A DNA stretch of 64,000 nucleotides, taken from NCBI GenBank assembly GCA_963666485.2, contig CAXXUO010000004.1, forward strand, positions 237,195-301,194. Direction: 5' to 3'. The stretch is from Syntrophorhabdaceae bacterium (lineage in GTDB: Bacteria; Desulfobacterota; Syntrophorhabdia; Syntrophorhabdales; Syntrophorhabdaceae). Shown here piece after piece: positions 1 through 64,000 of the stretch (its first letter is position 1; every line of letters begins with the position of its first letter). Below the pieces are notes generated by a model, which searched no databases, had not been told where the DNA came from, and saw only the letters and a list, made by a program, of their open reading frames with translations. Made by a program: the position numbers and the translations under genes.

Positions 1-653
1 TGATCATCGAATACGAAACGGACATGGCTGCACTGAGGGAAGCTGTTCCCGAACCCCTCCAGATAGAAAGGCCGGCGGTCAAGTACGAGTTTATAAAAAT
101 GCCGGATTCGGACGGGTTCGGCTCCTACGCGGAATCTGGACAGGTCATTCCCGTGCGTTTTAACGGCGTCTCAGGCAATTACCTCCACTCCATGTACCTC
201 GACGACATATCCCCGATCGTGGGCGGCCGGGAGGTATGGGGTTTCCCGAAAAAATACGCCCATCCCGAGATGCGCGTCGACCGTGTCAACAAGGACTGTT
301 ATATCGGTATCCTGAAATATGGCGAACTGGAAGTGGCGAGGGCCACGATGGCATACAAATGGCGGCAGCTGGACAACGAACCTGTGCGCAGGGCGGTGGA
401 TGCCACGCCAAACTTCCTCCTCAAGGTCATCCCCGACGTTGACGGCGCACCGAAGATCTGCCAGCTCGTTCAGTATCCCCTGACGGATGTCACGATCAAG
501 GAAACGTGGACCGGACCCGCGTCCCTGCAGCTATTCGCTCACTGCCTGGCGCCCGTTGCCGACCTGCCGGTCAGGCGTATTGTTGGTGCGACGCACTTCA
601 TCGGCGACATGACGATCGGGCCGGGAAAGGTTGTCTACGATTACCTCGCCTAG
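1..653 (+). CDS. adc: Acetoacetate decarboxylase family protein (5' truncated by window edge)
   Basis: Frame is open from nt 3 (IIEYETDMAALREAVPEPL). It has the Adc-family motif GREVWGFPKK containing the Schiff-base Lys, and the typical C-terminus ..VVYDYL. Confidence 0.85.
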   Translation, partial: IIEYETDMAALREAVPEPLQIERPAVKYEFIKMPDSDGFGSYAESGQVIPVRFNGVSGNYLHSMYLDDISPIVGGREVWGFPKKYAHPEMRVDRVNKDCYIGILKYGELEVARATMAYKWRQLDNEPVRRAVDATPNFLLKVIPDVDGAPKICQLVQYPLTDVTIKETWTGPASLQLFAHCLAPVADLPVRRIVGATHFIGDMTIGPGKVVYDYLA

Positions 654-1579
654 TCTTTTTGCCTGTCCTTTTCGAGGAAGTGCAGCAAGGTCCCGGTCCT
701 GAGCTTCACCATCTTTTCCTTCATTTCAGGGGTCCAGTCATAGAACCCCCTGCCGGACTTGAGGCCAAGATCGCCTTTTTCCACGAGGTCCCGCATCAGT
801 TTCGAGGGCTCGGACGAATTGCACAGGACAGGGAACAGGTAGGTGGATATGATATGGAAGATGTCGAGGCCCCCCATGTCCGCACTTAAGAGCGGGCCGG
901 TGACGGGCAGCCGCCTTCCATGCCCGTACGTCATCGACCTGTCGACCTCTTCGATGTCCGCATACCCCTCTTCGACTATGTAGAGCGCCTCCCTCAGGAG
1001 CGCAAGCTGGAGCCTGTTGCCGATAAATCCCGGGCATTCCTTCTTGAGGCGGACAGGCTCTTTGCCGAGCGACCTCACCCATTCCACGGTCGCATCGACG
1101 ACCTCCCGGGACGTTCGCTCGCCCGGGACGACCTCGACGAGCGGGATGAGCTGGGGAGGGTTCCAAAAATGCGCGACGACGACCCTGTCCGGAAAGGCCA
1201 GGCCCTTCGCAATTTCCGTGGGGCTCAGGCCCGACGTGTTCGTCGCGAGGATGACCCCGGGAGGGCATGTGCCGTCGAGCTCTTTGAACACCTTTTTCTT
1301 GAATCCGAGGTCCTCGGGGAGGCATTCAACAACGATGCCGGCCGGCCTTGCCGCATCACTGATGGATGTCAGGCCTTCGATCCTTCCCAGGATAGCGCGG
1401 GATTCCCCGCCTGTTTTCCCTGAGGCAGCAAGGCTTGTCGCGATGGCCCCTTTTGCCCGTTCAAGGACCTCTTCCGAAACATCGCACAATATGACACGGG
1501 AACCGGCCCCGGCTGCCAGCTGGGCTATTCCATGCCCCATTGTCCCTGCCCCCAGTACAGCAACGGTCTCGATCTTCAT
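650..1579 (-). CDS. 3-hydroxyacyl-CoA (3-hydroxybutyryl-CoA) dehydrogenase family
   Basis: Rossmann motif GAGTMG, plus ATNTS, HFWNPPQLIPLVEV, PGFIGNR and GLKSGRGFY; SD GGAGG upstream. Confidence 0.9.
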   Translation of the reverse strand: MKIETVAVLGAGTMGHGIAQLAAGAGSRVILCDVSEEVLERAKGAIATSLAASGKTGGESRAILGRIEGLTSISDAARPAGIVVECLPEDLGFKKKVFKELDGTCPPGVILATNTSGLSPTEIAKGLAFPDRVVVAHFWNPPQLIPLVEVVPGERTSREVVDATVEWVRSLGKEPVRLKKECPGFIGNRLQLALLREALYIVEEGYADIEEVDRSMTYGHGRRLPVTGPLLSADMGGLDIFHIISTYLFPVLCNSSEPSKLMRDLVEKGDLGLKSGRGFYDWTPEMKEKMVKLRTGTLLHFLEKDRQKD

Positions 1580-1606
1580 ATATCCCTCCTGCCCTGCATG
1601 GCTTAT

Positions 1607-2761
1607 TTATTCCATCGAAATGCCGAACTCGTATGCTTCGAGCAGCGCGCCCTTCAACAGCTCCCGCGTGACCTCAAACGGTTCGTAGTGGATAAAGAAC
1701 ACGTTCAGGCTCGTGTCGACTATGTCTTCAAGCCCGGTGCTGCGGACGTGCGGGTCAAAACCCAGCTGCCTGAGGCTGAGCGGCAGGCCGACATTGCGGA
1801 AGAACCGCGCAGCGTCTGCGGCCTCGTCCATTCTCTTTTCCATGATGAGCTGTGCCATGACGCCTATCGCCACCAGTTCCCCGTGCAGACAGTTGTGATG
1901 CAGTTCAGGTACGGCCGTCAGCCCCTGCGCCACACCGTGGGCCCCTGCCAGGCCGCCGCTTTCGAATCCCAACCCGCTCAGAAGGATATTGGCCTCCACG
2001 ATGCGCGCGACATGCTCGCCGGCACTGCCGCCCCGGATCTCGTCGAGCGCGGCGGTACCGTGTTCGACAAGGGCATCGCGGCACTGACGGGCGATCGCGA
2101 GGGCGGCCATCGTAGGCCGTGCCCCGCGGGCTGTCAGCGCCTGCGGGTTTTCCATGCAGCAGCGTGCTTCATAAAAGGTCGAGAAAGCGTCGCCCATCCC
2201 GGCTATGATATATCGGGCGGGCGCAGCGCTGAGCACATCGAGATCGGCAATGACCATCAGCGGATTCGTTGCATGGAACTCGATGCCGGCAAAGGTGCCC
2301 CCTGCGTCATAGATCACCGAGTGGGCGGCTGTCGGGGCATCTGTCGATGCGGTGGTAGGCACGGTGACGACCGGGACAGAGAGTCTTGCGGCGGCCATTC
2401 TCGCCGTATCCAGGCATTTGCCCCCGCCAACACCGATAAGAACATGAATGTCGGACGCCGAACCGCCAAAGGACCGGACCACCCTTTCGACCTCGTCGAG
2501 CGTTGACTCGCCCTCAAAGATGGTCTTTTTGACACGGAAGCCGGCCGCCGTCAGGCTTGCGGCAATAATATCACCCAGGGAGCGGTCGCGGCCCGGGGTG
2601 ATCAATACTCCTGCCGTTCCGGATGCACACAGCGACAGGTACCGGCCAAGGCGTTCGATAACGCCCCGTCCCTGTATATATTGGGATGGCGATATAAACA
2701 GCTGAACGGGCATCCCCATGTCGGGAGAGGCCCGATACACCGCGTTGGGATCTGCAGCCAT
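1607..2761 (-). CDS. gldA: Glycerol dehydrogenase family (GldA-like metal-dependent alcohol dehydrogenase)
   Basis: SPSQYIQGRG, GGGKCLDTA and PTTASTDAP motifs; metal ligands in GDA, GAHG and LHGE; strong SD CAGGAGG. Confidence 0.85.
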   Translation of the reverse strand: MAADPNAVYRASPDMGMPVQLFISPSQYIQGRGVIERLGRYLSLCASGTAGVLITPGRDRSLGDIIAASLTAAGFRVKKTIFEGESTLDEVERVVRSFGGSASDIHVLIGVGGGKCLDTARMAAARLSVPVVTVPTTASTDAPTAAHSVIYDAGGTFAGIEFHATNPLMVIADLDVLSAAPARYIIAGMGDAFSTFYEARCCMENPQALTARGARPTMAALAIARQCRDALVEHGTAALDEIRGGSAGEHVARIVEANILLSGLGFESGGLAGAHGVAQGLTAVPELHHNCLHGELVAIGVMAQLIMEKRMDEAADAARFFRNVGLPLSLRQLGFDPHVRSTGLEDIVDTSLNVFFIHYEPFEVTRELLKGALLEAYEFGISME

Positions 2762-2833
2762 GCATTACCTCCTGCCGGGACCGGCGTACAGCGAGAGATT
2801 CGCGCCGGTATACCCGGCACACGTCGAGCCTCT

Positions 2834-2862
2834 ATAATATCACTGTCCCTATTTTGAAACAA
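2834..2862 (-). promoter_or_regulatory. Putative sigma70 promoter of gldA-hbd
   Basis: Minus strand TTGTTT-17 nt-TATTAT with a TGn extension. Confidence 0.45.
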
Positions 2863-2983
2863 TGTATACACCTTTTGACCAATTTCCGTTGCCAGGCTGC
2901 ACCACACCGACAAATAAAGCTTTAATTATCCCGATATTATGCGATAAAATGCTGGAGGCAGTCCTTCGGGACCATAAAAACCC

Positions 2984-5254
2984 ATGACAATAAACCAATA
3001 CCCGGGCCCCACCAATGATGGAGCGGTCTGGCAGGCGCTTATGAATGCCACTCATGAGAGCCTTGTCCTGATCGACAGCACAGGGACCGTTCTCATGTCG
3101 AACGAGACGGGCGCCCGCAGGCTTGGCCTTACCGTGGAAGAAATGGTCGGGACATGCCTTTACGATCACTTCCCGCCGGATGTCGCCGCGACGAGAAAGA
3201 GAGAGTGGGACAAGGTCTTTTCCACGGGAAAACCCGTTCACTTCCAGGATGCGCGAAACGAAAGGCACTTCGAGCTTTTCTGCTACCCGGTACTGACGAA
3301 CGGCACGGTCGTATCCCAGGCTGCTATTTTCGCGCGTGATATAACAGACAGCAAAAATGCCGGGGAACAGCTTCGAAAAGAACGCGAAACCTTTTTTTCG
3401 ACCCTGGAAAAAGCACCCTACGGGATATTCGCGAACGACCAGGAAGGCAATTTCACGGTCATAAATCCCGAAGCCACCAATATCACGGGGTATACCCGCG
3501 AAGACACGCCGACGGGTTCCGACTGGTTTGCGAAGGCATACCCGAACAGGAACTACAGGAAGAACGTGATCGATACGTGGAAACATGACGTCACCACCCG
3601 GGGTATTGACAGGACATTTTTCGTCCATTGCAAAGACAGGTCCGTCAAGGAGGTCGAGTTTCGCGCCGCGAAGCTGGCCGACGGCACATCGATCACCATG
3701 TTCTCGGACACAACCGAAAAGAACAGGGCAAAAAGGCAGCTTGCGAAGAGCGAGGAAAAATACCGCGGTATTTTCGAAAATGCGATAATGGGCATCTTTC
3801 AAACGACGCCTGACGGGAGATACCTGAGCATAAACCCTGCCGGCGCCAGGATGTATGGATACGATTCAGCGAAGGAGATGATCGCTACAGTCACGGACCT
3901 TGCCCGCCAACTGTATGTTGACCCGCACGAAAGAAAGCTGTTGATGGAACTCGTCGGGAAAAACGATATCGTCGAAGGCTTCGAGGCCGAGCATTACCGC
4001 AAGGACGGCAGCAAGATATGGACCTCGATCAACATCCGCGCCCACAGGAACCGGCAGGGAAAGATACTGAGATTCGATACGACGATCGAGGACATCACAG
4101 AACGAAAACGGCTCGAATCCCGGCTTATACAGGCAGAGAAGATGCAGGCCCTGGGCACGCTCTCGGGCGGGATCGCACACGACTTCAATAACATACTCAC
4201 CGTTCTGCAAGGGTACGGTTCGCTCCTTCAGCGAAACATGGACAGATCGGACCCTCTCATCATGTACGTCGACCAGATACTTTCCGCATCCCAGAAGGCG
4301 GCAAGCCTGACCCAGAGCCTGCTCGCCTTCAGCCGGCAGCAGCCCATCACCCTAAACCCCATAAACATCGTTGAAGCTATCCAGAAGACGGAGCATTTAC
4401 TGAAAAGGCTCGTCACGGACGATGTCGAGCTGAAGACGACCTATCCCGGGGAAGAGATCGTTGTACGGGCAGACCCGACCCAGATAGACCAGATACTGTT
4501 CAACCTGGCGGCGAATGCCCGGGATGCAATGAAAAACGGCGGGACACTGGCGATCGCAATAACCGCCATCGACGCGGATGCCGAATTCGCCAGGGCCCAG
4601 GGGTTCGGCGAACCCGGGATGTACGCCCTCATTTCGATATCCGACACGGGCTGCGGAATGGATGAAACGACCCGGGCAAAGATCTTCGAGCCGTTCTTTA
4701 CGACGAAAGAGGTCGGCAAGGGGACGGGGCTCGGCCTGTCAACCGTCTACGGGATCGTCAAACAGCATGACGGCCATATAACGCTCACAAGCGAGCCGGG
4801 CCGGGGCACGACGTTCAATCTCTATCTTCCGGCCGTGAAGACACATGCTGCCCATACCCGTGAGGAGCCCGCCATGCCGGACCTGACAGGTTCCGAGACG
4901 GTCCTCGTCGCCGAGGACAACGAGGATGTGAGAGGACTGATAACCAGCATCCTGACCGAGCACGGATACGGGGTGATCGAGGCGCAGGACGGTACGGAGG
5001 CCATCGAGAAATTCAAGCAGAACCCCGGGATATCCCTTCTCATCCTCGATTCAGTCATGCCAAAGAAGAATGGAAGGGAAGTATACGAGAAGATAGACGG
5101 GTTAGCACCCGGGATCAAGGTGATCTTCACCAGCGGGTACACAAAAGATATCGTCCTGGACAAGGGAATACGGGGCCGCGATCTCGAGTTCGTTGCCAAA
5201 CCCTTAAAGCCCGTGGACCTGCTCCAGAAGATACGCGAAGTGCTCGACCGGTAA
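2984..5254 (+). CDS. Hybrid sensor histidine kinase (3 PAS + HisKA + HATPase + receiver)
   Basis: H-box GIAHDFNN, N-box [10 protein letters not shown]1 DTGCG, F/G2 [15 protein letters not shown]-terminal receiver ([17 protein letters not shown]). Confidence 0.95.
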
Positions 5255-5261
5255 CACATTC

Positions 5262-5614
5262 AAAAAACTCTCTCTCGCCCGTTCGTCGCTTGCGCTCCTC
5301 TCTAGAGTTCACAGAGCTCGCGGAGAAAGGCGGAGGCCGCGGGAGCCCGGAGCCTTACCATTGCCACCCGCCAATAGCAAGCTCGGAGGCGGGTACCCGG
5401 CTATCAGGGCGGCATCTTCGATCCTGCCTTTCGGCAGGATGGACCGCTTGGAGTATTAATTTCCTTGTATTGTTTATTTCTTTTCCTCGGCGAAGCCGAC
5501 GAAAGTGCCGGCTGGTCGTGGTCGGCTCCGCGACCAGCCGGCAAAGTCTTTCCCCTTCGCAGTTCTCTGTGTTCTCTGTGAGCTCGAGCGAAGCGGGCGA
5601 GAGAGTGTTTTTTT
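5262..5614. repeat. Element of about 350 bp bounded by imperfect terminal inverted repeats, with several internal hairpins (MITE-like or structured RNA)
   Basis: Left end AAAAACTCTCTCTCGCCCG..GAGTTCACAGAG versus right end CTCTGTGAGCTC..CGGGCGAGAGAGTGTTTTT. Internal stems at 5366-5394, 5421-5440, 5487-5499 and 5506-5543. Confidence 0.6.
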
Positions 5615-5655
5615 CCTCTTATCTATCTTTCACAAAGACGCATGGACGGCGGGCT

Positions 5656-6153
5656 TTATTCGTCTTCCCGGTCCGATTCGGCTCTTTCCAGGTAATCGAC
5701 AAGGACCCCCGTTGTCTGGCGCAGCCTCTGGCTCATGGAGAATGCGATCTTCTGAAGGATCTTTATCCCTATCGCGGGCTTTTCCTTAAAAAGCCTGGTC
5801 ATGCTCTCCTTCGTAAGCGTGACGAGCGTCGTGTCGATCACTGCGACGGCGGTCGCTGAACGCGGGCAATTGTCGATCATCGACATCTCCCCGATCATTT
5901 TTCCCCGCCCTATCTGGGCCACGCGCCTGTCCGTCATGTGCTCGTCCTTCTTGAGTATGTTGACGCCGCCCTTGACGACGATGCACATAAAGACCTCGCG
6001 GTCGCCTTCCTTGAACACGGTCGCGCCTGTCCTTAACCTCATGGTCCCCATATACTGGGACAGTTCCATAAGCTCGGTCCAGGTGAACTCCATGCTGAGC
6101 GACGTGTCCTCAAGTAGTTCCGCCCGTTCTGAGATGGCACTTCCAATTTGCAT
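5656..6153 (-). CDS. Stand-alone cyclic nucleotide-binding domain protein
   Basis: VFKEGD..IVVKGGV..GEMSMIDNCPRSATA phosphate-binding cassette; no HTH. Confidence 0.9.
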   Translation of the reverse strand: MQIGSAISERAELLEDTSLSMEFTWTELMELSQYMGTMRLRTGATVFKEGDREVFMCIVVKGGVNILKKDEHMTDRRVAQIGRGKMIGEMSMIDNCPRSATAVAVIDTTLVTLTKESMTRLFKEKPAIGIKILQKIAFSMSQRLRQTTGVLVDYLERAESDREDE

Positions 6154-6256
6154 ACAGTCCTGTCCTTACATCGTTTTATCGGCACTTTTCTCCTGACATA
6201 AAGAAGAAATAGTAACCCAAAGAATTAAGGGACAGACCGCGACCCGCGGAAGAGAC

Positions 6257-6925
6257 CTACTTGTGGTGCTGGCGGTTTGCTATGTGCAGGCCGACAAGCC
6301 GGGCAACAAAGATGGCCATGTAAAGCTGCCCGACAAGCGCCTGCAGCATGGAAAATACGCGCACAGGATAGGACCTGGGCAGGATATCGCCAAAACCGAC
6401 GGTTGTCATCGTGACGATGCTGTAATAGAGAAAATCCGCCTGGTGCCCCTCACCCGTGGTGAACACGAAGGAATGTGGGTCCATGACCCAAAAAAAATAG
6501 TAGACCAGCTGCCACCAGTTCGCCATCAGGATATACACAGAAATGCCGCCCTTTATAGTGTCGCCGGTGACCGTCCTTTCCGAAAAAATGCGTCTGATCA
6601 TAAAAATGACGATGACCCCGATCATAAGCAAATAAACGGTCATGGCAACGATACCGAGGAGCCGGCTGTTCAGCTCAAAGAGCGCGAGATAATGACACAG
6701 AAGCGCCAGGAATGCGCCTGCCATGTATGCGATCAACAAATAACGGGGTGCGTTGAGGATCCTGAGCATGATCAGATAGACGACCAGGGACACAAACGAC
6801 GCCGATATCGAATAGATCATGAAATTTTGGATGCTCACTATCGACAGGAGCAAGAGCGATACGAGGAAGAACAGGAGCAGGGAGTATTTGTTCTCGATTA
6901 TTCGTTCAACACGTTCCCTGTCCAA
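6257..6925 (-). CDS. Potassium channel family protein (Ion_trans_2 pore)
   Basis: Multiple TM helices; pore helix and filter LYYSIVTMTTVGFGDILP. Confidence 0.9.
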   Translation of the reverse strand: MDRERVERIIENKYSLLLFFLVSLLLLSIVSIQNFMIYSISASFVSLVVYLIMLRILNAPRYLLIAYMAGAFLALLCHYLALFELNSRLLGIVAMTVYLLMIGVIVIFMIRRIFSERTVTGDTIKGGISVYILMANWWQLVYYFFWVMDPHSFVFTTGEGHQADFLYYSIVTMTTVGFGDILPRSYPVRVFSMLQALVGQLYMAIFVARLVGLHIANRQHHK

Positions 6926-7064
6926 TCATGCCTCCCGGGGTATTCCGCGCCTCAGGCCTCCGGGCGGTAATTATGTTCCGGATGATCTTTTATTGTGCCG
7001 AAGATTAAGGCAATTTACAAGAGAGAAAAGAAAAAGTGCGGCCCTCTGCAAGGCCGGGAAACCC

Positions 7065-7757
7065 TTATTTGGAAACTGGCGGCATCCGTTTTTTGTGCAG
7101 GCGTTTACGTTCCCCGGGCTTTACGGGCCTCATGTCCAGCTTTTCCCTTTCGGCCCGGGAACAATCAGGGCAAAGGCCATGGCTGAATACCGCTTCACTA
7201 TGTTTGCTGAGATACACTTCCAGCTGGTCCCAATACCCCTTGTCATCCCGTATCCTTTTACACCATGCACATATAGGGATAAGTCCTCTCAAGGTCTTGA
7301 TCTCATCCATCGCGCGCTTGAGTTCCTCGATGATAACGGCCTGATCCTTCTGCGTCTGGATCAACCTTTCCTCGGTTCGTTTTATACGCTCCATCGCCTG
7401 TATGCGGGCAAGGAACTCCTTTCTCGACAACGGCTTGATCAGGTAGCCGTCCGCGCCGACGGACAACCCCTCCGCCTGGTTGTCCGGCGACACCTGGATC
7501 CCCGACATGAGGATCACAAAAGGACCCTGAATCTCCGAGTCAGTTTTAATTATCCTGCAAACCTCGATGCCCGTCATATCGGGCAGAACAACGTCGAGAA
7601 GAACGAGGTCGGGATGGTACTGCCGCACTTTCTCCAGACATTCCTTCCCGGTAGCCGCCTCGTAAACGTCGTACCCTGCGTTGCGCAAAGCGGTCGAATT
7701 TATTTCGAGTATATCAGGATCGTCATCGGTAACGAGTATCTTGAATTTATCGTTCAC
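7065..7757 (-). CDS. Response regulator with C-terminal CxxC..HxxCxxC domain
   Basis: Receiver ILVTDDD..LLDVVLPDMTG..KP; coiled linker; tail PICAWCKRIRDDKGYW..SHGLCPDC. Start inferred at GTG 7757 (ORF track extends to 7829). Confidence 0.88.
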   Translation of the reverse strand: MNDKFKILVTDDDPDILEINSTALRNAGYDVYEAATGKECLEKVRQYHPDLVLLDVVLPDMTGIEVCRIIKTDSEIQGPFVILMSGIQVSPDNQAEGLSVGADGYLIKPLSRKEFLARIQAMERIKRTEERLIQTQKDQAVIIEELKRAMDEIKTLRGLIPICAWCKRIRDDKGYWDQLEVYLSKHSEAVFSHGLCPDCSRAEREKLDMRPVKPGERKRLHKKRMPPVSK

Positions 7758-7866
7758 GGATAGAGAGGCCCTCGTAATCGCACGAATAGCATGTCTTAAA
7801 TATTTTAACGTGATTTGCGGGAAATTCAAGACAGGCCACCTGTAAGCCCTTGCATTAAGACGTATA

Positions 7867-7905
7867 TTTGATATTTACTTTTTTCAACCTTTGATATTTA
7901 CTTTT
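7867..7905. repeat. 16-bp direct repeat TTTGATATTTACTTTT x2 in a divergent promoter region
   Basis: Identical copies at 7867-7882 and 7890-7905. Confidence 0.7.
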
Positions 7906-7928
7906 ACATTTTCAGTACGGAGGTAGTC

Positions 7929-8444
7929 ATGAACATCGGCATTCTCGAGCATATGGAGGCCCCCGAGCTCCGCGAATATTTACGGTTCCTCCTGTGGCAT
8001 TACCGTGTGGTCGACGGCTTCTGGTTCCTGTGTGTCGAGGAAAATTACGGCCGGAAAGTGGCGGAACATTTCGATGAGGTCGTCTGGGGCAAGATAGCCG
8101 GAATGTCGGCCAAAGACCTCGTCAAGAGATTCAACATCCAAGAGAAAGGGCTTAAAGGGCTGGTCAAGGCCTTCCAGTACCTCCCCTGGACAATGATCGT
8201 CGGATACCACGTCAGCGAACAGGGAGAGGACGAGGTGCTCGTCACCGTGCCCGAGTGCCCGACCCAGGTGGCGCGCGTGAAGCACGGCCTGCCGGAATTT
8301 CACTGCCAGGACATGCACCAGACGGAATTCGAATCTTTCGCCCACGCCATCGATCCCGACATACGGGTGGAATGCCTCCTCGCCCCGCCCGACCACCCGC
8401 CCGACCTTTTCTGCAAGTGGCGGTTTACGATGAAGAACGGCTGA
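7929..8444 (+). CDS. DUF6125-like protein (Cys-containing, V4R-like)
   Basis: VDGFWF..YG, CPTQ, FHC, VECLLAPPD and CKWRF pattern; SD GGAGG. Confidence 0.7.
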   Translation: MNIGILEHMEAPELREYLRFLLWHYRVVDGFWFLCVEENYGRKVAEHFDEVVWGKIAGMSAKDLVKRFNIQEKGLKGLVKAFQYLPWTMIVGYHVSEQGEDEVLVTVPECPTQVARVKHGLPEFHCQDMHQTEFESFAHAIDPDIRVECLLAPPDHPPDLFCKWRFTMKNG

Positions 8445-8454
8445 CCCTGGTGAT

Positions 8455-9966
8455 ATGACGAGATCTCTGCCCATCCTTTTCCTGTTCCTGGCCTTCCATG
8501 CGTCCGCATTGGCCCAGCCGGCACGTTTCGACACCCTCGCCGGCATGTCCGCGAAAGAGGCGCCCGCCCGGGAAACCGCACAGATGCTGCGCGATGAACT
8601 TCTTTTCCAGCGTGCGACGCAGGTCTATCTCTGGGCGATGCCGCTCATCAATACCCTTGGGATGAAGAACGGTTCCGAGAAGGCCTTCGGGGCCGGTTAC
8701 AACGTCCTGCCCGTCTGGAAAAAAAGGCTCGATGCCAGGACCCTCATCACCACCCCCAATTCCGATCTTATCTACGCCCTTAGCTACCTTGATCCCGGCA
8801 GGGACGGTCCCCTCGTATTCGAGGCCCCGCCGGGCCTGCAGGGGGTCCTTCTCGACATATGGCAGCGCCCGATCCCCTGTGACGGGGGCGTGTTCTTCGG
8901 CGATATCGGGCGTGTCGGCCCCGACGCGGGAAGAGGCGGCAAATTCCTGCTGCTGCCGCCGGGGTATGCAGGGGCGGTCCCGGAAGGTTATTACGTCTAC
9001 AGGCCGCAGACCAACAATGTCTTCGTCTTCCTCCGCCTGTTCTACGAAGACCCGGGAAACCTTGCGCCGGCCGCCGCCCTGGTCGAAAAAACACGGATAT
9101 ACCCCCTGGGCGCCGGGGAAAAGGCAAAACCGATGGTGTTCCCCGATGCGTCGGGTGTTCCGGTCAACATGCTGCCCCGCAGTGACGGTGCCGTTTTCGA
9201 TGATCTCAAGAAGCTCGTGGACACCGAGGTCGCAAATATCGCCGATCCCGACTGGCTCGGCATGCTCGCCGCCATAGGCATTGTCAAAGGCGTGCCCTTT
9301 GACCCTGATGCACGGACCCGGGCCATCCTCGACCGCGCGGCAAGGACCGGGTACAGGATGAGCCGTGTCATCGGGTTTGACAGGATCGTCACGGGCCGGT
9401 CATTACGGGTATACCCGGACCGCCGCTGGGTAAATCCCATGGCGGACGCGTCACCCGGGAAACCCTACGGCGCCTTCACCGGGCTTGGCGGGATTAGGGA
9501 CGGGGGATACCTCGACCACGATATGCGCATATGGTATTTTACGAACTATTTCTCGGTGAGCCCCGGAATGGTCTCCCAGGTCCCGGGAACCGGTGCCCGG
9601 TATATGATAAGCCTCACGGACGCCGATGGGGCGCCCCTTTCCGGCAGCGCCGGTTATTCACTGACTCTGCCGCGCGACATTCCTGCCGCCCACTTCTGGT
9701 CGGTCACCCTTTACGATGCCGGGAGCGGTTCCGGCCTTGCGAACGGCCAGCCCTTCCCTTCCCTCGGGTCCCGCGACCGCCCCTTGCGCAACGCCGACGG
9801 CAGCACCGACCTCTACCTCGCTCCGAAGCCGCCTGACGGCAAGAAATCAAACTGGCTCGCCACCGTGCCCGGGAAAAACTACTTCGTCGTCCTGCGCCTC
9901 TACGGACCGACCGAAGCCGCCATCAACAAAACCTGGAAACCCGGCGATATAAAATTAATAAAGTAA
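8455..9966 (+). CDS. Exported DUF1254/DUF1214 domain protein
   Basis: Signal peptide; QVYLWAMP, TPNSDLIY, GPDAGRGGKFLLLPPGY, FWSVTLYD and LRLYGP motifs. Confidence 0.9.
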   Translation: MTRSLPILFLFLAFHASALAQPARFDTLAGMSAKEAPARETAQMLRDELLFQRATQVYLWAMPLINTLGMKNGSEKAFGAGYNVLPVWKKRLDARTLITTPNSDLIYALSYLDPGRDGPLVFEAPPGLQGVLLDIWQRPIPCDGGVFFGDIGRVGPDAGRGGKFLLLPPGYAGAVPEGYYVYRPQTNNVFVFLRLFYEDPGNLAPAAALVEKTRIYPLGAGEKAKPMVFPDASGVPVNMLPRSDGAVFDDLKKLVDTEVANIADPDWLGMLAAIGIVKGVPFDPDARTRAILDRAARTGYRMSRVIGFDRIVTGRSLRVYPDRRWVNPMADASPGKPYGAFTGLGGIRDGGYLDHDMRIWYFTNYFSVSPGMVSQVPGTGARYMISLTDADGAPLSGSAGYSLTLPRDIPAAHFWSVTLYDAGSGSGLANGQPFPSLGSRDRPLRNADGSTDLYLAPKPPDGKKSNWLATVPGKNYFVVLRLYGPTEAAINKTWKPGDIKLIK

Positions 9967-9987
9967 AAACGTGGATGTACCGTTTCT

Positions 9988-10050
9988 TACGCCTTTAGCC
10001 TTTAGCCTTTCGCCTTTCGCCGTCAGCCGTACGCCGTACGCCGTACGCCG
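9988..10050. repeat. Heptamer tandem array, 9 units of the TNNGCC(T/G) family, single arm
   Basis: TACGCCT TTAGCCT TTAGCCT TTCGCCT TTCGCCG TCAGCCG TACGCCG x3. Confidence 0.9.
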
Positions 10051-10055
10051 TTCTT

Positions 10056-11030
10056 TTAAAACCTTATCGCCAGCCCTCCCATAACCACGTCCGCGTCACG
10101 GTCGTTATCGGTTATGATGCGATGAAGTATCAGGCGGAGGCCGACATGCGGCGTGAACCGCACGGCCCCGGTGAGTGACATTGCTCCCAAAACTGCATCC
10201 CGATTGCTGTCCCCGTTGTCCCCGCTGTACCTGTCGTGTGAAAAATAGGGACCCGCGCCGATACCCAGTGCGATGCAGTCATGGAAGAACTCCCGTGCGA
10301 GCCATACCTCCGTCAGAATGCCATAACGGCCTACCGGCCTCTCGTTTCCCTCATGGAGATAGCCGATCGACCAATCCAGGTAACGGAATAGTTTTCTCCT
10401 GTACTCAACTGCCACCGGTGTAGACTCGCTATGGTCTATATTCAATGTCGTCCTTCCGATGTAGACATCGATCTCATTCTTTCCCGCGGTGAACGCATCC
10501 GAAGCTGATGTCTTTTCATCGCTGAGGAGGTAACCAACGCTGAACGTCAACCCGAGTGTGTCGAATTGATTGGAGGCATAAATATAATCCGCCCGCGTCT
10601 GCAGGATGACAGGGCTCAAACCGTACCACGTCGCCGCGATGCTCCCCACCGCTCCGACACCGTGTTTGATCTCTTTTTGATCATTTTCTCCGATCCTTGT
10701 GTCGGCGTACAGGTACGGTCCCGCCCCTGCCGCCATGGACAAGCGCGACTTTAACGGGGAGGTCCGCACCCATAACTGCGGGGTCAGCCCATCCCGCGCG
10801 TGATCGGGCACGTGCCCCTCGTTCAGATAGGTGATACTGAACATTGTGTTATCTGTAATTGCCTGTGAATACCCCCCGGCAGACCAATACGCGTGGGTAG
10901 TGCTGCTGCCCGTCGTGACGTCACGGCCGACACCGCCGCCCACGTAAAATATCTCCTCAGCCAAACAGGGGCCGGCCGGAAAGAGGACAATGAAGAGAAA
11001 TGCTGTGATCAATCTGTGGAATGTGTGCAC
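10056..11030 (-). CDS. Putative outer-membrane beta-barrel protein with internal duplication
   Basis: Signal-peptide-like N-terminus, amphipathic strands and C-terminal Phe (GLAIRF). Repeated YLNEGH..GAGPY and YLHEGN..GAGPY. Start uncertain (GTG 11030 or TTG 11072). Confidence 0.7.
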   Translation of the reverse strand: MHTFHRLITAFLFIVLFPAGPCLAEEIFYVGGGVGRDVTTGSSTTHAYWSAGGYSQAITDNTMFSITYLNEGHVPDHARDGLTPQLWVRTSPLKSRLSMAAGAGPYLYADTRIGENDQKEIKHGVGAVGSIAATWYGLSPVILQTRADYIYASNQFDTLGLTFSVGYLLSDEKTSASDAFTAGKNEIDVYIGRTTLNIDHSESTPVAVEYRRKLFRYLDWSIGYLHEGNERPVGRYGILTEVWLAREFFHDCIALGIGAGPYFSHDRYSGDNGDSNRDAVLGAMSLTGAVRFTPHVGLRLILHRIITDNDRDADVVMGGLAIRF

Positions 11031-11113
11031 AAATACAAGGCTAATGCAGGGGTTGGGGCATTTCTGTAGCAAAAACTACGATAATGCTGTCGTGAAAAAT
11101 AATGACAAAAGAG

Positions 11114-11320
11114 GGTTCAAGGTTCAAGGTTCAATGAAAGAAAAAAACAAAACCTTGGATCCCGGTGTCAAGCACCGGGATGACGGTAGAGAGTATGGGC
11201 CCCGGTGTCAAGGCACTGCAATTACCTCGCCCCGTCATCCCGGCGAAAGCCGGGATCCAGTGTCTTTTGCTTTTGGTTTACTTAGGGGAGCTTTGAACTT
11301 TGAACCTTGAACCTTGAACC
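11114..11320. repeat. Composite inverted repeat: (GGTTCAA)3 ... REP pair ... TTGAACT(TTGAACC)3
   Basis: Arms at 11114-11134 and 11293-11320; inverted CGTC-type palindromes at about 11155-11186 and 11232-11260. Confidence 0.9.
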
Positions 11321-11325
11321 ATTTT

Positions 11326-12318
11326 TTACGGTTTTCTTGCCTCTACCAGCCCATCCATCCTGTCACCGGTCCGCAACAGCCGTACGTTCCTGAACCCGGC
11401 CGCATGCAGATCTTTCTTTATCTCTTTGAACGTGTACGTATTCCCGCCCCGCGTGTTGACGAGCATGTTTATGGCAAAAAGGGTCCCGGGAACGGGAGTC
11501 GTCCGGTCCTCTTTCATAACATGGTCACGGATGAGTATTTTCCCGCCGGGAAGAAGGGCATTCAATGCCTTGCGGTAAAGCTCGACATTTTCCCGGGAAT
11601 CATTCTGGTGAATGATGGCCGACAGCAGGACGAGATCATGACCGCCGGGCAGGTCATCCTTGTAGAAATCACCTGCCGCCAAAGAGACGCGGCCGGTGAG
11701 GCCCTCCTTTTCCATCCGTGCACGGGCCATGGGGATGACGCCATCTCGGTCGAAGATGGTCGCTTGCAGTGACGGGTATTTCCGAAGAAAGGCTATCGTG
11801 TACGTTCCCGATGCGCCCCCGACATCCAGCAGTTTCTTACAGGGCCCGGCGTCATATGCGCCGACCAGTTCCTCTGAAAGGTCCCTGCCCACAACGTCCA
11901 TAGCGCCGATGAAGGCCTCGAGCGCCGCGGGTTCCATATGGTCCTCGTGCTTGCGTTTACCCCGCATTCCTTTCCTTACCATGGAAGAAAGGTCGCCCCA
12001 CGCATCCCAGACCCTGTTCATATGGAGCACCATGGGCAGGACGGATCCCGGGTGTTTGGACGACAGAAGTTCCCCCTTTTCGGTCAAAGAGTACATGCCG
12101 TCCTTTTTTCCGAGAAATCCGAGGCCGGCCAGTGCATCGAGCAATCTTTCGAGGGACCGCCTGTTGAAACCCGTTTGTTTGACCAACCCCGACAGTGTCG
12201 CGGGGGAACCGTCGAGATGCGTGAAGATATCGATCTCGGAACCGGTAAGAATGACCCTGCTCTTCATGAAACCGGTAATGTCGGACAGTAAAGCTGCGTG
12301 AGGCCCGTGATTTATCAT
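11326..12318 (-). CDS. SAM-dependent O-methyltransferase (dimerisation HTH + Methyltransf_2)
   Basis: LLDVGGASG, AGDF, LSAIIH and LLPGGKILI motifs; N-terminal winged-helix dimerisation region; SD AAGGA before ATG 12318. Confidence 0.9.
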   Translation of the reverse strand: MINHGPHAALLSDITGFMKSRVILTGSEIDIFTHLDGSPATLSGLVKQTGFNRRSLERLLDALAGLGFLGKKDGMYSLTEKGELLSSKHPGSVLPMVLHMNRVWDAWGDLSSMVRKGMRGKRKHEDHMEPAALEAFIGAMDVVGRDLSEELVGAYDAGPCKKLLDVGGASGTYTIAFLRKYPSLQATIFDRDGVIPMARARMEKEGLTGRVSLAAGDFYKDDLPGGHDLVLLSAIIHQNDSRENVELYRKALNALLPGGKILIRDHVMKEDRTTPVPGTLFAINMLVNTRGGNTYTFKEIKKDLHAAGFRNVRLLRTGDRMDGLVEARKP

Positions 12319-12369
12319 GATTCTTCCTTTTATTGTCACATTTCGCCGAGATATGCCCGGCGGCTTGAA

Positions 12370-12891
12370 CTAGCTCTGTCCCTGGTATATCGCCTTGAAC
12401 TCTTCGACAAGAAGAATGTTCAGGATGTCACGGACATTTTCGGGCGGCTGGCCATAAAAATGAAACTTCCCGTCGTTCGCCAGGAGACTGTACGTATGCT
12501 TTTTTACAGGATCATACAGGATGATTATCTGGCTTGCATCACACAGATGCGGCTTGCACGAGACGATCAGCACGAACTGCTGCTTGAACGCCTGGATCAT
12601 CCTGTTCTTGTTCGCCGCTGTACCGGTGAGCAGCCGGACCCATTCCTCGAACTTCCCTTCACGGGTCATTGCGGCGAACGATCTTTCGAATTCCTCCACC
12701 TTGAGCGTTTCCCAGGGGTACACGTCGTATTTCTTGTACTGGTCCGGAAAGGCGACGTATTCGATGACGACCTTGTTCTTGCCCTTCTTCGGCGCCGGGG
12801 CCTTGCCCTGTGACCCGGCAAGGTCAAAGCTGCCCGAAACGAGCAAGAATGCGACGATCGTGGCCAGGACAACGACTATCTTCTGTTTCAT
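12370..12891 (-). CDS. Exported Ivy-like (lysozyme/lytic transglycosylase inhibitor family) protein
   Basis: Signal peptide; CKPHLC loop resembling the Ivy CKPHDC motif, followed by a hydrophobic strand and a YG.P motif. Confidence 0.6.
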   Translation of the reverse strand: MKQKIVVVLATIVAFLLVSGSFDLAGSQGKAPAPKKGKNKVVIEYVAFPDQYKKYDVYPWETLKVEEFERSFAAMTREGKFEEWVRLLTGTAANKNRMIQAFKQQFVLIVSCKPHLCDASQIIILYDPVKKHTYSLLANDGKFHFYGQPPENVRDILNILLVEEFKAIYQGQS

Positions 12892-12921
12892 TACCGCCCC
12901 TTTTCCGGATGACTGTGGCCG

Positions 12922-13647
12922 TCACACATCGAGAAGATGCCCTTTTGACCTGAGCCATGCCTTGCTGTCCCTGTAAGACGGCAGCCTCGCTTCCACGTAA
13001 TCCCAGAATTTCCTCGAATGGTTCTTTATCTTTACGTGCGCAAGCTCATGGACAATGATGTAATCTATGATCCGATAGGGCGCCATCACGAGCCTGTAGC
13101 TGAAGGAAAGCCTGTTGTCGGATGAACATGAGCCATACCGCGTCCGGGCGCTTGTCACGCGTATGCCGTTAAAGGCGAGCCCCATGTCCCTCGCATAAAA
13201 AGCGACGCGTTCCGCAAAGATCTCACGCGCGCGCCTCTTGTACCACTCGACAAATATCTGCCTCACATCGGTGTTGTGGTCCCTGCGAAGAATGAACGCG
13301 CCATGGGAAAGGGCCAGCCGGGTCACGCGGTCCGGGGTTACTTGGAGCGGGTATTCCTCGCCGAGGTACAGGAATTTTTCCCCGGGTGCAAAACTCCTCG
13401 GCTCGTTCACATTCCTTCCCGACTCCCGGTATTCAATCAATTTTTTGTGGATCCACGGGACCTTGGAATTGAAAAACCGGTGGATCTCGTCCTTCGGGGT
13501 CCTGTCGGGGACCAAAATGACGACCGCCCCGCTGCGCTCCAGTTTCAGGGTCATCGTCCGTTTACGGTTCTTGCTGCGAACGACCCTGTAATTCAAGAAT
13601 TCTGTATCGCTAAAGAGAGAAGCCTGTTCCTCCACTTTCCCTCTCAT
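12922..13647 (-). CDS. YgjP/DUF45 family zinc metallohydrolase (often annotated as M48/SprT-like)
   Basis: RTRYGSCS and DYIIVHELAH..NHSRKFW. Confidence 0.9.
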   Translation of the reverse strand: MRGKVEEQASLFSDTEFLNYRVVRSKNRKRTMTLKLERSGAVVILVPDRTPKDEIHRFFNSKVPWIHKKLIEYRESGRNVNEPRSFAPGEKFLYLGEEYPLQVTPDRVTRLALSHGAFILRRDHNTDVRQIFVEWYKRRAREIFAERVAFYARDMGLAFNGIRVTSARTRYGSCSSDNRLSFSYRLVMAPYRIIDYIIVHELAHVKIKNHSRKFWDYVEARLPSYRDSKAWLRSKGHLLDV

Positions 13648-13667
13648 ATCCTTCCTGCCTTGAGTCG

Positions 13668-15050
13668 CTAGATCTCCAGTTCTTCGCCAAGATGGGGGAC
13701 ATACGTCGTCAGCCCCAGCCTTTCCCGGACGATCTGCTCAAATTCCAGGGCGACCGCTTCTTCACCGTGTACGATGTATACCTTCGGATTCGTTGTGAAG
13801 GTGCTCAACCATTCCAGCAGTTCACCCTGGTCCGCGTGGGCAGAGAATCCGCCGATCGTATGGACTTTCGCCCGTATCGCCATTTCCTCACCGAGAATAT
13901 ATGCCCTTTTCGACCCGTCGACAATGAGCCGGCCGAGCGTCCCGGGAACCTGGAAGCCGGTGAAGATGATGCTGCATTCCGGCCGCCAGATATTGTGCTT
14001 GAAATGGTGCCGTATCCTGCCGCCCTCGCACATTCCGCTGCCTGCAATGATAATGGCGCCTGACTTTATCTTGTTTATCTTCTGTGATTCCTCGATCGTG
14101 GTAGTAAAATGTATCTTCATCCCTTCCGCGCTCCTGAACTTGAACGCGTTGACAGCTTCGCCGTCGAAAAATTCCGGGTGCGACATATATATCTTCGTTG
14201 CCTTGTCGGCGAGCGGGCTGTCGATGTAGACGTCGAGGTCCTTGAGCCGGCCTTCCTTCACGAGCCTGTTCAGGATATACAGGACATCCTGTGTCCTCCC
14301 GACGGCAAAAGACGGCATCAACACGTTTCCCCCGTGCTTGAACGTGTCCTTGATCACCTGCGCCATTTCTTCGATGCTTGCCTCGAGGTCCTTGTGGAAA
14401 CGGTTGCCGTACGTGGATTCGACCACGACATAATCGGCCTCGGTGACGTGCTGCGGGTCCCGGATGATCGGGTTGCCGTTCTTCCCTATGTCCCCGGAAA
14501 AAACGATCTTCTTCTCTTTTCCCTTGTCCTTAAACCACAGCTCCAGGGTCGCCGAGCCCAGGATGTGGCCCGCATCGATGAGGCGGAATTTAACGCCGCC
14601 CGGCAATTCATGGACGGTGTCATAACCGTTGTGCTCAAAGTACGGAAGGCACGCCTTTACGTCGTCGGTCGTGTAGAGCGGTTCGAAGGTCTCGGTTTTT
14701 CCCGCCCTCAACGCCTTTTTCGTGTGCCATTCGGCATCTTTTTCCTGTATATGGGCCGAATCGAGAAGGATGATCTCGGCGAGCTCGGCCGTTGCGGACG
14801 TCGTTATTATCTTGCCCTTGAACCCTTCGGACACGAGCCGGGGGATAAGCCCGGAGTGATCGAGATGGGCGTGCGTAAGGAGCATAGTCTCCAGTTTGGC
14901 AGGCTCGAAACGGAACGGCTGCTCGTTCAGGACATCCGAGTGCCTTCCCTGGTTCATACCGCAGTCAACGATCATTTCCGTACCGTCCGTCACCAGTTCA
15001 AAACACGACCCGGTAACCTTCCTCGCCGCTCCCAAGAACCTGATCTTCAT
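13668..15050 (-). CDS. MBL-fold beta-CASP ribonuclease
   Basis: FLGAARKVTGSC, THAHLDHSG, AGHILGS, ESTYG, GSGMCEGGR, FSAHAD and VHGE motifs. Confidence 0.93.
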   Translation of the reverse strand: MKIRFLGAARKVTGSCFELVTDGTEMIVDCGMNQGRHSDVLNEQPFRFEPAKLETMLLTHAHLDHSGLIPRLVSEGFKGKIITTSATAELAEIILLDSAHIQEKDAEWHTKKALRAGKTETFEPLYTTDDVKACLPYFEHNGYDTVHELPGGVKFRLIDAGHILGSATLELWFKDKGKEKKIVFSGDIGKNGNPIIRDPQHVTEADYVVVESTYGNRFHKDLEASIEEMAQVIKDTFKHGGNVLMPSFAVGRTQDVLYILNRLVKEGRLKDLDVYIDSPLADKATKIYMSHPEFFDGEAVNAFKFRSAEGMKIHFTTTIEESQKINKIKSGAIIIAGSGMCEGGRIRHHFKHNIWRPECSIIFTGFQVPGTLGRLIVDGSKRAYILGEEMAIRAKVHTIGGFSAHADQGELLEWLSTFTTNPKVYIVHGEEAVALEFEQIVRERLGLTTYVPHLGEELEI

Positions 15051-15102
15051 TGTCACCCCGTTCTGATGAGTAGTCTGTCATTTAAAGGCTGAAAGTCATT
15101 TG

Positions 15103-15131
15103 ATTATACACAGGCGACCAATTCTTTACAA
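15103..15131 (-). promoter_or_regulatory. Putative sigma70 promoter of the beta-CASP operon
   Basis: Minus strand TTGTAA-17 nt-TATAAT. Confidence 0.6.
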
Positions 15132-15256
15132 GAATATAGAAGATCGGTACTGACCGCCGCACTATCCTCTTTTTTCCGTTCGTCGTCAGCCCTTAGCGGT
15201 TATATGCAAAATAAACGACTACCATGTCGTGAACGATCTGCGCCAGTTACCAATAT

Positions 15257-15378
15257 CGTCATTCCGGTGCTTGACACCGGGGCCCAAGGTTTTGTTTTTA
15301 CTCGGTTTTCCCGTATTAAGAGCAACATGAACAACATGGAAAAAACCTTGGATTCCGGTGTCGAGCACCGGAATGACG
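15257..15378. repeat. Inverted pair of CGTC-type REP-like palindromes
   Basis: CGTCATTCCGGTGCTTGACACCGGGGCCCAAGG (15257-15289) and CCTTGGATTCCGGTGTCGAGCACCGGAATGACG (15346-15378). Confidence 0.85.
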
Positions 15379-15436
15379 GCGGGGGGAAGGATGGAAAGTT
15401 GTTAAGGTACCTGGCCGCGGGATGACGGCGTATCAA

Positions 15437-15486
15437 CCGTTCGCCGTTCGCCGTTCGCCGTTCCTTTCGCCTTTCGCCGTTCGCCT
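15437..15486. repeat. Heptamer tandem array (CCGTTCG/CCTTTCG), single arm
   Basis: About 7 units ending 6 nt before a -35 box. Confidence 0.85.
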
Positions 15487-15492
15487 AACATC

Positions 15493-15521
15493 TTGCTTTT
15501 TTCCCAAAATCCCGTTATATT
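15493..15521 (+). promoter_or_regulatory. Putative sigma70 promoter of the riboswitch/GDT1 transcript
   Basis: TTGCTT-17 nt-TATATT immediately upstream of the aptamer. Confidence 0.6.
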
Positions 15522-15529
15522 TTGGCTGT

Positions 15530-15624
15530 TGTTTGAAGGGGAGTAGCTAACTTCAGGCAGGATCAACATACTGGGGAGACCCTGGTCCTGCCGTTGGTAA
15601 AAGCCAATAAGCGAGACCTTCAGC
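15530..15624 (+). ncRNA. yybP-ykoY manganese riboswitch
   Basis: Hallmarks AAGGGGAGTAGC ... ATCAACATAC ... GCGAGACCTT; P1 TGAAGG/CCTTCA; lies upstream of a TMEM165/GDT1 gene. Confidence 0.9.
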
Positions 15625-15651
15625 GGATCATCCGCTGAAGGTCTTTTTTTT
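15614..15651 (+). terminator. Intrinsic terminator (riboswitch expression platform)
   Basis: AGACCTTCAGCGGA-TCA-TCCGCTGAAGGTCT followed by a T-tract; its 5' arm overlaps the P1 3' strand. Confidence 0.88.
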
Positions 15652-15663
15652 AGGAGGAAATGC

Positions 15664-16356
15664 ATGGACGCCTACCTGGCATCGGTTATTTTCGTCGTTC
15701 TCGCTGAAATGGGTGACAAGACCCAGCTTCTCGCCATGGCCTTCGCATCGCGGTTCCGGTGGCAGACGGTGCTTGCCGGCGTTTTTGTGGCGACGCTCGT
15801 GAATCACTTCATGGCCGTCGTCGCAGGAAACTATATGACGCGGATCATTCCCCTGCAGTACATCCAGATAGCGGCCGCCGCGTCCTTCATACTGTTCGGG
15901 CTCTGGACGATCCGCGGAGATACGCTGGAAGGTGAGGACAAACGCTTCAATTTCAGCCCGTTCTGGACGGTCGCCGTCGCATTCTTCATTGCAGAGATGG
16001 GGGACAAGACCCAGCTGGCAACCGTTGCCCTGGCAACCAAGTACAACAGCATCATTGTCGTGTGGCTCGGGACTACCACCGCGATGGTTATTGCCGACGC
16101 ATTGGGAATCATCATCGGCATCGTCCTCGGGAAAAAGATACCGGAGCGGGCCGTCAAATGGTTTGCAGCGATCGTTTTCATACTGTTCGGGGTGATCGGG
16201 CTCAAGGAATACCTGCCCCCGAAACACCTCACGGTGCCCGTGATGGCTGCAGGCATCGCCTTTATCATCCTCCTCATGTTCCTCGTTGCGAAGATGACCG
16301 ATTCCAAAAAGAAGAGGCTGGCCGAAGAGGCGGTCCCGGTCGACCCGGACGAATGA
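15664..16356 (+). CDS. TMEM165/GDT1 (UPF0016) family Mn2+/Ca2+ transporter
   Basis: Two AEMGDKTQL motifs; multiple TM helices; SD AGGAGG. Confidence 0.95.
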   Translation: MDAYLASVIFVVLAEMGDKTQLLAMAFASRFRWQTVLAGVFVATLVNHFMAVVAGNYMTRIIPLQYIQIAAAASFILFGLWTIRGDTLEGEDKRFNFSPFWTVAVAFFIAEMGDKTQLATVALATKYNSIIVVWLGTTTAMVIADALGIIIGIVLGKKIPERAVKWFAAIVFILFGVIGLKEYLPPKHLTVPVMAAGIAFIILLMFLVAKMTDSKKKRLAEEAVPVDPDE

Positions 16357-16407
16357 CCCGGTGACGGGAAGCGAAATTCTTGATGAAATGGCGTGGATAA
16401 CGCTTTT

Positions 16408-16437
16408 TTGACTCGATAAAAGAGTGTATGGTATCCT
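16408..16437 (+). promoter_or_regulatory. Putative sigma70 promoter
   Basis: TTGACT-18 nt-TATCCT with a TGn extension. Confidence 0.45.
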
Positions 16438-16477
16438 TATTGTCACTGTTTTTTAACTACATGGGGGTAGGTGAAAA

Positions 16478-17476
16478 ATGAACACACGATGGAAAAGGAT
16501 ATTCGGGGTCGTGGTCCTTGGTATCGCCGTTTTTTTCCTTTCATGCATAATCCTTGAAACAGCTGCGGATGCACGGGCGGGGGGCGGCAGATCGTCGGGG
16601 AGCAGGGGCATCAGTTCCGGCAGCAGGAGTTCGGGTTCTACGTATAACAGTTCAACCCCGTACCGGAGCACGAATCCGCAGCAGCCGATGCCGCCGCAGC
16701 AAACCACCAGCCCGGGAAGGAGTTTCCTCTACGGTCTGGGAGGCGGACTTGCGGGCAGCATGATCGGCAGTCTGCTTTTCGGGCGCTCCGGCTATGGAAT
16801 GGGCGGCGGAATGGGGGGCGGCGGATTCGGTTTCGGCGATATCCTCATCCTCCTGATCATCGCGGGGGTCCTCTTCTGGGTCTACAGGCGGTACAAGGCA
16901 CGCAAGCAGATGGAAATGAGCACGTCGTCCGCAACCGGATACAATTCGTATGCGTACAACGAGCAACAGCCGGCGTACGATTACGGGAACCCGGCGTACA
17001 ACACCCAGCCGTCAGGCGATCCTGTCGGGGACGGCCTGCGCCATATCGGGGAAATGGACCCGACCTTCAACGCAGATGCATTCTGTGAAAAGGCCGAGGA
17101 CCTCTTCTTCAAGATCCAGGGAGGATGGACGCGGCGCGACCTGACGGCTATATCCGATCTCCTGACGACTCAGATGCGCGAGACATTCCAGGGGGACATC
17201 AACCGGTATATAGCGGATAAGAAGATAAACCGCCTGGAAAATATCGCCGTACGGAACGTCGAGATCGTGGATGCCGTTCAGGACCGGGGAGAAGAGTACA
17301 TCACGGTCCGCTACACGGCCAGCCTTCTCGATTTTACCACGGATGAATCGGGGAGCGTACTCTCCGGAAGTTCGACCGATCCCGTGAAGTTTCTCGAATA
17401 CTGGACATATACCCGCAGGGTCGGCGAACGCACCTGGAGGCTCTCGGGCATCACCCAGGAACAGGATTACAGATAA
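16478..17476 (+). CDS. Tim44 domain membrane protein
   Basis: ARAGGGRSSGSRG start; Gly-rich TM segments; C-terminal DPTFN..F..IQ..W..EYWTY..WRLSGITQ. Confidence 0.9.
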   Translation: MNTRWKRIFGVVVLGIAVFFLSCIILETAADARAGGGRSSGSRGISSGSRSSGSTYNSSTPYRSTNPQQPMPPQQTTSPGRSFLYGLGGGLAGSMIGSLLFGRSGYGMGGGMGGGGFGFGDILILLIIAGVLFWVYRRYKARKQMEMSTSSATGYNSYAYNEQQPAYDYGNPAYNTQPSGDPVGDGLRHIGEMDPTFNADAFCEKAEDLFFKIQGGWTRRDLTAISDLLTTQMRETFQGDINRYIADKKINRLENIAVRNVEIVDAVQDRGEEYITVRYTASLLDFTTDESGSVLSGSSTDPVKFLEYWTYTRRVGERTWRLSGITQEQDYR

Positions 17477-17485
17477 AACGATGAA

Positions 17486-20400
17486 ATGGCCGATGACCTG
17501 ACAGGCACTACAAGGCCGCACATAATCGCCGTCCGGTCATCGGCCGGTTCGGGCAAGACGTATCGCCTTGCCCGGCACTATCTTACAGTCCTTCTCGCCA
17601 GCGCCCTCTACGATGCTCCCCTGCAAACCCGCATGGCGAACATTGTCGCCATAACATTCACCAACAAAGCAGCCCAGGAGATGCGCACACGCATCATCGA
17701 CTGGATGAAGCGCATCATCCTCGATGTGCCTTTTGAAAATTCCACGGGGAAGCCCCTCGACGAGATCATGGACGATATACTGGAATTTCCCGGGGGCAGC
17801 GAGGGGAGCGGTGAGACAGGCTCTGCCGGCGCGGCCCGCAAGGTCAGGGATTACCTCATAGAGGCGATGGACCGCCGCTTTTCCGAGCTTCTTAACGATT
17901 TCGGACACTTCAATGTCGGCACGATAGACAGTTTCGTTAACCTCACGCTCAAGGCGTCCGCCATGCGGCTCAACCTGCCGCCTGACTTCGATGTCACCAC
18001 CGAGACCCAGGAGCTCATCGATGCCGCCCTCGATGAGGCCTTACGAAAGACCGGTGAGGATCCCCGGGTGCGGGCTGTTTTCGACAGGTTCCTCGAAAGC
18101 TACATTGACCTCGAAGGAGACCAGGCCGACTGGGTGCCGAAAGGGTCCCTGGCGTCGATGATAACGTCGCTTTGGAAAGAGGAAGCGCGGGAGAACAAGG
18201 ATTTTTTCGTCCCGCCGGTGAGCGCATACAACGCGCACCGCGTCGCACAGGCGGAAATAGCCAAAACCGCACGCCGTCTTCTCGATTCGTTCTCGGGACA
18301 GCAAGACCTGCGCCCCCACGCAAGCGTTGTGAAAGCTATCGAGAAGAGCCTTGCCGAACCGCTTGCCTCAAGCGCATATTTTCAACGCAGCCTCACGGGA
18401 TGCATGACGCAGAAGAGCTGCGCGCCGTGTGGTGAGGATAGTGCGCTCTGGGAGGCCCTGATAACCCTCAGGCGTACATATGCCGGGATAGTGTCCCTGT
18501 CGAAGTGCCTGCCGTACCTCGACGTGTTCGCGCTCTTCAAAAACATATTCACGTCGGAGGTATTGTCACGAAAGCGCGTCATCCCCATAGAGGAGCTGAA
18601 CCGGCTCCTCATTGCGATCATGGACCGCAGCGACTTCGTTCCGGAGATATGCTATACGCTTTCCGAGCAGTACCTTCACTTCCTGATCGATGAATTCCAG
18701 GACACAAGTTATCTCCAGTGGAAAAATATCGAGGTGCTTGCGGACGAGGCGTTAAGCCGCGGAGGCTCGCTTTTTCTCGTCGGGGACAAAAAACAGGCTA
18801 TCTACCGATGGCGCGGAGGCAGGGCCGACCTTATCGACACCGTAGAAGAGCGGTATAAAAGCTACGCTCCCCAGCATCTCGAGCTCGACACGAACTATCG
18901 CAGCGGCGAGCATATAGTCGACTTCAACAATGCCGTCTTCCGTGATGAAAACCTTGAGATCCTGGTAAAGGCCGCCCTCAAGGAATGCGAAGAAGACGAC
19001 ATACAAAGGATCATCGGCCCGTACCGTTCTTCAAAACAGAAATTTCTCGAGACGAAGCGCGGCACAGGATATGTATCCATCGAATACCTGGTGGGCGGCG
19101 ACGCTGAGGAAGGGTGCCCGGAGACCCTGACAAAAGAGGAGGCCGGCGCCATCGTCGAGGAAAGGGTCCGTCAGATCATCGGGGAGGTCCGCGACCGCCG
19201 TGCCTGCTCTGAGAAGGACATCGCGTTTCTTGTCAGGACACGCGAAGAAGCACGGACCATCGTCGAGGTCCTCCTTTCCATGGACGTCAGCGTTGAATCG
19301 GAATTTACCGTCAGCGTCAGGAACAATCCCCTTGTACGGGAGATTATCAGCCTCCTTAAATTCATCGACAGGCCCGACGATGACCTGTCGTTCGGCTCGT
19401 TCATAACGGGCAGGATATTTCCCCTGAGGGCCGGGACCGACAGGTCCGCGATGGTTGCATGGCTTACGGCAAAACGTATCTCCGGCACGCCGCGCCCGTT
19501 TTACCTCGACTTCAGGGTTGATCTCGCGGACCTCTACGACGACGGGTTCAGGAGATTTCTCGACCGTTCGGGGTACCTTCCGCTCTATGACCTTCTCGTC
19601 GAACTCATCAGGCACTGGGAGGTACTGGCGCGGTTTCCCGATGATATCCCCTATGTCCTCCATTTCTTGGAAGTCGTCAAAGACCTCGAGCAGCAAGGGA
19701 TATCCACGATAAAAGGCCTCACGGACCGCTTATCCGGCGGCCCTCTCGACCGGGAGGACGACGCCATATGGCTCCTTAATTCCCCCGAATCGCTGAGCGC
19801 CATAAAGGTCCTGACGATACACAAGGCAAAAGGGCTTCAATTCCCCGTCGTCATACTCCCTTTCCTGTCCCTGTCGCCATTCGGATCGCTCGGCGGCCCG
19901 GACAGGCAGCGCTTCTTTGAAACCGGAAGCGACGGCCTCACAATGCGTTATCTCAGGAAGGATTATATCGAGGCTTCGCCGGAACTTAAGGCTATTTACC
20001 GGTCGAAGGAACGGGAATACCTGGAGGACGAACTCAACAACCTGTACGTTGCGATGACAAGGGCCGAAGAAGAGCTCTACATCCTGCTCACCGAGAGGAA
20101 AGGGAAGAAGAACCACCTCGGGGATTACCTTTTCGCCATCCCGGAATTTGAGGCCTTCACATCCGGCAACCGGATCGCTATCGGCACCACAAATTCCGCC
20201 TCTCAGGACAACATCCCGCCCGCGGGGCCCGGTGAGGCCCTGTCGTTCACGGACCTTACCGGCGGCTCACGATGGGCCCTCGGCATCAAGACCGCATCAT
20301 CCGGCGCCGCGGGATACGGGACACGCTCCCTTCAGGCGAGAAAACTGGGCGATGCGGTGCACCGGGCCTTATCGCTCGTCGACACGCTTCCTGTCGATGA

Positions 20401-20776
20401 TGCCTTTATCACGTCGCTATGCCGGACTGCCGCGTCGCTCGAACACGCGACGGAAATAACGGACGACATCGCCGCGTCACTCAGGACATTTTTCCGCAAT
20501 CCTGCGTTCTGCCGCTTTTTTGAGCCGGGTCCCGGCGTGACCGCCTATAATGAAAAAGAGATTGTCGACGGCCGGGGTAATACGTTCAAGCTCGACCGGC
20601 TTATCGTCAGGCCCGATGTGATCGAGGTCGTCGACTACAAGACGGGCGGCAGCCATCTCCCGCAGCACGCGGAACAGGTGGCGACGTATGCCGGCCTCGT
20701 TTCCGCTCTCTATCCCGCTAAGGAGGTCCGGAAGTATATTCTTTACATCGAGAACGGCGAGGTGTTCGAAGCATGA
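17486..20776 (+). CDS. addA: AddA-like UvrD helicase-nuclease
   Basis: Walker A SAGSGKT, AITFTNKAA, IDEFQD, VGDKKQAIYRWRG, NYRS, TIHKAKGLQF and LYVAMTRA; C-terminal DRL..VDYKTG nuclease. Confidence 0.9.
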   Translation: MADDLTGTTRPHIIAVRSSAGSGKTYRLARHYLTVLLASALYDAPLQTRMANIVAITFTNKAAQEMRTRIIDWMKRIILDVPFENSTGKPLDEIMDDILEFPGGSEGSGETGSAGAARKVRDYLIEAMDRRFSELLNDFGHFNVGTIDSFVNLTLKASAMRLNLPPDFDVTTETQELIDAALDEALRKTGEDPRVRAVFDRFLESYIDLEGDQADWVPKGSLASMITSLWKEEARENKDFFVPPVSAYNAHRVAQAEIAKTARRLLDSFSGQQDLRPHASVVKAIEKSLAEPLASSAYFQRSLTGCMTQKSCAPCGEDSALWEALITLRRTYAGIVSLSKCLPYLDVFALFKNIFTSEVLSRKRVIPIEELNRLLIAIMDRSDFVPEICYTLSEQYLHFLIDEFQDTSYLQWKNIEVLADEALSRGGSLFLVGDKKQAIYRWRGGRADLIDTVEERYKSYAPQHLELDTNYRSGEHIVDFNNAVFRDENLEILVKAALKECEEDDIQRIIGPYRSSKQKFLETKRGTGYVSIEYLVGGDAEEGCPETLTKEEAGAIVEERVRQIIGEVRDRRACSEKDIAFLVRTREEARTIVEVLLSMDVSVESEFTVSVRNNPLVREIISLLKFIDRPDDDLSFGSFITGRIFPLRAGTDRSAMVAWLTAKRISGTPRPFYLDFRVDLADLYDDGFRRFLDRSGYLPLYDLLVELIRHWEVLARFPDDIPYVLHFLEVVKDLEQQGISTIKGLTDRLSGGPLDREDDAIWLLNSPESLSAIKVLTIHKAKGLQFPVVILPFLSLSPFGSLGGPDRQRFFETGSDGLTMRYLRKDYIEASPELKAIYRSKEREYLEDELNNLYVAMTRAEEELYILLTERKGKKNHLGDYLFAIPEFEAFTSGNRIAIGTTNSASQDNIPPAGPGEALSFTDLTGGSRWALGIKTASSGAAGYGTRSLQARKLGDAVHRALSLVDTLPVDDAFITSLCRTAASLEHATEITDDIAASLRTFFRNPAFCRFFEPGPGVTAYNEKEIVDGRGNTFKLDRLIVRPDVIEVVDYKTGGSHLPQHAEQVATYAGLVSALYPAKEVRKYILYIENGEVFEA

Positions 20777-23583
20777 GCCGTTTCCGTGTTATCCCTTTTC
20801 AGTCCGACCTTATCGACGAAGCCGCCGGGATGATCACCGGTCCGTATGAAAATACCACGATCGTCTTCCCGGGAAGGCGCCCTTCCCTTTATCTCAAGGA
20901 AAACCTTGCGCGGCGTGCCGCGGGGGCCTTCTTCCCGCCGGTCTGTTTCTCCTTCGAGGATTTCATCGACCATCTCGCCCGCAGGAAATTCCCGGCACGC
21001 GAGGACATTGACGGTATCGACGCCATCTGGCTTATCTTCACGCTCATCACCACACTGCCGGTGTTTGACGGGCACCCTTTCCGCACGAAAAATTTCGGGG
21101 AATTCCTAAGCTGGGGAGCGCATCTTCTCAATTTCATCGAGCGCCTCGATATGGAAGATATCGGTAACGATGCCCTGGTCAATGTCGAACGCAATGCCGC
21201 CATAGGCTATGACATCCCGCAGAGCGTCAACGAATTGCTGGCTAATATATCGGCTGTGCGACAGGAATTTCACGCCGCCCTTGCCGCAGGTTCGTGGTTC
21301 ACACGGGGGACAAAACACCTGGCAGCCGCCGAAGAAGCGAAGACGGCATGGGGCCCGGACGCGGGGCACGTCCTCTTCGCGGGGATCTATGGACTGACGG
21401 GGACAGAAAAAAGCATCGTCAGGTCGCTTTGGGATGCCGGCCGGTGCGATGTTCTCGTGAGCGGCAGCCTCGATGAATGGCCGCTTCTTCATGAACTCGC
21501 GTCATATCTCAAGGCAACCCCGGACATAAGGGAAGATGCCGAAGTGAGACGCCCGGTGATCTATCTCCACTCGGGCCACGATACACACTCCGAAGCCCTC
21601 GAGGCATACCGGATAATACGGGGGGGCGGCCCCGGGCCGTGGGCCGTTATCCTTCCGGCCGCGGAATCCCTCTTCCCTGTACTGGATCTCGTTGCTGACA
21701 GAATCGATGTCCCCTGTAATATTTCACTCGGATACCCGATGGAGAGAACGGCCCTTTTCGGGCTCATCCGCAATATCCTCGACGCCGCATGCGCCCGGGG
21801 CCCGGACGGGCTCTACCCGGTCAGCCTCTACCTCGACGTTGTGCTGCACCCGTTCGTCAAGAACATGTTTTCCGGTACCGACCTGCGCAGACTGCTGCTT
21901 TACGTCGAGCGGTCACTCTCGGGCGATACGAACGATGCGTCCCTGACAGGCCGTTCGGCCGTTCTCCCCGACGAGATCGAGACTTTTGTCTCGTCTCCGG
22001 GCAGCGGCGCTTTCGATGCCGGGTCGATCGATGCCCTGAAAAGGATCCACACGCTTCTCTTCCGCAACCTCGCCGCCTCGGCCACGATACACGATGTTGC
22101 GATGAACCTCGAAAATATTCTTGAGGCCGTGCTCGATGCGACCGGGATCAGGTCTTACGCACTGTCGGGGCCCATGTTCACCAGCTTGTTCAGGGCACTC
22201 GAGGCTTTGAAAAGGACCCTCTTCGCAAAAGAGGTACTGTCCGGCAACCCGGCACAAAATGCCCGGGCCCTTCACGAGATCGTTCTCGGCCGCCTCACAA
22301 TGGCCGGCATTCCATTCGATACCCATCCCATAGAGGAACTCGAGATACTCGGCATGCTCGAGGCGCGTACCATCTCCTTTGAAAGGCTCGTCATGCTCGA
22401 TGTCAACGAGGGCGTTCTGCCGGGCCCGCGCCAGGTGAACCCGGTCGTCCCCATCGGGGTCTTCGAAACCATCGGCATCCCCACGCCCGAGTTCAGCGAG
22501 GCCATATACCGCTACAATTTTTACCGGCTCACCGGAAGTGCCCGGGAGGTCCATCTTGTATTCCGGGGGAGCGTCGACCGGCAGAGAAGCCGCTACATCG
22601 AAGAGATCGTGTGGCGCGAAGAAAAAAAGCAAAAGATGCTGAACGTTATGCCGGTCGGGCAGACCATCATGCAGGTCAACTTAAAACGCGATATCCTCCC
22701 GCCGGCCATTGAAAAGACGCCGTCTGTTATTTCGGCGCTCTCCGTGAGGGGTTTTTCACCGAGCATACTCGACGCGTATATCGCATGCCCGCTCTTTTTC
22801 TATTTCACGCGCCTCATCGGCCTTGAGGAGCACGAGGGTTTCTCGACCGATATAGACGCGACGAGCCGCGGGGATATCGTCCACCGCATCCTGTACGATA
22901 CCTTCCTGCCCTTGCAGGGGATGCCCCTGACGCGGGAGATAGAGGATACTATCCTCGGAAGCCTCGACAACGCCCTCAAAAAGCATTTCACAGAAAACTC
23001 CAATTCAGGGGAATACTACCTCTTCCGAGGAATGGCGCAGTACAAGCTCCGGTCGTTCGTGAAGACCCATCTGAAAAATTGCGAGGAACCGTTCATCGTG
23101 CAATACCTCGAAGAGAAACTTGCCGCACCGTTTCTCGTGGACGGCGTGCCGGTAAACCTGTCGGGCAAGGTCGACCGGATCGATTGCGATACGACGGGGA
23201 CAGCATTCACCGTCAACGATTACAAAACAGGCGGGGGCCGCGGGCAATATCCGGCCGGGGTACTCAAAAAGACCGATTTCCTCGACATCGCATCGATACA
23301 CGAGCGCGTGCCTTCTTTCCAGCTTCCCGTCTACATAAATATCTTCTCCTCCGCAAAAAACATCCCGATCGAAAACATAAACGCGCGCCTCATCCTCCTC
23401 GGAAAGAACACCGAGGAACAATTTTACAAACCGCGGCAGGATAGCAGGGCGGACCTCATCGCCGCATACACGGAAGGCATAAGGACCGTTGTCGCTCATA
23501 TGCTCAACCCCGACATTCCCTTCGCCGCATTCGATACGAAGAGATGCATGCAGTGCAGCGTGCGGGATATGTGTCATGTGTGA
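20773..23583 (+). CDS. addB: AddB-like PD-(D/E)XK nuclease with Fe-S Cys motif
   Basis: ATGA overlap with addA; VFPGRR, SPSILDAYIACP, GKVDRID..DYKTG, C-terminal CMQCSVRDMC. Confidence 0.88.
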   Translation: MSRFRVIPFQSDLIDEAAGMITGPYENTTIVFPGRRPSLYLKENLARRAAGAFFPPVCFSFEDFIDHLARRKFPAREDIDGIDAIWLIFTLITTLPVFDGHPFRTKNFGEFLSWGAHLLNFIERLDMEDIGNDALVNVERNAAIGYDIPQSVNELLANISAVRQEFHAALAAGSWFTRGTKHLAAAEEAKTAWGPDAGHVLFAGIYGLTGTEKSIVRSLWDAGRCDVLVSGSLDEWPLLHELASYLKATPDIREDAEVRRPVIYLHSGHDTHSEALEAYRIIRGGGPGPWAVILPAAESLFPVLDLVADRIDVPCNISLGYPMERTALFGLIRNILDAACARGPDGLYPVSLYLDVVLHPFVKNMFSGTDLRRLLLYVERSLSGDTNDASLTGRSAVLPDEIETFVSSPGSGAFDAGSIDALKRIHTLLFRNLAASATIHDVAMNLENILEAVLDATGIRSYALSGPMFTSLFRALEALKRTLFAKEVLSGNPAQNARALHEIVLGRLTMAGIPFDTHPIEELEILGMLEARTISFERLVMLDVNEGVLPGPRQVNPVVPIGVFETIGIPTPEFSEAIYRYNFYRLTGSAREVHLVFRGSVDRQRSRYIEEIVWREEKKQKMLNVMPVGQTIMQVNLKRDILPPAIEKTPSVISALSVRGFSPSILDAYIACPLFFYFTRLIGLEEHEGFSTDIDATSRGDIVHRILYDTFLPLQGMPLTREIEDTILGSLDNALKKHFTENSNSGEYYLFRGMAQYKLRSFVKTHLKNCEEPFIVQYLEEKLAAPFLVDGVPVNLSGKVDRIDCDTTGTAFTVNDYKTGGGRGQYPAGVLKKTDFLDIASIHERVPSFQLPVYINIFSSAKNIPIENINARLILLGKNTEEQFYKPRQDSRADLIAAYTEGIRTVVAHMLNPDIPFAAFDTKRCMQCSVRDMCHV

Positions 23584-23773
23584 CGGCTAACGGCGAACGG
23601 CTAACGGCGAACGGGAAAAACAGACCGAGATGGAAGCCTTTCGAGTCTGTATGTACGATTCACCGAGATGGTTTCAATCTGACTATCCTGTATGATCGAA
23701 ACCTTTACATTGAGCCTTTTGTTTTTAGCCTTTAGTCTTTTGCCGTTAGCCGTTAGCCGTTAGCCGTTAGCCG
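23584..23773. repeat. Inverted heptamer arms (CGGCTAA/CGGCGAA)4 ... (TTAGCCG-type)7
   Basis: Left arm 23584-23614 starts right after the addB stop; right arm 23725-23773. Confidence 0.88.
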
Positions 23774-23810
23774 CTTCCATTCCTCGCCGCTTATATGGTA
23801 TAAAACTCCC

Positions 23811-24575
23811 ATGTTCGTCGATTCTCACTGCCATCTCGAAATGGAGTCTTATCAGGGCGATAGGGGCGATGTCATCCAAAAATGCATCGATGAAGGGATG
23901 GAATACGTTCTCACTGTCGGCACGGAAGAGTCATATTTTAAAAGCGTCATCGATCTTGTAGACCGGTACCCGTTCATATATGGTGCCATCGGCATCCACC
24001 CTCACAATGCCGCGGATTTTACGGACAGGACGGAGAAGGCGATCAGGAAGGCCGCCGCACACCCGAAGATCGTCGGCTATGGGGAAGTGGGTCTCGATCT
24101 TTTCAAGAACTATTCGCCGCACGACGTACAGAAAAGAATATTTGTACGGCAGCTTGCCCTTGCCGGTGAGCTCAACCTGCCGGTCATCGTCCATTCGCGC
24201 GATGCAAAAAAGGAGACGATCGATATCCTGAAGAAGGAATATGAGAGCGGGCGGGGCGTTATCCACTGCTTCTCGTATGACCGCAGCGCGGCCGCGGTTT
24301 TCCTTGACATGGGGTTTTACATTTCGATCCCCGGAACGGTGACGTACAAGACTGCGGCGCCCTTGCGGGAAGCGCTCCGGTATATACCCCGTGACCGGCT
24401 CCTCGCCGAGACGGACGCCCCGTTTTTGACGCCGGTGCCCCACCGCGGCAAGCGCAATGTCCCCTGGTACGTCAAGCTGACGATAGCGGCGATGGCAGCG
24501 GAACTCGGGACAACGGCGGAAGAATTGGCTGCGACGCTGCGTGATAATTTCGTACGGTTATTTCTGAAAAAATAG
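23811..24575 (+). CDS. tatD: TatD family hydrolase
   Basis: DSHCHL, GIHPH, GEVGLD, VHSRDA, IHCFS and ETDAPFL motifs. Confidence 0.95.
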   Translation: MFVDSHCHLEMESYQGDRGDVIQKCIDEGMEYVLTVGTEESYFKSVIDLVDRYPFIYGAIGIHPHNAADFTDRTEKAIRKAAAHPKIVGYGEVGLDLFKNYSPHDVQKRIFVRQLALAGELNLPVIVHSRDAKKETIDILKKEYESGRGVIHCFSYDRSAAAVFLDMGFYISIPGTVTYKTAAPLREALRYIPRDRLLAETDAPFLTPVPHRGKRNVPWYVKLTIAAMAAELGTTAEELAATLRDNFVRLFLKK

Positions 24576-24586
24576 AGGGACTGCTC

Positions 24587-25153
24587 ATGAAGCCTGCGAT
24601 CATTATTGTGGATGTTCTCGACGGAAATTTTCAGAAACCCCTCGGCGACACGAAGGAAGAAGAAAAGATCGTGCCGGTTATTCGCGACCTTCTCAAGCGT
24701 GCACGTACCAGGAAGATCCCGGTCATCTTTGCCTGTGACAGCTTTCTGGAACAGGACTTCCTCTTCCGCGGCCGCATGAAACCCCACGCGATCCGGGGGA
24801 CCGCCGGCACAAAACCCTTGAAGGAACTGGAGGTCGAAGAATCGGACATCGTACTCGACAAACGGCGCTTCAGTGCTTTCTTCAAGACGGACCTCGACCA
24901 GACGCTCCGCACGTATGGCGTCGATACGGTCGCCATCGGCGGACTGAACACGCATTTCTGCGTGCTTGCGACGGCCTTTGACGCGGTCTGCAATGACTTT
25001 TACACGGTCATCCTGGAGGATGCGAGCGCTGCATTCAAAAGGGAGATCCATGAAAATTTCCTTGCCGCATACAGGAATTCCGCGATCTACCCCATCTTCA
25101 GGGTCATGACATCCGATGATTTTATGATGGAGGCCGGGAAGGACAACACATGA
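24587..25153 (+). CDS. Isochorismatase-family cysteine hydrolase
   Basis: Triad IVD, KRRFSAF and THFCV. Confidence 0.9.
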   Translation: MKPAIIIVDVLDGNFQKPLGDTKEEEKIVPVIRDLLKRARTRKIPVIFACDSFLEQDFLFRGRMKPHAIRGTAGTKPLKELEVEESDIVLDKRRFSAFFKTDLDQTLRTYGVDTVAIGGLNTHFCVLATAFDAVCNDFYTVILEDASAAFKREIHENFLAAYRNSAIYPIFRVMTSDDFMMEAGKDNT

Positions 25154-25731
25154 TGCCTTACAAGAAACAAAACGGCATCGAAGTGCTCTCCGGGGGAGCA
25201 CCGCCGGACAAACGGCGCCCCTCTGTGCCGTACATCATAGTTCTTATCTGCCTGGTCGTTGCGGCGGGCGGCTACTTTGCCTGGAAATATCTCGGGTTTG
25301 CGAGACAACCAAAACAGATCGTCGTTTCAGATATGGTCGAGCTCAAGCTCTATTACCCGGCGCCCCCGGCAAAATTGGCGGTCAAGGGTATCCCGGTCAA
25401 GGCGAACGCACTGGACAGGGAAAAGGCCGATGTGATCATCTCCGCACTGAAGTCGGGCAGGGTCCTGCCGGAGAGCATCGCTCTTACAGAGTTCGCCGCC
25501 GACCAGGACGGGACCTTGCTTCTCAATTTCTCGCACGAGATAGCCACGATGAAGCTTGACCCTTTAACAGAGATCCAGACGGTATATGCGATCGTAAACT
25601 CTTTCCTGGCAAATTTCACCCGGGCAAAAAGCGTTCAGCTTCTCGCCGGGGGGCAGGCATTCTTTACGATCAACGGCACCGCCTACACGTATAAGCCACT
25701 GGAGTTCAACAGTCAGATCCTGGAGGATTAA
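25150..25731 (+). CDS. GerMN domain-containing membrane-anchored protein
   Basis: Single N-terminal TM; LNFS..E..TVYAIVNS..VQLL pattern. Confidence 0.7.
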   Translation: MMPYKKQNGIEVLSGGAPPDKRRPSVPYIIVLICLVVAAGGYFAWKYLGFARQPKQIVVSDMVELKLYYPAPPAKLAVKGIPVKANALDREKADVIISALKSGRVLPESIALTEFAADQDGTLLLNFSHEIATMKLDPLTEIQTVYAIVNSFLANFTRAKSVQLLAGGQAFFTINGTAYTYKPLEFNSQILED

Positions 25732-27006
25732 ATGATAGATCCAAAAATAATCCGCGAACACATCGAGATACTGGAAGGGGCGCTCGCGAATAGGCAGGCG
25801 GCGTTCGATACGGCAAAATTGAAGGAGATCGATGAAAAAAGGCGCAGCCTGATCCAGGAAACGGAAAAACTGAAAAATGAAAAGAACGTCCTGTCCAATG
25901 AGATCGCTAAATTGAAAAGGTCGGGCACGGATGCCGCGGACAAGATAGAATACCAGCGTTCGCTCGGTCAGAGGATCGAGGCGTGCGGACGCGACCTTAA
26001 AATAGCCGAGGATGAATGGGAACAGCTGGCGCTTGTGATACCCAATATACCGGACAGTTCCGTCCCTGTCGGGACGTGTGACGAGGACAACAAGGTCGTA
26101 AAGGCCTGGGGTGAAAAACCCGTCTTTGATTTCGCGCCAAAGGCCCACTGGGACTTAGGTGAAGAGCTCGATATCCTCGATGCGAAGCGGGCGGTCAAGA
26201 TAACCGGGTCACGCTTCGCGCTGTACAAGTCCGGCGGGGCGCTGCTCGAACGTGCGCTCATAAATTTCATGCTCGACCTCCACGTCCGGGAGCACGGGTA
26301 CACCGAGGTCCTGCCGCCCTTCATGGTGAACCGTACGTCAATGACCGGAACGGGGCAGCTGCCGAAATTCGAAGAGGAGCTCTTCCACCTCGAAGGCGTC
26401 GATTACTTCCTCATCCCGACGGCCGAGGTGCCCGTCACCAATATCCATGCCGACGAGATACTGAAAGAGGACCAGCTCCCCATAAAATACGTTTCCTACA
26501 CCCCCTGCTTCCGCAAGGAGGCCGGCGCCCATGGAAAAGATACCCGGGGCCTTACGCGCCTGCACCAGTTCAACAAGGTCGAGCTCGTAAAGTTCGCGCA
26601 CCCCGACAATTCGTTCGACGAGCTCGAAAATCTCACCCTCGATGCCGAGGACGTTTTGAAGAGGCTCAATATTCACTACCGCGTCAGCGCACTGTGCACC
26701 GGTGACCTCGGTTTTTCTTCCGCAAAGACGTACGACATCGAGGTGTGGCTGCCCGGTCAGGAGATATACCGTGAAATATCCTCCTGCAGCTGTTTCACCG
26801 ATTTCCAGGCACGCAGGGCAAAGATCAGGTTCCGCAGGCAGGGTGGAAAGACCGAGCTTGTCCACACGCTCAATGGTTCGGGCCTCGCGATAGGCAGGAC
26901 GGTCATGGCCGTGATGGAGAACTACCAGGAATCCGACGGTACGATCCGCGTGCCTGACGCGCTGCGGCCATACATGCATGGGCTGGACAGGATTACGCGG
27001 TTGTAA
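25732..27006 (+). CDS. serS: Seryl-tRNA synthetase
   Basis: [36 protein letters not shown] and HTLNGSGLA motifs. Confidence 0.98.
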
Positions 27007-27076
27007 AGGGCATCCTAAAGCTGGTAACTATTCTCGACCTCGATATACTCCCAGGGTGTTGAGGGGTACAAAAGGC

Positions 27077-27321
27077 CGTCATTCCCGCCAAGTGGGAATC
27101 CAGCATCTTTGGTTTTTTAAGTACACCGCATAACATCCCCCGTCCCGTCATTCCCGCGAAGCGGGAATCCAGCGTCTTTTTCTTTGTTTTCAGTGTTCAG
27201 ATAGAGTAGACAACGGGTAAGGCACCGCTGGTGACCAAACGTTCGTCTTAATATACAGTGAGTATTCATCCGAAAAAAACAAAAAGCAAAGACACTGGAT
27301 TCCCGCTTCGCGGGAATGACG
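27077..27321. repeat. Three CGTC-type REP-like palindromes (two direct, one inverted)
   Basis: CGTCATTCCCGC..GGGAATCCAG at 27077-27103 and 27146-27172; 27295-27321 is the exact reverse complement of the second copy. Confidence 0.9.
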
Positions 27322-27403
27322 GAGGAGTGTGGATTGCGGGAAGTGGGGATGATGGAGGAGTGGGGATGATGGAGGAGTGTGGATTGCGGGAAGTGGGGAT
27401 GAT
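27321..27403. repeat. 33-bp G-rich direct repeat x2 with a 17-bp partial copy between
   Basis: GGAGGAGTGTGGATTGCGGGAAGTGGGGATGAT at 27321-27353 and 27371-27403. Confidence 0.85.
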
Positions 27404-27463
27404 GGAGCTTTAAGTATGGAATCGGGAGGATTTTTCTGTTATAAGGTACAAGGAGGAAATTCC

Positions 27464-28264
27464 ATGGATCGGGTTGGCATCATTGGTGCGGGGAATATGG
27501 GGGAGTCTGTCATCAAAGCCCTTCTCAAGAATAACATCCCGCACAAGAACATCTGCTTTATCGAGGCAAAAAAAGAAAGGGCCGGTCATATCGCGGCAGC
27601 CTACGGTATCGACGAGGTCCATGAGATGCCCGAAATGGCAGAGCGCTCGGATGTTATCGTTCTCGCGGTAAAACCGCAGGACGCCGCAAAGGTCCTGCCG
27701 AAGGTGGCCTCCTCGATCGGCACCTCGCATATCCTCGTATCCATCATGGCAGGCATAACGATAGCGAAGATCATCTCCCTCGCGGGCACCGACCTGCGCG
27801 TCGTCAGGATGATGCCGAACCTCGCCATCAAGGTGAACGAAGGGGTTATCGGCATGACCGCGAGCCCGGACGTTTCAGCCGATGAATTTTCCGCCATCCA
27901 GTCACTTTTTTCGCGAGCAGGCCTTATCGTTGATGTAGACGAAGGACACATGGATGCTATAACGTCCCTCGGCGCGAGCAGCCCGGCATTTTTCCTTCTT
28001 TTCCTTGAAGCCATGATAGACGCGGGGGTCCACATCGGGCTGCCCCGCGACAAGGCGAAAGCGATCTCGATACAGGTCGTCAAGGGGACCATCGAGATGC
28101 TCGAGCAGGACCAGATACACCCCGCGGTCATGCGTGAGTTAATCACGTCACCCGGCGGCACCACGATAAGCGGGATCGCATCCCTCGAAGCCAACGCGTT
28201 CAAGGGGAGCATCATGGAGGCCATCGAAAGGGCGGCACGCAGGGCAAAAGAGCTTTCTTCATGA
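27464..28264 (+). CDS. proC: Pyrroline-5-carboxylate reductase
   Basis: IGAGNMG, LAVKPQ, RMMPN and TSPGGTT; SD AAGGAGG before ATG 27464. Confidence 0.95.
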   Translation: MDRVGIIGAGNMGESVIKALLKNNIPHKNICFIEAKKERAGHIAAAYGIDEVHEMPEMAERSDVIVLAVKPQDAAKVLPKVASSIGTSHILVSIMAGITIAKIISLAGTDLRVVRMMPNLAIKVNEGVIGMTASPDVSADEFSAIQSLFSRAGLIVDVDEGHMDAITSLGASSPAFFLLFLEAMIDAGVHIGLPRDKAKAISIQVVKGTIEMLEQDQIHPAVMRELITSPGGTTISGIASLEANAFKGSIMEAIERAARRAKELSS

Positions 28265-28911
28265 TGAACCAATACCAGAGCAAGCGCCAGCTGATGGTCG
28301 AGACCCAGATCATCCGGCGGGGGATACATGACAGGCGCGTCATCAATGCCATACTGAAGGTCCCGCGGCACCTGTTCGTCGACGAGGCCCTGTGGCCCGA
28401 GGCGTACGAGGACCACCCTCTCCCTATAGGAGAGAAGCAGACCATTTCTCAGCCGTACATCGTTGCCCTGATGTCGGAGTTGCTTCAGCTTACGGGCAAG
28501 GAAAAAGTGCTCGAGATCGGAACGGGCTCCGGGTACCAGTGCGCTGTGCTCGCGGAGCTTGCCGGCCAGGTCTTTACGATCGAGCGCATCCCGTCAATAG
28601 CGAAGCGGGCGCGCAAGATATTCGACCAGCTCAAGTATGCGAACATCATGGTCCACATCGGTGACGGAACTTTGGGATGGAAGGAACACAGCCCGTACGA
28701 CGGGATCATCGTGACCGCCGCCGCGCCGCACCCTCCGAAGGCCCTCCTCGAGCAGCTTGCCATGAAAGGCAGGCTCGTCATCCCCATTGGCGACGAATTC
28801 ACGCAGGAACTCATCGTCTTCACGCGTGAGGACAAGAATGATTATTCGGAAGAAAATTATGGAAGCTGCCGGTTCGTGAAACTGATAGGTGCCCAGGGGT
28901 GGAGAGAATGA
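28261..28911 (+). CDS. pcm: Protein-L-isoaspartate O-methyltransferase
   Basis: VPRHLFV, QTISQPY, LEIGTGSGY, PYDGIIVTAA and RFVKL. Confidence 0.96.
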   Translation: MMNQYQSKRQLMVETQIIRRGIHDRRVINAILKVPRHLFVDEALWPEAYEDHPLPIGEKQTISQPYIVALMSELLQLTGKEKVLEIGTGSGYQCAVLAELAGQVFTIERIPSIAKRARKIFDQLKYANIMVHIGDGTLGWKEHSPYDGIIVTAAAPHPPKALLEQLAMKGRLVIPIGDEFTQELIVFTREDKNDYSEENYGSCRFVKLIGAQGWRE

Positions 28912-29774
28912 GCGGGGAAAAGGATTCTCTCGACTATGTCCGTTACGATGATATCCAGGTCGAACGGCTCTACATGCGCGACCTGAGGAAGCTTCCCGTC
29001 ATAACCGTTGAAGAGGAAAAAGCCTACGCCCGCAAGGTAGCGGAAGGCAACCCCGACGCGCGCAGGAAGATGATCGAGGCGAACTTGAGGCTCGTCGTCA
29101 AGATCGCGCGCCGGTACGTCAACCAGGGCATGAGCCTTCTCGATCTCATAGAAGAGGGGAATATCGGTCTCATAAAGGCCGTCGAGAAGTTCAACCTCGC
29201 CAAGGAGTGCCGTTTCTCGACCTACGCGACGTGGTGGATAAAACAGTCTATCGAGCGTTCCATAGCGAATCACTCGCGCACCATCCGGCTGCCTGTTCAC
29301 GTTTCCTCCCGGGTGAACAGGATATCGAAGATAATCAACATGTGGGTCGAAAAGAACGGGAGGGAGCCGTCCCTGGAGGAGATATCGCAGGAATCAGGTT
29401 TCCGCATCGATTTCGTGCGGAACCTCTTTACCATGGCGATCAAGACCTATTCGCTCGAAAGTTATATCGACGAGAACAGCAAGCTCACGCTTGAAGAGGT
29501 AATACCCAACCCCGATAACGAAGAGCCCCTGTCCATCCTCGAGCACACCCGGCGAATGGAGGAGGTCGCATCGTGGCTCGATGCGCTCAACTCCGATGAG
29601 AGAAAGGTCATCCTCCTGCGTTTCGGGCTTGACGGGGACGAACCGCAGACACTCGAAATGATCGGCAAGACCTTCGGCGTCACGCGGGAACGCATCCGCC
29701 AGATCGAACAGAAAGCCCTCAACAAGCTGCGCAAAATTGTCAAGAGACGGAACATTGGAACCGAAAGCATCTGA
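28908..29774 (+). CDS. rpoS: RpoS-like group 2 sigma70 factor
   Basis: NLRLVVKIA, RFSTYATWWIKQSIERS, RTIRLPVH and TRERIRQIE; no region 1.1; lies downstream of pcm. Confidence 0.8.
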   Translation: MSGEKDSLDYVRYDDIQVERLYMRDLRKLPVITVEEEKAYARKVAEGNPDARRKMIEANLRLVVKIARRYVNQGMSLLDLIEEGNIGLIKAVEKFNLAKECRFSTYATWWIKQSIERSIANHSRTIRLPVHVSSRVNRISKIINMWVEKNGREPSLEEISQESGFRIDFVRNLFTMAIKTYSLESYIDENSKLTLEEVIPNPDNEEPLSILEHTRRMEEVASWLDALNSDERKVILLRFGLDGDEPQTLEMIGKTFGVTRERIRQIEQKALNKLRKIVKRRNIGTESI

Positions 29775-31281
29775 AGCCGCACGGAGAAACCCGGCGCTTG
29801 ACATTATCCGAAAAGGCTCCGTCATAACGATCATCACGCTGATATCGAGGCCGCTCGGCTACGTGAGGGAGGCCATCCAGGCGTATCTTTTCGGGGCGAC
29901 GCTGCTCGTCGACGCCTTTATCGTCGCATTCAATTTTCCCGAACTCATCCAGACGCTCTTTTTCTCCGGTGCGACAAGCGCCTTTTTGATCCCCGTCTGC
30001 ACGAAATACCTCAATGACCGTGAGCAGTATTCCCATATCTATTCGACGTTCATTAACATATCGATCGTTATCACCCTGTTCGTGTCCCTTCTCTTCTTTC
30101 TTTTCAGCAACACGGTCGTCAAGCTCATTGCGCCCGGGTTCACAGCCGAGGCCAAGGTCATCACGAACAACCTGTTCATCATCATGATACCGGTCATAGC
30201 GTTCCACACGATCCTGTCCGTGATGAAGGCCTTTCTCAATGCGCGCGAGCACTTCGCCGCGCCCGAATTATCGGGGATAGTGTGGAACATCCTCTTCATC
30301 GCGTCCGCGGTGCTCCTCGGAAAGAAACTCGGCATATACAGCCTCGCCATTGGCGTGACCGTGGGATCACTTCTCCAGATCGTGATGCAGTACCCGTACT
30401 TGAGAAAGCTCGGCATCCGCTATAAGGCCACACTTGATCTAAAGCACCCTGCCGTCGCCACTGCGAAGAAACTCTTCACCGGTGCCCTGATCGCGACGTC
30501 CATCGTCCCGATCAACAGCTTCGTCGGCCGCATTATCGCATCGTACCTGCCGCACGGCGAGGTGGCATCCCTGTCCTATGCGTTCAGGATCTTTATCCTG
30601 CCGTTCAGCCTGTTCGCCGTCCCTGTCTACACGGTGATGTTCTCAAAGCTGTCGCGCCTTTATCACGATAACGACATGAAGGATTTCAAGGCGCACATTG
30701 ACAGCTCGATCGTCCTGATATGCGTCACTCTGGTCCCGGCAACCATCCTCCTGTGCTCGCTCGGCGATATATGCGTCAAGGTCCTTTACGAGCGAGGCGC
30801 ATTCACGCCGGCCGACACCGCGATGACGAACAGGGCATTGTTCGGCTACAGCGTGGGACTCGTCTTTTATGCGCTGTCGATCTCCTTCGTGCGAATATTC
30901 AACGCGATGCACGACATGAAGACCCCCGCGATCATCGGCATTTCATCGATAATTATAAATGCCGTCCTCGCTTCGGTCCTCATGGTCCCGTTCAGGAACC
31001 TCGGCATTGCGCTAGCGACGTCGATCGTATCGCTTTACAATTTCGTGTTCCTCTTCGTGATCCTGAAACGAAAGACCGGCTATGGCCTCGCACGGCCTGC
31101 CGTACGTGATATAATAAAATCGCTGTCCGCGGGGATACTGCTGGTAATCCTCATTGTTCTCGCACGCCGCTTCCTTCCGGGCGGCATCATCATGGCACTC
31201 GCCGTCAGCGCCGCGCTGACCATCGCGATCTACGGCCTGGCCTTTAAAAGTTATTACCTGAAAATTCTGCGCAGGCGATAG
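29755..31281 (+). CDS. murJ: Lipid II flippase MurJ
   Basis: SRPLGYVRE..FGA..DAF, LYERGAFT and HDMKTP; many TM helices. Start codon uncertain. Confidence 0.92.
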   Translation: MEPKASEAARRNPALDIIRKGSVITIITLISRPLGYVREAIQAYLFGATLLVDAFIVAFNFPELIQTLFFSGATSAFLIPVCTKYLNDREQYSHIYSTFINISIVITLFVSLLFFLFSNTVVKLIAPGFTAEAKVITNNLFIIMIPVIAFHTILSVMKAFLNAREHFAAPELSGIVWNILFIASAVLLGKKLGIYSLAIGVTVGSLLQIVMQYPYLRKLGIRYKATLDLKHPAVATAKKLFTGALIATSIVPINSFVGRIIASYLPHGEVASLSYAFRIFILPFSLFAVPVYTVMFSKLSRLYHDNDMKDFKAHIDSSIVLICVTLVPATILLCSLGDICVKVLYERGAFTPADTAMTNRALFGYSVGLVFYALSISFVRIFNAMHDMKTPAIIGISSIIINAVLASVLMVPFRNLGIALATSIVSLYNFVFLFVILKRKTGYGLARPAVRDIIKSLSAGILLVILIVLARRFLPGGIIMALAVSAALTIAIYGLAFKSYYLKILRRR

Positions 31282-31325
31282 GAAAATATCACGGGCATTT
31301 CCCGCACGCGCGCAAGGGGGCTTTC

Positions 31326-31354
31326 TTGACTCACCGGTAGCCCTGTGTTAGCAT
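31326..31354 (+). promoter_or_regulatory. Putative sigma70 promoter
   Basis: TTGACT-17 nt-TAGCAT with a TGn extension. Confidence 0.5.
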
Positions 31355-31382
31355 TTTTACCGGTGATGCTCAAAGTGAACAC

Positions 31383-34300
31383 ATGAGAACGATAAGAGAA
31401 TTCCACGTTTCGCGCAGAAGCAGGGATGCGTACCAGTTCAGCGACACGCTTTTCACATTGAGCGGCAACGTCGTCTTCACAAATTTCCTCGCTGCGCGCA
31501 GCTTCGCGCAAAAAATGAACCAGAAGAAGGACCTTGTCCTCTATCCGGAAAGCGCTGTTCGCGCCGGCGCCCTCATCGCGATGGGGCTCATAGACGAGAT
31601 CCTCCATTTCGTTGTCAGTGTTTACGCCGAGTCAACACAAAAGAATATCATGCAGGGTGTCCTCACGCACCTCGAGTCGAAACTGGGGCGCGATGACGTT
31701 CACAGGGTCCTGAAGCAGTTCACCGATGAATTCCCCCCCGTTGCCGTGTACCAGAGGACAGCCGCGACGGACGACTATTTGAACGGCGATACGGAGGGAA
31801 CTCCGAACAATCAGGTATCGCTCGAAGAGATGCTTCTCCTGTGGCTTGCCAACATGAACCCGGCATTCCATCCTTTCCTCGAGCTTTTCGACGATTCATC
31901 CCTGAAAAGGGACACTGTGTACCTCAAGGTCATTGCAGAGCTGCGGTCATTTTTCGATCACGAGCCGCCCTTCGGCCCGGACGGGCAGAACATCATAGAC
32001 ATGCTCCGCAGCCCCGCCATCGCCGTGCCCCACTCTCTCTCCGGCCAGCTCGAATATATCATGGAGCGATGGGGATACCTGCTTGGCACCCGCTTCATAT
32101 CGCGGATGCTCAAGAGCCTCGATCTCTTCAAGGAAGAAGAGAAGATGCCCTTTCTCGGGCCGGGCAAGGCAGAGATCTATCGCTATACCGGTCTCGAGTT
32201 CGAGCCGGAGAAGTTCAGCGCCGACAAGGACTGGATGCCCCGTCTCATCCTCATCGCCAAGAATATCTACGTCTGGCTCGACCAGCTGTCGAAGGCGTAC
32301 GGGCGCCCTATAACAAAGCTCGACGACATACCCGACGATGAGCTGGATATCATGCGCAGGCGCGGCTTTACCGGCATCTGGCTCATCGGGGTCTGGGAAA
32401 GGAGTGCGGCATCCCAGCGCATCAAGCAGATGTGCGGCAACCCTGAAGCGGTCCCCTCCGCCTACTCCCTTCATGACTACATCATCGCCGAGGACTTAGG
32501 CGGTGAGGAGGCTTTTCTCGAACTCAAGACACGGGCAACGCGCCGGGGCATCCGGCTCGCAAGCGACATGGTGCCCAATCATGTCGGCATATACTCACGC
32601 TGGATGATCGAGCATCCCGACTGGTTCGTTTCCCTCGATCAGAACCCGTATCCCTGGTACACCTACGCCGGGACGAACCTGTCCCATGACGATCGCGTTT
32701 CGATCCACATAGAAGACCATTACTACGACCGCACCGACGCGGCGGTCGTTTTCAAGCGGCGCGACAACTGGACGGGCAGTGAGAAATTCGTCTATCACGG
32801 CAACGACGGCACGAGCATGCCATGGAACGACACGGCCCAGCTCAACTATCTCAACCCCGAGGTCCGCGAGGCGATGATCCGGACCATTATCCACGTTGCG
32901 GGTAAATTTCCCGTCATTCGTTTTGACGCCGCTATGACGTTGACAAAGAAGCATTTCCAGCGCCTGTGGTTCCCTGAACCGGGGACCGGCGGCGCTATCC
33001 CGACCCGTGCGGAGCACAGCCTGACATACGACGATTTCTCGAAGGCCATGCCCCACGAGTTCTGGCGCGAGGTCGTCGATCGCGTGGCCGAAGAGGCGCC
33101 GGACACCCTCCTTCTCGCCGAGGCCTTCTGGCTCCTCGAGGGATATTTTGTCAGGACCCTGGGAATGCACCGCGTATACAACAGTGCCTTCATGAACATG
33201 CTTCGGGACGAGGAGAATTCCAAGTACCGCCTCGTCATGAAGAACACGATGGAGTTCGATCCCCAGATCCTGCGCCGTTTCGTCAATTTTATGAACAACC
33301 CCGACGAACGGACCGCGGTCGACCAGTTCGGCACCGGCGACAAATATTTCGGGGTGTGCACGATGATGGTCACAATGCCGGGCCTGCCCATGTTCGGCCA
33401 CGGCCAGATTGAGGGCTACGCCGAAAAATACGGGATGGAATACCGGCGTGCATACTGGGAAGAGACGCCCAATCAGTACCTCGTCGACAGGCATGAACGC
33501 GAGATATCCCCTCTTCTCCACAAGCGTCACCTGTTCGCGGACGTGGAGAACTTCCTCCTCTACGATTTTTTCACGCCCGAAGGCGGCGTAAACGAGGATG
33601 TCTTCGCATACACCAACAGGCACGGTGATGCGAGAACATTGTTCGTCTTCAACAACAGGTACGCGACAGCACGGGGATGGATAAAGAGGTCGGTCTCATT
33701 CTCCGTCAAGGATGAAGCCTCCGATGCCCGCCATCTCGTCCAGAGAGACCTCAAAGAAGGCCTCAGTATCACGGCGAACGGCCGATATTACACGATCTTC
33801 AGGGACCATGTCTCAAACCTTGAATACATTCGGGAGAACAGGGAATTGTCCGACAACGGGCTCTTCATAGAGCTCCAGGCATACCAGTACCACGTGTTTC
33901 TCGATTTCCGCGAGGTCGAGGACAACGAATGGAGCCATTACGGGCAGATCTGCGGGTACCTCAACGGAAGAGGCGTACCCAGCATAGACGACACGGTCCG
34001 CGAGATCTTCCTGCAGCCCATCCATCACAGCTTCAGAGAGCTCGTGAACCCCGGGTTTTTCCGGTATGTCCTCGCGAGCCACAAGGATATCATGAACCGC
34101 GAGGCGCTCCTGCCTGCGGACGACCTCATAGACCAGGCAACCACAAGGCTATTCGGCCTTCTCCACGAGATCAAGGCATACCTGGGCTCGACGCGGGATG
34201 AAACAGTGATCGTGGATGAAGTGAAAAGGAAATTCACCGCTCTAATTCAGTCCCATCCCTTCGTGCAGGATATTACCGACGGTGAGGGCGACCTGCACAT

Positions 34301-34859
34301 GCTCCTCGCGCGTGAGCTTTCCGCTTCCAACCTCGCATGGCTCTTTGTCCACGTCCTCGGGGGGCTCGTCGACGGCGCGGAGGGGCGCGAGGAAATAAGC
34401 CGCAGCTGGATCGACGAATGGCTCTTCGGGCGCATAATAGGCGAGACGCTCAAAGACCTCGGATACGATGAAAAGGAGGTCCACGGCGCCCTGCTCCTCA
34501 TCAAGATATTTACAACGCACCAGGACTGGTGCGCTGAAACAGACCCGCGCGCCATCCTCAATTCATTCATGGGCGATGGGGACGTCCAGTTCTTTCTTGG
34601 GGTCAACCGCTACCAGGGTATCCTCTGGTTCAGCAAAGAGGCCTTCGAGGAGATGATCGCCTGGATGTACTTCACGGCAGGCATCTCGACAATGTCCGGC
34701 GAGGATGGTGACGAAAAAGAGATGCTGCGCAGCCTGAAGCGGTGCTTCACCATGATCGAATTCCTGCACCGTGCATCCCTCGCATCGGGTTATCAGCTCG
34801 AAAAATTGATCTCCATAATCCAGGAAGCCAACAGGGCAGTGGTGGAAAGAGAAAAGTAA
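31383..34859 (+). CDS. Large alpha-amylase family (GH13) protein
   Basis: Region I DMVPNH, region II IRFDAA, region III LAEAF, region IV FMNNPDE; long N- and C-terminal extensions. Confidence 0.88.
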   Translation: MRTIREFHVSRRSRDAYQFSDTLFTLSGNVVFTNFLAARSFAQKMNQKKDLVLYPESAVRAGALIAMGLIDEILHFVVSVYAESTQKNIMQGVLTHLESKLGRDDVHRVLKQFTDEFPPVAVYQRTAATDDYLNGDTEGTPNNQVSLEEMLLLWLANMNPAFHPFLELFDDSSLKRDTVYLKVIAELRSFFDHEPPFGPDGQNIIDMLRSPAIAVPHSLSGQLEYIMERWGYLLGTRFISRMLKSLDLFKEEEKMPFLGPGKAEIYRYTGLEFEPEKFSADKDWMPRLILIAKNIYVWLDQLSKAYGRPITKLDDIPDDELDIMRRRGFTGIWLIGVWERSAASQRIKQMCGNPEAVPSAYSLHDYIIAEDLGGEEAFLELKTRATRRGIRLASDMVPNHVGIYSRWMIEHPDWFVSLDQNPYPWYTYAGTNLSHDDRVSIHIEDHYYDRTDAAVVFKRRDNWTGSEKFVYHGNDGTSMPWNDTAQLNYLNPEVREAMIRTIIHVAGKFPVIRFDAAMTLTKKHFQRLWFPEPGTGGAIPTRAEHSLTYDDFSKAMPHEFWREVVDRVAEEAPDTLLLAEAFWLLEGYFVRTLGMHRVYNSAFMNMLRDEENSKYRLVMKNTMEFDPQILRRFVNFMNNPDERTAVDQFGTGDKYFGVCTMMVTMPGLPMFGHGQIEGYAEKYGMEYRRAYWEETPNQYLVDRHEREISPLLHKRHLFADVENFLLYDFFTPEGGVNEDVFAYTNRHGDARTLFVFNNRYATARGWIKRSVSFSVKDEASDARHLVQRDLKEGLSITANGRYYTIFRDHVSNLEYIRENRELSDNGLFIELQAYQYHVFLDFREVEDNEWSHYGQICGYLNGRGVPSIDDTVREIFLQPIHHSFRELVNPGFFRYVLASHKDIMNREALLPADDLIDQATTRLFGLLHEIKAYLGSTRDETVIVDEVKRKFTALIQSHPFVQDITDGEGDLHMLLARELSASNLAWLFVHVLGGLVDGAEGREEISRSWIDEWLFGRIIGETLKDLGYDEKEVHGALLLIKIFTTHQDWCAETDPRAILNSFMGDGDVQFFLGVNRYQGILWFSKEAFEEMIAWMYFTAGISTMSGEDGDEKEMLRSLKRCFTMIEFLHRASLASGYQLEKLISIIQEANRAVVEREK

Positions 34860-34871
34860 ACGATACCTCGT

Positions 34872-35077
34872 CGTCATCCCGGGCTTGACCCGGGACCCAA
34901 GGTTCACCCCCCCCCGTCATCCCGGGCTTGACCCGGGACCCAAGGTTCACCCCCCCCGTCATCCCGGGCTTGACCCGGGACCCAAGGTTTTGTTTTTTAT
35001 GATTCTTTTTTCATTTGGTCATTGCTAAAGGATTCAAAAGAAAAACCTTGGGTCCCGGCTCGGAGGCCGGGATGACG
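34872..35077. repeat. Tandem triplicated CGTC-type palindrome plus inverted partner
   Basis: CGTCATCCCGGGCTTGACCCGGGACCCAAGGTT starting at 34872, 34915 and 34957; inverted CCTTGGGTCCCGG..CCGGGATGACG at 35046-35077. Confidence 0.92.
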
Positions 35078-35115
35078 GGGTTGGAGGAGAATGACCAGTC
35101 GGGGTTGCGGGTTCT

Positions 35116-35307
35116 TTATTCTTTCTTCTTTTTCGAACCAGCCAGTACTTTCTCTTTGCACGGCATGTTCTTGTGGACGAGCATCTTCTTGAGGCTGCAC
35201 TGAACGGCGACGAATGTCCGGCAGCTGCCTGACCCGTCTACACCGCTTTCCTTGGGCATCGAGGCATATTTGCAGGACAGGTCGCAAAAATCGATGAGGC
35301 CCTTCAT
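35116..35307 (-). CDS. Small Cys-rich hypothetical protein (63 aa)
   Basis: SD AAGGGGA before ATG 35307; MKGLIDFCDLSCKYA..GSCRTF..QC..PC. Confidence 0.65.
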   Translation of the reverse strand: MKGLIDFCDLSCKYASMPKESGVDGSGSCRTFVAVQCSLKKMLVHKNMPCKEKVLAGSKKKKE

Positions 35308-35368
35308 GAGTACGTCCCCTTTAATGCCCCCGAAATCTGTCTGCAGTGACAGCCTTTCGAGGAAAAAA

Positions 35369-35641
35369 TCACCGCGGCTTATCCTTCTTGCCCGCCTTGT
35401 CACGGGCGTCATCAGGAAAACATGACGACATCGTCCTGTTGCAGGCAACAAATACGGCGACCCCGATAATACCGACAGCGGCCCATGCTATCTGAGAAAG
35501 CGTCGTCGGCTCCGGCGGTCTCGTCGAAATATAGGTTAGCCCGCCAAACCCAATGACGGCTAGAATACCGCCTGCAAGCTTGCCCAGCATAAGCGGCAAC
35601 TGCCGCATCTCTGATCTGATATTATTCTTCATATCCGCCAT
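35369..35641 (-). CDS. Small two-TM hypothetical membrane protein
   Basis: ATG directly follows the DUF2950 stop; two hydrophobic segments. Confidence 0.6.
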   Translation of the reverse strand: MADMKNNIRSEMRQLPLMLGKLAGGILAVIGFGGLTYISTRPPEPTTLSQIAWAAVGIIGVAVFVACNRTMSSCFPDDARDKAGKKDKPR

Positions 35642-36601
35642 TTACTTTACCTGCGTCCAGGTCTTATCGGGATCGAATGCCTTCATCGCCTGCGCCGTCT
35701 TCGCCGACTTTTTGCCGAGGTCCTTTTGATAGACAACCCCGTCCTGGTTCACGATGAAGGTCATCACTCCCGTCGACCCGTACTCGGCGGGATAGGCGAC
35801 AAGCGCAAAGCCCCCGCTCATTTTGCCGTTCACGACATAATCCCGGGCGCCCCCTGACGCGTTCTTTCCCTGGGAGGTCAGTATCCTGTAGTAATACCCG
35901 TGGTAGGGGACCGGCGTGTCCTTCCCGGGCGTAAACCCTTCCTTGCGTGCCTGGGCCATGAAGATGCCCAGGGGACTTGGCACTTCATTGTCCTTCGTTT
36001 CCCAGTAAAGCCCGTTGCGCATACCCGGGTCGGACATGAATTTTTGGGCATACTCGCCTATCCCGCTTTTTGGCATCGTCATACTCACGTAATCCTTCTG
36101 AGCATCGACATATGCGAGGCAGGACTGGATCGTATCGAGCTCGTTTCTCCCGATCCTCCTGCGCAGGACCTCCGTTTTGCCCTGGTTCGTATCGAAAAGC
36201 CACGCGTTCCCTTTTTTGACAATGGGGACGGGGAAAGGCCACTCGTTATTGCCGACGTAAAGAAACGCCCTGTTGTCCGGGGAGATGTCGAGCCTGTTCT
36301 TTTCCTCGAACGCCTTCACGAAGCGCTGGTAAAGGTCTTTATTGACCGCCGGGTCTTTGGACACGACAAGGTCTTTTCCCTTCGGTCCGAAAATAGCGTC
36401 CATCTGGCTGCTGTCCTCAGCCTTTGCCGCGCCGAAGAGGGCTTGCGCGGCATCCTCAGCCGAGCCGAATGTCTTCTGTTTCACGCTCTTTGTCGCTGCC
36501 GATCCCACCGACACGATCGCACATACCAGGAACACGGCGACAGCGCAGAAAAATACAGATCTGTGAATCCATGCTGCTTTTCTATTCATAACGCGATCCA
36601 T
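35642..36601 (-). CDS. DUF2950 family protein
   Basis: WPFPVPIVK, RRIGRNE, YVDAQ, GLYW, PYHGYYYRIL, GFALVAYPAEYG and VYQKDLG; SD GGAGG before ATG 36601. Confidence 0.93.
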   Translation of the reverse strand: MDRVMNRKAAWIHRSVFFCAVAVFLVCAIVSVGSAATKSVKQKTFGSAEDAAQALFGAAKAEDSSQMDAIFGPKGKDLVVSKDPAVNKDLYQRFVKAFEEKNRLDISPDNRAFLYVGNNEWPFPVPIVKKGNAWLFDTNQGKTEVLRRRIGRNELDTIQSCLAYVDAQKDYVSMTMPKSGIGEYAQKFMSDPGMRNGLYWETKDNEVPSPLGIFMAQARKEGFTPGKDTPVPYHGYYYRILTSQGKNASGGARDYVVNGKMSGGFALVAYPAEYGSTGVMTFIVNQDGVVYQKDLGKKSAKTAQAMKAFDPDKTWTQVK

Positions 36602-36640
36602 ACGTTCTCCTCCTCGTATATTCATCGATATGACCGGGCA

Positions 36641-37834
36641 TTACCGCCTCCGGCCGCCGCCCCCGCCCCCGCCCCCAAGGCCGCCTGAACCGCCGCCTTG
36701 CGGACGCGTACCGGCCATGCTCTGCTGGCTCGTGCGACCGCGATCACTCGACATGCGCGTCTCACCGCCCGGCCTGTTCATGCCGTCAAATGCCTGACCG
36801 GACTGGTCCCTCTGTGCATACTGTGAAGCCTGGCCGTGCTGCTGACCTGTCTGTGACGAAGGCCTCTGTTGACCGAGCGTCTGGGTCCCCGATCCTCCCG
36901 AACCGGGCCGGTTGCCGGGCTGCTGTCCCCGGGCATCGGGCGAGTAGCCCCGGTAATCCTTTCGCGTATCAGGTCCCGGGCGTGTCTGTTGGCCGTACTT
37001 GGCAGCCGTTCCCTTGTCCTGGTACGCAACGGGCCCCCTGTGGTCCGGGTTATGCTGCCAGTTGCCATTCTGATTGACATACGCGTTGCGGTTGATCGTG
37101 TTGTTATACGAGACGTTCTTGTTGACATTCACATTCACATCCCCGCCGTGCCAGTTGCAGTTGCCCCAGGCATATCCCCAGGCCGCCCCGACGGCTACGC
37201 CCGCCGCGAAGGAGAATGCTGCAACACCGGCCGTGTATCCGGGCGGATAATAGGAGTACGGCGGGTATGCGGGATACGGCCATGCCCCGTAAACGACAGT
37301 GGGATTATACGTCGGGACATAGACAACCTGCGGGTCGGCGGGCTGAATGACGATGACCTGGTCCTGGACAACGACTTTCTGCTCCTTCGTCGTCTTCAGG
37401 TTTCCCTGCGCCTGTGCCTTGGCCCTCAAGCTCTGGATGGTATTCATAACATCCTTCTCCTGTGCCAGGAAAGCATTCCCCAGTTTCTGCGTCCAGTCGA
37501 GCTGGTCATTCATCATGGTGAGCACCTGGGGAAAAGTGACAAGCGACTTGACCGACGGGTCCCAGCTCTGCTTTTCGAGCGCAGAAGCAAGCTGCGATCC
37601 TTTCAGGTTCGCGTTTGACTTTGCCCACCGGGCCGCTTCCACGACCTCCAGGGGATACGTCGACGCCATGAGGATCTGTGCTACAAGATCGTCCGGGTAC
37701 AGGGCGATCGGCGCGAGGACCTGGTTGAGTTCCTCCTGTGTATAGGCCGGCTTTGACTGGGCCGACAAACTGAAAGGAACGACCAGGGACACAACAAGGA
37801 TCCAAACCAATGTGCGTGCATATAGCTTATTCAT
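36641..37834 (-). CDS. DUF3300 family protein
   Basis: LAPIALYPD..ASTYP, WDPSVKSL, VYVPTYNP and WQHNP..H; Gly/Arg-rich tail. Confidence 0.93.
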   Translation of the reverse strand: MNKLYARTLVWILVVSLVVPFSLSAQSKPAYTQEELNQVLAPIALYPDDLVAQILMASTYPLEVVEAARWAKSNANLKGSQLASALEKQSWDPSVKSLVTFPQVLTMMNDQLDWTQKLGNAFLAQEKDVMNTIQSLRAKAQAQGNLKTTKEQKVVVQDQVIVIQPADPQVVYVPTYNPTVVYGAWPYPAYPPYSYYPPGYTAGVAAFSFAAGVAVGAAWGYAWGNCNWHGGDVNVNVNKNVSYNNTINRNAYVNQNGNWQHNPDHRGPVAYQDKGTAAKYGQQTRPGPDTRKDYRGYSPDARGQQPGNRPGSGGSGTQTLGQQRPSSQTGQQHGQASQYAQRDQSGQAFDGMNRPGGETRMSSDRGRTSQQSMAGTRPQGGGSGGLGGGGGGGGRRR

Positions 37835-37941
37835 CGTGCTCCTCCTGATATCTACGGAACGGCAACCACGAAAAAACTCTCCTACAAGGCCCGCTTTACC
37901 TCAACCTGATATTTGGGCCGGGCAAACCTTCAGCACACGCG

Positions 37942-38238
37942 TCAATCTTCTTCGACAATACAGGCATTCGCCCGTGTCGACGACTCGCGCAGCGGGCCAA
38001 TTCTTTTATATTCTTCCGAGCCGAAGCATCTTTCGAGACCGTCCCTGTCCCTGAACCTGATCATAATGACCCGTACCGGGCACGGCCCCCCGAAAAAAGG
38101 GGATACGCGGTTGCTCCTGACAACATATTCCCCCCCATTCTTTTCAACGATATCTTTAACGCCCGCGATATACTCCCCATACGCCGCAGCATCAATGATT
38201 TCCATTATCTCAACCAGAAAATAAGCCCCCACAGCCAC
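37942..38238 (-). CDS. DUF1330 family protein
   Basis: AY..Y..GGEYVVR..VIMIRF..SEEY..R pattern. Confidence 0.8.
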   Translation of the reverse strand: MAVGAYFLVEIMEIIDAAAYGEYIAGVKDIVEKNGGEYVVRSNRVSPFFGGPCPVRVIMIRFRDRDGLERCFGSEEYKRIGPLRESSTRANACIVEED

Positions 38239-38257
38239 CCTGTTTCGTTTTTTTTCT

Positions 38258-38348
38258 TTCGCCTTTCGCCTTTCGCCTTTCGCCTTTCGCCTTTCGCCTT
38301 TCGCCTTTCGCCTTTCGCCGTTAGCCGTTAGCCGTTAGCCGTTAGCCG
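38258..38348. repeat. Heptamer tandem array, 13 units: (TTCGCCT)8 TTCGCCG (TTAGCCG)4
   Basis: Read directly; abuts the acsE stop codon. Confidence 0.95.
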
Positions 38349-38349
38349 C

Positions 38350-39228
38350 TTATATTTCCAGCCACGAATCCGAGTAAAGCGTCTGTCCGATAAGCACGCG
38401 GGCCGTCTTGACGTAATCAACATATTCTTTCGAAAGCCCCGACATATCGATATCTGCCCCATCCATCACGCCGTGGACCAGGGCCTCGAGTTCAGGTTCC
38501 CGGTCGCGCGCTATGGCGATAAGCTTCTCGTCGAACGCGTCGACAATTGCCGAATAGAGCCCGTACCGTTTCAGCATGATGAGGTACGTCCTGTTCATCA
38601 CCCCGCGCAGGTGCGTCGGCACACCGTTCGATACGTTGGACAGGCCGCACGTCGACCGCGCGGCAGGTGCAAGGTCGGGAAGCATCATCATGAATTCCGT
38701 GCAGCCCTGGATCTGCATCTGCTGCGTATTGACAGGAAGCACGATCGGGTCGATCCAGATATCCTCTTCCGATATGCCGTACCCGGCCGCGGCAGCCAGG
38801 ATCTCGGCGGCGCACAACCCCCGTTCGTTGGCGTCCCGGGGGATCCCCTCCGCGCTCAGCGTAAGCCCGATGAAGGGAGCATTGTATTTCTTCGCCAACG
38901 GCATCAGCGCCTCTATCCTCTCGGGACGGGCGGAGATAGAATTAATGAGCGGCCGCGTCTTTGCAACCTTAAGTCCCGCCTCGATCGCTTCCACATTCGA
39001 TGTATCGAGAGATAAAGGAAGATCGGTCGCGTCCTGTACGGTCGTGACAAGCCACTCCATGAAATCGGGGCCTGTCTTCCGGGCCGGCCCGATATTGAGA
39101 TCGATCATGTCCATGCCGGCCTGAGCCTGCGCCCGCGCCATGTCCTGTATAGGTCCCGCATCCCTGTTGAGGAACGCCTCGCCAAGCTTTTTTGACATAA
39201 CATTCAAATTCTCGCCGATAAGGAACAT
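38350..39228 (-). CDS. acsE: Methyltetrahydrofolate:corrinoid/Fe-S protein methyltransferase
   Basis: Pterin-binding barrel IGENLN, LSLDTS, LINS, IDP and GLSNVSNG; last gene of the acs cluster; SD GGAGG. Confidence 0.9.
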   Translation of the reverse strand: MFLIGENLNVMSKKLGEAFLNRDAGPIQDMARAQAQAGMDMIDLNIGPARKTGPDFMEWLVTTVQDATDLPLSLDTSNVEAIEAGLKVAKTRPLINSISARPERIEALMPLAKKYNAPFIGLTLSAEGIPRDANERGLCAAEILAAAAGYGISEEDIWIDPIVLPVNTQQMQIQGCTEFMMMLPDLAPAARSTCGLSNVSNGVPTHLRGVMNRTYLIMLKRYGLYSAIVDAFDEKLIAIARDREPELEALVHGVMDGADIDMSGLSKEYVDYVKTARVLIGQTLYSDSWLEI

Positions 39229-39244
39229 GATCCCTCCAAAAGAT

Positions 39245-39311
39245 GGTTCAAGGTTCAAAGTTCAAGGTTCGGGCTTTCCCGGCCTTGAACTTTGAACCTT
39301 GAACCTTGAAC
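39245..39311. repeat. Inverted heptamer arms forming a perfect 23-bp stem between acsC and acsE
   Basis: GGTTCAAGGTTCAAAGTTCAAGG (39245-39267) is the exact reverse complement of 39283-39305. Confidence 0.95.
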
Positions 39312-39315
39312 TTTT

Positions 39316-40656
39316 TTATGAACCCAGGTTTTTCAGATATGCCGGTATATGCGCCGCTTCTCTCGGCCCTATGAGGATCTTCCAACCTTTGAGCTCTTCC
39401 TCAAGGTCTCCAAGAATTGCGGCTGCGTATCCCGGGATGATGAGATCACGGTGCTTTATATTGTTCTCGATACCCGATTTCTTGATAAATGACCCGACAA
39501 GGTCGCCGACGAATTTCCCGGCGGCCCACGCGGTCATGACCGAGAGGCCCTCCGTGTCCATTATGGCCAGCCAGCTGGGCACACGGGAGTTCTCGATCTC
39601 ACCGCTCACGATGAAATATGTGAGCGAGAAATTGCAGGTGACGAGCACGGGAGAATTTTCATCCGGGTTGTTTATAGGGTATATACCCTCCTTCGTCGTC
39701 ATGGGACGCTGCGGATCGGTGTAGATATTGAGGCGCTGGAGAAGGAGCGGGAATATCATCTCTCCGGTGATATCGCTCACAATGATTATCCCTGCATACT
39801 TGGCAACAAAAAGGGACGCTATGACGATCTCCTTCATCGGGTCCGCCGTCATTTCGCAGGGAAACGTTATCGTGGGGAATCCGAGCGGCTTGAATTTCGC
39901 TGTCAGGGCCGCCCGCCGTATCGCCACCTGGTCAATGAAAGCATCTTTGACCTTTCGGGTCGACGTGTCTATCACGAGGTCCTTCAGGCCCATGGCGATC
40001 AATTTTTCCGTCAATGCGGCAACCTCGTCGAACCCGTTGCCTGCGACAGCGAGCGGCAGGGAATATTCTTTCGCGAGCGCGCCGAACGCCTCGTAATTGC
40101 CGGGACGCGCCGCGTAGATGAGCGGTTTCTTGTTCTTCAGGACCTCGAGGGCTTCCTTCATCACCACGGCATCATCGCACATGACTACGACCGAACAGGG
40201 GCGGACCGAAGCACTCTTTGCAATGGTCAGGAACCTGTCCCTGTTGCCCGTGAAGCGGATGGCGGCAATCTCGGGCTTCATCAACACCCCGACCCTCTCG
40301 TACTGGAAATACTCGAGTGCCCCAAGGCGCCTGTCGATTTCACCGTCATCCATCGTATCCGTGATCAGGACCCCGATGCCCGGCTTGTTGAAGAACGTCT
40401 TTTCATGGCGAAACAGGACCGTCTCACCTCCGATCTTGACGGCATAGTCATCGACGCCGATCGACAACTGCCGGATGGGAGGAGCGCTTGCATCCGACAA
40501 CTCGCTCCTCGCCGCGTCAGAGACATGCGGGCAGAGGTCGAGCTCTGTTTTTCCCGCAGCAAGCGCCATGGCAAAGGCAAGGCACGTCGGGAACTTGCAC
40601 TCGCCGCAATTCGTCTTGGGAAGAAGCTTCAAGATCTGGATCCCGGTTAAAGCCAT
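39316..40656 (-). CDS. acsC: Corrinoid iron-sulfur protein large subunit
   Basis: LPKTNCGECKFPTCLAFA..CP, LFRHEKTF, IYTDPQ, NFSLTY, TAWAAGKF and GPREA. Confidence 0.97.
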   Translation of the reverse strand: MALTGIQILKLLPKTNCGECKFPTCLAFAMALAAGKTELDLCPHVSDAARSELSDASAPPIRQLSIGVDDYAVKIGGETVLFRHEKTFFNKPGIGVLITDTMDDGEIDRRLGALEYFQYERVGVLMKPEIAAIRFTGNRDRFLTIAKSASVRPCSVVVMCDDAVVMKEALEVLKNKKPLIYAARPGNYEAFGALAKEYSLPLAVAGNGFDEVAALTEKLIAMGLKDLVIDTSTRKVKDAFIDQVAIRRAALTAKFKPLGFPTITFPCEMTADPMKEIVIASLFVAKYAGIIIVSDITGEMIFPLLLQRLNIYTDPQRPMTTKEGIYPINNPDENSPVLVTCNFSLTYFIVSGEIENSRVPSWLAIMDTEGLSVMTAWAAGKFVGDLVGSFIKKSGIENNIKHRDLIIPGYAAAILGDLEEELKGWKILIGPREAAHIPAYLKNLGS

Positions 40657-40672
40657 ATCATCTCCTTTGATA

Positions 40673-40746
40673 ATAGGCTATGGGCGATAGGCAATGGGCA
40701 ATGGGGGGGACTTCCCTTATCGCCTATCGCCTATCGCCTATCGCCT
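40673..40746. repeat. Inverted heptamer arms (RGGCNAT)4 ... (ATCGCCT)4 between acsB and acsC
   Basis: Left arm 40675-40702, right arm 40719-40746. Confidence 0.88.
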
Positions 40747-40749
40747 GCT

Positions 40750-42960
40750 TTATGACAACAAATCTTCCATCCCCAAACACGGATGCCCTTTTTCCGTTAT
40801 GTACTCCAGCACTTCATCTTCTGTCTTTGCGACCGTTTCATCCGCGATCATATCGGGGAGGTCGGGATATCCCAGTTCCTCTCCGCGTTTCTTGAGCCGG
40901 TCATATATCTCGTCCTTGAGGCGTTTCGGCATCCATGCGATGCGTAATAATCCGCCGTCGCCGCTCAAGAATTTCTTTTGCGTGATGTTGTACTTGCTGT
41001 GGCCGAGGAATCCGGGCACCTGCGCACCGCCGCCGACCGAACCTGCGAGGCTCGTGAACTTCATGCCGCACGGTGTCATGTCGGTAAAATCCCTGTCAAC
41101 GGTCATAATGGCGTTGCACATGGGCAGGATGGCGGCTATGCACTCACAGCAGCCGCACGTCGTCATGGGGTCGACCATGAGACTGTAGAGGCTCACATTC
41201 TCCACCTTCTGACGCGACGCCTTCCGGATGTACTCGTTGCACCCGCGGAACTGGCCGTACCGCTCGTCGATGGTCGCCCCTTTCTGTATCGGCTGATTCG
41301 GCCCTTCCGGATTTATCTCGTATGCCGCGCGGCAATCGAGCCAGTTGTATGCCCCGCACAGGCCCGTCCGCTCGGGGCTTATCACGCAGACGTGGTTCGG
41401 TGCGAACGATTGGCACAGGATGCACGAGTAGAATGTCTCGACGCTCTCGTCCGTCATGCCCTCGATACGGGCGTCCCGGTGGGCGTAGGCCGCCCGGGCT
41501 GTGTCAAGGACCTCCCGTACTTTTGACTCGTCGGTATATATCTTTACCTGGACCTTGTCGAATATCGCACCGAAATCCTGGTGGTATTTCGCATGAATGA
41601 TCTTCCCTATGTCCTTGAGGGTGAATCCCTTCTCCACGGCCTGGCGCGATACCCTGATCCACGCGATATCCCTCTGCCCGATATGCATGACCCCCTGGGC
41701 CTGGTTGATCAGGTGGTGGTTCTGGCGCTCGAGGATCGGCTCGAAATCCTCCTGGAAATTCCGGCCCGCAACCTCGGCGACCATTGCAAAATGCAGCCGC
41801 GAGCCGGCGGTGATGTCGGACACATCGGGGCCGATGATCTCTATCCTCCCGTCCTCCACCTCGTCCATATTCTTCGATGTTGTCAGCTCGACCGCGATGG
41901 TCCTGCCGCCGCCCATCTCAAGGTAGATGTCCTCGCCGCGGACACGTTCCCCTTCGAATGCCGGCCCGTACGACACGGGGATGGGCACCTTTGCGACCTG
42001 GACCTTTAAGCCGCGTATCTCCACAGCCTTCTGCACGATCTGGTCGTGCGGTATGTTCGACACCACATGTTCGTACGTGCAGATGCCCGTCGGGAGCACC
42101 TGCGGTATCGGGGTGTCCGCGATCGCGGGGAAACCCCAGTTGATGGCCCCTGCGGCATTCGCGTACCATTCATCCGTCACATCACCGAGCGCGAGAACGA
42201 AGGCATATGTGCGATCTTTGTTGTATATGAGATTCCGTCTAAAATCACCCGGGCGTACACCGCCAAATGCCATCGCGACACGGCAGGCAAACCCGATGGC
42301 GAACACGGCCTGGTAGATGTCGGGGCCGAACGGGACGAGGCGCGTAGGCCAGCCTATCTGGACACCGGCCTCTATCAGCTGGTCCGAGAACCTGACGCCG
42401 TTATTCTCACCACACATGAACACATACAGGTTTTTTTCCTGCAATTCGAGCGCGATCTTTGCGGCGGTCGCCGGGTCCGGTGCGGCACCGACAATTGCCG
42501 CGAACCCGGGCGCGGTCCCGTCAACGAATTCAACGCCCCTCTTCCTGAATATGACGTCATTGGCTGCACCGAGCCATTTTTTCCCATTACCGAGTTCCTC
42601 GGCGTCAGCCGCATACCGGTCGGGTTCTTCGAGGTAGCGTACCGCCTCGATGACCTCTTCCGCGAAAAAAGTCGCCATGCCCGCATCGAGTGCCGGGGCG
42701 AGATACGGCAGCGGCGTTATTTCCCTCACGGGAGGCGGGATAAGCCGGCCGCACAGGTCGAGGACCTTTTCCACGTCCCTGATCCGGGATACCGCGATCC
42801 CCGTCATCGAGTATATGATCGGCAGGTAATACGCCGTATTGGGAAACCCGATCTCCTGGTCCGGCCCGTATTTTTCAAGGGCATTCTTATACGTTTGCCG
42901 TGCATCGTCAAATATTTTCCGGGCGCCGCGAATTGCGGCAGATGCAATTATTTTTGACAT
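40750..42960 (-). CDS. acsB: Acetyl-CoA synthase
   Basis: FPNTAYYLP and FEGERVR; A-cluster ligands SCILCQSFAPNHVC, GLCGA and PMTTCGCCEC. Confidence 0.97.
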   Translation of the reverse strand: MSKIIASAAIRGARKIFDDARQTYKNALEKYGPDQEIGFPNTAYYLPIIYSMTGIAVSRIRDVEKVLDLCGRLIPPPVREITPLPYLAPALDAGMATFFAEEVIEAVRYLEEPDRYAADAEELGNGKKWLGAANDVIFRKRGVEFVDGTAPGFAAIVGAAPDPATAAKIALELQEKNLYVFMCGENNGVRFSDQLIEAGVQIGWPTRLVPFGPDIYQAVFAIGFACRVAMAFGGVRPGDFRRNLIYNKDRTYAFVLALGDVTDEWYANAAGAINWGFPAIADTPIPQVLPTGICTYEHVVSNIPHDQIVQKAVEIRGLKVQVAKVPIPVSYGPAFEGERVRGEDIYLEMGGGRTIAVELTTSKNMDEVEDGRIEIIGPDVSDITAGSRLHFAMVAEVAGRNFQEDFEPILERQNHHLINQAQGVMHIGQRDIAWIRVSRQAVEKGFTLKDIGKIIHAKYHQDFGAIFDKVQVKIYTDESKVREVLDTARAAYAHRDARIEGMTDESVETFYSCILCQSFAPNHVCVISPERTGLCGAYNWLDCRAAYEINPEGPNQPIQKGATIDERYGQFRGCNEYIRKASRQKVENVSLYSLMVDPMTTCGCCECIAAILPMCNAIMTVDRDFTDMTPCGMKFTSLAGSVGGGAQVPGFLGHSKYNITQKKFLSGDGGLLRIAWMPKRLKDEIYDRLKKRGEELGYPDLPDMIADETVAKTEDEVLEYITEKGHPCLGMEDLLS

Positions 42961-42963
42961 TCT

Positions 42964-44910
42964 TTACTCCATAGCCCTTCTCATTGCCATGTCGTACAGC
43001 ACGCGATCACGTGCTTTATCTATACCGAGCGCTTTTCGCTTCTTGTCTATATGGGCGATCATGAGATGCGCCGCTTTGATCGGGTCCGGTTCAAACGCCC
43101 ACATTCCCTTGTATATGTCCTCGTATTCCTCGAACAGGTGCCGGGTCACGTTCTCGCTTCCCATCGTCGGCCACGTCGTGCCAAAAACGGTAAAGACGCC
43201 CGAGGCGACGAAATACTGACCGATGGCGAGCGCTTTTTCGCTCATCCATTCAGGGGCCGCCCCTGCGACCGGCAGGTCGGACAGGTCTTCCCCGAGACCG
43301 CCTTCCTTGACCATTGCCGTTGCCGCAATGAGTATCCGGGAATTGTCGACACAGGCACCCATGTGCAGGACCGGCGGAATGCCAATGGCTTCGCACACCT
43401 CGGCGAGCCCCGAGCCCGCGTACATCCTGGCAGCTTCAGGCGTTAAAAGCCGCGCCTTGCCGCATGCCATGGCACTGCATCCCGTTGACAGGACGAGAAC
43501 ATCATTCTTGATGAGCTCTGTGATCATAGCAAGATGCGCCGCGTCATGCTGCGTGCGGACATTGTTGCATCCCACGACGCCGGCCACGCCGCGTATGCGG
43601 CCGTTGGCTATGTTGTCGTTGAGAGGCCGGTAACTGGCGCGGAAAAGCCCTCCCAGGAGATAGGTGATCGTCTCGTGGCTGAAGCCGGCTATCATATCCT
43701 GTTTCTCGGCCGGGATGTGCACCGGGCCGCGCCTGCTCGGATAGTTCTCTATGGCCATCCTGAGGATGCGCTTTGCCGTCTCCAGGCCTTTTTCAGGATG
43801 GAACTCGATATGTTCCGCGCCTTCGATCATCGCGCGGTCGGATGTCGTGATCAGTTTCGTGTGGAAACATTCGGCCACGTTTGCGAGCCCCTGCATCTGG
43901 CACTGGACATCGACGGTCATCAGTTCCACGGCGCCCGTGATAAGCGCCAATTCCTGCTGGAGGAAGTTCCCCGCGCACGGTATCCCGTGGCGCATGAGGA
44001 CCTCGTTCGCACTGCAGCACATTCCCGCGAGGTTAATCCCTTTGGCGCCCGTTTTCTCGGCAAGCTCCTTGATGGCCGGATCGCGGCTCGCCACGACCAG
44101 CATCTCCGGCAGGAGCGGCTCGTGGCCGTGGACCACGATATTGACATGGTCTTCTTTCAGGACACCCAAGTTTATCGAACCGAGCACCGGGACCGGCGTG
44201 CCGAACATGATGTCCTGGAGCTCCGTCGATATCATCGAACCGCCCCAGCCGTCGGCGAGGGCCGCGCGCGTCGCCTGCTGAAGGATATGATGGTAGTCCT
44301 GGTCAACACCCATGTGCGTGCGGTGCATGACCTCGACGACCTCCCGGTCAATGCCGCGGGGCATCACATTCTGTTTTCTCCACAATTCCTGCCTGGCGAG
44401 CGGCGCTTTTCCTGTGAAGATCAGCTCGCCTCCCTGCTTGCCGAACTCGCTGAGCGCCTTCTCACCGAGTTCTACTGCTATATCTTTTACTTCCCGCTTT
44501 TCGATGTCGATCCCGAAATCGAGGGCGACCTCGAAGAGCTTTATCTCGTCTTTTATCGAGAAATCCTGGGTCTCGCCCTTAGCGGCCATGAGAAACGTCC
44601 GCGCAACCTCCCGGGCATGGTCCGAGTGGGATGCAGAGCCGGCCGCGATCTTCCGGGCGAAGTTGCGGGCAACCACCGTATCGACCGTCGCCCCGCACAC
44701 ACCGGCACGCTGTTTTACGTCGCTTTTCTTTGAACGGGGCAGCCTGCACGGGCCCATCGAGCAGACCTTGCAGCAGCTTTCCTCGACACCGATCGGGCAC
44801 GGCTTGAGTTCATCGGCCCGGGAGAAAACCGTGGGGATATCTTCCCGCACCGCCTTGTCGATCATCTCCGCCGACGCCCTGTCGACGCTTTTTTCCTTGC
44901 CATCGGCCAT
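42964..44910 (-). CDS. cooS: Anaerobic Ni-Fe carbon monoxide dehydrogenase catalytic subunit (AcsA/CooS)
   Basis: CPIG..CCKVCSMGPC..CG; HSDH; C-cluster ligands in HGHEP, CCSANE, DVQC, GCNN, TGC and GACVDN; SEKA. Confidence 0.97.
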   Translation of the reverse strand: MADGKEKSVDRASAEMIDKAVREDIPTVFSRADELKPCPIGVEESCCKVCSMGPCRLPRSKKSDVKQRAGVCGATVDTVVARNFARKIAAGSASHSDHAREVARTFLMAAKGETQDFSIKDEIKLFEVALDFGIDIEKREVKDIAVELGEKALSEFGKQGGELIFTGKAPLARQELWRKQNVMPRGIDREVVEVMHRTHMGVDQDYHHILQQATRAALADGWGGSMISTELQDIMFGTPVPVLGSINLGVLKEDHVNIVVHGHEPLLPEMLVVASRDPAIKELAEKTGAKGINLAGMCCSANEVLMRHGIPCAGNFLQQELALITGAVELMTVDVQCQMQGLANVAECFHTKLITTSDRAMIEGAEHIEFHPEKGLETAKRILRMAIENYPSRRGPVHIPAEKQDMIAGFSHETITYLLGGLFRASYRPLNDNIANGRIRGVAGVVGCNNVRTQHDAAHLAMITELIKNDVLVLSTGCSAMACGKARLLTPEAARMYAGSGLAEVCEAIGIPPVLHMGACVDNSRILIAATAMVKEGGLGEDLSDLPVAGAAPEWMSEKALAIGQYFVASGVFTVFGTTWPTMGSENVTRHLFEEYEDIYKGMWAFEPDPIKAAHLMIAHIDKKRKALGIDKARDRVLYDMAMRRAME

Positions 44911-44922
44911 TGATTCTCCTTC

Positions 44923-45867
44923 TTAAGAGCAGAGCTCCCCGATCATATCCTTCACAAGGGACACGCTGTCCGGGTGGCGCATGACCACGATATCCGCCCC
45001 CGCCACGAGGAGCGTCATCGCCGTCACGGCTTCCATGAGGACCGAGCGCTTCCTCTCGTCCCCGAGCTTCGGGTCATCGTCTTTTGTCAGGCGCGTCTCC
45101 CGCGTCTTCCAGACCTCCGGCGCAAGGTTGCAGATAATGGGGAACTGGAGCTTCGCGTCTTCCTGCGTGAGTGCCGCCATCCGGTCACGCTCTATGACCG
45201 AGTATGTATATTCGAGTCCGTAACCGAGCCCTCCGGTTGTCGGGTCTATCAGAACCTTTTCCTCGCTGACGCCAAGATTGGTGAGCAGTATGTTGAGCTG
45301 TTTCGCGAGATTGACGTCTATCGGGGACGACGCCATGACGACCTGTCCGTAACCGATCGCCGTTGCACCGACCTGCTTGTAGTTTTTGTCCGACACCGGG
45401 CCGACTGCCACGTTCCTGCCTTCAGTGATCTCCGCTACCCTGCGCAGAAGTTCCGCGTCCTTATCATCGTTCGCCGTTCCCCAGACGAGCAGGGGAACAT
45501 CAATCGCGTCTGAAACCTTTTTCACGACTGCGACAACATCGTCGACAGGTTTGTTCTCGCCGTTCGGGTCGGCGCTTTTCAGCTGCAGGACGATCATCCG
45601 GGCCCCGTACGTTTCAATACATTTCTTCGCCCACAGGACCGGATCGTGAATAACATCCCGGAACGGCTCGATCGCCCATTCCTGCCACTCCCCGGGGGCG
45701 CTGTCCCAGACCTCGAAGGCAACCTCAGGAGGATTCGGCATCTCGCCTTCGAAACGATAGAACGGGTAACAGCCGGCACCGCCGACCGTGACGGCCTTCG
45801 GCCCGGACCCCACAACAACCTCCCGGATCCGCCCTGTATATTTCACCCTGGGAATTTCAAACGCCAT
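44923..45867 (-). CDS. acsD: Corrinoid iron-sulfur protein small subunit
   Basis: SPIDVNLAKQLN, DPTTGGLGYGLEYTYS..ER and GADIVVMRHP. Confidence 0.96.
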   Translation of the reverse strand: MAFEIPRVKYTGRIREVVVGSGPKAVTVGGAGCYPFYRFEGEMPNPPEVAFEVWDSAPGEWQEWAIEPFRDVIHDPVLWAKKCIETYGARMIVLQLKSADPNGENKPVDDVVAVVKKVSDAIDVPLLVWGTANDDKDAELLRRVAEITEGRNVAVGPVSDKNYKQVGATAIGYGQVVMASSPIDVNLAKQLNILLTNLGVSEEKVLIDPTTGGLGYGLEYTYSVIERDRMAALTQEDAKLQFPIICNLAPEVWKTRETRLTKDDDPKLGDERKRSVLMEAVTAMTLLVAGADIVVMRHPDSVSLVKDMIGELCS

Positions 45868-45902
45868 CTTTTCCTCCCCTTTCCCGGAACTTTACGTGCC
45901 TG

Positions 45903-46118
45903 TCAGGCTTCCTGTTTTCTCTTTTCGCTGCCATACCAGTCGCTGTTATACCAATAGCGCATGGCGGTGCGTATGAACCCGAGCCTCTCGTCGCGCGATG
46001 CAAGCTTTCCGCGCCAGTCCGCGCTTTCATCGGGTTTGCCTTCTTCATATGTCGCGCCGAGGACCTTCACCTTCTTCCCCGAAAAATCTTCCTTTTCCTC
46101 ATAGGAGTACCTATTCAT
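45903..46118 (-). CDS. Uncharacterised 71-aa protein inside the acs operon
   Basis: Fills the folD-acsD gap on the operon strand; ATG 7 nt after the folD stop; aromatic-rich RYWYNSDWYGSEKRK end. Confidence 0.75.
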   Translation of the reverse strand: MNRYSYEEKEDFSGKKVKVLGATYEEGKPDESADWRGKLASRDERLGFIRTAMRYWYNSDWYGSEKRKQEA

Positions 46119-46125
46119 ATCACAT

Positions 46126-47010
46126 CTATCCTTTTGCGGCCAACTCAGCCGCCTTGAGCGTATTCTGCATGAGCATCGTGATCGTCATCGGCCCGACCCC
46201 GCCGGGGACCGGCGTGATCACGGACGCCTTTTCCTTTACGGCCTCAAAATCGACATCCCCGCAGAGTTTCGCCTTGCCCTCGGGGGTCATGCCGATCCTG
46301 TTGACGCCGACATCGATCACGACCGCCCCGTCCTTCACCATGTCCGCGGTGATCGCCTTCGCCCTGCCGGCCGCAACGATAAGGATGTCGGCCTTCGTCG
46401 TATGCGATGCAAGGTCGCGCGTTGCCGTGTGACACATTGTCACCGTGGCGTTCGCACCGGCCTCCTTCTGGACGAGCATCATCGAAATGGGTTTGCCCAC
46501 GAGATTGCTGCGCCCCACAACGACGACCTCCGCACCCTTCGTCTCGATGCCGGCTATTGCGAGCAATTCCCTGATGCCGAACGGCGTGCAGGGGTAGAAC
46601 CGTGCCTGACCGATCATGAGCCTTCCCAGGTTCGTCGGGTGCAGGCCGTCCACGTCCTTATCCGGATCGATCGCGTTGAGGACGCGGGTCTCATTGATAT
46701 GCGCGGGCAGCGGAAGCTGCACCAGGATTCCGTGGATCTTCGGGTCCTTATTGTAGCGTTCGACAAGCCGCACAAGGTCGTCTTCGGTGATATTCCCGGG
46801 CTGGTCATCCTGCACGGAATAGAACCCCAGTTCTTTAGCCGTCTTCTGCTTGCCGGTGACGTAGCTTACCGAGGCAGGGTTGTTGCCGACGAGGATCGTG
46901 ACGAGCCCCGGGGTGACCCCGTGGGCATCGCGCAATGCGATCACGTCCCGCGCTATCCTCTCGCGAACCAGTTTTGCCGTTTCAGTTCCGCTTATGATCC
47001 TTGCCGTCAT
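46126..47010 (-). CDS. folD: Methylene-THF dehydrogenase/methenyl-THF cyclohydrolase
   Basis: SYVTGK, GILVQLPLP, KDVDG, PCTP, GRSNLVGKP, DVGVN and TPVPGGVGPMT. Confidence 0.98.
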   Translation of the reverse strand: MTARIISGTETAKLVRERIARDVIALRDAHGVTPGLVTILVGNNPASVSYVTGKQKTAKELGFYSVQDDQPGNITEDDLVRLVERYNKDPKIHGILVQLPLPAHINETRVLNAIDPDKDVDGLHPTNLGRLMIGQARFYPCTPFGIRELLAIAGIETKGAEVVVVGRSNLVGKPISMMLVQKEAGANATVTMCHTATRDLASHTTKADILIVAAGRAKAITADMVKDGAVVIDVGVNRIGMTPEGKAKLCGDVDFEAVKEKASVITPVPGGVGPMTITMLMQNTLKAAELAAKG

Positions 47011-47762
47011 ATCTCTCCTATTGTCTTACGAAAGACCGCGTAAGCATCTTTTAAGGCGTCGGATGCGCGATCGAGCTGAAATATGGAATTCCCCGCCGAG
47101 TCGTTCTCCATGAGAAGATCATCATTCATGATGGTCCCCGTTATCGCAACCGACCTTTCCCCGGCCGCACGCAGCAACGCCTCTTTATTGCGAGCATCGA
47201 CACGATTCACGATGACCTCGGTCTTCCCGATCGTGAGCCCGAGTTCGCCGATGATGGACAGGATACGGGACACCGTGAGGATTCCCCGCGGCGTCGGGTC
47301 CGACACAACATAGAGGACGTCGACATCCTGCGTGACGAGCCTGCTCATGTGCTCCATACCCGCCTCGTTATCGACGACAACAAAAGGGTAATTCGACTTA
47401 AGGGCGTCGATGTATTTCTTCGCAAGGCTGTTTGCAGCGCAATAGCACCCCGGCCCTTCCGGCCGCCCCATTACCAGGAGATCGAAACCCTTCGCCTCGA
47501 TCACGGCCTCCTGCACCTTGTACTCGACCCAGGTGTCCTTGGCCATGCCCGCCGGAACGTCCTTCTTCAGGTCTTCGCGCGCCTGGCCTATCGTTGAGAG
47601 CACGGAAACACCGAGTATCTCGTTGAGGTTGGAGTTGGGATCGGCGTCCACGGCAAGGATGGGACCCTTCTTTACCTCTTCGATAAGGTACCGGACCAGC
47701 ATCCCGCCGAGCGTCGTCTTGCCTACCCCGCCTTTACCGGCAAAAGCGAAAACGCGGGTCAT
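47007..47762 (-). CDS. cooC: CooC/AcsF Ni-insertion ATPase
   Basis: GKGGVGKTT, DADPN, GPGCYC and DNEAGMEH. Confidence 0.93.
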   Translation of the reverse strand: MTRVFAFAGKGGVGKTTLGGMLVRYLIEEVKKGPILAVDADPNSNLNEILGVSVLSTIGQAREDLKKDVPAGMAKDTWVEYKVQEAVIEAKGFDLLVMGRPEGPGCYCAANSLAKKYIDALKSNYPFVVVDNEAGMEHMSRLVTQDVDVLYVVSDPTPRGILTVSRILSIIGELGLTIGKTEVIVNRVDARNKEALLRAAGERSVAITGTIMNDDLLMENDSAGNSIFQLDRASDALKDAYAVFRKTIGEI

Positions 47763-47772
47763 AAAGAACCCC

Positions 47773-47911
47773 GGGCGATGGGCGATGGGCGATGGGCGAT
47801 GGGAAAAACAAAAAACAAATTATCGATATTCTTTACCCCATTGCCCATTGCCCATCGCCTATCGCCTTCTATTTTTTTCCTCTTGCCCATTGCCTATCGC
47901 CCATCGCCTAT
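47773..47911. repeat. Heptamer arms (GGGCGAT)4 ... two (ATYGCCY) arrays, the last overlapping the acsV stop
   Basis: Arrays at 47773-47803, 47837-47867 and about 47884-47911. Confidence 0.88.
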
Positions 47912-49825
47912 CATCTTTACCGTCTCCGGAAACATTTTCTCATCCGTATGGGGGAGGAACATTGCCGCCATGAACTCATGCATGAACTGCGTGTTGCCGG
48001 AAAGCTCTATGTTCGTCATCGATCGCGCTATATCGGCGGCCTTTTCGTAAAAGCAGCGCGATAAAGCGGCCATCCGCGCGCCGCCGAGCGAGGCGTTCCC
48101 CATGAACCGGAAACGGCTGACCGGGAGCTCGGGAAGAAGCCCGATGATCATCGCCTTTTCTATGTCGATCGAATGGCCGAATCCCCCTGCTATGATCACC
48201 GACTCGAGGTCTGTGAAATGTATGCCCCCGTTCTGGAGAAGGACCGTGCATCCGGCATACACCGCGCCCTTTGTCCTCATGATATTGTCGAGATCTATCT
48301 CGGTCAGCACTATATCCCGCTCGATCCCGGTCTCAGAGGCAAAGCAGAGAACGTACTCCATTCCGTTTGCGCCCTGCCGCAGGCGCCTGCCCTCTTTCCG
48401 CACGGAGAATTTCCCATTCCTGTCGATAGCCCCGGCCATGAAAAGCCCGGCCACGAGATCGATCAGTCCCGACCCGCATATCCCGAGCGGCCGGGCGCGG
48501 CTGATCGTGAGCAGCATCGGCTCGAGCGTCACCGGATTGATATGGACCTTTTCGATCGCCCCGGGCGCGGCCCGCATGCCGAACTCAATGCCGCCTCCCT
48601 CGAAGGCCGGCCCGGCGGAACACGATGCGCACAGGAGCCATTCATCGTTCCCGAGCACGATCTCGCCGTTCGTCCCGATGTCCATGAAGAGCGATATCCC
48701 TTTCTGTTCCGTCATTCCCGACAGGGCGACCCCCGAGACGATATCGCCGCCGACGTACGACGAGACCCCGGGGACCGAATAAACCCGCGCATCGAGTTCC
48801 GGCATGAACCCGAGGTCACGAGCATCCCAGGGAGAAAACGATGCGGCCGCAGGGGTGTACGGCGCCAGCATGATGTGCGTGGGGTCGATGCGGTAAAAGA
48901 GGTGCATCATCGTCGTATTCCCGGCGACGACGATATGCGTGACATCCGCGGCATCGATCTTCGCCTCCCGTATGATCTCCGAGATAAGCCCGTTTATCGT
49001 CGCGACGACCACGTCGTGGAGTTTTTTGAGCCCCCGGCGTTTCCGGCAATACATTATCCGCGTGATAACGTCTTCCCCGAAGCTGATCTGCCTGTTGTAA
49101 TCCGTAGAGGATGCGACGACCTCAGGGCCGGCGGATAAGGACCGGCAGTCGATAAGTTCCGCAGAAATGGTCGTTGTCCCGATGTCGACCGCGACCGCAT
49201 AATGCATATCCTCGCGATCTCCCCGGGCAATGCGGATGATCTCACATGCATCCCCGGCAACATCCGCGGTCACCATCCATTGCGCCTCGCGCAGGTTGAG
49301 GCTGAGATCGCGCAGAACGCTCGGCCGCATCGCGGGTTCGTCACAATCAGCCCTGGCTGAAACAGCACGTGCGACGCGCGCGGCATCCGAAATGTTATCG
49401 TTGATATCGGGACGCGGAAGCTCACAGTAATACCGCCCCACCAGGGGTTCCTGCCCGCAGCTTTGCAGCACGGCAGCATCCGCAGAAGCATTCAGCTCAT
49501 TCAATATAACGGTGCGTGTGAGGACGCTCCTGTCGATCTGGGATTCGAGAGGGACCTCGATCACGGCATCCCCCGTTATCGCAGAATTGCACGCAAGACT
49601 AAACCCCATCGCCCGGTCAGCCTCGGAAAGGAGCGGGCTCGACGCTGAATCTACAGACCCGCCGGCGATACGGACCCTGCATTTGCCGCACACACCCCGG
49701 CCCCCGCACGAGGCATTGATGTGCACCCCGGCCTGCAGCGCTATCTCGAGAAGGTTCTCTCCCTTTGCAGCCGGATAGACCCTGTCTATCGGCAGAAACT
49801 TTATCCTGTATTCTTCTTCTGGCAT
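47894..49825 (-). CDS. acsV: Reductive activator of corrinoid protein (RACo/AcsV; 2Fe-2S + ASKHA ATPase)
   Basis: CGGRGVCGKC..LAC ferredoxin domain; DIGTTT, GNTTM, DIGTNGE, SAGPAFEG, GICGSG, AGGFG and FLPHTD. Confidence 0.92.
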   Translation of the reverse strand: MPEEEYRIKFLPIDRVYPAAKGENLLEIALQAGVHINASCGGRGVCGKCRVRIAGGSVDSASSPLLSEADRAMGFSLACNSAITGDAVIEVPLESQIDRSVLTRTVILNELNASADAAVLQSCGQEPLVGRYYCELPRPDINDNISDAARVARAVSARADCDEPAMRPSVLRDLSLNLREAQWMVTADVAGDACEIIRIARGDREDMHYAVAVDIGTTTISAELIDCRSLSAGPEVVASSTDYNRQISFGEDVITRIMYCRKRRGLKKLHDVVVATINGLISEIIREAKIDAADVTHIVVAGNTTMMHLFYRIDPTHIMLAPYTPAAASFSPWDARDLGFMPELDARVYSVPGVSSYVGGDIVSGVALSGMTEQKGISLFMDIGTNGEIVLGNDEWLLCASCSAGPAFEGGGIEFGMRAAPGAIEKVHINPVTLEPMLLTISRARPLGICGSGLIDLVAGLFMAGAIDRNGKFSVRKEGRRLRQGANGMEYVLCFASETGIERDIVLTEIDLDNIMRTKGAVYAGCTVLLQNGGIHFTDLESVIIAGGFGHSIDIEKAMIIGLLPELPVSRFRFMGNASLGGARMAALSRCFYEKAADIARSMTNIELSGNTQFMHEFMAAMFLPHTDEKMFPETVKMIGDGR

Positions 49826-49853
49826 AGTATTTTAGACACACCATTCTACCAAA

Positions 49854-50040
49854 TTATCATATCTTTGAACATACCCTAATTGTAACTTTATTTGACCCTT
49901 CAAAGCCGAACATCAGAACCTGTTCAGTATCATAAATAAAGATATACCGCTGCGGAGTCTAATTACTTCAACCAGTATTTTCAATAAATTAACATTGACA
50001 AACATTGGTCGATATTATATACTGTTCATCATAATGAATT
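49854..50040. promoter_or_regulatory. Divergent acs/iclR control region with three TGTTCA-N6-TGAACA-like sites
   Basis: TTATCA-6-TGAACA (49854-49871), TGTTCA-6-TAAATA (49921-49938) and TGTTCA-6-TGAATT (50023-50040). iclR promoter TTGACA-17-TATACT at 49995-50023. Minus-strand TGGTAGAAT at 49843-49851. Confidence 0.55.
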
Positions 50041-50790
50041 ATGTATAGTGCGCCCGTCATAAAGAAAACATTTGAGGTCCTGTCCCTCGTTGTGGACAGC
50101 AAGCGGCCGCTCGGCGTGACCGAGATAGCGAGGACGCTCGCCCTGAGCAAGAGCACCGTTTTCGGCATACTGAAGGCCCTCCAGGAAGGCAACCTCATCG
50201 TCAAGAGCAAGTCGACGAAGAGATACGCGGTCGGCGAGGAGCTTTTCAAAATAGCGAAACGGGTGCTTCAGGGAGGAGAGCTCAGCGCGATCGCCCGGCC
50301 GTTCATGGAAAAACTCGTTGAGGACGTCGACGAGACCGTGTTCCTGTGCGTCCGCGAGGACAGCCTCGTCAAAGTGATCGACACGATCGAGACCCGGAAG
50401 AAACTGAAGATATCATCGCCCGTCGGCACCCGGCTTCCCATCACGGCATCCGTGTTCTGCAAGGCATTCCTCGCCCCGATGCAGGACCACGAGATCCGCG
50501 ATTTCCTCAGGGAAAAGGGCCTGCCGAAATACACGGAGAACAGCATTACCGATATGGATCGTTTTCTGGAAGAGATACGGGTCACGCGCAACCGGAACTA
50601 CAGCCTCGACCTCGAGGAGTACCTCATGGGCGTCAGGGCCATAGCCACGCTCGTTTATGCAAACGACTACCCTGTCGGGGCCATTTGCATACTCGGTTTT
50701 ACCGGGTCGATGCCGACGGAGAAATTGCCGGACATGGCCGAGCGCCTGATCGGGACAGCCCGCAAGATATCGGAAAGACTCTCCCAGTAA
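50041..50790 (+). CDS. IclR family transcriptional regulator
   Basis: N-terminal HTH (GVTEIARTLALSKSTVFGIL); ETV, GTRLPITAS, TENSITD and YSLDLEE..G motifs. Confidence 0.93.
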   Translation: MYSAPVIKKTFEVLSLVVDSKRPLGVTEIARTLALSKSTVFGILKALQEGNLIVKSKSTKRYAVGEELFKIAKRVLQGGELSAIARPFMEKLVEDVDETVFLCVREDSLVKVIDTIETRKKLKISSPVGTRLPITASVFCKAFLAPMQDHEIRDFLREKGLPKYTENSITDMDRFLEEIRVTRNRNYSLDLEEYLMGVRAIATLVYANDYPVGAICILGFTGSMPTEKLPDMAERLIGTARKISERLSQ

Positions 50791-50805
50791 CCACCCCTTT
50801 GCCCT

Positions 50806-52458
50806 TTACATCACCTCCTCGAAAATAGAGATCGCTTCGCGCGGAATATAGACTTTTCCGGTTGCCGGGGCGAGAACGATGATCCCGTTCAATTCGTGTA
50901 CCCTCGTCTGCCCCGCGGATACCTCCATGATGTTTGTGCTCACGATGAGCCGGGCCTTTTTCCCGGTCTTTTCCACAACGAGGACCCGCTTTCCGGGAGT
51001 GCCACTGTCGACTGCCACGGATGCACCTATACCCCTGAACGCCTCACCGGCCTCGACGAAAAGCTGATTGTCGATCTCCTTCAGGTCGAAACCCATTTCC
51101 CGCGCGAGTACGTGGGCGATGTCTGAATTCTCGAGAATACGCATTGGTCTTTCGATGCCCCGGTAATAGAAAAAGAGGTCCTCACCGGTATGTCCATGCG
51201 TTGTCCACCCGATGTGGCTTCTGCGGGTCACGATCTGGCCGGTGGCCACTATCATTTTCCCCGGCTTCGCGGCCCTGATGTCCCCGATCTCCGTTTCGGT
51301 AAGGTCCGTTATGCCGAAATATTTTTGTACGGCCTCCCTGATATTCTTGTCCGACCTGTCGCCGAGGACTTTCTCAAGGCCTTCCCCTGTACAGACAGCC
51401 TTCTTCAGCGGTGAGACGAGGTCATCATACTGCATCCGGGCATACATAGCGTCGCTCCGTACACTGCCGAGGGACATCCCCCCGTTGCCATGGTCGGACA
51501 CGGCAACGACAACCGTGTTCCCGTCCTTCCGGGCGAAATCGAGCGCCACACCCACGGCCTCGTCGAATGCAAGGACATCACTGACGACGCCGACAGGGTC
51601 GTGCGAGTGCGAGGCCCAGTCGATCTTGCTTCCTTCGACGAAAAGAAAAAAGCCATTGCCGCGGGACAGTACCTCGAGTGCTTTGTGCGTCATCTCCGCG
51701 AGGCTCGGTTCTTCGCCCGGGAAGGTCCTGCGGTCGAACTCGTACGCCATCGCGCGATCGGCAAAGAGGCCCCACAGGCGTTCCGTGCGCGAACCCAGCA
51801 TATCCTGCCTTGTCGTGACGATGGTATATCCACGCAAAAGCAAGGTCCGCGTCAGGTCCTCGCCGTCCTTTCTCGTACCTCCATTTTTTCCGGGAAGGAG
51901 AAATGCCCGGCCGCCGCCCAGGACAACATCGATGTTCCCATACACCTGCTGTTGCGCGATCTCTTCGAAATCATCCCTGTCGGGCCAGTGGGATGAGAAC
52001 GCTCCGGGCGTCGCGTGCTGGACGTTGGATGTGGCCACGATCCCCGTTCTTCTCCCGCTGAGCCTCGCCCCTTCCAGGATCGACGCTACCGGCTTGCCTG
52101 CAAGGTTGCCGGGGCCGGGAATACCGGGGATGGTCACCCGGTGCGGCGCGATACCGATCTCCTTATCCTGTGCCTTCTGCCCGCAGGCAAATGCGGTCGC
52201 TGCCGGGGCCGAATCGGTGATCAGGGAATCGGAACCATATGTTCGCATCCCCCCGATGTACATGGAATCGAGGTTGAGGGCAGACCCTTTGTACCAGCGG
52301 GCTATCGTCGTATGCGTCGACCCCATCCCATCCGCAACGAGCAGAATGACATTCTTCGGTCCATCCCCGGCCCATGCAGGGGATGTGCACCATAAAAGCA
52401 GTGTTATGGCTGCAATGACAATACTTCGCCAATATATCGATTTCTTATGCATGATCAC
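50806..52458 (-). CDS. phoA: Alkaline phosphatase
   Basis: Signal peptide; KNVILLVADGMG, catalytic TDSA, HATP, EGSKIDWASH, SDHG and HTG. Confidence 0.93.
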   Translation of the reverse strand: MIMHKKSIYWRSIVIAAITLLLWCTSPAWAGDGPKNVILLVADGMGSTHTTIARWYKGSALNLDSMYIGGMRTYGSDSLITDSAPAATAFACGQKAQDKEIGIAPHRVTIPGIPGPGNLAGKPVASILEGARLSGRRTGIVATSNVQHATPGAFSSHWPDRDDFEEIAQQQVYGNIDVVLGGGRAFLLPGKNGGTRKDGEDLTRTLLLRGYTIVTTRQDMLGSRTERLWGLFADRAMAYEFDRRTFPGEEPSLAEMTHKALEVLSRGNGFFLFVEGSKIDWASHSHDPVGVVSDVLAFDEAVGVALDFARKDGNTVVVAVSDHGNGGMSLGSVRSDAMYARMQYDDLVSPLKKAVCTGEGLEKVLGDRSDKNIREAVQKYFGITDLTETEIGDIRAAKPGKMIVATGQIVTRRSHIGWTTHGHTGEDLFFYYRGIERPMRILENSDIAHVLAREMGFDLKEIDNQLFVEAGEAFRGIGASVAVDSGTPGKRVLVVEKTGKKARLIVSTNIMEVSAGQTRVHELNGIIVLAPATGKVYIPREAISIFEEVM

Positions 52459-52586
52459 CTGCCCTCAATTGCAATGTACAAGGTTATTAAATAGATCGCC
52501 CATTGGATATTTTCTCATTTCGCAGGAACAGTATTCAAATAAATTAACGGGAATAATCATTCTTGTGAAAAGGCCTAAAAGAAAAA

Positions 52587-52679
52587 CCTTCGATTCCGGC
52601 GTCAAGCGTTGGAAGGACGGCGGAGGAATGATAGTTCGCCTTTAGCCTTTTGCCGTTCGCCGTTCGCCGTTAGCCGTTA
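52587..52679. repeat. Degenerate CGTC-type palindrome followed by a heptamer array (TTNGCCT/TTNGCCG)
   Basis: CCTTCGATTCCGGCGTCAAGCGTTGGAAGGACGG at 52587-52620; about 6 heptamers at 52635-52679. Confidence 0.75.
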
Positions 52680-52683
52680 TTCA

Positions 52684-52712
52684 TTGACATATTCTTACCG
52701 GTATTGTAAGAT
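52684..52712 (+). promoter_or_regulatory. Putative sigma70 promoter of the two-component operon
   Basis: TTGACA-17 nt-TAAGAT. Confidence 0.65.
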
Positions 52713-52901
52713 TTATTCACCGGTTAGAGAGATTAGACACGTGATTTCCCGCCGGTCCGCGTTGAGAAAAACCCACGAAGTTACCAACCCCACACAGGTG
52801 GCGGCTCAACGGCAAGTCGTTGTGCGGCCATTACCAGCGGGTATGATTGTACCCTTTCATAGTTACGCAGATTGCCGGATGCATATTCCGGAGGTCAGGT
52901 G

Positions 52902-54389
52902 ATGAAGAAAAAGATTGTTGATGCGATCGTGGCGACAAAAGACACGGTACCGCGCCGGTTGACAACCGAAACAACGGAAGACGATCTTTACAAGACGCTG
53001 GCGAATAACCTGCAGCTGGGCGTCTACATCGCGGTCGACAAAAGGCTTCGGTTCACGAACTTCCACCTGCAGGAATACACGGGTTATTCGCGGTCCGAGA
53101 TGATCGATATGGACCCGCTCGACCTCGTTCATCCGGATGATCGGGACAGGGCCGTTATCGACGCCGCCAACATGCTCAAGGGGCTCCGGTTCTCACCGTA
53201 CGAATACCGGCTGATATCAAAGGATGGCCAGGTAAAGTGGATCCTCGAGACAGTTGTCCCGATAATGTTCAAGGGCAGCAATGCCATCCTCGGCAATTCG
53301 ATCGATATAACCGAATACAAGACCGCGAAAATGGACCTCCAGGAGTTTGACGCCCTGAAGGCCTCGATACTTGATGCCATACCCCAGGCCGTCGTCGGCC
53401 TCGAAAACAGGCGGATAAATTTCGCCAACACCGCCGTGGAAGAGGTCTTCGGGTGGAAGCCCGAAGAACTGATCGGAAAGAGTGTCACCGTCTTCTACCG
53501 GAACGCGCGGGAAGCCGAAGAGATCGGCCGTCATTTCTACAGCACACTGGAGCATCAGCGGACGTTCGTTTCCGAGTACAATTGCCGGCGCAAGGACGGC
53601 AGGGACATCCTGTGCCGGATGCGGTCGGCGCGCATCGGCGACGCATTGAAACAAAAACGGATCGTCATAACATACGAAGATATTACGGAGCAGAGAAAGG
53701 CCGAGGAGGAGCTCGCCAACTCACGCGAGCGGCTCAGAAACCTGTCCGTCCACCTTCAGTCGGTCCGGGAAAAGGAAAGCACCCGGATCGCCCGGGAGAT
53801 CCATGACGAGCTCGGGCAATATCTCACGGCGCTCCAGATGGACCTGGCATGGCTCGCCGTATCCGTGCCGCAGGCGGACCTCGCGCTCACAGCGAAAATA
53901 AAGCGCATGAAAAGCGTTATCGACACAACGATAGAGAACGTGCACAGGATATCGACGGAATTAAGGCCGATACTGCTCGACGACCTCGGTCTCATCGCGG
54001 CGATGGAGTGGCAGGCAGGGGAATTCCGGGACCGGACGAATATCCCGTGCGACGCCCGGTTCGATCTCAAGGAATCCGCGATCGACAAAGAACTTGCGAC
54101 CACCGTTTTTCGTATTTTCCAGGAGACCCTTACCAACATAGCGCGCCACGCGAACGCGACCCGCGTACGTGTGCGCCTCGCGCAAAAAGGCAGCGAACTG
54201 CGCCTCGATGTCAGTGATAACGGGATAGGGATAACGGAGGGCGACATCAATAATTCCTCGTCCTTCGGGATCGTCGGGATACGTGAAAGGGCCAACCTCT
54301 GGGGAGGGACCGTCCATGTATCCGGGAAACCCTACAAAGGGACGAAGGTCAGCGTCCGGATCCCTGTCCAAAACGGGAGAAGATCATGA
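52902..54389 (+). CDS. PAS-PAS sensor histidine kinase (HisKA_3 type)
   Basis: RIAREIHDELGQ, LRPILLDDLGL, QETLTNIARHA, DNGIG and GIRER; SD GGAGG. Confidence 0.95.
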   Translation: MKKKIVDAIVATKDTVPRRLTTETTEDDLYKTLANNLQLGVYIAVDKRLRFTNFHLQEYTGYSRSEMIDMDPLDLVHPDDRDRAVIDAANMLKGLRFSPYEYRLISKDGQVKWILETVVPIMFKGSNAILGNSIDITEYKTAKMDLQEFDALKASILDAIPQAVVGLENRRINFANTAVEEVFGWKPEELIGKSVTVFYRNAREAEEIGRHFYSTLEHQRTFVSEYNCRRKDGRDILCRMRSARIGDALKQKRIVITYEDITEQRKAEEELANSRERLRNLSVHLQSVREKESTRIAREIHDELGQYLTALQMDLAWLAVSVPQADLALTAKIKRMKSVIDTTIENVHRISTELRPILLDDLGLIAAMEWQAGEFRDRTNIPCDARFDLKESAIDKELATTVFRIFQETLTNIARHANATRVRVRLAQKGSELRLDVSDNGIGITEGDINNSSSFGIVGIRERANLWGGTVHVSGKPYKGTKVSVRIPVQNGRRS

Positions 54390-55018
54390 TACGAATTTTA
54401 GTCGCCGATGACCACGCGGTCGTCCGGGAGGGGATAAAACAGATACTTGCCGGGCTGGACGACATGATCGTAGAAGACGAAGCGGAAAGCGGCCAGGAAG
54501 TCCTGTCCAGGATCGCCGCGAAAAAATACGACCTCATTCTTCTTGATATCTCGATGCCCGGAAAGAGCGGACTCGAGGTGCTCGAGGAGATCAAGATCGT
54601 GCAGCCGAAGCTTCCCGTTCTCATCCTCAGCATGCACCCGGAGGAACAATACGCCGTCCGGATGCTCCGTGCGGGTGCGGCCGGGTACCTGACGAAGGCC
54701 AGCGCTCCGCAGGAATTGATGAACGCCATTCGTAAAGTGTCGAAAGGGGGAAAATACGTAACGGTTTCCCTGGCGGAAAAACTCGCCTTCGAGCTTGACG
54801 CGGGGGCCGAAAAACCCCGCCATGAAAGATTATCCAACCGCGAATACCAGGTCATGCTCATGCTCGCTTCCGGGCAATCCGTGAGCGAGGTGGCGGACGA
54901 GCTGTGCCTGAGTGCCAAGACCATCAGCACATACCGGACGCGTATCCTGGAAAAGATGGACATGAAAAAGAACGCCGAGCTGACGCTTTACGCGGTCAAG
55001 AACAACCTGATCGTGTGA
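54386..55018 (+). CDS. NarL/LuxR family response regulator
   Basis: ADDHAVVR, LDISMPG and LSNREYQV..LSAKTISTYR. Confidence 0.96.
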   Translation: MIRILVADDHAVVREGIKQILAGLDDMIVEDEAESGQEVLSRIAAKKYDLILLDISMPGKSGLEVLEEIKIVQPKLPVLILSMHPEEQYAVRMLRAGAAGYLTKASAPQELMNAIRKVSKGGKYVTVSLAEKLAFELDAGAEKPRHERLSNREYQVMLMLASGQSVSEVADELCLSAKTISTYRTRILEKMDMKKNAELTLYAVKNNLIV

Positions 55019-55205
55019 ACCATGCCCGTCAAACGGGAAATTCACGTATCGGCGTCACGCCTGCATCCCTATCCGTCAACCCGCCCTGCCCTGTCAGACA
55101 TATCCCGTCACGACCCGCCTTCATCATCCTGACATAATAAACAGTGGCCTGCTGATACCGCCATCCTTGTTCCGGTGTTATTACTAGACTAAGGATAACA
55201 GGGCC

Positions 55206-57851
55206 ATGAAAGATACAAAGCCCCACATTAATATATGTCCCGCAGCGGCCCGCATCGCAAGCGTCACCTCCGACGTCTTCCGGACGGCGAGGAGCGAAGA
55301 CCGCACCTACCTCCTCGAGAATGAAAGCAAGGCGATCCTCGAGGCATACAACATCGTAACAACCGGCGCCGAAATTGCGAAGGAGGAGGACGAAGCTATA
55401 GAGCTCGCCCGGGGCATCGGCTACCCCGTCGTCCTCAAGGTCGTATCCAGGACCGTGATCCACAAGACAGATGCGGGCGGCGTCAAGCTCGGCATCAGGA
55501 ATGACGACGGCGTGCGGGATGCCTTCCGGGAGATCATATCGGCGTTTGCAGGTGAGGGGTTCCTCGGGGTGGCGGTGCAAAAGATGGCCGATCCCGGTTT
55601 GGAGATCATCGCCGGCTTCACACGGGACGAAAGCTTCGGACCGGTGCTCATGTTCGGTCTTGGCGGCGTCTTCGCCGAGGTCCTGAACGATGTGGCATTC
55701 AGGGTCTTACCTGTCACCCCCGATGAGATCGGCGAGATGATACGGGAGATCAGGGGATTTTCCCTTCTCACGGGATACCGCGGCATGAAGGTCGACAGGG
55801 AAGCGCTGATTGACCTGCTCGTAAAGGTATCGGATATCGCGCTTTCCAACCCATCGATACGCGAGCTCGATATAAACCCGGCATTCCTCTACCCGGCGGG
55901 CTATGTGGCCGTCGACGCCCGCATGTTCATCGACAATTCCCCGAACAAGGCTTCGCTCGAACGGACAGGCGGCGACCTTACCCGGCTCTTCTACCCGGGG
56001 TCGATCGCTGTGCTGGGCGCAACCGACACAAAGGGGAAACTGGGGTATAACGTCATACACAATCTTCTCTCGCACAATTTTGCCGGAAGGATCTACCCGG
56101 TCAATCCGCGGAAAGATAAAATTATGGGCCTTGACGCCTATCCGGCCGTCGGTGATGTGCCCGGCGCTGTAGATGCAGCGATCATCATAGTCCCTGCCGA
56201 CAGGGCCTCCCGCGCGATAGAGGAATGCTGTGAAAAAAAGGTCCCGTACATAATCGTCGAGACAGCGGGTTTTGCGGAAACCGGTCAGGCGGGGCGCGAT
56301 GTGCAATCCCGGATCAAGTCGGTGATCACATCCGCCAGTTCCCGTCTTCTCGGTCCCAATTGCTCGGGAATAATCAATACGCACCACAACATGGTCCAGT
56401 CGATCGGCATCATCGACAGCCTCGAAAAAGGCAACGTCGGCCTTATAGCCCAGGCGGGCGTTTACGCAGCCGGCATCCTGACGGGTTTACGGCACATCAT
56501 CAATTTCGGGATCATCGCGACGATCGGCAACAAAATGGATATAACCGAGACGGACATTCTCGAATTCATGGGCCGTGACGACAACATCAGGGTGATCGCG
56601 CTTTACATGGAGGATGTCACGAGCGGCCGTCATTTCATGGACGTCGCCCGGCGCGTCTCGCCCGTGAAACCCGTCATTGCCCTCAAGACCGGCCGTACCG
56701 ACGAAGGCAAGAAGGCCGTCTCTTCGCACACCGCATCCATGGCCGGCAATGACGCGGTCAACAGCGCGGCCTTCCGGCAAAGCGGCGTCATCCGCGCACG
56801 CGACAACGAGCATCTTTTCGGCCTGATCCGCGCATTCTCGAAGCAGCCTCTGCCAAAAGGCCCCGGCGTCTTCGTTATAACCTATACCGGGTCGCTCGGC
56901 GTCGCTGCAACGGACGCGATCTACACCGCGGGCTTGAAGCTCGCCGAACTCGAACTGCCGCTCACAACACGTCTGTCGTCATACATCGACGGGTATCTCA
57001 ATGTCCGCAACCCCGTCGACTGCTCCTTCAGTATGGGCCCGGACCAGGCAAAGAACATCATAGAGACCGGACTCGCAAGCAGCGATGTGCACAGCATTAT
57101 CGTCATCCTTCAGGGCGAGATACTCGATTCGTACGTCGAGACCCTTGCAGGCATAGATTACAGGGGGAAACCCGTTCTGTGCTGTGTCGCATGCAAGGAA
57201 TTCATGATGGAGGGGGTTACTAAAATGGAACAGAAGGGTATTCCGGTTTACTCCACTCCCGAGGCGGCTGTCGACGTCCTCTCGGAGATGTACAAATACG
57301 GCCGCAGCCAGCATAAGAGCAGGCTCGAAGAACTCAACCAGCTGCTCAAAGAACGCTCATTTAACGTTGATGAACGCCGCATTCACTTACGGCTCCTGAC
57401 ACATGACGATATCGGTCTCTGGACAGATTTCGTCAAAAGCTGTTCCGAGAGATCATTATGGATGCGTTTTCTTTCACCCTTCAGCCCCACCCAGGAAAAT
57501 GCCCGGCGCTTCTGCGACATAGATCCCGACGAAGAAATAGCGGTCGTCGCAGAAACCGTCGAGCAGGGGCGTTGCAAGCTCGTGGCCATTGCCCGCCTCA
57601 TAAAATGCGGCAACACCGGTCAGGCCGAATATGCCGTCATCGTAACAGATAAATGGCAGCAGAAAACCTTAGGCCGCCTCCTTCTCGAAGCATGCCTCGA
57701 CCTCGCACGCCGCCTCGATATCCGCGTCGTCAACGCCGAAATACTGCAAGAGAACTTCCCGATGAACAAAGTCCTCAACCACTGCCACTTTACGCTCCAT
57801 GCAAAAGAAAGGAATATGCTTCTCCTATCGAGGGACCTCGGCAACGGCTAA
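55206..57851 (+). CDS. ADP-forming acyl-CoA synthetase (beta-alpha order) fused to a C-terminal GNAT domain (Pat-like)
   Basis: ATP-grasp GYPVVLK..HKTDAGGV..FGPVLMFGLGG..ELDINP; CoA-binding SIAVLGA..YPVNP..GFAE..GPNC; SHTASMAG; GNAT CSERSLWMRF..AEYAVIVTDKWQ..LG..EN..M. Confidence 0.88.
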   Translation: MKDTKPHINICPAAARIASVTSDVFRTARSEDRTYLLENESKAILEAYNIVTTGAEIAKEEDEAIELARGIGYPVVLKVVSRTVIHKTDAGGVKLGIRNDDGVRDAFREIISAFAGEGFLGVAVQKMADPGLEIIAGFTRDESFGPVLMFGLGGVFAEVLNDVAFRVLPVTPDEIGEMIREIRGFSLLTGYRGMKVDREALIDLLVKVSDIALSNPSIRELDINPAFLYPAGYVAVDARMFIDNSPNKASLERTGGDLTRLFYPGSIAVLGATDTKGKLGYNVIHNLLSHNFAGRIYPVNPRKDKIMGLDAYPAVGDVPGAVDAAIIIVPADRASRAIEECCEKKVPYIIVETAGFAETGQAGRDVQSRIKSVITSASSRLLGPNCSGIINTHHNMVQSIGIIDSLEKGNVGLIAQAGVYAAGILTGLRHIINFGIIATIGNKMDITETDILEFMGRDDNIRVIALYMEDVTSGRHFMDVARRVSPVKPVIALKTGRTDEGKKAVSSHTASMAGNDAVNSAAFRQSGVIRARDNEHLFGLIRAFSKQPLPKGPGVFVITYTGSLGVAATDAIYTAGLKLAELELPLTTRLSSYIDGYLNVRNPVDCSFSMGPDQAKNIIETGLASSDVHSIIVILQGEILDSYVETLAGIDYRGKPVLCCVACKEFMMEGVTKMEQKGIPVYSTPEAAVDVLSEMYKYGRSQHKSRLEELNQLLKERSFNVDERRIHLRLLTHDDIGLWTDFVKSCSERSLWMRFLSPFSPTQENARRFCDIDPDEEIAVVAETVEQGRCKLVAIARLIKCGNTGQAEYAVIVTDKWQQKTLGRLLLEACLDLARRLDIRVVNAEILQENFPMNKVLNHCHFTLHAKERNMLLLSRDLGNG

Positions 57852-57883
57852 AAAAAGACCGGACATTGTCCGGTCTTTTTTTA
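57851..57883. terminator. Intrinsic terminator (potentially bidirectional)
   Basis: AAAAAAGACCGGAC-ATT-GTCCGGTCTTTTTTT directly after the stop codon. Confidence 0.85.
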
Positions 57884-57990
57884 TTCAAGGTTCAAAGTTC
57901 AAGGTTCAAAGCTAAACAAACTGCAACAAAACCCCTTTTTCAGGGGAGCTTTTGGTTTTTAGCTTTGAGCTTTGAGCTTTGAACTTTGAA
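57884..57990. repeat. Inverted heptamer arms (TTCAARG)4 ... (CTTTGAR)4
   Basis: Arms at 57884-57913 and 57961-57990. Confidence 0.88.
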
Positions 57991-58095
57991 CGTTCTTTTA
58001 GTTGGATTGAGGGGAGCTGCCGATACAGTCCCCCCAATTTTGGCAGACGCCGGCCGTATATACGGGGTACGACCGGTGATGAACTATTGTAATGC

Positions 58096-58122
58096 GCCCG
58101 GCCGGTCATACCCCGGCCGGGC
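58096..58122 (-). terminator. GC-rich hairpin downstream of acs
   Basis: GCCCGGCCGG-TCATACC-CCGGCCGGGC 12 nt past the acs stop; no clear U-tract. Confidence 0.45.
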
Positions 58123-58134
58123 CTGGTGCTTACG

Positions 58135-60108
58135 TTAAGCTAGTTTCTTTCTTTCATTTACGAGATCATCGACAACATGCGGTTCCGCGAGTGTGGATGT
58201 GTCGCCGAAGTCCTCGAACTTCTTTGCTGCAACCTGCCGCAGAACGCGGCGCATGATCTTGCCGGAACGTGTCTTGGGAAGGCCGTCGGCCCACTGGATC
58301 TGGTCTGGCGTTGCTATAGGACCGATCTCTTTCCGGACGGTTGCAATGAGGTCTTTCTTGAGTGCATCCGTCTTTTCGACGTTATTGTTCAGCGTGACAT
58401 AGGCAAAGATGCCCTGGCCCTTGATGTCGTGCGGGAAACCGACAACGGCTGCTTCCGCGACGTCGGGGTGCAGTGTAAGGGCGCTTTCCACCTCTGCGGT
58501 GCCGATCCTGTGGCCGGACACGTTGATGACATCGTCGATACGACCGGTGATCTTGTAGTCGCCGTCTTTATCGCGCTCCGCGCCGTCACCCGAGAAGTAT
58601 GTTCCCGGATACTGAACGAAGTAGTTTTCTTTGTAAAGGTCGGGATTTTTCCAGATGCCCCTGAACATTCCCGGCCAGCAGTTCTTGATACAGAGTGCGC
58701 CGCTTCCGACTCCCTGTATCTCTTTTCCGCTCTCAACGTCGAAGATTCCCGGGATGACCCCGAAGAAGGGCTTCATCGCCTTCGCGGGCTTGATATCGAC
58801 CGCGCCGGGGAGCGGGAGGATCAGGTGGCCGCCGTTCTCGGTCTGCCACCAGGTGTCGACGATCGTGCAGCGGCCTGCGCCGATCTTGTTGTAGAACCAC
58901 CACCACGCTTCGGGGTTCAGCGGTTCGCCGACCGAGCCGAGGACGCGCAGTGACGACAGGTCGTGCTTTTCGACATGCTCATCGCCTTCTTTCGCAACGG
59001 AGCGAATGACGGTCGGCGCGGTGTAGAAATTATTGACATTGTATTTTTCGATAACTGCCCAGAACCGGTCGAATGCCGGGTAGTTAGGAACGCCCTCGAA
59101 GAGGATGCTGGAGAAACCGTTGCAGAGCGGCCCATACACGACGTAGCTGTGGCCTGTTACCCAGCCGATGTCGGCCGTGCACCAGAAGACGTCTTCATCG
59201 CGAACGTCGAATGCGTACTGCTGCGTCATCGATGCATACAGAAGGTACCCGGCCTGGGTATGGACGGCGCCCTTCGGCTTTCCGGTCGAGCCTGATGTAT
59301 AGAGGATGAAGAGCGGGTCTTCGGCGTCCATCGGCTCCGGTTCGCAATACGGCGCTGCTTCTGCCATTAATTCTTCGTACCAGAGGTCGCGGCCCTCAAC
59401 CATGGGGACCTGGGTGCCGGTGCGTTTCACGACGATCATCTTCTTGACTGACGGGCACTGGGGGAGCGCCTTGTCTGCGCTTTCTTTCTGCGGGACCGCT
59501 TTTGCGCCGCGGTAGCTTCCGTCGCACGTGATAAGGAGCGAGCATTCGCAGTCATTGACGCGGTCTCTCAAGGCCTCTGCGGAGAACCCGCCGAACACGA
59601 TCGCATGGATCGCGCCGATGCGTGCACAGGCCAGCATGGTGATCGCGAGCTCGGGGATCATGGGCAGGTAGATGGCAACACGGTCGCCTTTCTTGACGCC
59701 CAGTTTCTTCAGGACGTTGGCGCACTTGTTGACTTCGCGGTACATGTCGAAATACGTATATATCTTCCAATCGTTCGGGTCATTGCCCTCGAATATGATG
59801 GCGGCCTTCGTTTTCTTCGTTTCCAGGTGACGGTCGAGGCAGTTGTAGGAGACATTCATCTTCCCGCCCTCGAACCATTTCACATGGAGGTTGTCAGCGG
59901 CAAAGGACCAGTCCGAGACCTTGCTCTTATCGAACATCTTGAACCAGCTCAGCCTCTGTTCCGCCAGTTTGGCCCAGAATGCGTTCGGGTCCTTGATCGA
60001 TTCGGCGTACATCTTGTCATACTCTTCCCTGCCCTTGACGTACGATTTTTCTCTGACCCTGTCAGGCACCTTGAATATCTTGTCGTAAAAATCGGTTTCG
60101 TTAGCCAT
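58135..60108 (-). CDS. acs: AMP-forming acetate-CoA ligase
   Basis: ILYTSGSTGKPKG, CTADIGWVTGHSY, DTWWQTE, GRIDDVINVSGHR and LPKTRSGKIMRR; SD AGGAG before ATG 60108. Confidence 0.97.
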   Translation of the reverse strand: MANETDFYDKIFKVPDRVREKSYVKGREEYDKMYAESIKDPNAFWAKLAEQRLSWFKMFDKSKVSDWSFAADNLHVKWFEGGKMNVSYNCLDRHLETKKTKAAIIFEGNDPNDWKIYTYFDMYREVNKCANVLKKLGVKKGDRVAIYLPMIPELAITMLACARIGAIHAIVFGGFSAEALRDRVNDCECSLLITCDGSYRGAKAVPQKESADKALPQCPSVKKMIVVKRTGTQVPMVEGRDLWYEELMAEAAPYCEPEPMDAEDPLFILYTSGSTGKPKGAVHTQAGYLLYASMTQQYAFDVRDEDVFWCTADIGWVTGHSYVVYGPLCNGFSSILFEGVPNYPAFDRFWAVIEKYNVNNFYTAPTVIRSVAKEGDEHVEKHDLSSLRVLGSVGEPLNPEAWWWFYNKIGAGRCTIVDTWWQTENGGHLILPLPGAVDIKPAKAMKPFFGVIPGIFDVESGKEIQGVGSGALCIKNCWPGMFRGIWKNPDLYKENYFVQYPGTYFSGDGAERDKDGDYKITGRIDDVINVSGHRIGTAEVESALTLHPDVAEAAVVGFPHDIKGQGIFAYVTLNNNVEKTDALKKDLIATVRKEIGPIATPDQIQWADGLPKTRSGKIMRRVLRQVAAKKFEDFGDTSTLAEPHVVDDLVNERKKLA

Positions 60109-60308
60109 TTTCTTTCTCCTTCTCCTTGAAGTTTTTACCGGCCGCGGCACGTACCATCCGCGTTTTCCATCCTGTTACCAATCCCACATCAGCAGAATAG
60201 AACAAAAACTATCAGCGTGGTATCGGCAGGCGGATGATTAAATTGTCGGTGTTTGACCTACAAAAAATCAGGAGGTCTCAGGAAAGGACCGATGAATACC
60301 GGATATGA

Positions 60309-61178
60309 TTACGGTTTTTGCACGGACCGTGATCCGGTAAGGAAATTCATGATGTCTTTTATCATATCATTGCCAATAATGAGAGGCCAGTCGTTGTGTC
60401 CGGCGTGCGGGATGACCCACATCCGTTTTTGCCCTGCATAAGAGTCAAACAGCGCCCTGGCATGTCCGACCGGGATGATATCGTCGAGCCCGGCACCAAC
60501 GATCGCCACTTTCTTACTGTACGTCCTGAGGTTCGCCACGCTGTCATAGCGGTCCTTCAGGGCGAGGCCGACGATAAAGGACGGGGCCCTTTCGCGGGCC
60601 ACGGATGCAAGCGTATCCCAGGGCGTAAAGAGGAGTATCCCCTCCACGGAGACCGATGTATGCCCGGCAAGCCACGTTACGACACCACATCCCAGCGATT
60701 CACCAATGAGGTAGATGGGTCCGCCGAATTCGTTGAACGCAAGATGCAGCGTCTCTCTGGCGGCATTGAGAAAAACCCTCTCGCCGGGTTTACCCGGCCG
60801 GCCGCCATAGCCCGGGTACTCGGCCAGGATGACGCGATACCCGAGCGGCCGGAACATCCCGGTATAAAAGTCACGATCGGCCGCACTGCCTGCATTGCCA
60901 TGAAAAACGATGATCGTCCCCTTCACATCACCGATCGCGACGGTGTCGATGAGGCCGTGGTAATTATCCCCGTAAGATCTCCAGAATGCCAGGTGGGCTG
61001 CATTGAGGGCCTTAGCTGAGGGCCGGGCCTTATCGGGAAAATAAAGGAAGTGGTCCTGAACGTTGCACCCGAAGACTATGAAGGAGAATAAGAATATAAT
61101 GCACAGACCGGAGGCCTTACTTCCCGGCCCGGGCTGAAACGATGCATGGGGGACTCTTGCTTTGGCTCGGCAAAGCAT
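60309..61178 (-). CDS. Alpha/beta hydrolase (possible lipoprotein; true start probably downstream of 61178)
   Basis: FHGNAG, EYPGYG, nucleophile GESLG and GHND; lipobox-like VFGC. Confidence 0.85.
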   Translation of the reverse strand: MLCRAKARVPHASFQPGPGSKASGLCIIFLFSFIVFGCNVQDHFLYFPDKARPSAKALNAAHLAFWRSYGDNYHGLIDTVAIGDVKGTIIVFHGNAGSAADRDFYTGMFRPLGYRVILAEYPGYGGRPGKPGERVFLNAARETLHLAFNEFGGPIYLIGESLGCGVVTWLAGHTSVSVEGILLFTPWDTLASVARERAPSFIVGLALKDRYDSVANLRTYSKKVAIVGAGLDDIIPVGHARALFDSYAGQKRMWVIPHAGHNDWPLIIGNDMIKDIMNFLTGSRSVQKP

Positions 61179-61218
61179 ACTAATCTATAGTATACACTGG
61201 TATTCAGAAGGAGGGCAC

Positions 61219-61776
61219 ATGAAACATATCAACCTCGTCCTGCTTGCATTATTGGTCGCACTCGCGCTGGCTCACCCGGGGCCCGCATTGGCCGACACGG
61301 AAATGCCTCCGACCGATTATACGAAAGAGACGGAGGACGGCAAATATGTTTTCGTTATGCTTGCTCCCGAAAGCCCGCACCGGGGCGCATCGAGAAATAC
61401 GGAGATACGTGCGCTCTACAAACATTCAGGATTGTATGTCAAGGACGGCCCTTACGATCCTTTATGGACAGTCTACTGGTATTCATTCGCCGTATATCCG
61501 GCCTCCGATGGAAAACATGTCGTCAGGATGGGGCCCTGGGCGCAGGCAACAAGCGACCTGGCCATTGCTTTTTACGAGAACGGCAAAGAACTGAAACAAT
61601 ACGCGATCTCGGACCTCGTTAAAGACACCGATAGGTTGCGCCGCACGGTCAGCCATTTCTTCTGGCGTACGGACCTCAGGTACGACGATAAGGAAGGAAC
61701 GGTGTTTCTGAAAACTGTCGACGGGATCTCCTATACATTTTCTGTAAAGACGGGCGAAATAGTAGACAAGAAATAA
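61219..61776 (+). CDS. Exported hypothetical protein
   Basis: SD AAGGAGG; signal peptide ending ALA-D; beta-rich composition. Confidence 0.8.
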   Translation: MKHINLVLLALLVALALAHPGPALADTEMPPTDYTKETEDGKYVFVMLAPESPHRGASRNTEIRALYKHSGLYVKDGPYDPLWTVYWYSFAVYPASDGKHVVRMGPWAQATSDLAIAFYENGKELKQYAISDLVKDTDRLRRTVSHFFWRTDLRYDDKEGTVFLKTVDGISYTFSVKTGEIVDKK

Positions 61777-61938
61777 TGACATAAACCTCCTGTTTTTTGC
61801 CCGAGGAAAGGTGTATACTATAAATATGACCGATCAACCTCGTATCGTTGCCGGATTGTTCGCGGGTTGGTCATTACGGGATAACATAATAATTACAGGC
61901 ATATCACAAGCGAGTTCTTACCAAAGGGAGTTTTGAGA

Positions 61939-62235
61939 ATGAGCGTCGCAGAATTCATCGAATTAAGAGAGAGCATCGAGGCTCTCGCCGGGCAGTTAGC
62001 CGTCTCCATTAAAGACAAAAATGTTGAGGTCTCAAAAAAACGTCTGGAAGAAGCAAGTCAAAAACTGGACCGATTGAAAACCATGGTTTCCACAGACGTT
62101 CAGGTCATCGTCTCTGAACGCCTCACACGCCAGTTATCGGGATTATCCGAAAAGCTCGAAACAATGGCAGCCAAAAAACCGGCCAGAAAAACCTCGGTAA
62201 GAAAGAAAGCAGTGAAAAAAGAAGCGAAAGAATAA
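61939..62235 (+). CDS. Small helical hypothetical protein with a Lys-rich tail
   Basis: SD GGGAG; coiled-coil-like body; AAKKPARKTSVRKKAVKKEAKE tail. Start is TTG 61933 or ATG 61939. Confidence 0.7.
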   Translation: MSVAEFIELRESIEALAGQLAVSIKDKNVEVSKKRLEEASQKLDRLKTMVSTDVQVIVSERLTRQLSGLSEKLETMAAKKPARKTSVRKKAVKKEAKE

Positions 62236-62245
62236 AAAGATTCCG

Positions 62246-62553
62246 GGTTCAAGGTTCAAGGTTCAAGGTTCAAGGTTCCGGGTTCAAGGTTCAAGGTTCA
62301 AGGTTCAAGGTTCAAGGTTCAAGGTTCAAGGTTCAAGGTTCAAGGTTCAAGGTTCAAGGTTCAAGGTTCAAGGTTCAAGGTTCAAGGTTCAAGGTTCAAG
62401 GTTCAAGGTTCAAGGTTCAAGGTTCAAGGTTCAAGGTTCAAGGTTCAAGGTTCAAGGTTCAAGGTTCAAGGTTCAAGGTTCAAGGTTCAAGGTTCAAGGT
62501 TCAAGGTTCAAGGTTCAAGGTTCAAGGTTCAAGGTTCAAGGTTCAAGGTTCAA
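62246..62553. repeat. (GGTTCAA)44 tandem array (one GGTTCCG variant unit)
   Basis: 308 bp = 44 x 7; variant at 62274-62280. Confidence 0.97.
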
Positions 62554-62642
62554 AGAAAAAACAAAGATATAATTGTTTTAAATGCAAGTAAAAACCGCAT
62601 GATTTTCGAATCATGCGGTTTTTTTTCAAAATCCGGTTTTTC

Positions 62643-62671
62643 CCTGGAACCTGGAACCTGGAACCTGGAAC
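62643..62671. repeat. (CCTGGAA)4 inverted partner arm of the long array
   Basis: Reverse complement is (TTCCAGG)4, one mismatch per unit to the GGTTCAA repeat. Confidence 0.8.
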
Positions 62672-62677
62672 GTTTTT

Positions 62678-63223
62678 CTAATGCTTGAACTCCCAGTTCA
62701 AGTTCTGGACTGCATCCACGACCATGCCCGTGCCCGTTGCCAGCAGGAGGACGTCCTGTGCGACGCGGACGTACTTGGTGTTCGGGGGCGGTGGGCCCAG
62801 CTGGACCACAAGGCTGGATGGCAGCGGGTACGCGACGACACCAGCCGGCAGGGGCTTGCCGACTGCCCATTTTTTGGCCTGGCCCGGAGGCATGCACCCG
62901 TTCTGTTTCTTGGCAAGCCCCGGAGGGCATCCCTTGCCATGTTTGTACTGGCCGGCGTAATAATTGTTTATGATCACCCGTTTATCATCCGTGAAGTACT
63001 TGTGGTGTTCGCCGTCCTTTCCCTTGTCTTTGTGTTTATCCTGGCCTTTTCCGTGAGAATCGTCATCCGGTTGGCCCTTTGGGTCCGACACCGCCGCATC
63101 GCCGGATTTGTTCTTGCCTCCTCCTGCCCATGGCGGTTTACCCGCGAAAGCAGAACCTGCGATCAGGCACACAACCAGTAATACGATCAGGGCGAGACTT
63201 TTTCTGAGATAAATTTTTTTCAT
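62678..63223 (-). CDS. RcnB-like exported protein (CPPGLAKK family)
   Basis: Signal peptide; His/Lys/Asp-rich linker; CPPGLAKKQNGCMPPGQAKKW..G.PLP; SD AAGGAGG. Confidence 0.8.
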   Translation of the reverse strand: MKKIYLRKSLALIVLLVVCLIAGSAFAGKPPWAGGGKNKSGDAAVSDPKGQPDDDSHGKGQDKHKDKGKDGEHHKYFTDDKRVIINNYYAGQYKHGKGCPPGLAKKQNGCMPPGQAKKWAVGKPLPAGVVAYPLPSSLVVQLGPPPPNTKYVRVAQDVLLLATGTGMVVDAVQNLNWEFKH

Positions 63224-63336
63224 CGCTGCCTCCTTTGATCAAAAGTCCGGGCCTTCGCGGCATCTGACCGCAAAAGACCTTTCCTACCCCTCCCATACAG
63301 GTAACAGAAAGCGGCGGCGCATGCAAACAAAAAAAC

Positions 63337-63490
63337 AGTTCAAAGTTCAATGTTCAAGGTTCAAGGTAAAAAAGAAGAAAAGAAAAAAGGCCGATGAATT
63401 CGGCCTTTGTATTTGAATAATTAATGCCCGGTTTATCGGGGCACTACCTTATGTTTTCTGCATTGAACCTTGAACATTGAACCTTGAACC
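63337..63490. repeat. Inverted heptamer arms (NGTTCAA)4 ... (TTGAACN)4 enclosing a terminator
   Basis: Arms at 63337-63364 and 63463-63490. Confidence 0.9.
63368..63408 (-). terminator. Intrinsic terminator downstream of the dodecin gene
   Basis: Minus strand AAAGGCCGA-ATTCA-TCGGCCTTT followed by TTTCTTTTCTTCTTTTTT. Confidence 0.7.
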
Positions 63491-63499
63491 GTTTTTTTA

Positions 63500-63715
63500 T
63501 CAGCTCTCCAATATAAAAATGACTTCGAGGGTCACGCGGAATTCAACAATTTTACCGTCTTCCACCCGGGCGCGTTGTTCTTTGACGCGAAGGCCGGTTA
63601 TACCGCGGAGCGTTTTCGAGGCGCGTCTGAAACCTATGATAATGGCATCTTCAAAGCTTTTCGGAGAACCTGCGATGACCTCCGTTATGCGTGCTACTCT
63701 GCCGTCAGACTTCAT
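63500..63715 (-). CDS. Dodecin family flavin-binding protein
   Basis: VARITEVIAGSPKSFEDAI..RASKTLRGI..V.EQ..GKIVEFRVTLEV.F; SD GGGAGG. Confidence 0.9.
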   Translation of the reverse strand: MKSDGRVARITEVIAGSPKSFEDAIIIGFRRASKTLRGITGLRVKEQRARVEDGKIVEFRVTLEVIFILES

Positions 63716-63825
63716 ATAACCCTCCCGATTGTTTTTATCAAGGTTATCAGGGTGATACCGTCAGTGTCAACTGCTTTTTCCTTCGAAGGAATCGTGAAAC
63801 GTGAATAGCGATTTACGGTCCCTCG

Positions 63826-64000
63826 TTATCTTTTGTAAAGGCCCATCGTTTGCGCTTCACCGAGTATATGCCCTTTCATGGCCTTTTCGATGTCTTTCTT
63901 GACTGCGCCGGGCTTGAGGTCCAGTTTCGCATCGAGGGCATAGAGCTTGAAAAAATACCTGTGCGTACCTGACGGCGGGCAAGGCCCTCCGTACGTCGTC
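63826..64000 (-). CDS. YbhB/YbcL (PEBP/RKIP-like) protein, 3' part (truncated by window edge)
   Basis: Manual minus-strand translation: [44 protein letters not shown]. Confidence 0.92.

Follow-up and report, generated by a model that had tools for sequence, protein, structure and literature searches.

According to our analysis, the 7-bp tandem arrays found between genes in the window, which is the whole 64-kb stretch of DNA analysed, belong to hairpin cassettes that, judging from their distribution and not from an enzyme, likely form a mobile family. The cassettes have about four units per arm in a fixed polarity, stand behind stop codons, occur in filled, empty, absent and flipped states, and recur as close empty copies at unrelated genes. 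We lean towards the reading that the loci derive from a cassette that in its complete form holds a PF05635 gene between the same arms, and that they are versions lacking this gene, likely copied as non-autonomous DNA to gene 3′ ends and into existing hairpins; the pentameric protein is predicted to recognise the stem, and a separate enzyme would do the cutting and joining.

Heptamer STRR repeats occur in cyanobacteria. In the 3.77-Mb genome studied here (G000), about 500 to 650 period-7 arrays were detected, depending on the cut-off; at one cut-off applied to the whole genome there were 501, whereas every other period between 4 and 12 gave 0 to 19. Two main unit families account for 356 and 268 of the 653 arrays obtained genome-wide at a lower cut-off, and the modal arm consists of four units (28 bp), while some arms are stretched to up to 50 units. 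Among array neighbours at most 300 bp apart, 126 of 182 are inverted matches, compared with 19.7 ± 4.3 when units are permuted; with the lower cut-off, 193 of 243 close neighbours across the genome face inward and none outward, and the arm units match within one base in 152 of these 193 pairs (null, 45.9). The period-7 excess, together with polarity and pairing measured against permuted units, excludes chance or plain slippage as the origin of the arrays and bears out the matched, oriented pairs proposed in a preliminary description of the window, whose 12 intergenic loci are all present within a few bases of where it had placed them (Table 1). Its fixed polarity also stands, none of 20 left-arm unit classes being found reversed in the whole genome, but its rule that the unit begins with GG-Y is approximate and is broken by CGTTCCA, CGTTCTA, AGTTCAA, GGAGTAA and CGTAAAA; we found no universal base rule for unit polarity, purine content failing for CGTTCTA. 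That both arms come from one family is true of the window but not of the genome, where 13 of the 193 inward pairs are hybrids with arms of different families. The four arms described as lone right arms exist, but those at 9991 and 38256 are in standard orientation after a minus-strand stop codon and have lost their partner. No known RNA family (Rfam) was matched in the window, and none of its 12 loci holds a PF05635 open reading frame in the loop.

Table 1. Heptamer array loci of the 64-kb window
Locus	Position	Strand	Context and remarks
Lone arm, ACGGCTA/AAGGCTA family	9991..10051	-	Partner lost; lies 5 nt past the stop codon of a minus-strand gene that ends at 10056
Empty GGTTCAA pair	11114..11320	.	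Arms 11114-11134 and 11291-11320; two CGTC/NTS-type palindromes nested in loop
Lone arm, ACGGCGA family	15437..15485	-	Adjoins CGTC-type repeats; faces the region preceding the GDT1 gene at 15664
Empty ACGGCTA pair	23583..23773	.	Begins at the stop of an addB-like gene, ends before tatD
Lone arm, 13 units	38256..38348	-	Directly past the acsE stop codon
Minimal GGTTCAA pair	39245..39311	.	Between acsC and acsE; -47 kcal/mol, z -9
Minimal GGCGATA pair	40673..40746	.	Between acsB and acsC
GGCGATG pair	47773..47912	.	Follows and overlaps the acsV stop; right arm duplicated (47837-47867, 47883-47912)
Lone arm, ACGGCTA family	52634..52679	-	Ends at a TTGACA box that precedes a sensor kinase gene
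GGTTCAA pair	57884..57991	.	Convergent junction; plain terminator-like hairpin immediately before
Pair, 44-unit GGTTCAA left arm and 4-unit GGTTCCA right arm	62246..62671	.	Loop contains a plain two-way terminator-like hairpin
GGTTCAA pair	63337..63490	.	Inner flanks A-rich and T-rich

The gene-bearing form lies outside the window, where both PF05635/TIGR02436 four-helix-bundle genes of the genome, at regions C4:146885 and C2:636129, sit inside arm pairs of the two main unit families, in agreement with the link to four-helix-bundle genes that the preliminary description had drawn. The flanks of both are protein-coding and not 23S rRNA, and the two proteins belong to sister clades with different 7-base words. 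No other called gene was found in same-unit pairs of up to 2.5 kb, where gene calls miss some low-GC genes. Other cargo had been suggested as well: GxxExxY and GIY-YIG genes are present but lie in other inverted repeats, and reverse transcriptase (RVT_1) has no match in this 99% complete genome; Y1_Tnp/RAYT (PF01797) likewise has no match in G000. The model of the four-helix-bundle protein folds like XCC0516 and Avd and shows no recognisable nuclease fold.

The association extends across phyla: of 80 four-helix-bundle loci, 59 lie no more than 300 bp from a period-7 array and 29 have an inverted pair, against 5 of 80 distant control positions. Arm class tracks the protein tree, with 11 changes compared with 34.5 after shuffling, in a quick tree whose kin share labels, and GG(C/T) arms occur in 10 of the 11 rows of a supported protein clade that spans four phyla. 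Co-transfer alone suffices to explain this tracking. Within the phylum, possession of the gene does not foretell a burst of pairs: they were counted, as inverted pairs, in four of seven gene-bearing genome samples (1, 1, 0, 0, 0, 9 and 3) and in none of six without the gene, a weak link given small samples of 100 to 420 kb per genome. One genome (G031) has arms and no TIGR02436 match, and in another (G013) the arm unit of its four-helix-bundle gene is absent among the arrays listed for the genome.

A heptamer pair consists of two inverted short repeats and a spacer, forms a hairpin, is extragenic and lies near gene 3′ ends, at a median of 6 nt from the stop codon (156 gene 3′ ends); REPs show the same gene-end placement (PMC3733652). 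Arrays occupy 114 of 381 convergent, 197 of 2348 co-directional and 36 of 379 divergent junctions, and 66% of right arms have at least five T within the next 10 nt. Plain terminator-like hairpins were found inside only 11 of 103 loops, and we rejected the wrapping of arms round old terminators as a general route.

Comparison of orthologous junctions revealed changes of state. One gene end is gene-filled in G008, G016 and G012, in the last of which the cassette is flipped, and empty in G000; a second is filled in G017, G035 and G039 and the cassette is absent in G000. The alignment of relatives proposed in the preliminary description thus yielded filled, empty, absent and flipped states, and, with four-helix-bundle genes in arms and close gene-less copies at unrelated loci, its notion of empty or non-autonomous cassettes held up. 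Of 14 same-genus genomes, 10 have a plain terminator after clpB, as does the outgroup G023, and heptamer arms stand there in G000 and its four closest relatives. Arms are present at the acsC-acsE junction in all 18 same-genus genomes, with varying units, and the acsB-acsC junction carries six unit families across 17 same-genus genomes; after argJ, arms or remnants occur in 17 of 19 genomes, none in G007 and a different repeat type in G013. Between G000 and G002, 14 junctions are occupied in both, 11 and 2 in one only, and 191 in neither; such strong conservation between species also fits inherited, selected structures. Where the unit of an orthologous pair has changed, the loops are unrelated in 11 of 12 cases and the same loop is kept in one, which whole-cassette replacement does not explain. 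The closest genomes compared are 88-92% identical in AcsC, a metagenome scan for closer strains gave none above 91%, and read mapping gave, as weak evidence, only contig joints at 85% likeness.

Most loops are unique, as the preliminary description had held for the enclosed DNA at every locus, but CGTC/NTS-type repeats recur in 41 of 209 loops, and two subfamilies have near-identical loops, dispersed in copies with terminal inverted repeats. The core of subfamily B occurs at eight loci, five of them with both arms, so that whole gene-less cassettes 79-94% alike stand at five unrelated gene ends; subfamily A occurs at five loci, and a U run resembling that of a terminator closes its copies. The flanks of the 10 subfamily A and B copies compared share no similarity, and neither core was found in the relatives' DNA compared. 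Since most other loops are unique, recent copying is shown for only about 13 of some 300 loci. A loop piece of 22-31 nt from the pair at 23583..23773 is also present in two other loops of the genome, and nested heptamer pairs occur. A 25-protein profile run in six frames found no decayed four-helix-bundle gene in empty loops, only the two intact genes, the next best match scoring 7.8 bits. A motif found upstream of many four-helix-bundle genes occurs 43 times in G000, only four times within 200 bp of an array, one of these being the gene's own, and therefore empty loops do not keep it. The 193 pairs of outer flanks gave no excess of direct repeats indicative of target-site duplication (3.23 against 3.16 ± 0.05); such duplications could be lost from old copies.

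In the REPIN-like model that we favour, the PF05635 pentamer is predicted to recognise the repeat stem. A new cassette would insert into an older hairpin or on top of it, and the older arms would then be lost by deletion between repeats; together the two steps would account for exchanged units, for pairs nested in one another, and for hybrids as well as lone arms. Slippage may lengthen some arms, while copying from arm to arm would keep both matched. The cassettes would be tolerated by the cell since their long stem, A/T-rich at its feet, would serve as a terminator in both directions or as a 3′-end stem. We put forward only tentatively a broader proposal, in which a hitherto undescribed class of mobile hairpins has the PF05635 pentamer as its sequence-reading core, each clade reading its own 7-base word (about four units per arm) and licensing gene-less copies onto transcript ends, where they overwrite terminators; it would be the source of much of the bacterial heptamer excess and of the rRNA intervening sequences that bear open reading frames.

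The working unit might instead be RNA, as in the rRNA intervening sequences bearing this gene, with the stem excised by RNase III, the Avd-like pentamer binding RNA, and re-entry at transcript 3′ ends through a borrowed reverse transcriptase. The Coxiella intervening sequence, excised by RNase III, is closed by a terminal stem of 28 bp that contains heptamer repeats (PMC4990558), 28 bp being also the length of the modal arm here, and Avd, a pentameric partner of reverse transcriptase (PMC6182149), matches the model of our protein; insertion close to stop codons and the U run at the end of subfamily A copies point the same way. We nevertheless deem this account unlikely, given the unmatched RVT_1, the intact arms of subfamily B copies, T tails alike on both strands (4.7 and 4.9 of 10) and no sense-strand excess of G-U pairs in the stems (30 sense against 48 antisense). 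The repeat-built RNA hairpin system offered as an alternative in the preliminary description likewise gained no positive support: neither G-U pairs nor U tails favoured the sense strand.

Immobile host terminators or processing stems, in which slippage homogenises the arms, template switching matches them and selection keeps the stem while the word drifts, would make the gene a passenger or reader. Conserved occupancy across the genus, the replacement of the relatives' plain terminator by a heptamer pair, the T-rich tails of right arms and the orthologous pair with a new unit and an old loop are all consistent with such stems. We hold this to be quite improbable, as it leaves unexplained the close whole copies at unrelated genes and the nested pairs, the single period and polarity of some 20 unit classes, the gain and loss of the gene-bearing form and the unrelated loops of the 11 unit-changed orthologous pairs; pairs also lie within the acsB-acsC-acsE gene run.

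Alternatively, the arms could hitch-hike on Ssn-like nucleases (CGTC/NTS) or on IS110, which would open or recombine nested hairpins, the four-helix-bundle protein having no role in spread. CGTC-type repeats match at 623 places in the genome, and they, not heptamer arms, frame four small GIY-YIG genes. They occur in 8 of the 13 hybrid pairs, compared with 41 of all 209 loops; a hybrid pair also encloses one Ssn-like gene, and in three of four IS110 copies an array lies no more than 300 bp from the matched domain. With 168 of the 209 loops free of CGTC repeats, subfamily A and B cores that do not need them, and four-helix-bundle genes framed by heptamer arms in many phyla, we give this little credence. 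The arrays might also be G-quadruplex motifs, an idea put forward for the four-unit GGGAATC repeats of Xanthomonas, which share the four-unit mode, inward pairs and near-stop position (PMC4692102). This is highly improbable and is contradicted by the unit sequences, in which a tract of at least three G is not present throughout: common units (CGTTCCA, CGTTCTA, AGTTCAA, GGTTCAA) have only one or two consecutive G, yet the same four-unit mode and polarity.

There is no consensus on the origin of bacterial heptamer repeats, which have long been known (PMC4679880; PMC4692102), and for PF05635 proteins structures have been determined but no function assigned (PMC4990558). Inverted four-unit pairs in Xanthomonas (PMC4692102) and heptamers in one rRNA intervening sequence (PMC4990558) are already published; in a search that covered few subscription papers and main texts only, we found no literature uniting heptamer repeats with four-helix-bundle genes genome-wide. 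New here are the gene-less copies at unrelated gene ends, the changes of state at orthologous ends, six families at one junction, the replacement of the clpB terminator and the tracking of protein clade by arm class. This genome thus ties heptamers to PF05635 by events that can be counted, namely recent copying, the gain, loss and flipping of cassettes, and the replacement of a terminator in one clade. Several repeat-framed gene systems (heptamer, CGTC/Ssn and GxxExxY-type) compete for the same gene ends.

Among known systems, the Avd protein of diversity-generating retroelements (PDB 4DWL, 8UB7) has the same fold as the PF05635 protein studied here (TM 0.73-0.86) at 14-15% identity, but no reverse transcriptase was matched beside the Avd-like genes or elsewhere in the genome. 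MITEs and non-autonomous insertion sequences share inverted ends and dispersed copies, whereas here there is no signal of target-site duplication and no transposase within same-unit ends of up to 2.5 kb. The heptamers of Xanthomonas, which has 70-75 inward-facing pairs per genome, and of Nostoc (PMC4692102), and the TAACTGA repeats of Beggiatoaceae (PMC4679880), have the same period, four-unit mode and gene-end position; quadruplexes or translational control were proposed for them, with no four-helix-bundle gene named in the available parts of these reports, and many unit families coexist and replace one another here, unlike in those repeats. The S23p intervening sequence of Coxiella has a PF05635-family open reading frame in the loop of a heptamer stem of about 28 bp (PMC4990558), but lies within 23S rRNA, whereas the cassettes here lie between protein-coding genes and are nearly all gene-less. 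The Ssn/NTS-SRM (CGTC) system, present in the same genome and nested in heptamer loops, shares the repeat-gene-repeat layout with many gene-less repeats; it differs by its repeat and by framing a catalytic GIY-YIG nuclease, while heptamer arms frame a protein without known activity (PMC11893778). In REPIN-RAYT systems the arms are palindromic REPs in place of tandem 7-mers, the framed gene is a HUH transposase in place of PF05635 in a genome without a PF01797 match, and hybrids, present here, were not seen in Pseudomonas fluorescens SBW25 (PMC3337134; PMC3733652). Common to both are extragenic inverted doublets, numbering in the hundreds, whose hairpin spacers vary and which lie near 3′ ends and are enriched at convergent genes, together with one or two low-copy genes framed by the same repeats, one repeat group per gene (PMC3337134; PMC3733652).

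According to our analysis, the 12 heptamer array loci described for the window are all present and belong to a real and strong genome-wide system of a repeat-framed gene and many empty hairpins. The genome holding the window at C4:237195-301194 (G000; 3.77 Mb in 10 contigs), whose acetyl-CoA synthase cluster lies in the window, yielded 501 period-7 arrays with the array finder, against 0 to 19 for any other period from 4 to 12. In a set of 549 arrays, 126 of 182 neighbors no more than 300 bp apart match as inverted repeats (19.7 ± 4.3 with permuted units, at most 32 across 300 permutations), and no left-arm unit class occurs reversed. A lower cut-off gave 326 left-type and 327 right-type arrays (653 in total), the left type being learned from the 126 inverted pairs; here, neighbors within 300 bp face inward in 193 cases, run in the same direction in 28 and 22, and never face outward. 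Pairing and fixed polarity, as claimed in the preliminary description, hold genome-wide. The arms of 152 of the 193 inward pairs agree within one base (null, 45.9); the claim that both arms always share a family is true of the window but fails for 13 hybrids among the 193.

Among GTTC-family arms with at least three units, 202 of 301 have exactly four. Only 23 of 549 array midpoints fall inside called genes (3,118 by our own caller, which missed two low-GC four-helix-bundle genes), and the outer array edges do hug stop codons: the median distance is 6 nt for 156 gene 3′ ends, compared with 68 nt for 92 gene 5′ ends. Arrays occupy 114/381 convergent, 197/2348 co-directional, and 36/379 divergent junctions. 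The upstream gene often takes its stop codon and final codons from an arm, and arm plus inner flank can be tandemly duplicated in two or three copies, resembling higher-order REPIN arrays. Arms of period 9 (and 8) with the same layout occur in five relatives (G013, G015, G012, G019, and G004); some of them pair with 7-mer arms or lie nested in these, and some frame four-helix-bundle genes.

Three window pairs fold with z scores of −6.7 to −9.0. In Coxiella, an intervening sequence (IVS) that RNase III cuts has a 28-bp stem with heptamer repeats, which encloses a four-helix-bundle family gene (PMC4990558). An RNA-based element akin to such rRNA IVS is nevertheless unlikely here: neither wobble pairs (30 against 48) nor T tails show a sense-strand bias, so there is no sign of RNA as the selected form, and G000 has no match to RVT_1. 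Y1_Tnp has no match in G000 either, and both negative results also count against the mobile-cassette view favored below.

G000 has two TIGR02436/PF05635 genes, both within arm pairs (ACGGCTA for one, GGTTCAA for the other; families making up 268 and 356 of the 653 arrays), which bears out the proposed link to four-helix-bundle genes. Among same-unit pairs of up to 2.5 kb in G000, no others surround a called gene; GxxExxY and GIY-YIG genes, also sought between arms, bear other inverted repeats. The protein matches 2GSC and 2RLD in sequence, its predicted model (pLDDT 93) also matches the Avd fold, and a homologue is present in Syntrophorhabdus, in keeping with G000 being probably Syntrophorhabdus-like. 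XCC0516 reportedly forms a toroidal homopentamer (PMC4990558), and Avd, which partners a reverse transcriptase, a pentamer with positive charge (PMC6182149). Across many phyla, a period-7 array lies no farther than 300 bp from 59 of 80 homologous loci, on both sides at 30 and as an inverted pair at 29, compared with 5 at distant control windows and at most 4 for other periods. A quick tree of 99 proteins, 80 of them with an arm class, has 11 changes of class versus 34.5 after shuffling. GG(C/T) arms mark 10 of 11 rows in the clade that contains the first G000 protein and spans Bacteroidota, Nitrospirota, Verrucomicrobiota, and the source organism's family. Since arm class tracks the protein tree and arrays flank 59/80 loci, the gene and its arms travel together, as co-transfer alone would explain.

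TIGR02436 matches occur in 19/19 same-genus genomes (some partial) and in 82/151 of the phylum. Counting against the mobile-cassette view, inverted pairs were found in sampled DNA from only 4/7 gene-bearing genomes and 0/6 others, G029 and G040 with weak partial matches being scored negative. G031 has arms and no TIGR02436 match, and the arms of G013's four-helix-bundle gene differ from that genome's listed arrays. A conserved AAGTAATA motif 10 to 60 nt upstream of many of these genes in the genus is possibly their own promoter.

Comparison with relatives, by mapping 26 gene-bearing loci onto G000, revealed filled, empty, absent, and flipped states at corresponding gene ends; loci outside the following groups gave no information. 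The flanks of three filled loci (G017, G035, and G039) are adjacent in G000, with no arms, while two loci map to a junction with an empty GxxExxY-type repeat. In three more, one flank is common and ends in G000 with an empty GGTTCAA pair; their gene is reversed in G012 relative to G008 and G016. Another three come from a single junction, at which the gene has opposite orientations in G018 and in G001/G002 and synteny breaks down in G000, and three adjoin the filled locus of G000 itself, the gene being broken in two of these. The gene ends facing across the cassette in G018, G001, and G002 lie on separate G000 contigs, one keeping an arm, which makes the cassette site a rearrangement breakpoint.

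Eight loci of G000 share a 94-nt loop (79 to 97% alike over 36 to 88 nt; five with both arms, some copies split by nested inserts), and a long ACGGCTA arm with a 51- to 60-nt piece occurs at five gene ends (86 to 93% alike), including those of argJ, clpB, and a gene which we take from its sequence to be lon. Ten of the copies of these two pieces were compared and lie in flanks without similarity; gene-less cassettes and half-cassettes have therefore been copied between unrelated gene ends. Counting against such movement, neither target duplications around cassettes nor gene remnants in empty loops were found in G000.

Fixed junctions also turn over. Arms stand at acsB-acsC in all 17 same-genus genomes with data (15 clear pairs and 2 partial, by eye), in six unit families, and at acsC-acsE in 18/18, compared with 0 and 4 of 12 other-genus genomes, those four being of one genus. 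At acsB-acsC, family f3 genomes have a cobalamin riboswitch (RF00174) in place of the hairpin, and in G003, about 550 bp resembling a transposase fragment (by eye) lies in the loop. After argJ, arms or their remnants are present in 17/19 genomes, including some of period 9 and one hybrid; of the other two genomes, one lacks them and the second carries a GxxExxY-type repeat. After clpB, ACGGCTA arms in G000 and its four closest relatives replace the plain GC-rich terminator of 10/14 genomes and outgroup G023. Among 218 junctions orthologous with G002, occupancy is shared at 14, private to G000 at 11, and private to G002 at 2 (P = 1e-13); for G013 (194 junctions), the counts are 6, 21, and 9. 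Loops are unrelated in 11/12 orthologous pairs whose units differ, nested heptamer pairs occur in G000, and CGTC repeats are found in 8/13 hybrids versus 41/209 loops, a pattern consistent with insertions that repeatedly hit or overlay a hairpin already in place. Immobile stems kept by selection, which the constant occupation of the acs junctions would suit, are improbable beside such copying and replacement. Hitch-hiking of arms on Ssn or IS110, to which the CGTC-rich hybrids might point, is a shade less credible still, since heptamer arms frame four-helix-bundle genes in many phyla.

Other repeat-framed systems share the genome. CGTC/NTS-type palindromes (623 motif matches) frame four small GIY-YIG genes, one of them within a hybrid heptamer pair, and constitute an Ssn-like system. 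The GxxExxY gene has its own long inverted repeat (18 matches), whose empty copies alternate with heptamer cassettes at identical gene ends. A GGGACGTCC-led inverted-repeat family (41 matches) and a rarer one (5 matches) are nested in heptamer loops. Four IS110-family copies have equal scores, and in three of them the matched domain lies no more than 300 bp from a heptamer array. The window also encodes an MBL-fold beta-CASP nuclease, with best NCBIfam scores under the cut-off.

Locations of features (C, G000 contigs; L, DNA pieces from G000 or relatives)
Feature	Location
AAGTAATA motif	Upstream regions in L034, L040, L041, L044, L047-L049, L051, L055, L002
Period 9/8 arms	L021, L019 (acsB-acsC); L133, L140 (after argJ); L043, L046
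Arm-supplied stop and last codons	L148, L149, L146, L164 (clpB ends); C9:223660, C3:160641, C1:1230287
Tandem arm plus inner flank	C9:187009-187223, C10:72201-72480, C1:696726-697115, C9:14298-14684
Empty GGTTCAA pair	C9:14459-14684
Split gene ends	C1:47836, C2:573567
CGTC/NTS-type palindromes	Window 11157-11262, 15300-15430, 27312-27407, 34872-34989, 52590-52625
GIY-YIG gene in hybrid pair	C3:76010
GxxExxY-type repeats	L003 (C1:1409219-1409566); C1:1385231-1385703; L125 (G013, after argJ)
GGGACGTCC-led and rarer repeats	C1:703213-704066, C1:1230280-1230848, C2:639070-639420, C6:103871-104160
IS110-family copies	C2:601059, C3:257904, C5:5096, C8:114309
Cobalamin riboswitch RF00174	L024:1275-1452, L025:1195-1374
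Transposase-like fragment	L008 (G003, acsB-acsC)
MBL-fold beta-CASP nuclease gene	Window 13668-15056

We lean toward the view that the empty cassettes are REPIN-like non-autonomous DNA hairpins. Their source would be the arms that frame the gene in the filled cassette, and the four-helix-bundle protein, a predicted pentamer, would recognize them; a putative enzyme would carry them into existing hairpins and to the 3′ ends of genes. Slippage may stretch the arms, arm-to-arm copying would keep both matched, and the cell would tolerate cassettes as two-way terminator-like stems.

Paired heptamer arrays and the single heptamer-bearing IVS case are already published. In Xanthomonas, 70 to 75 pairs are described (PMC4692102), which, like those of G000, face inward, have a four-unit mode, and lie close to stop codons; they were interpreted as quadruplexes, a reading that is hardly credible for the arrays of G000. 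The searched text on TAACTGA repeats (PMC4679880) does not mention four-helix-bundle or S23 genes, and our literature search, supplements aside, found no paper joining paired arrays and the IVS case into one dispersed element. Set against REPIN/RAYT (PMC3337134), REP placement (PMC3733652), and Ssn/NTS (PMC11893778), the cassette misses at least one tested feature of each of REPIN, Ssn, IVS, MITE, and DGR. Among known systems, it works most like REPIN/RAYT and NTS/Ssn, from which it departs in its tandem 7-mers and apparently non-catalytic protein.
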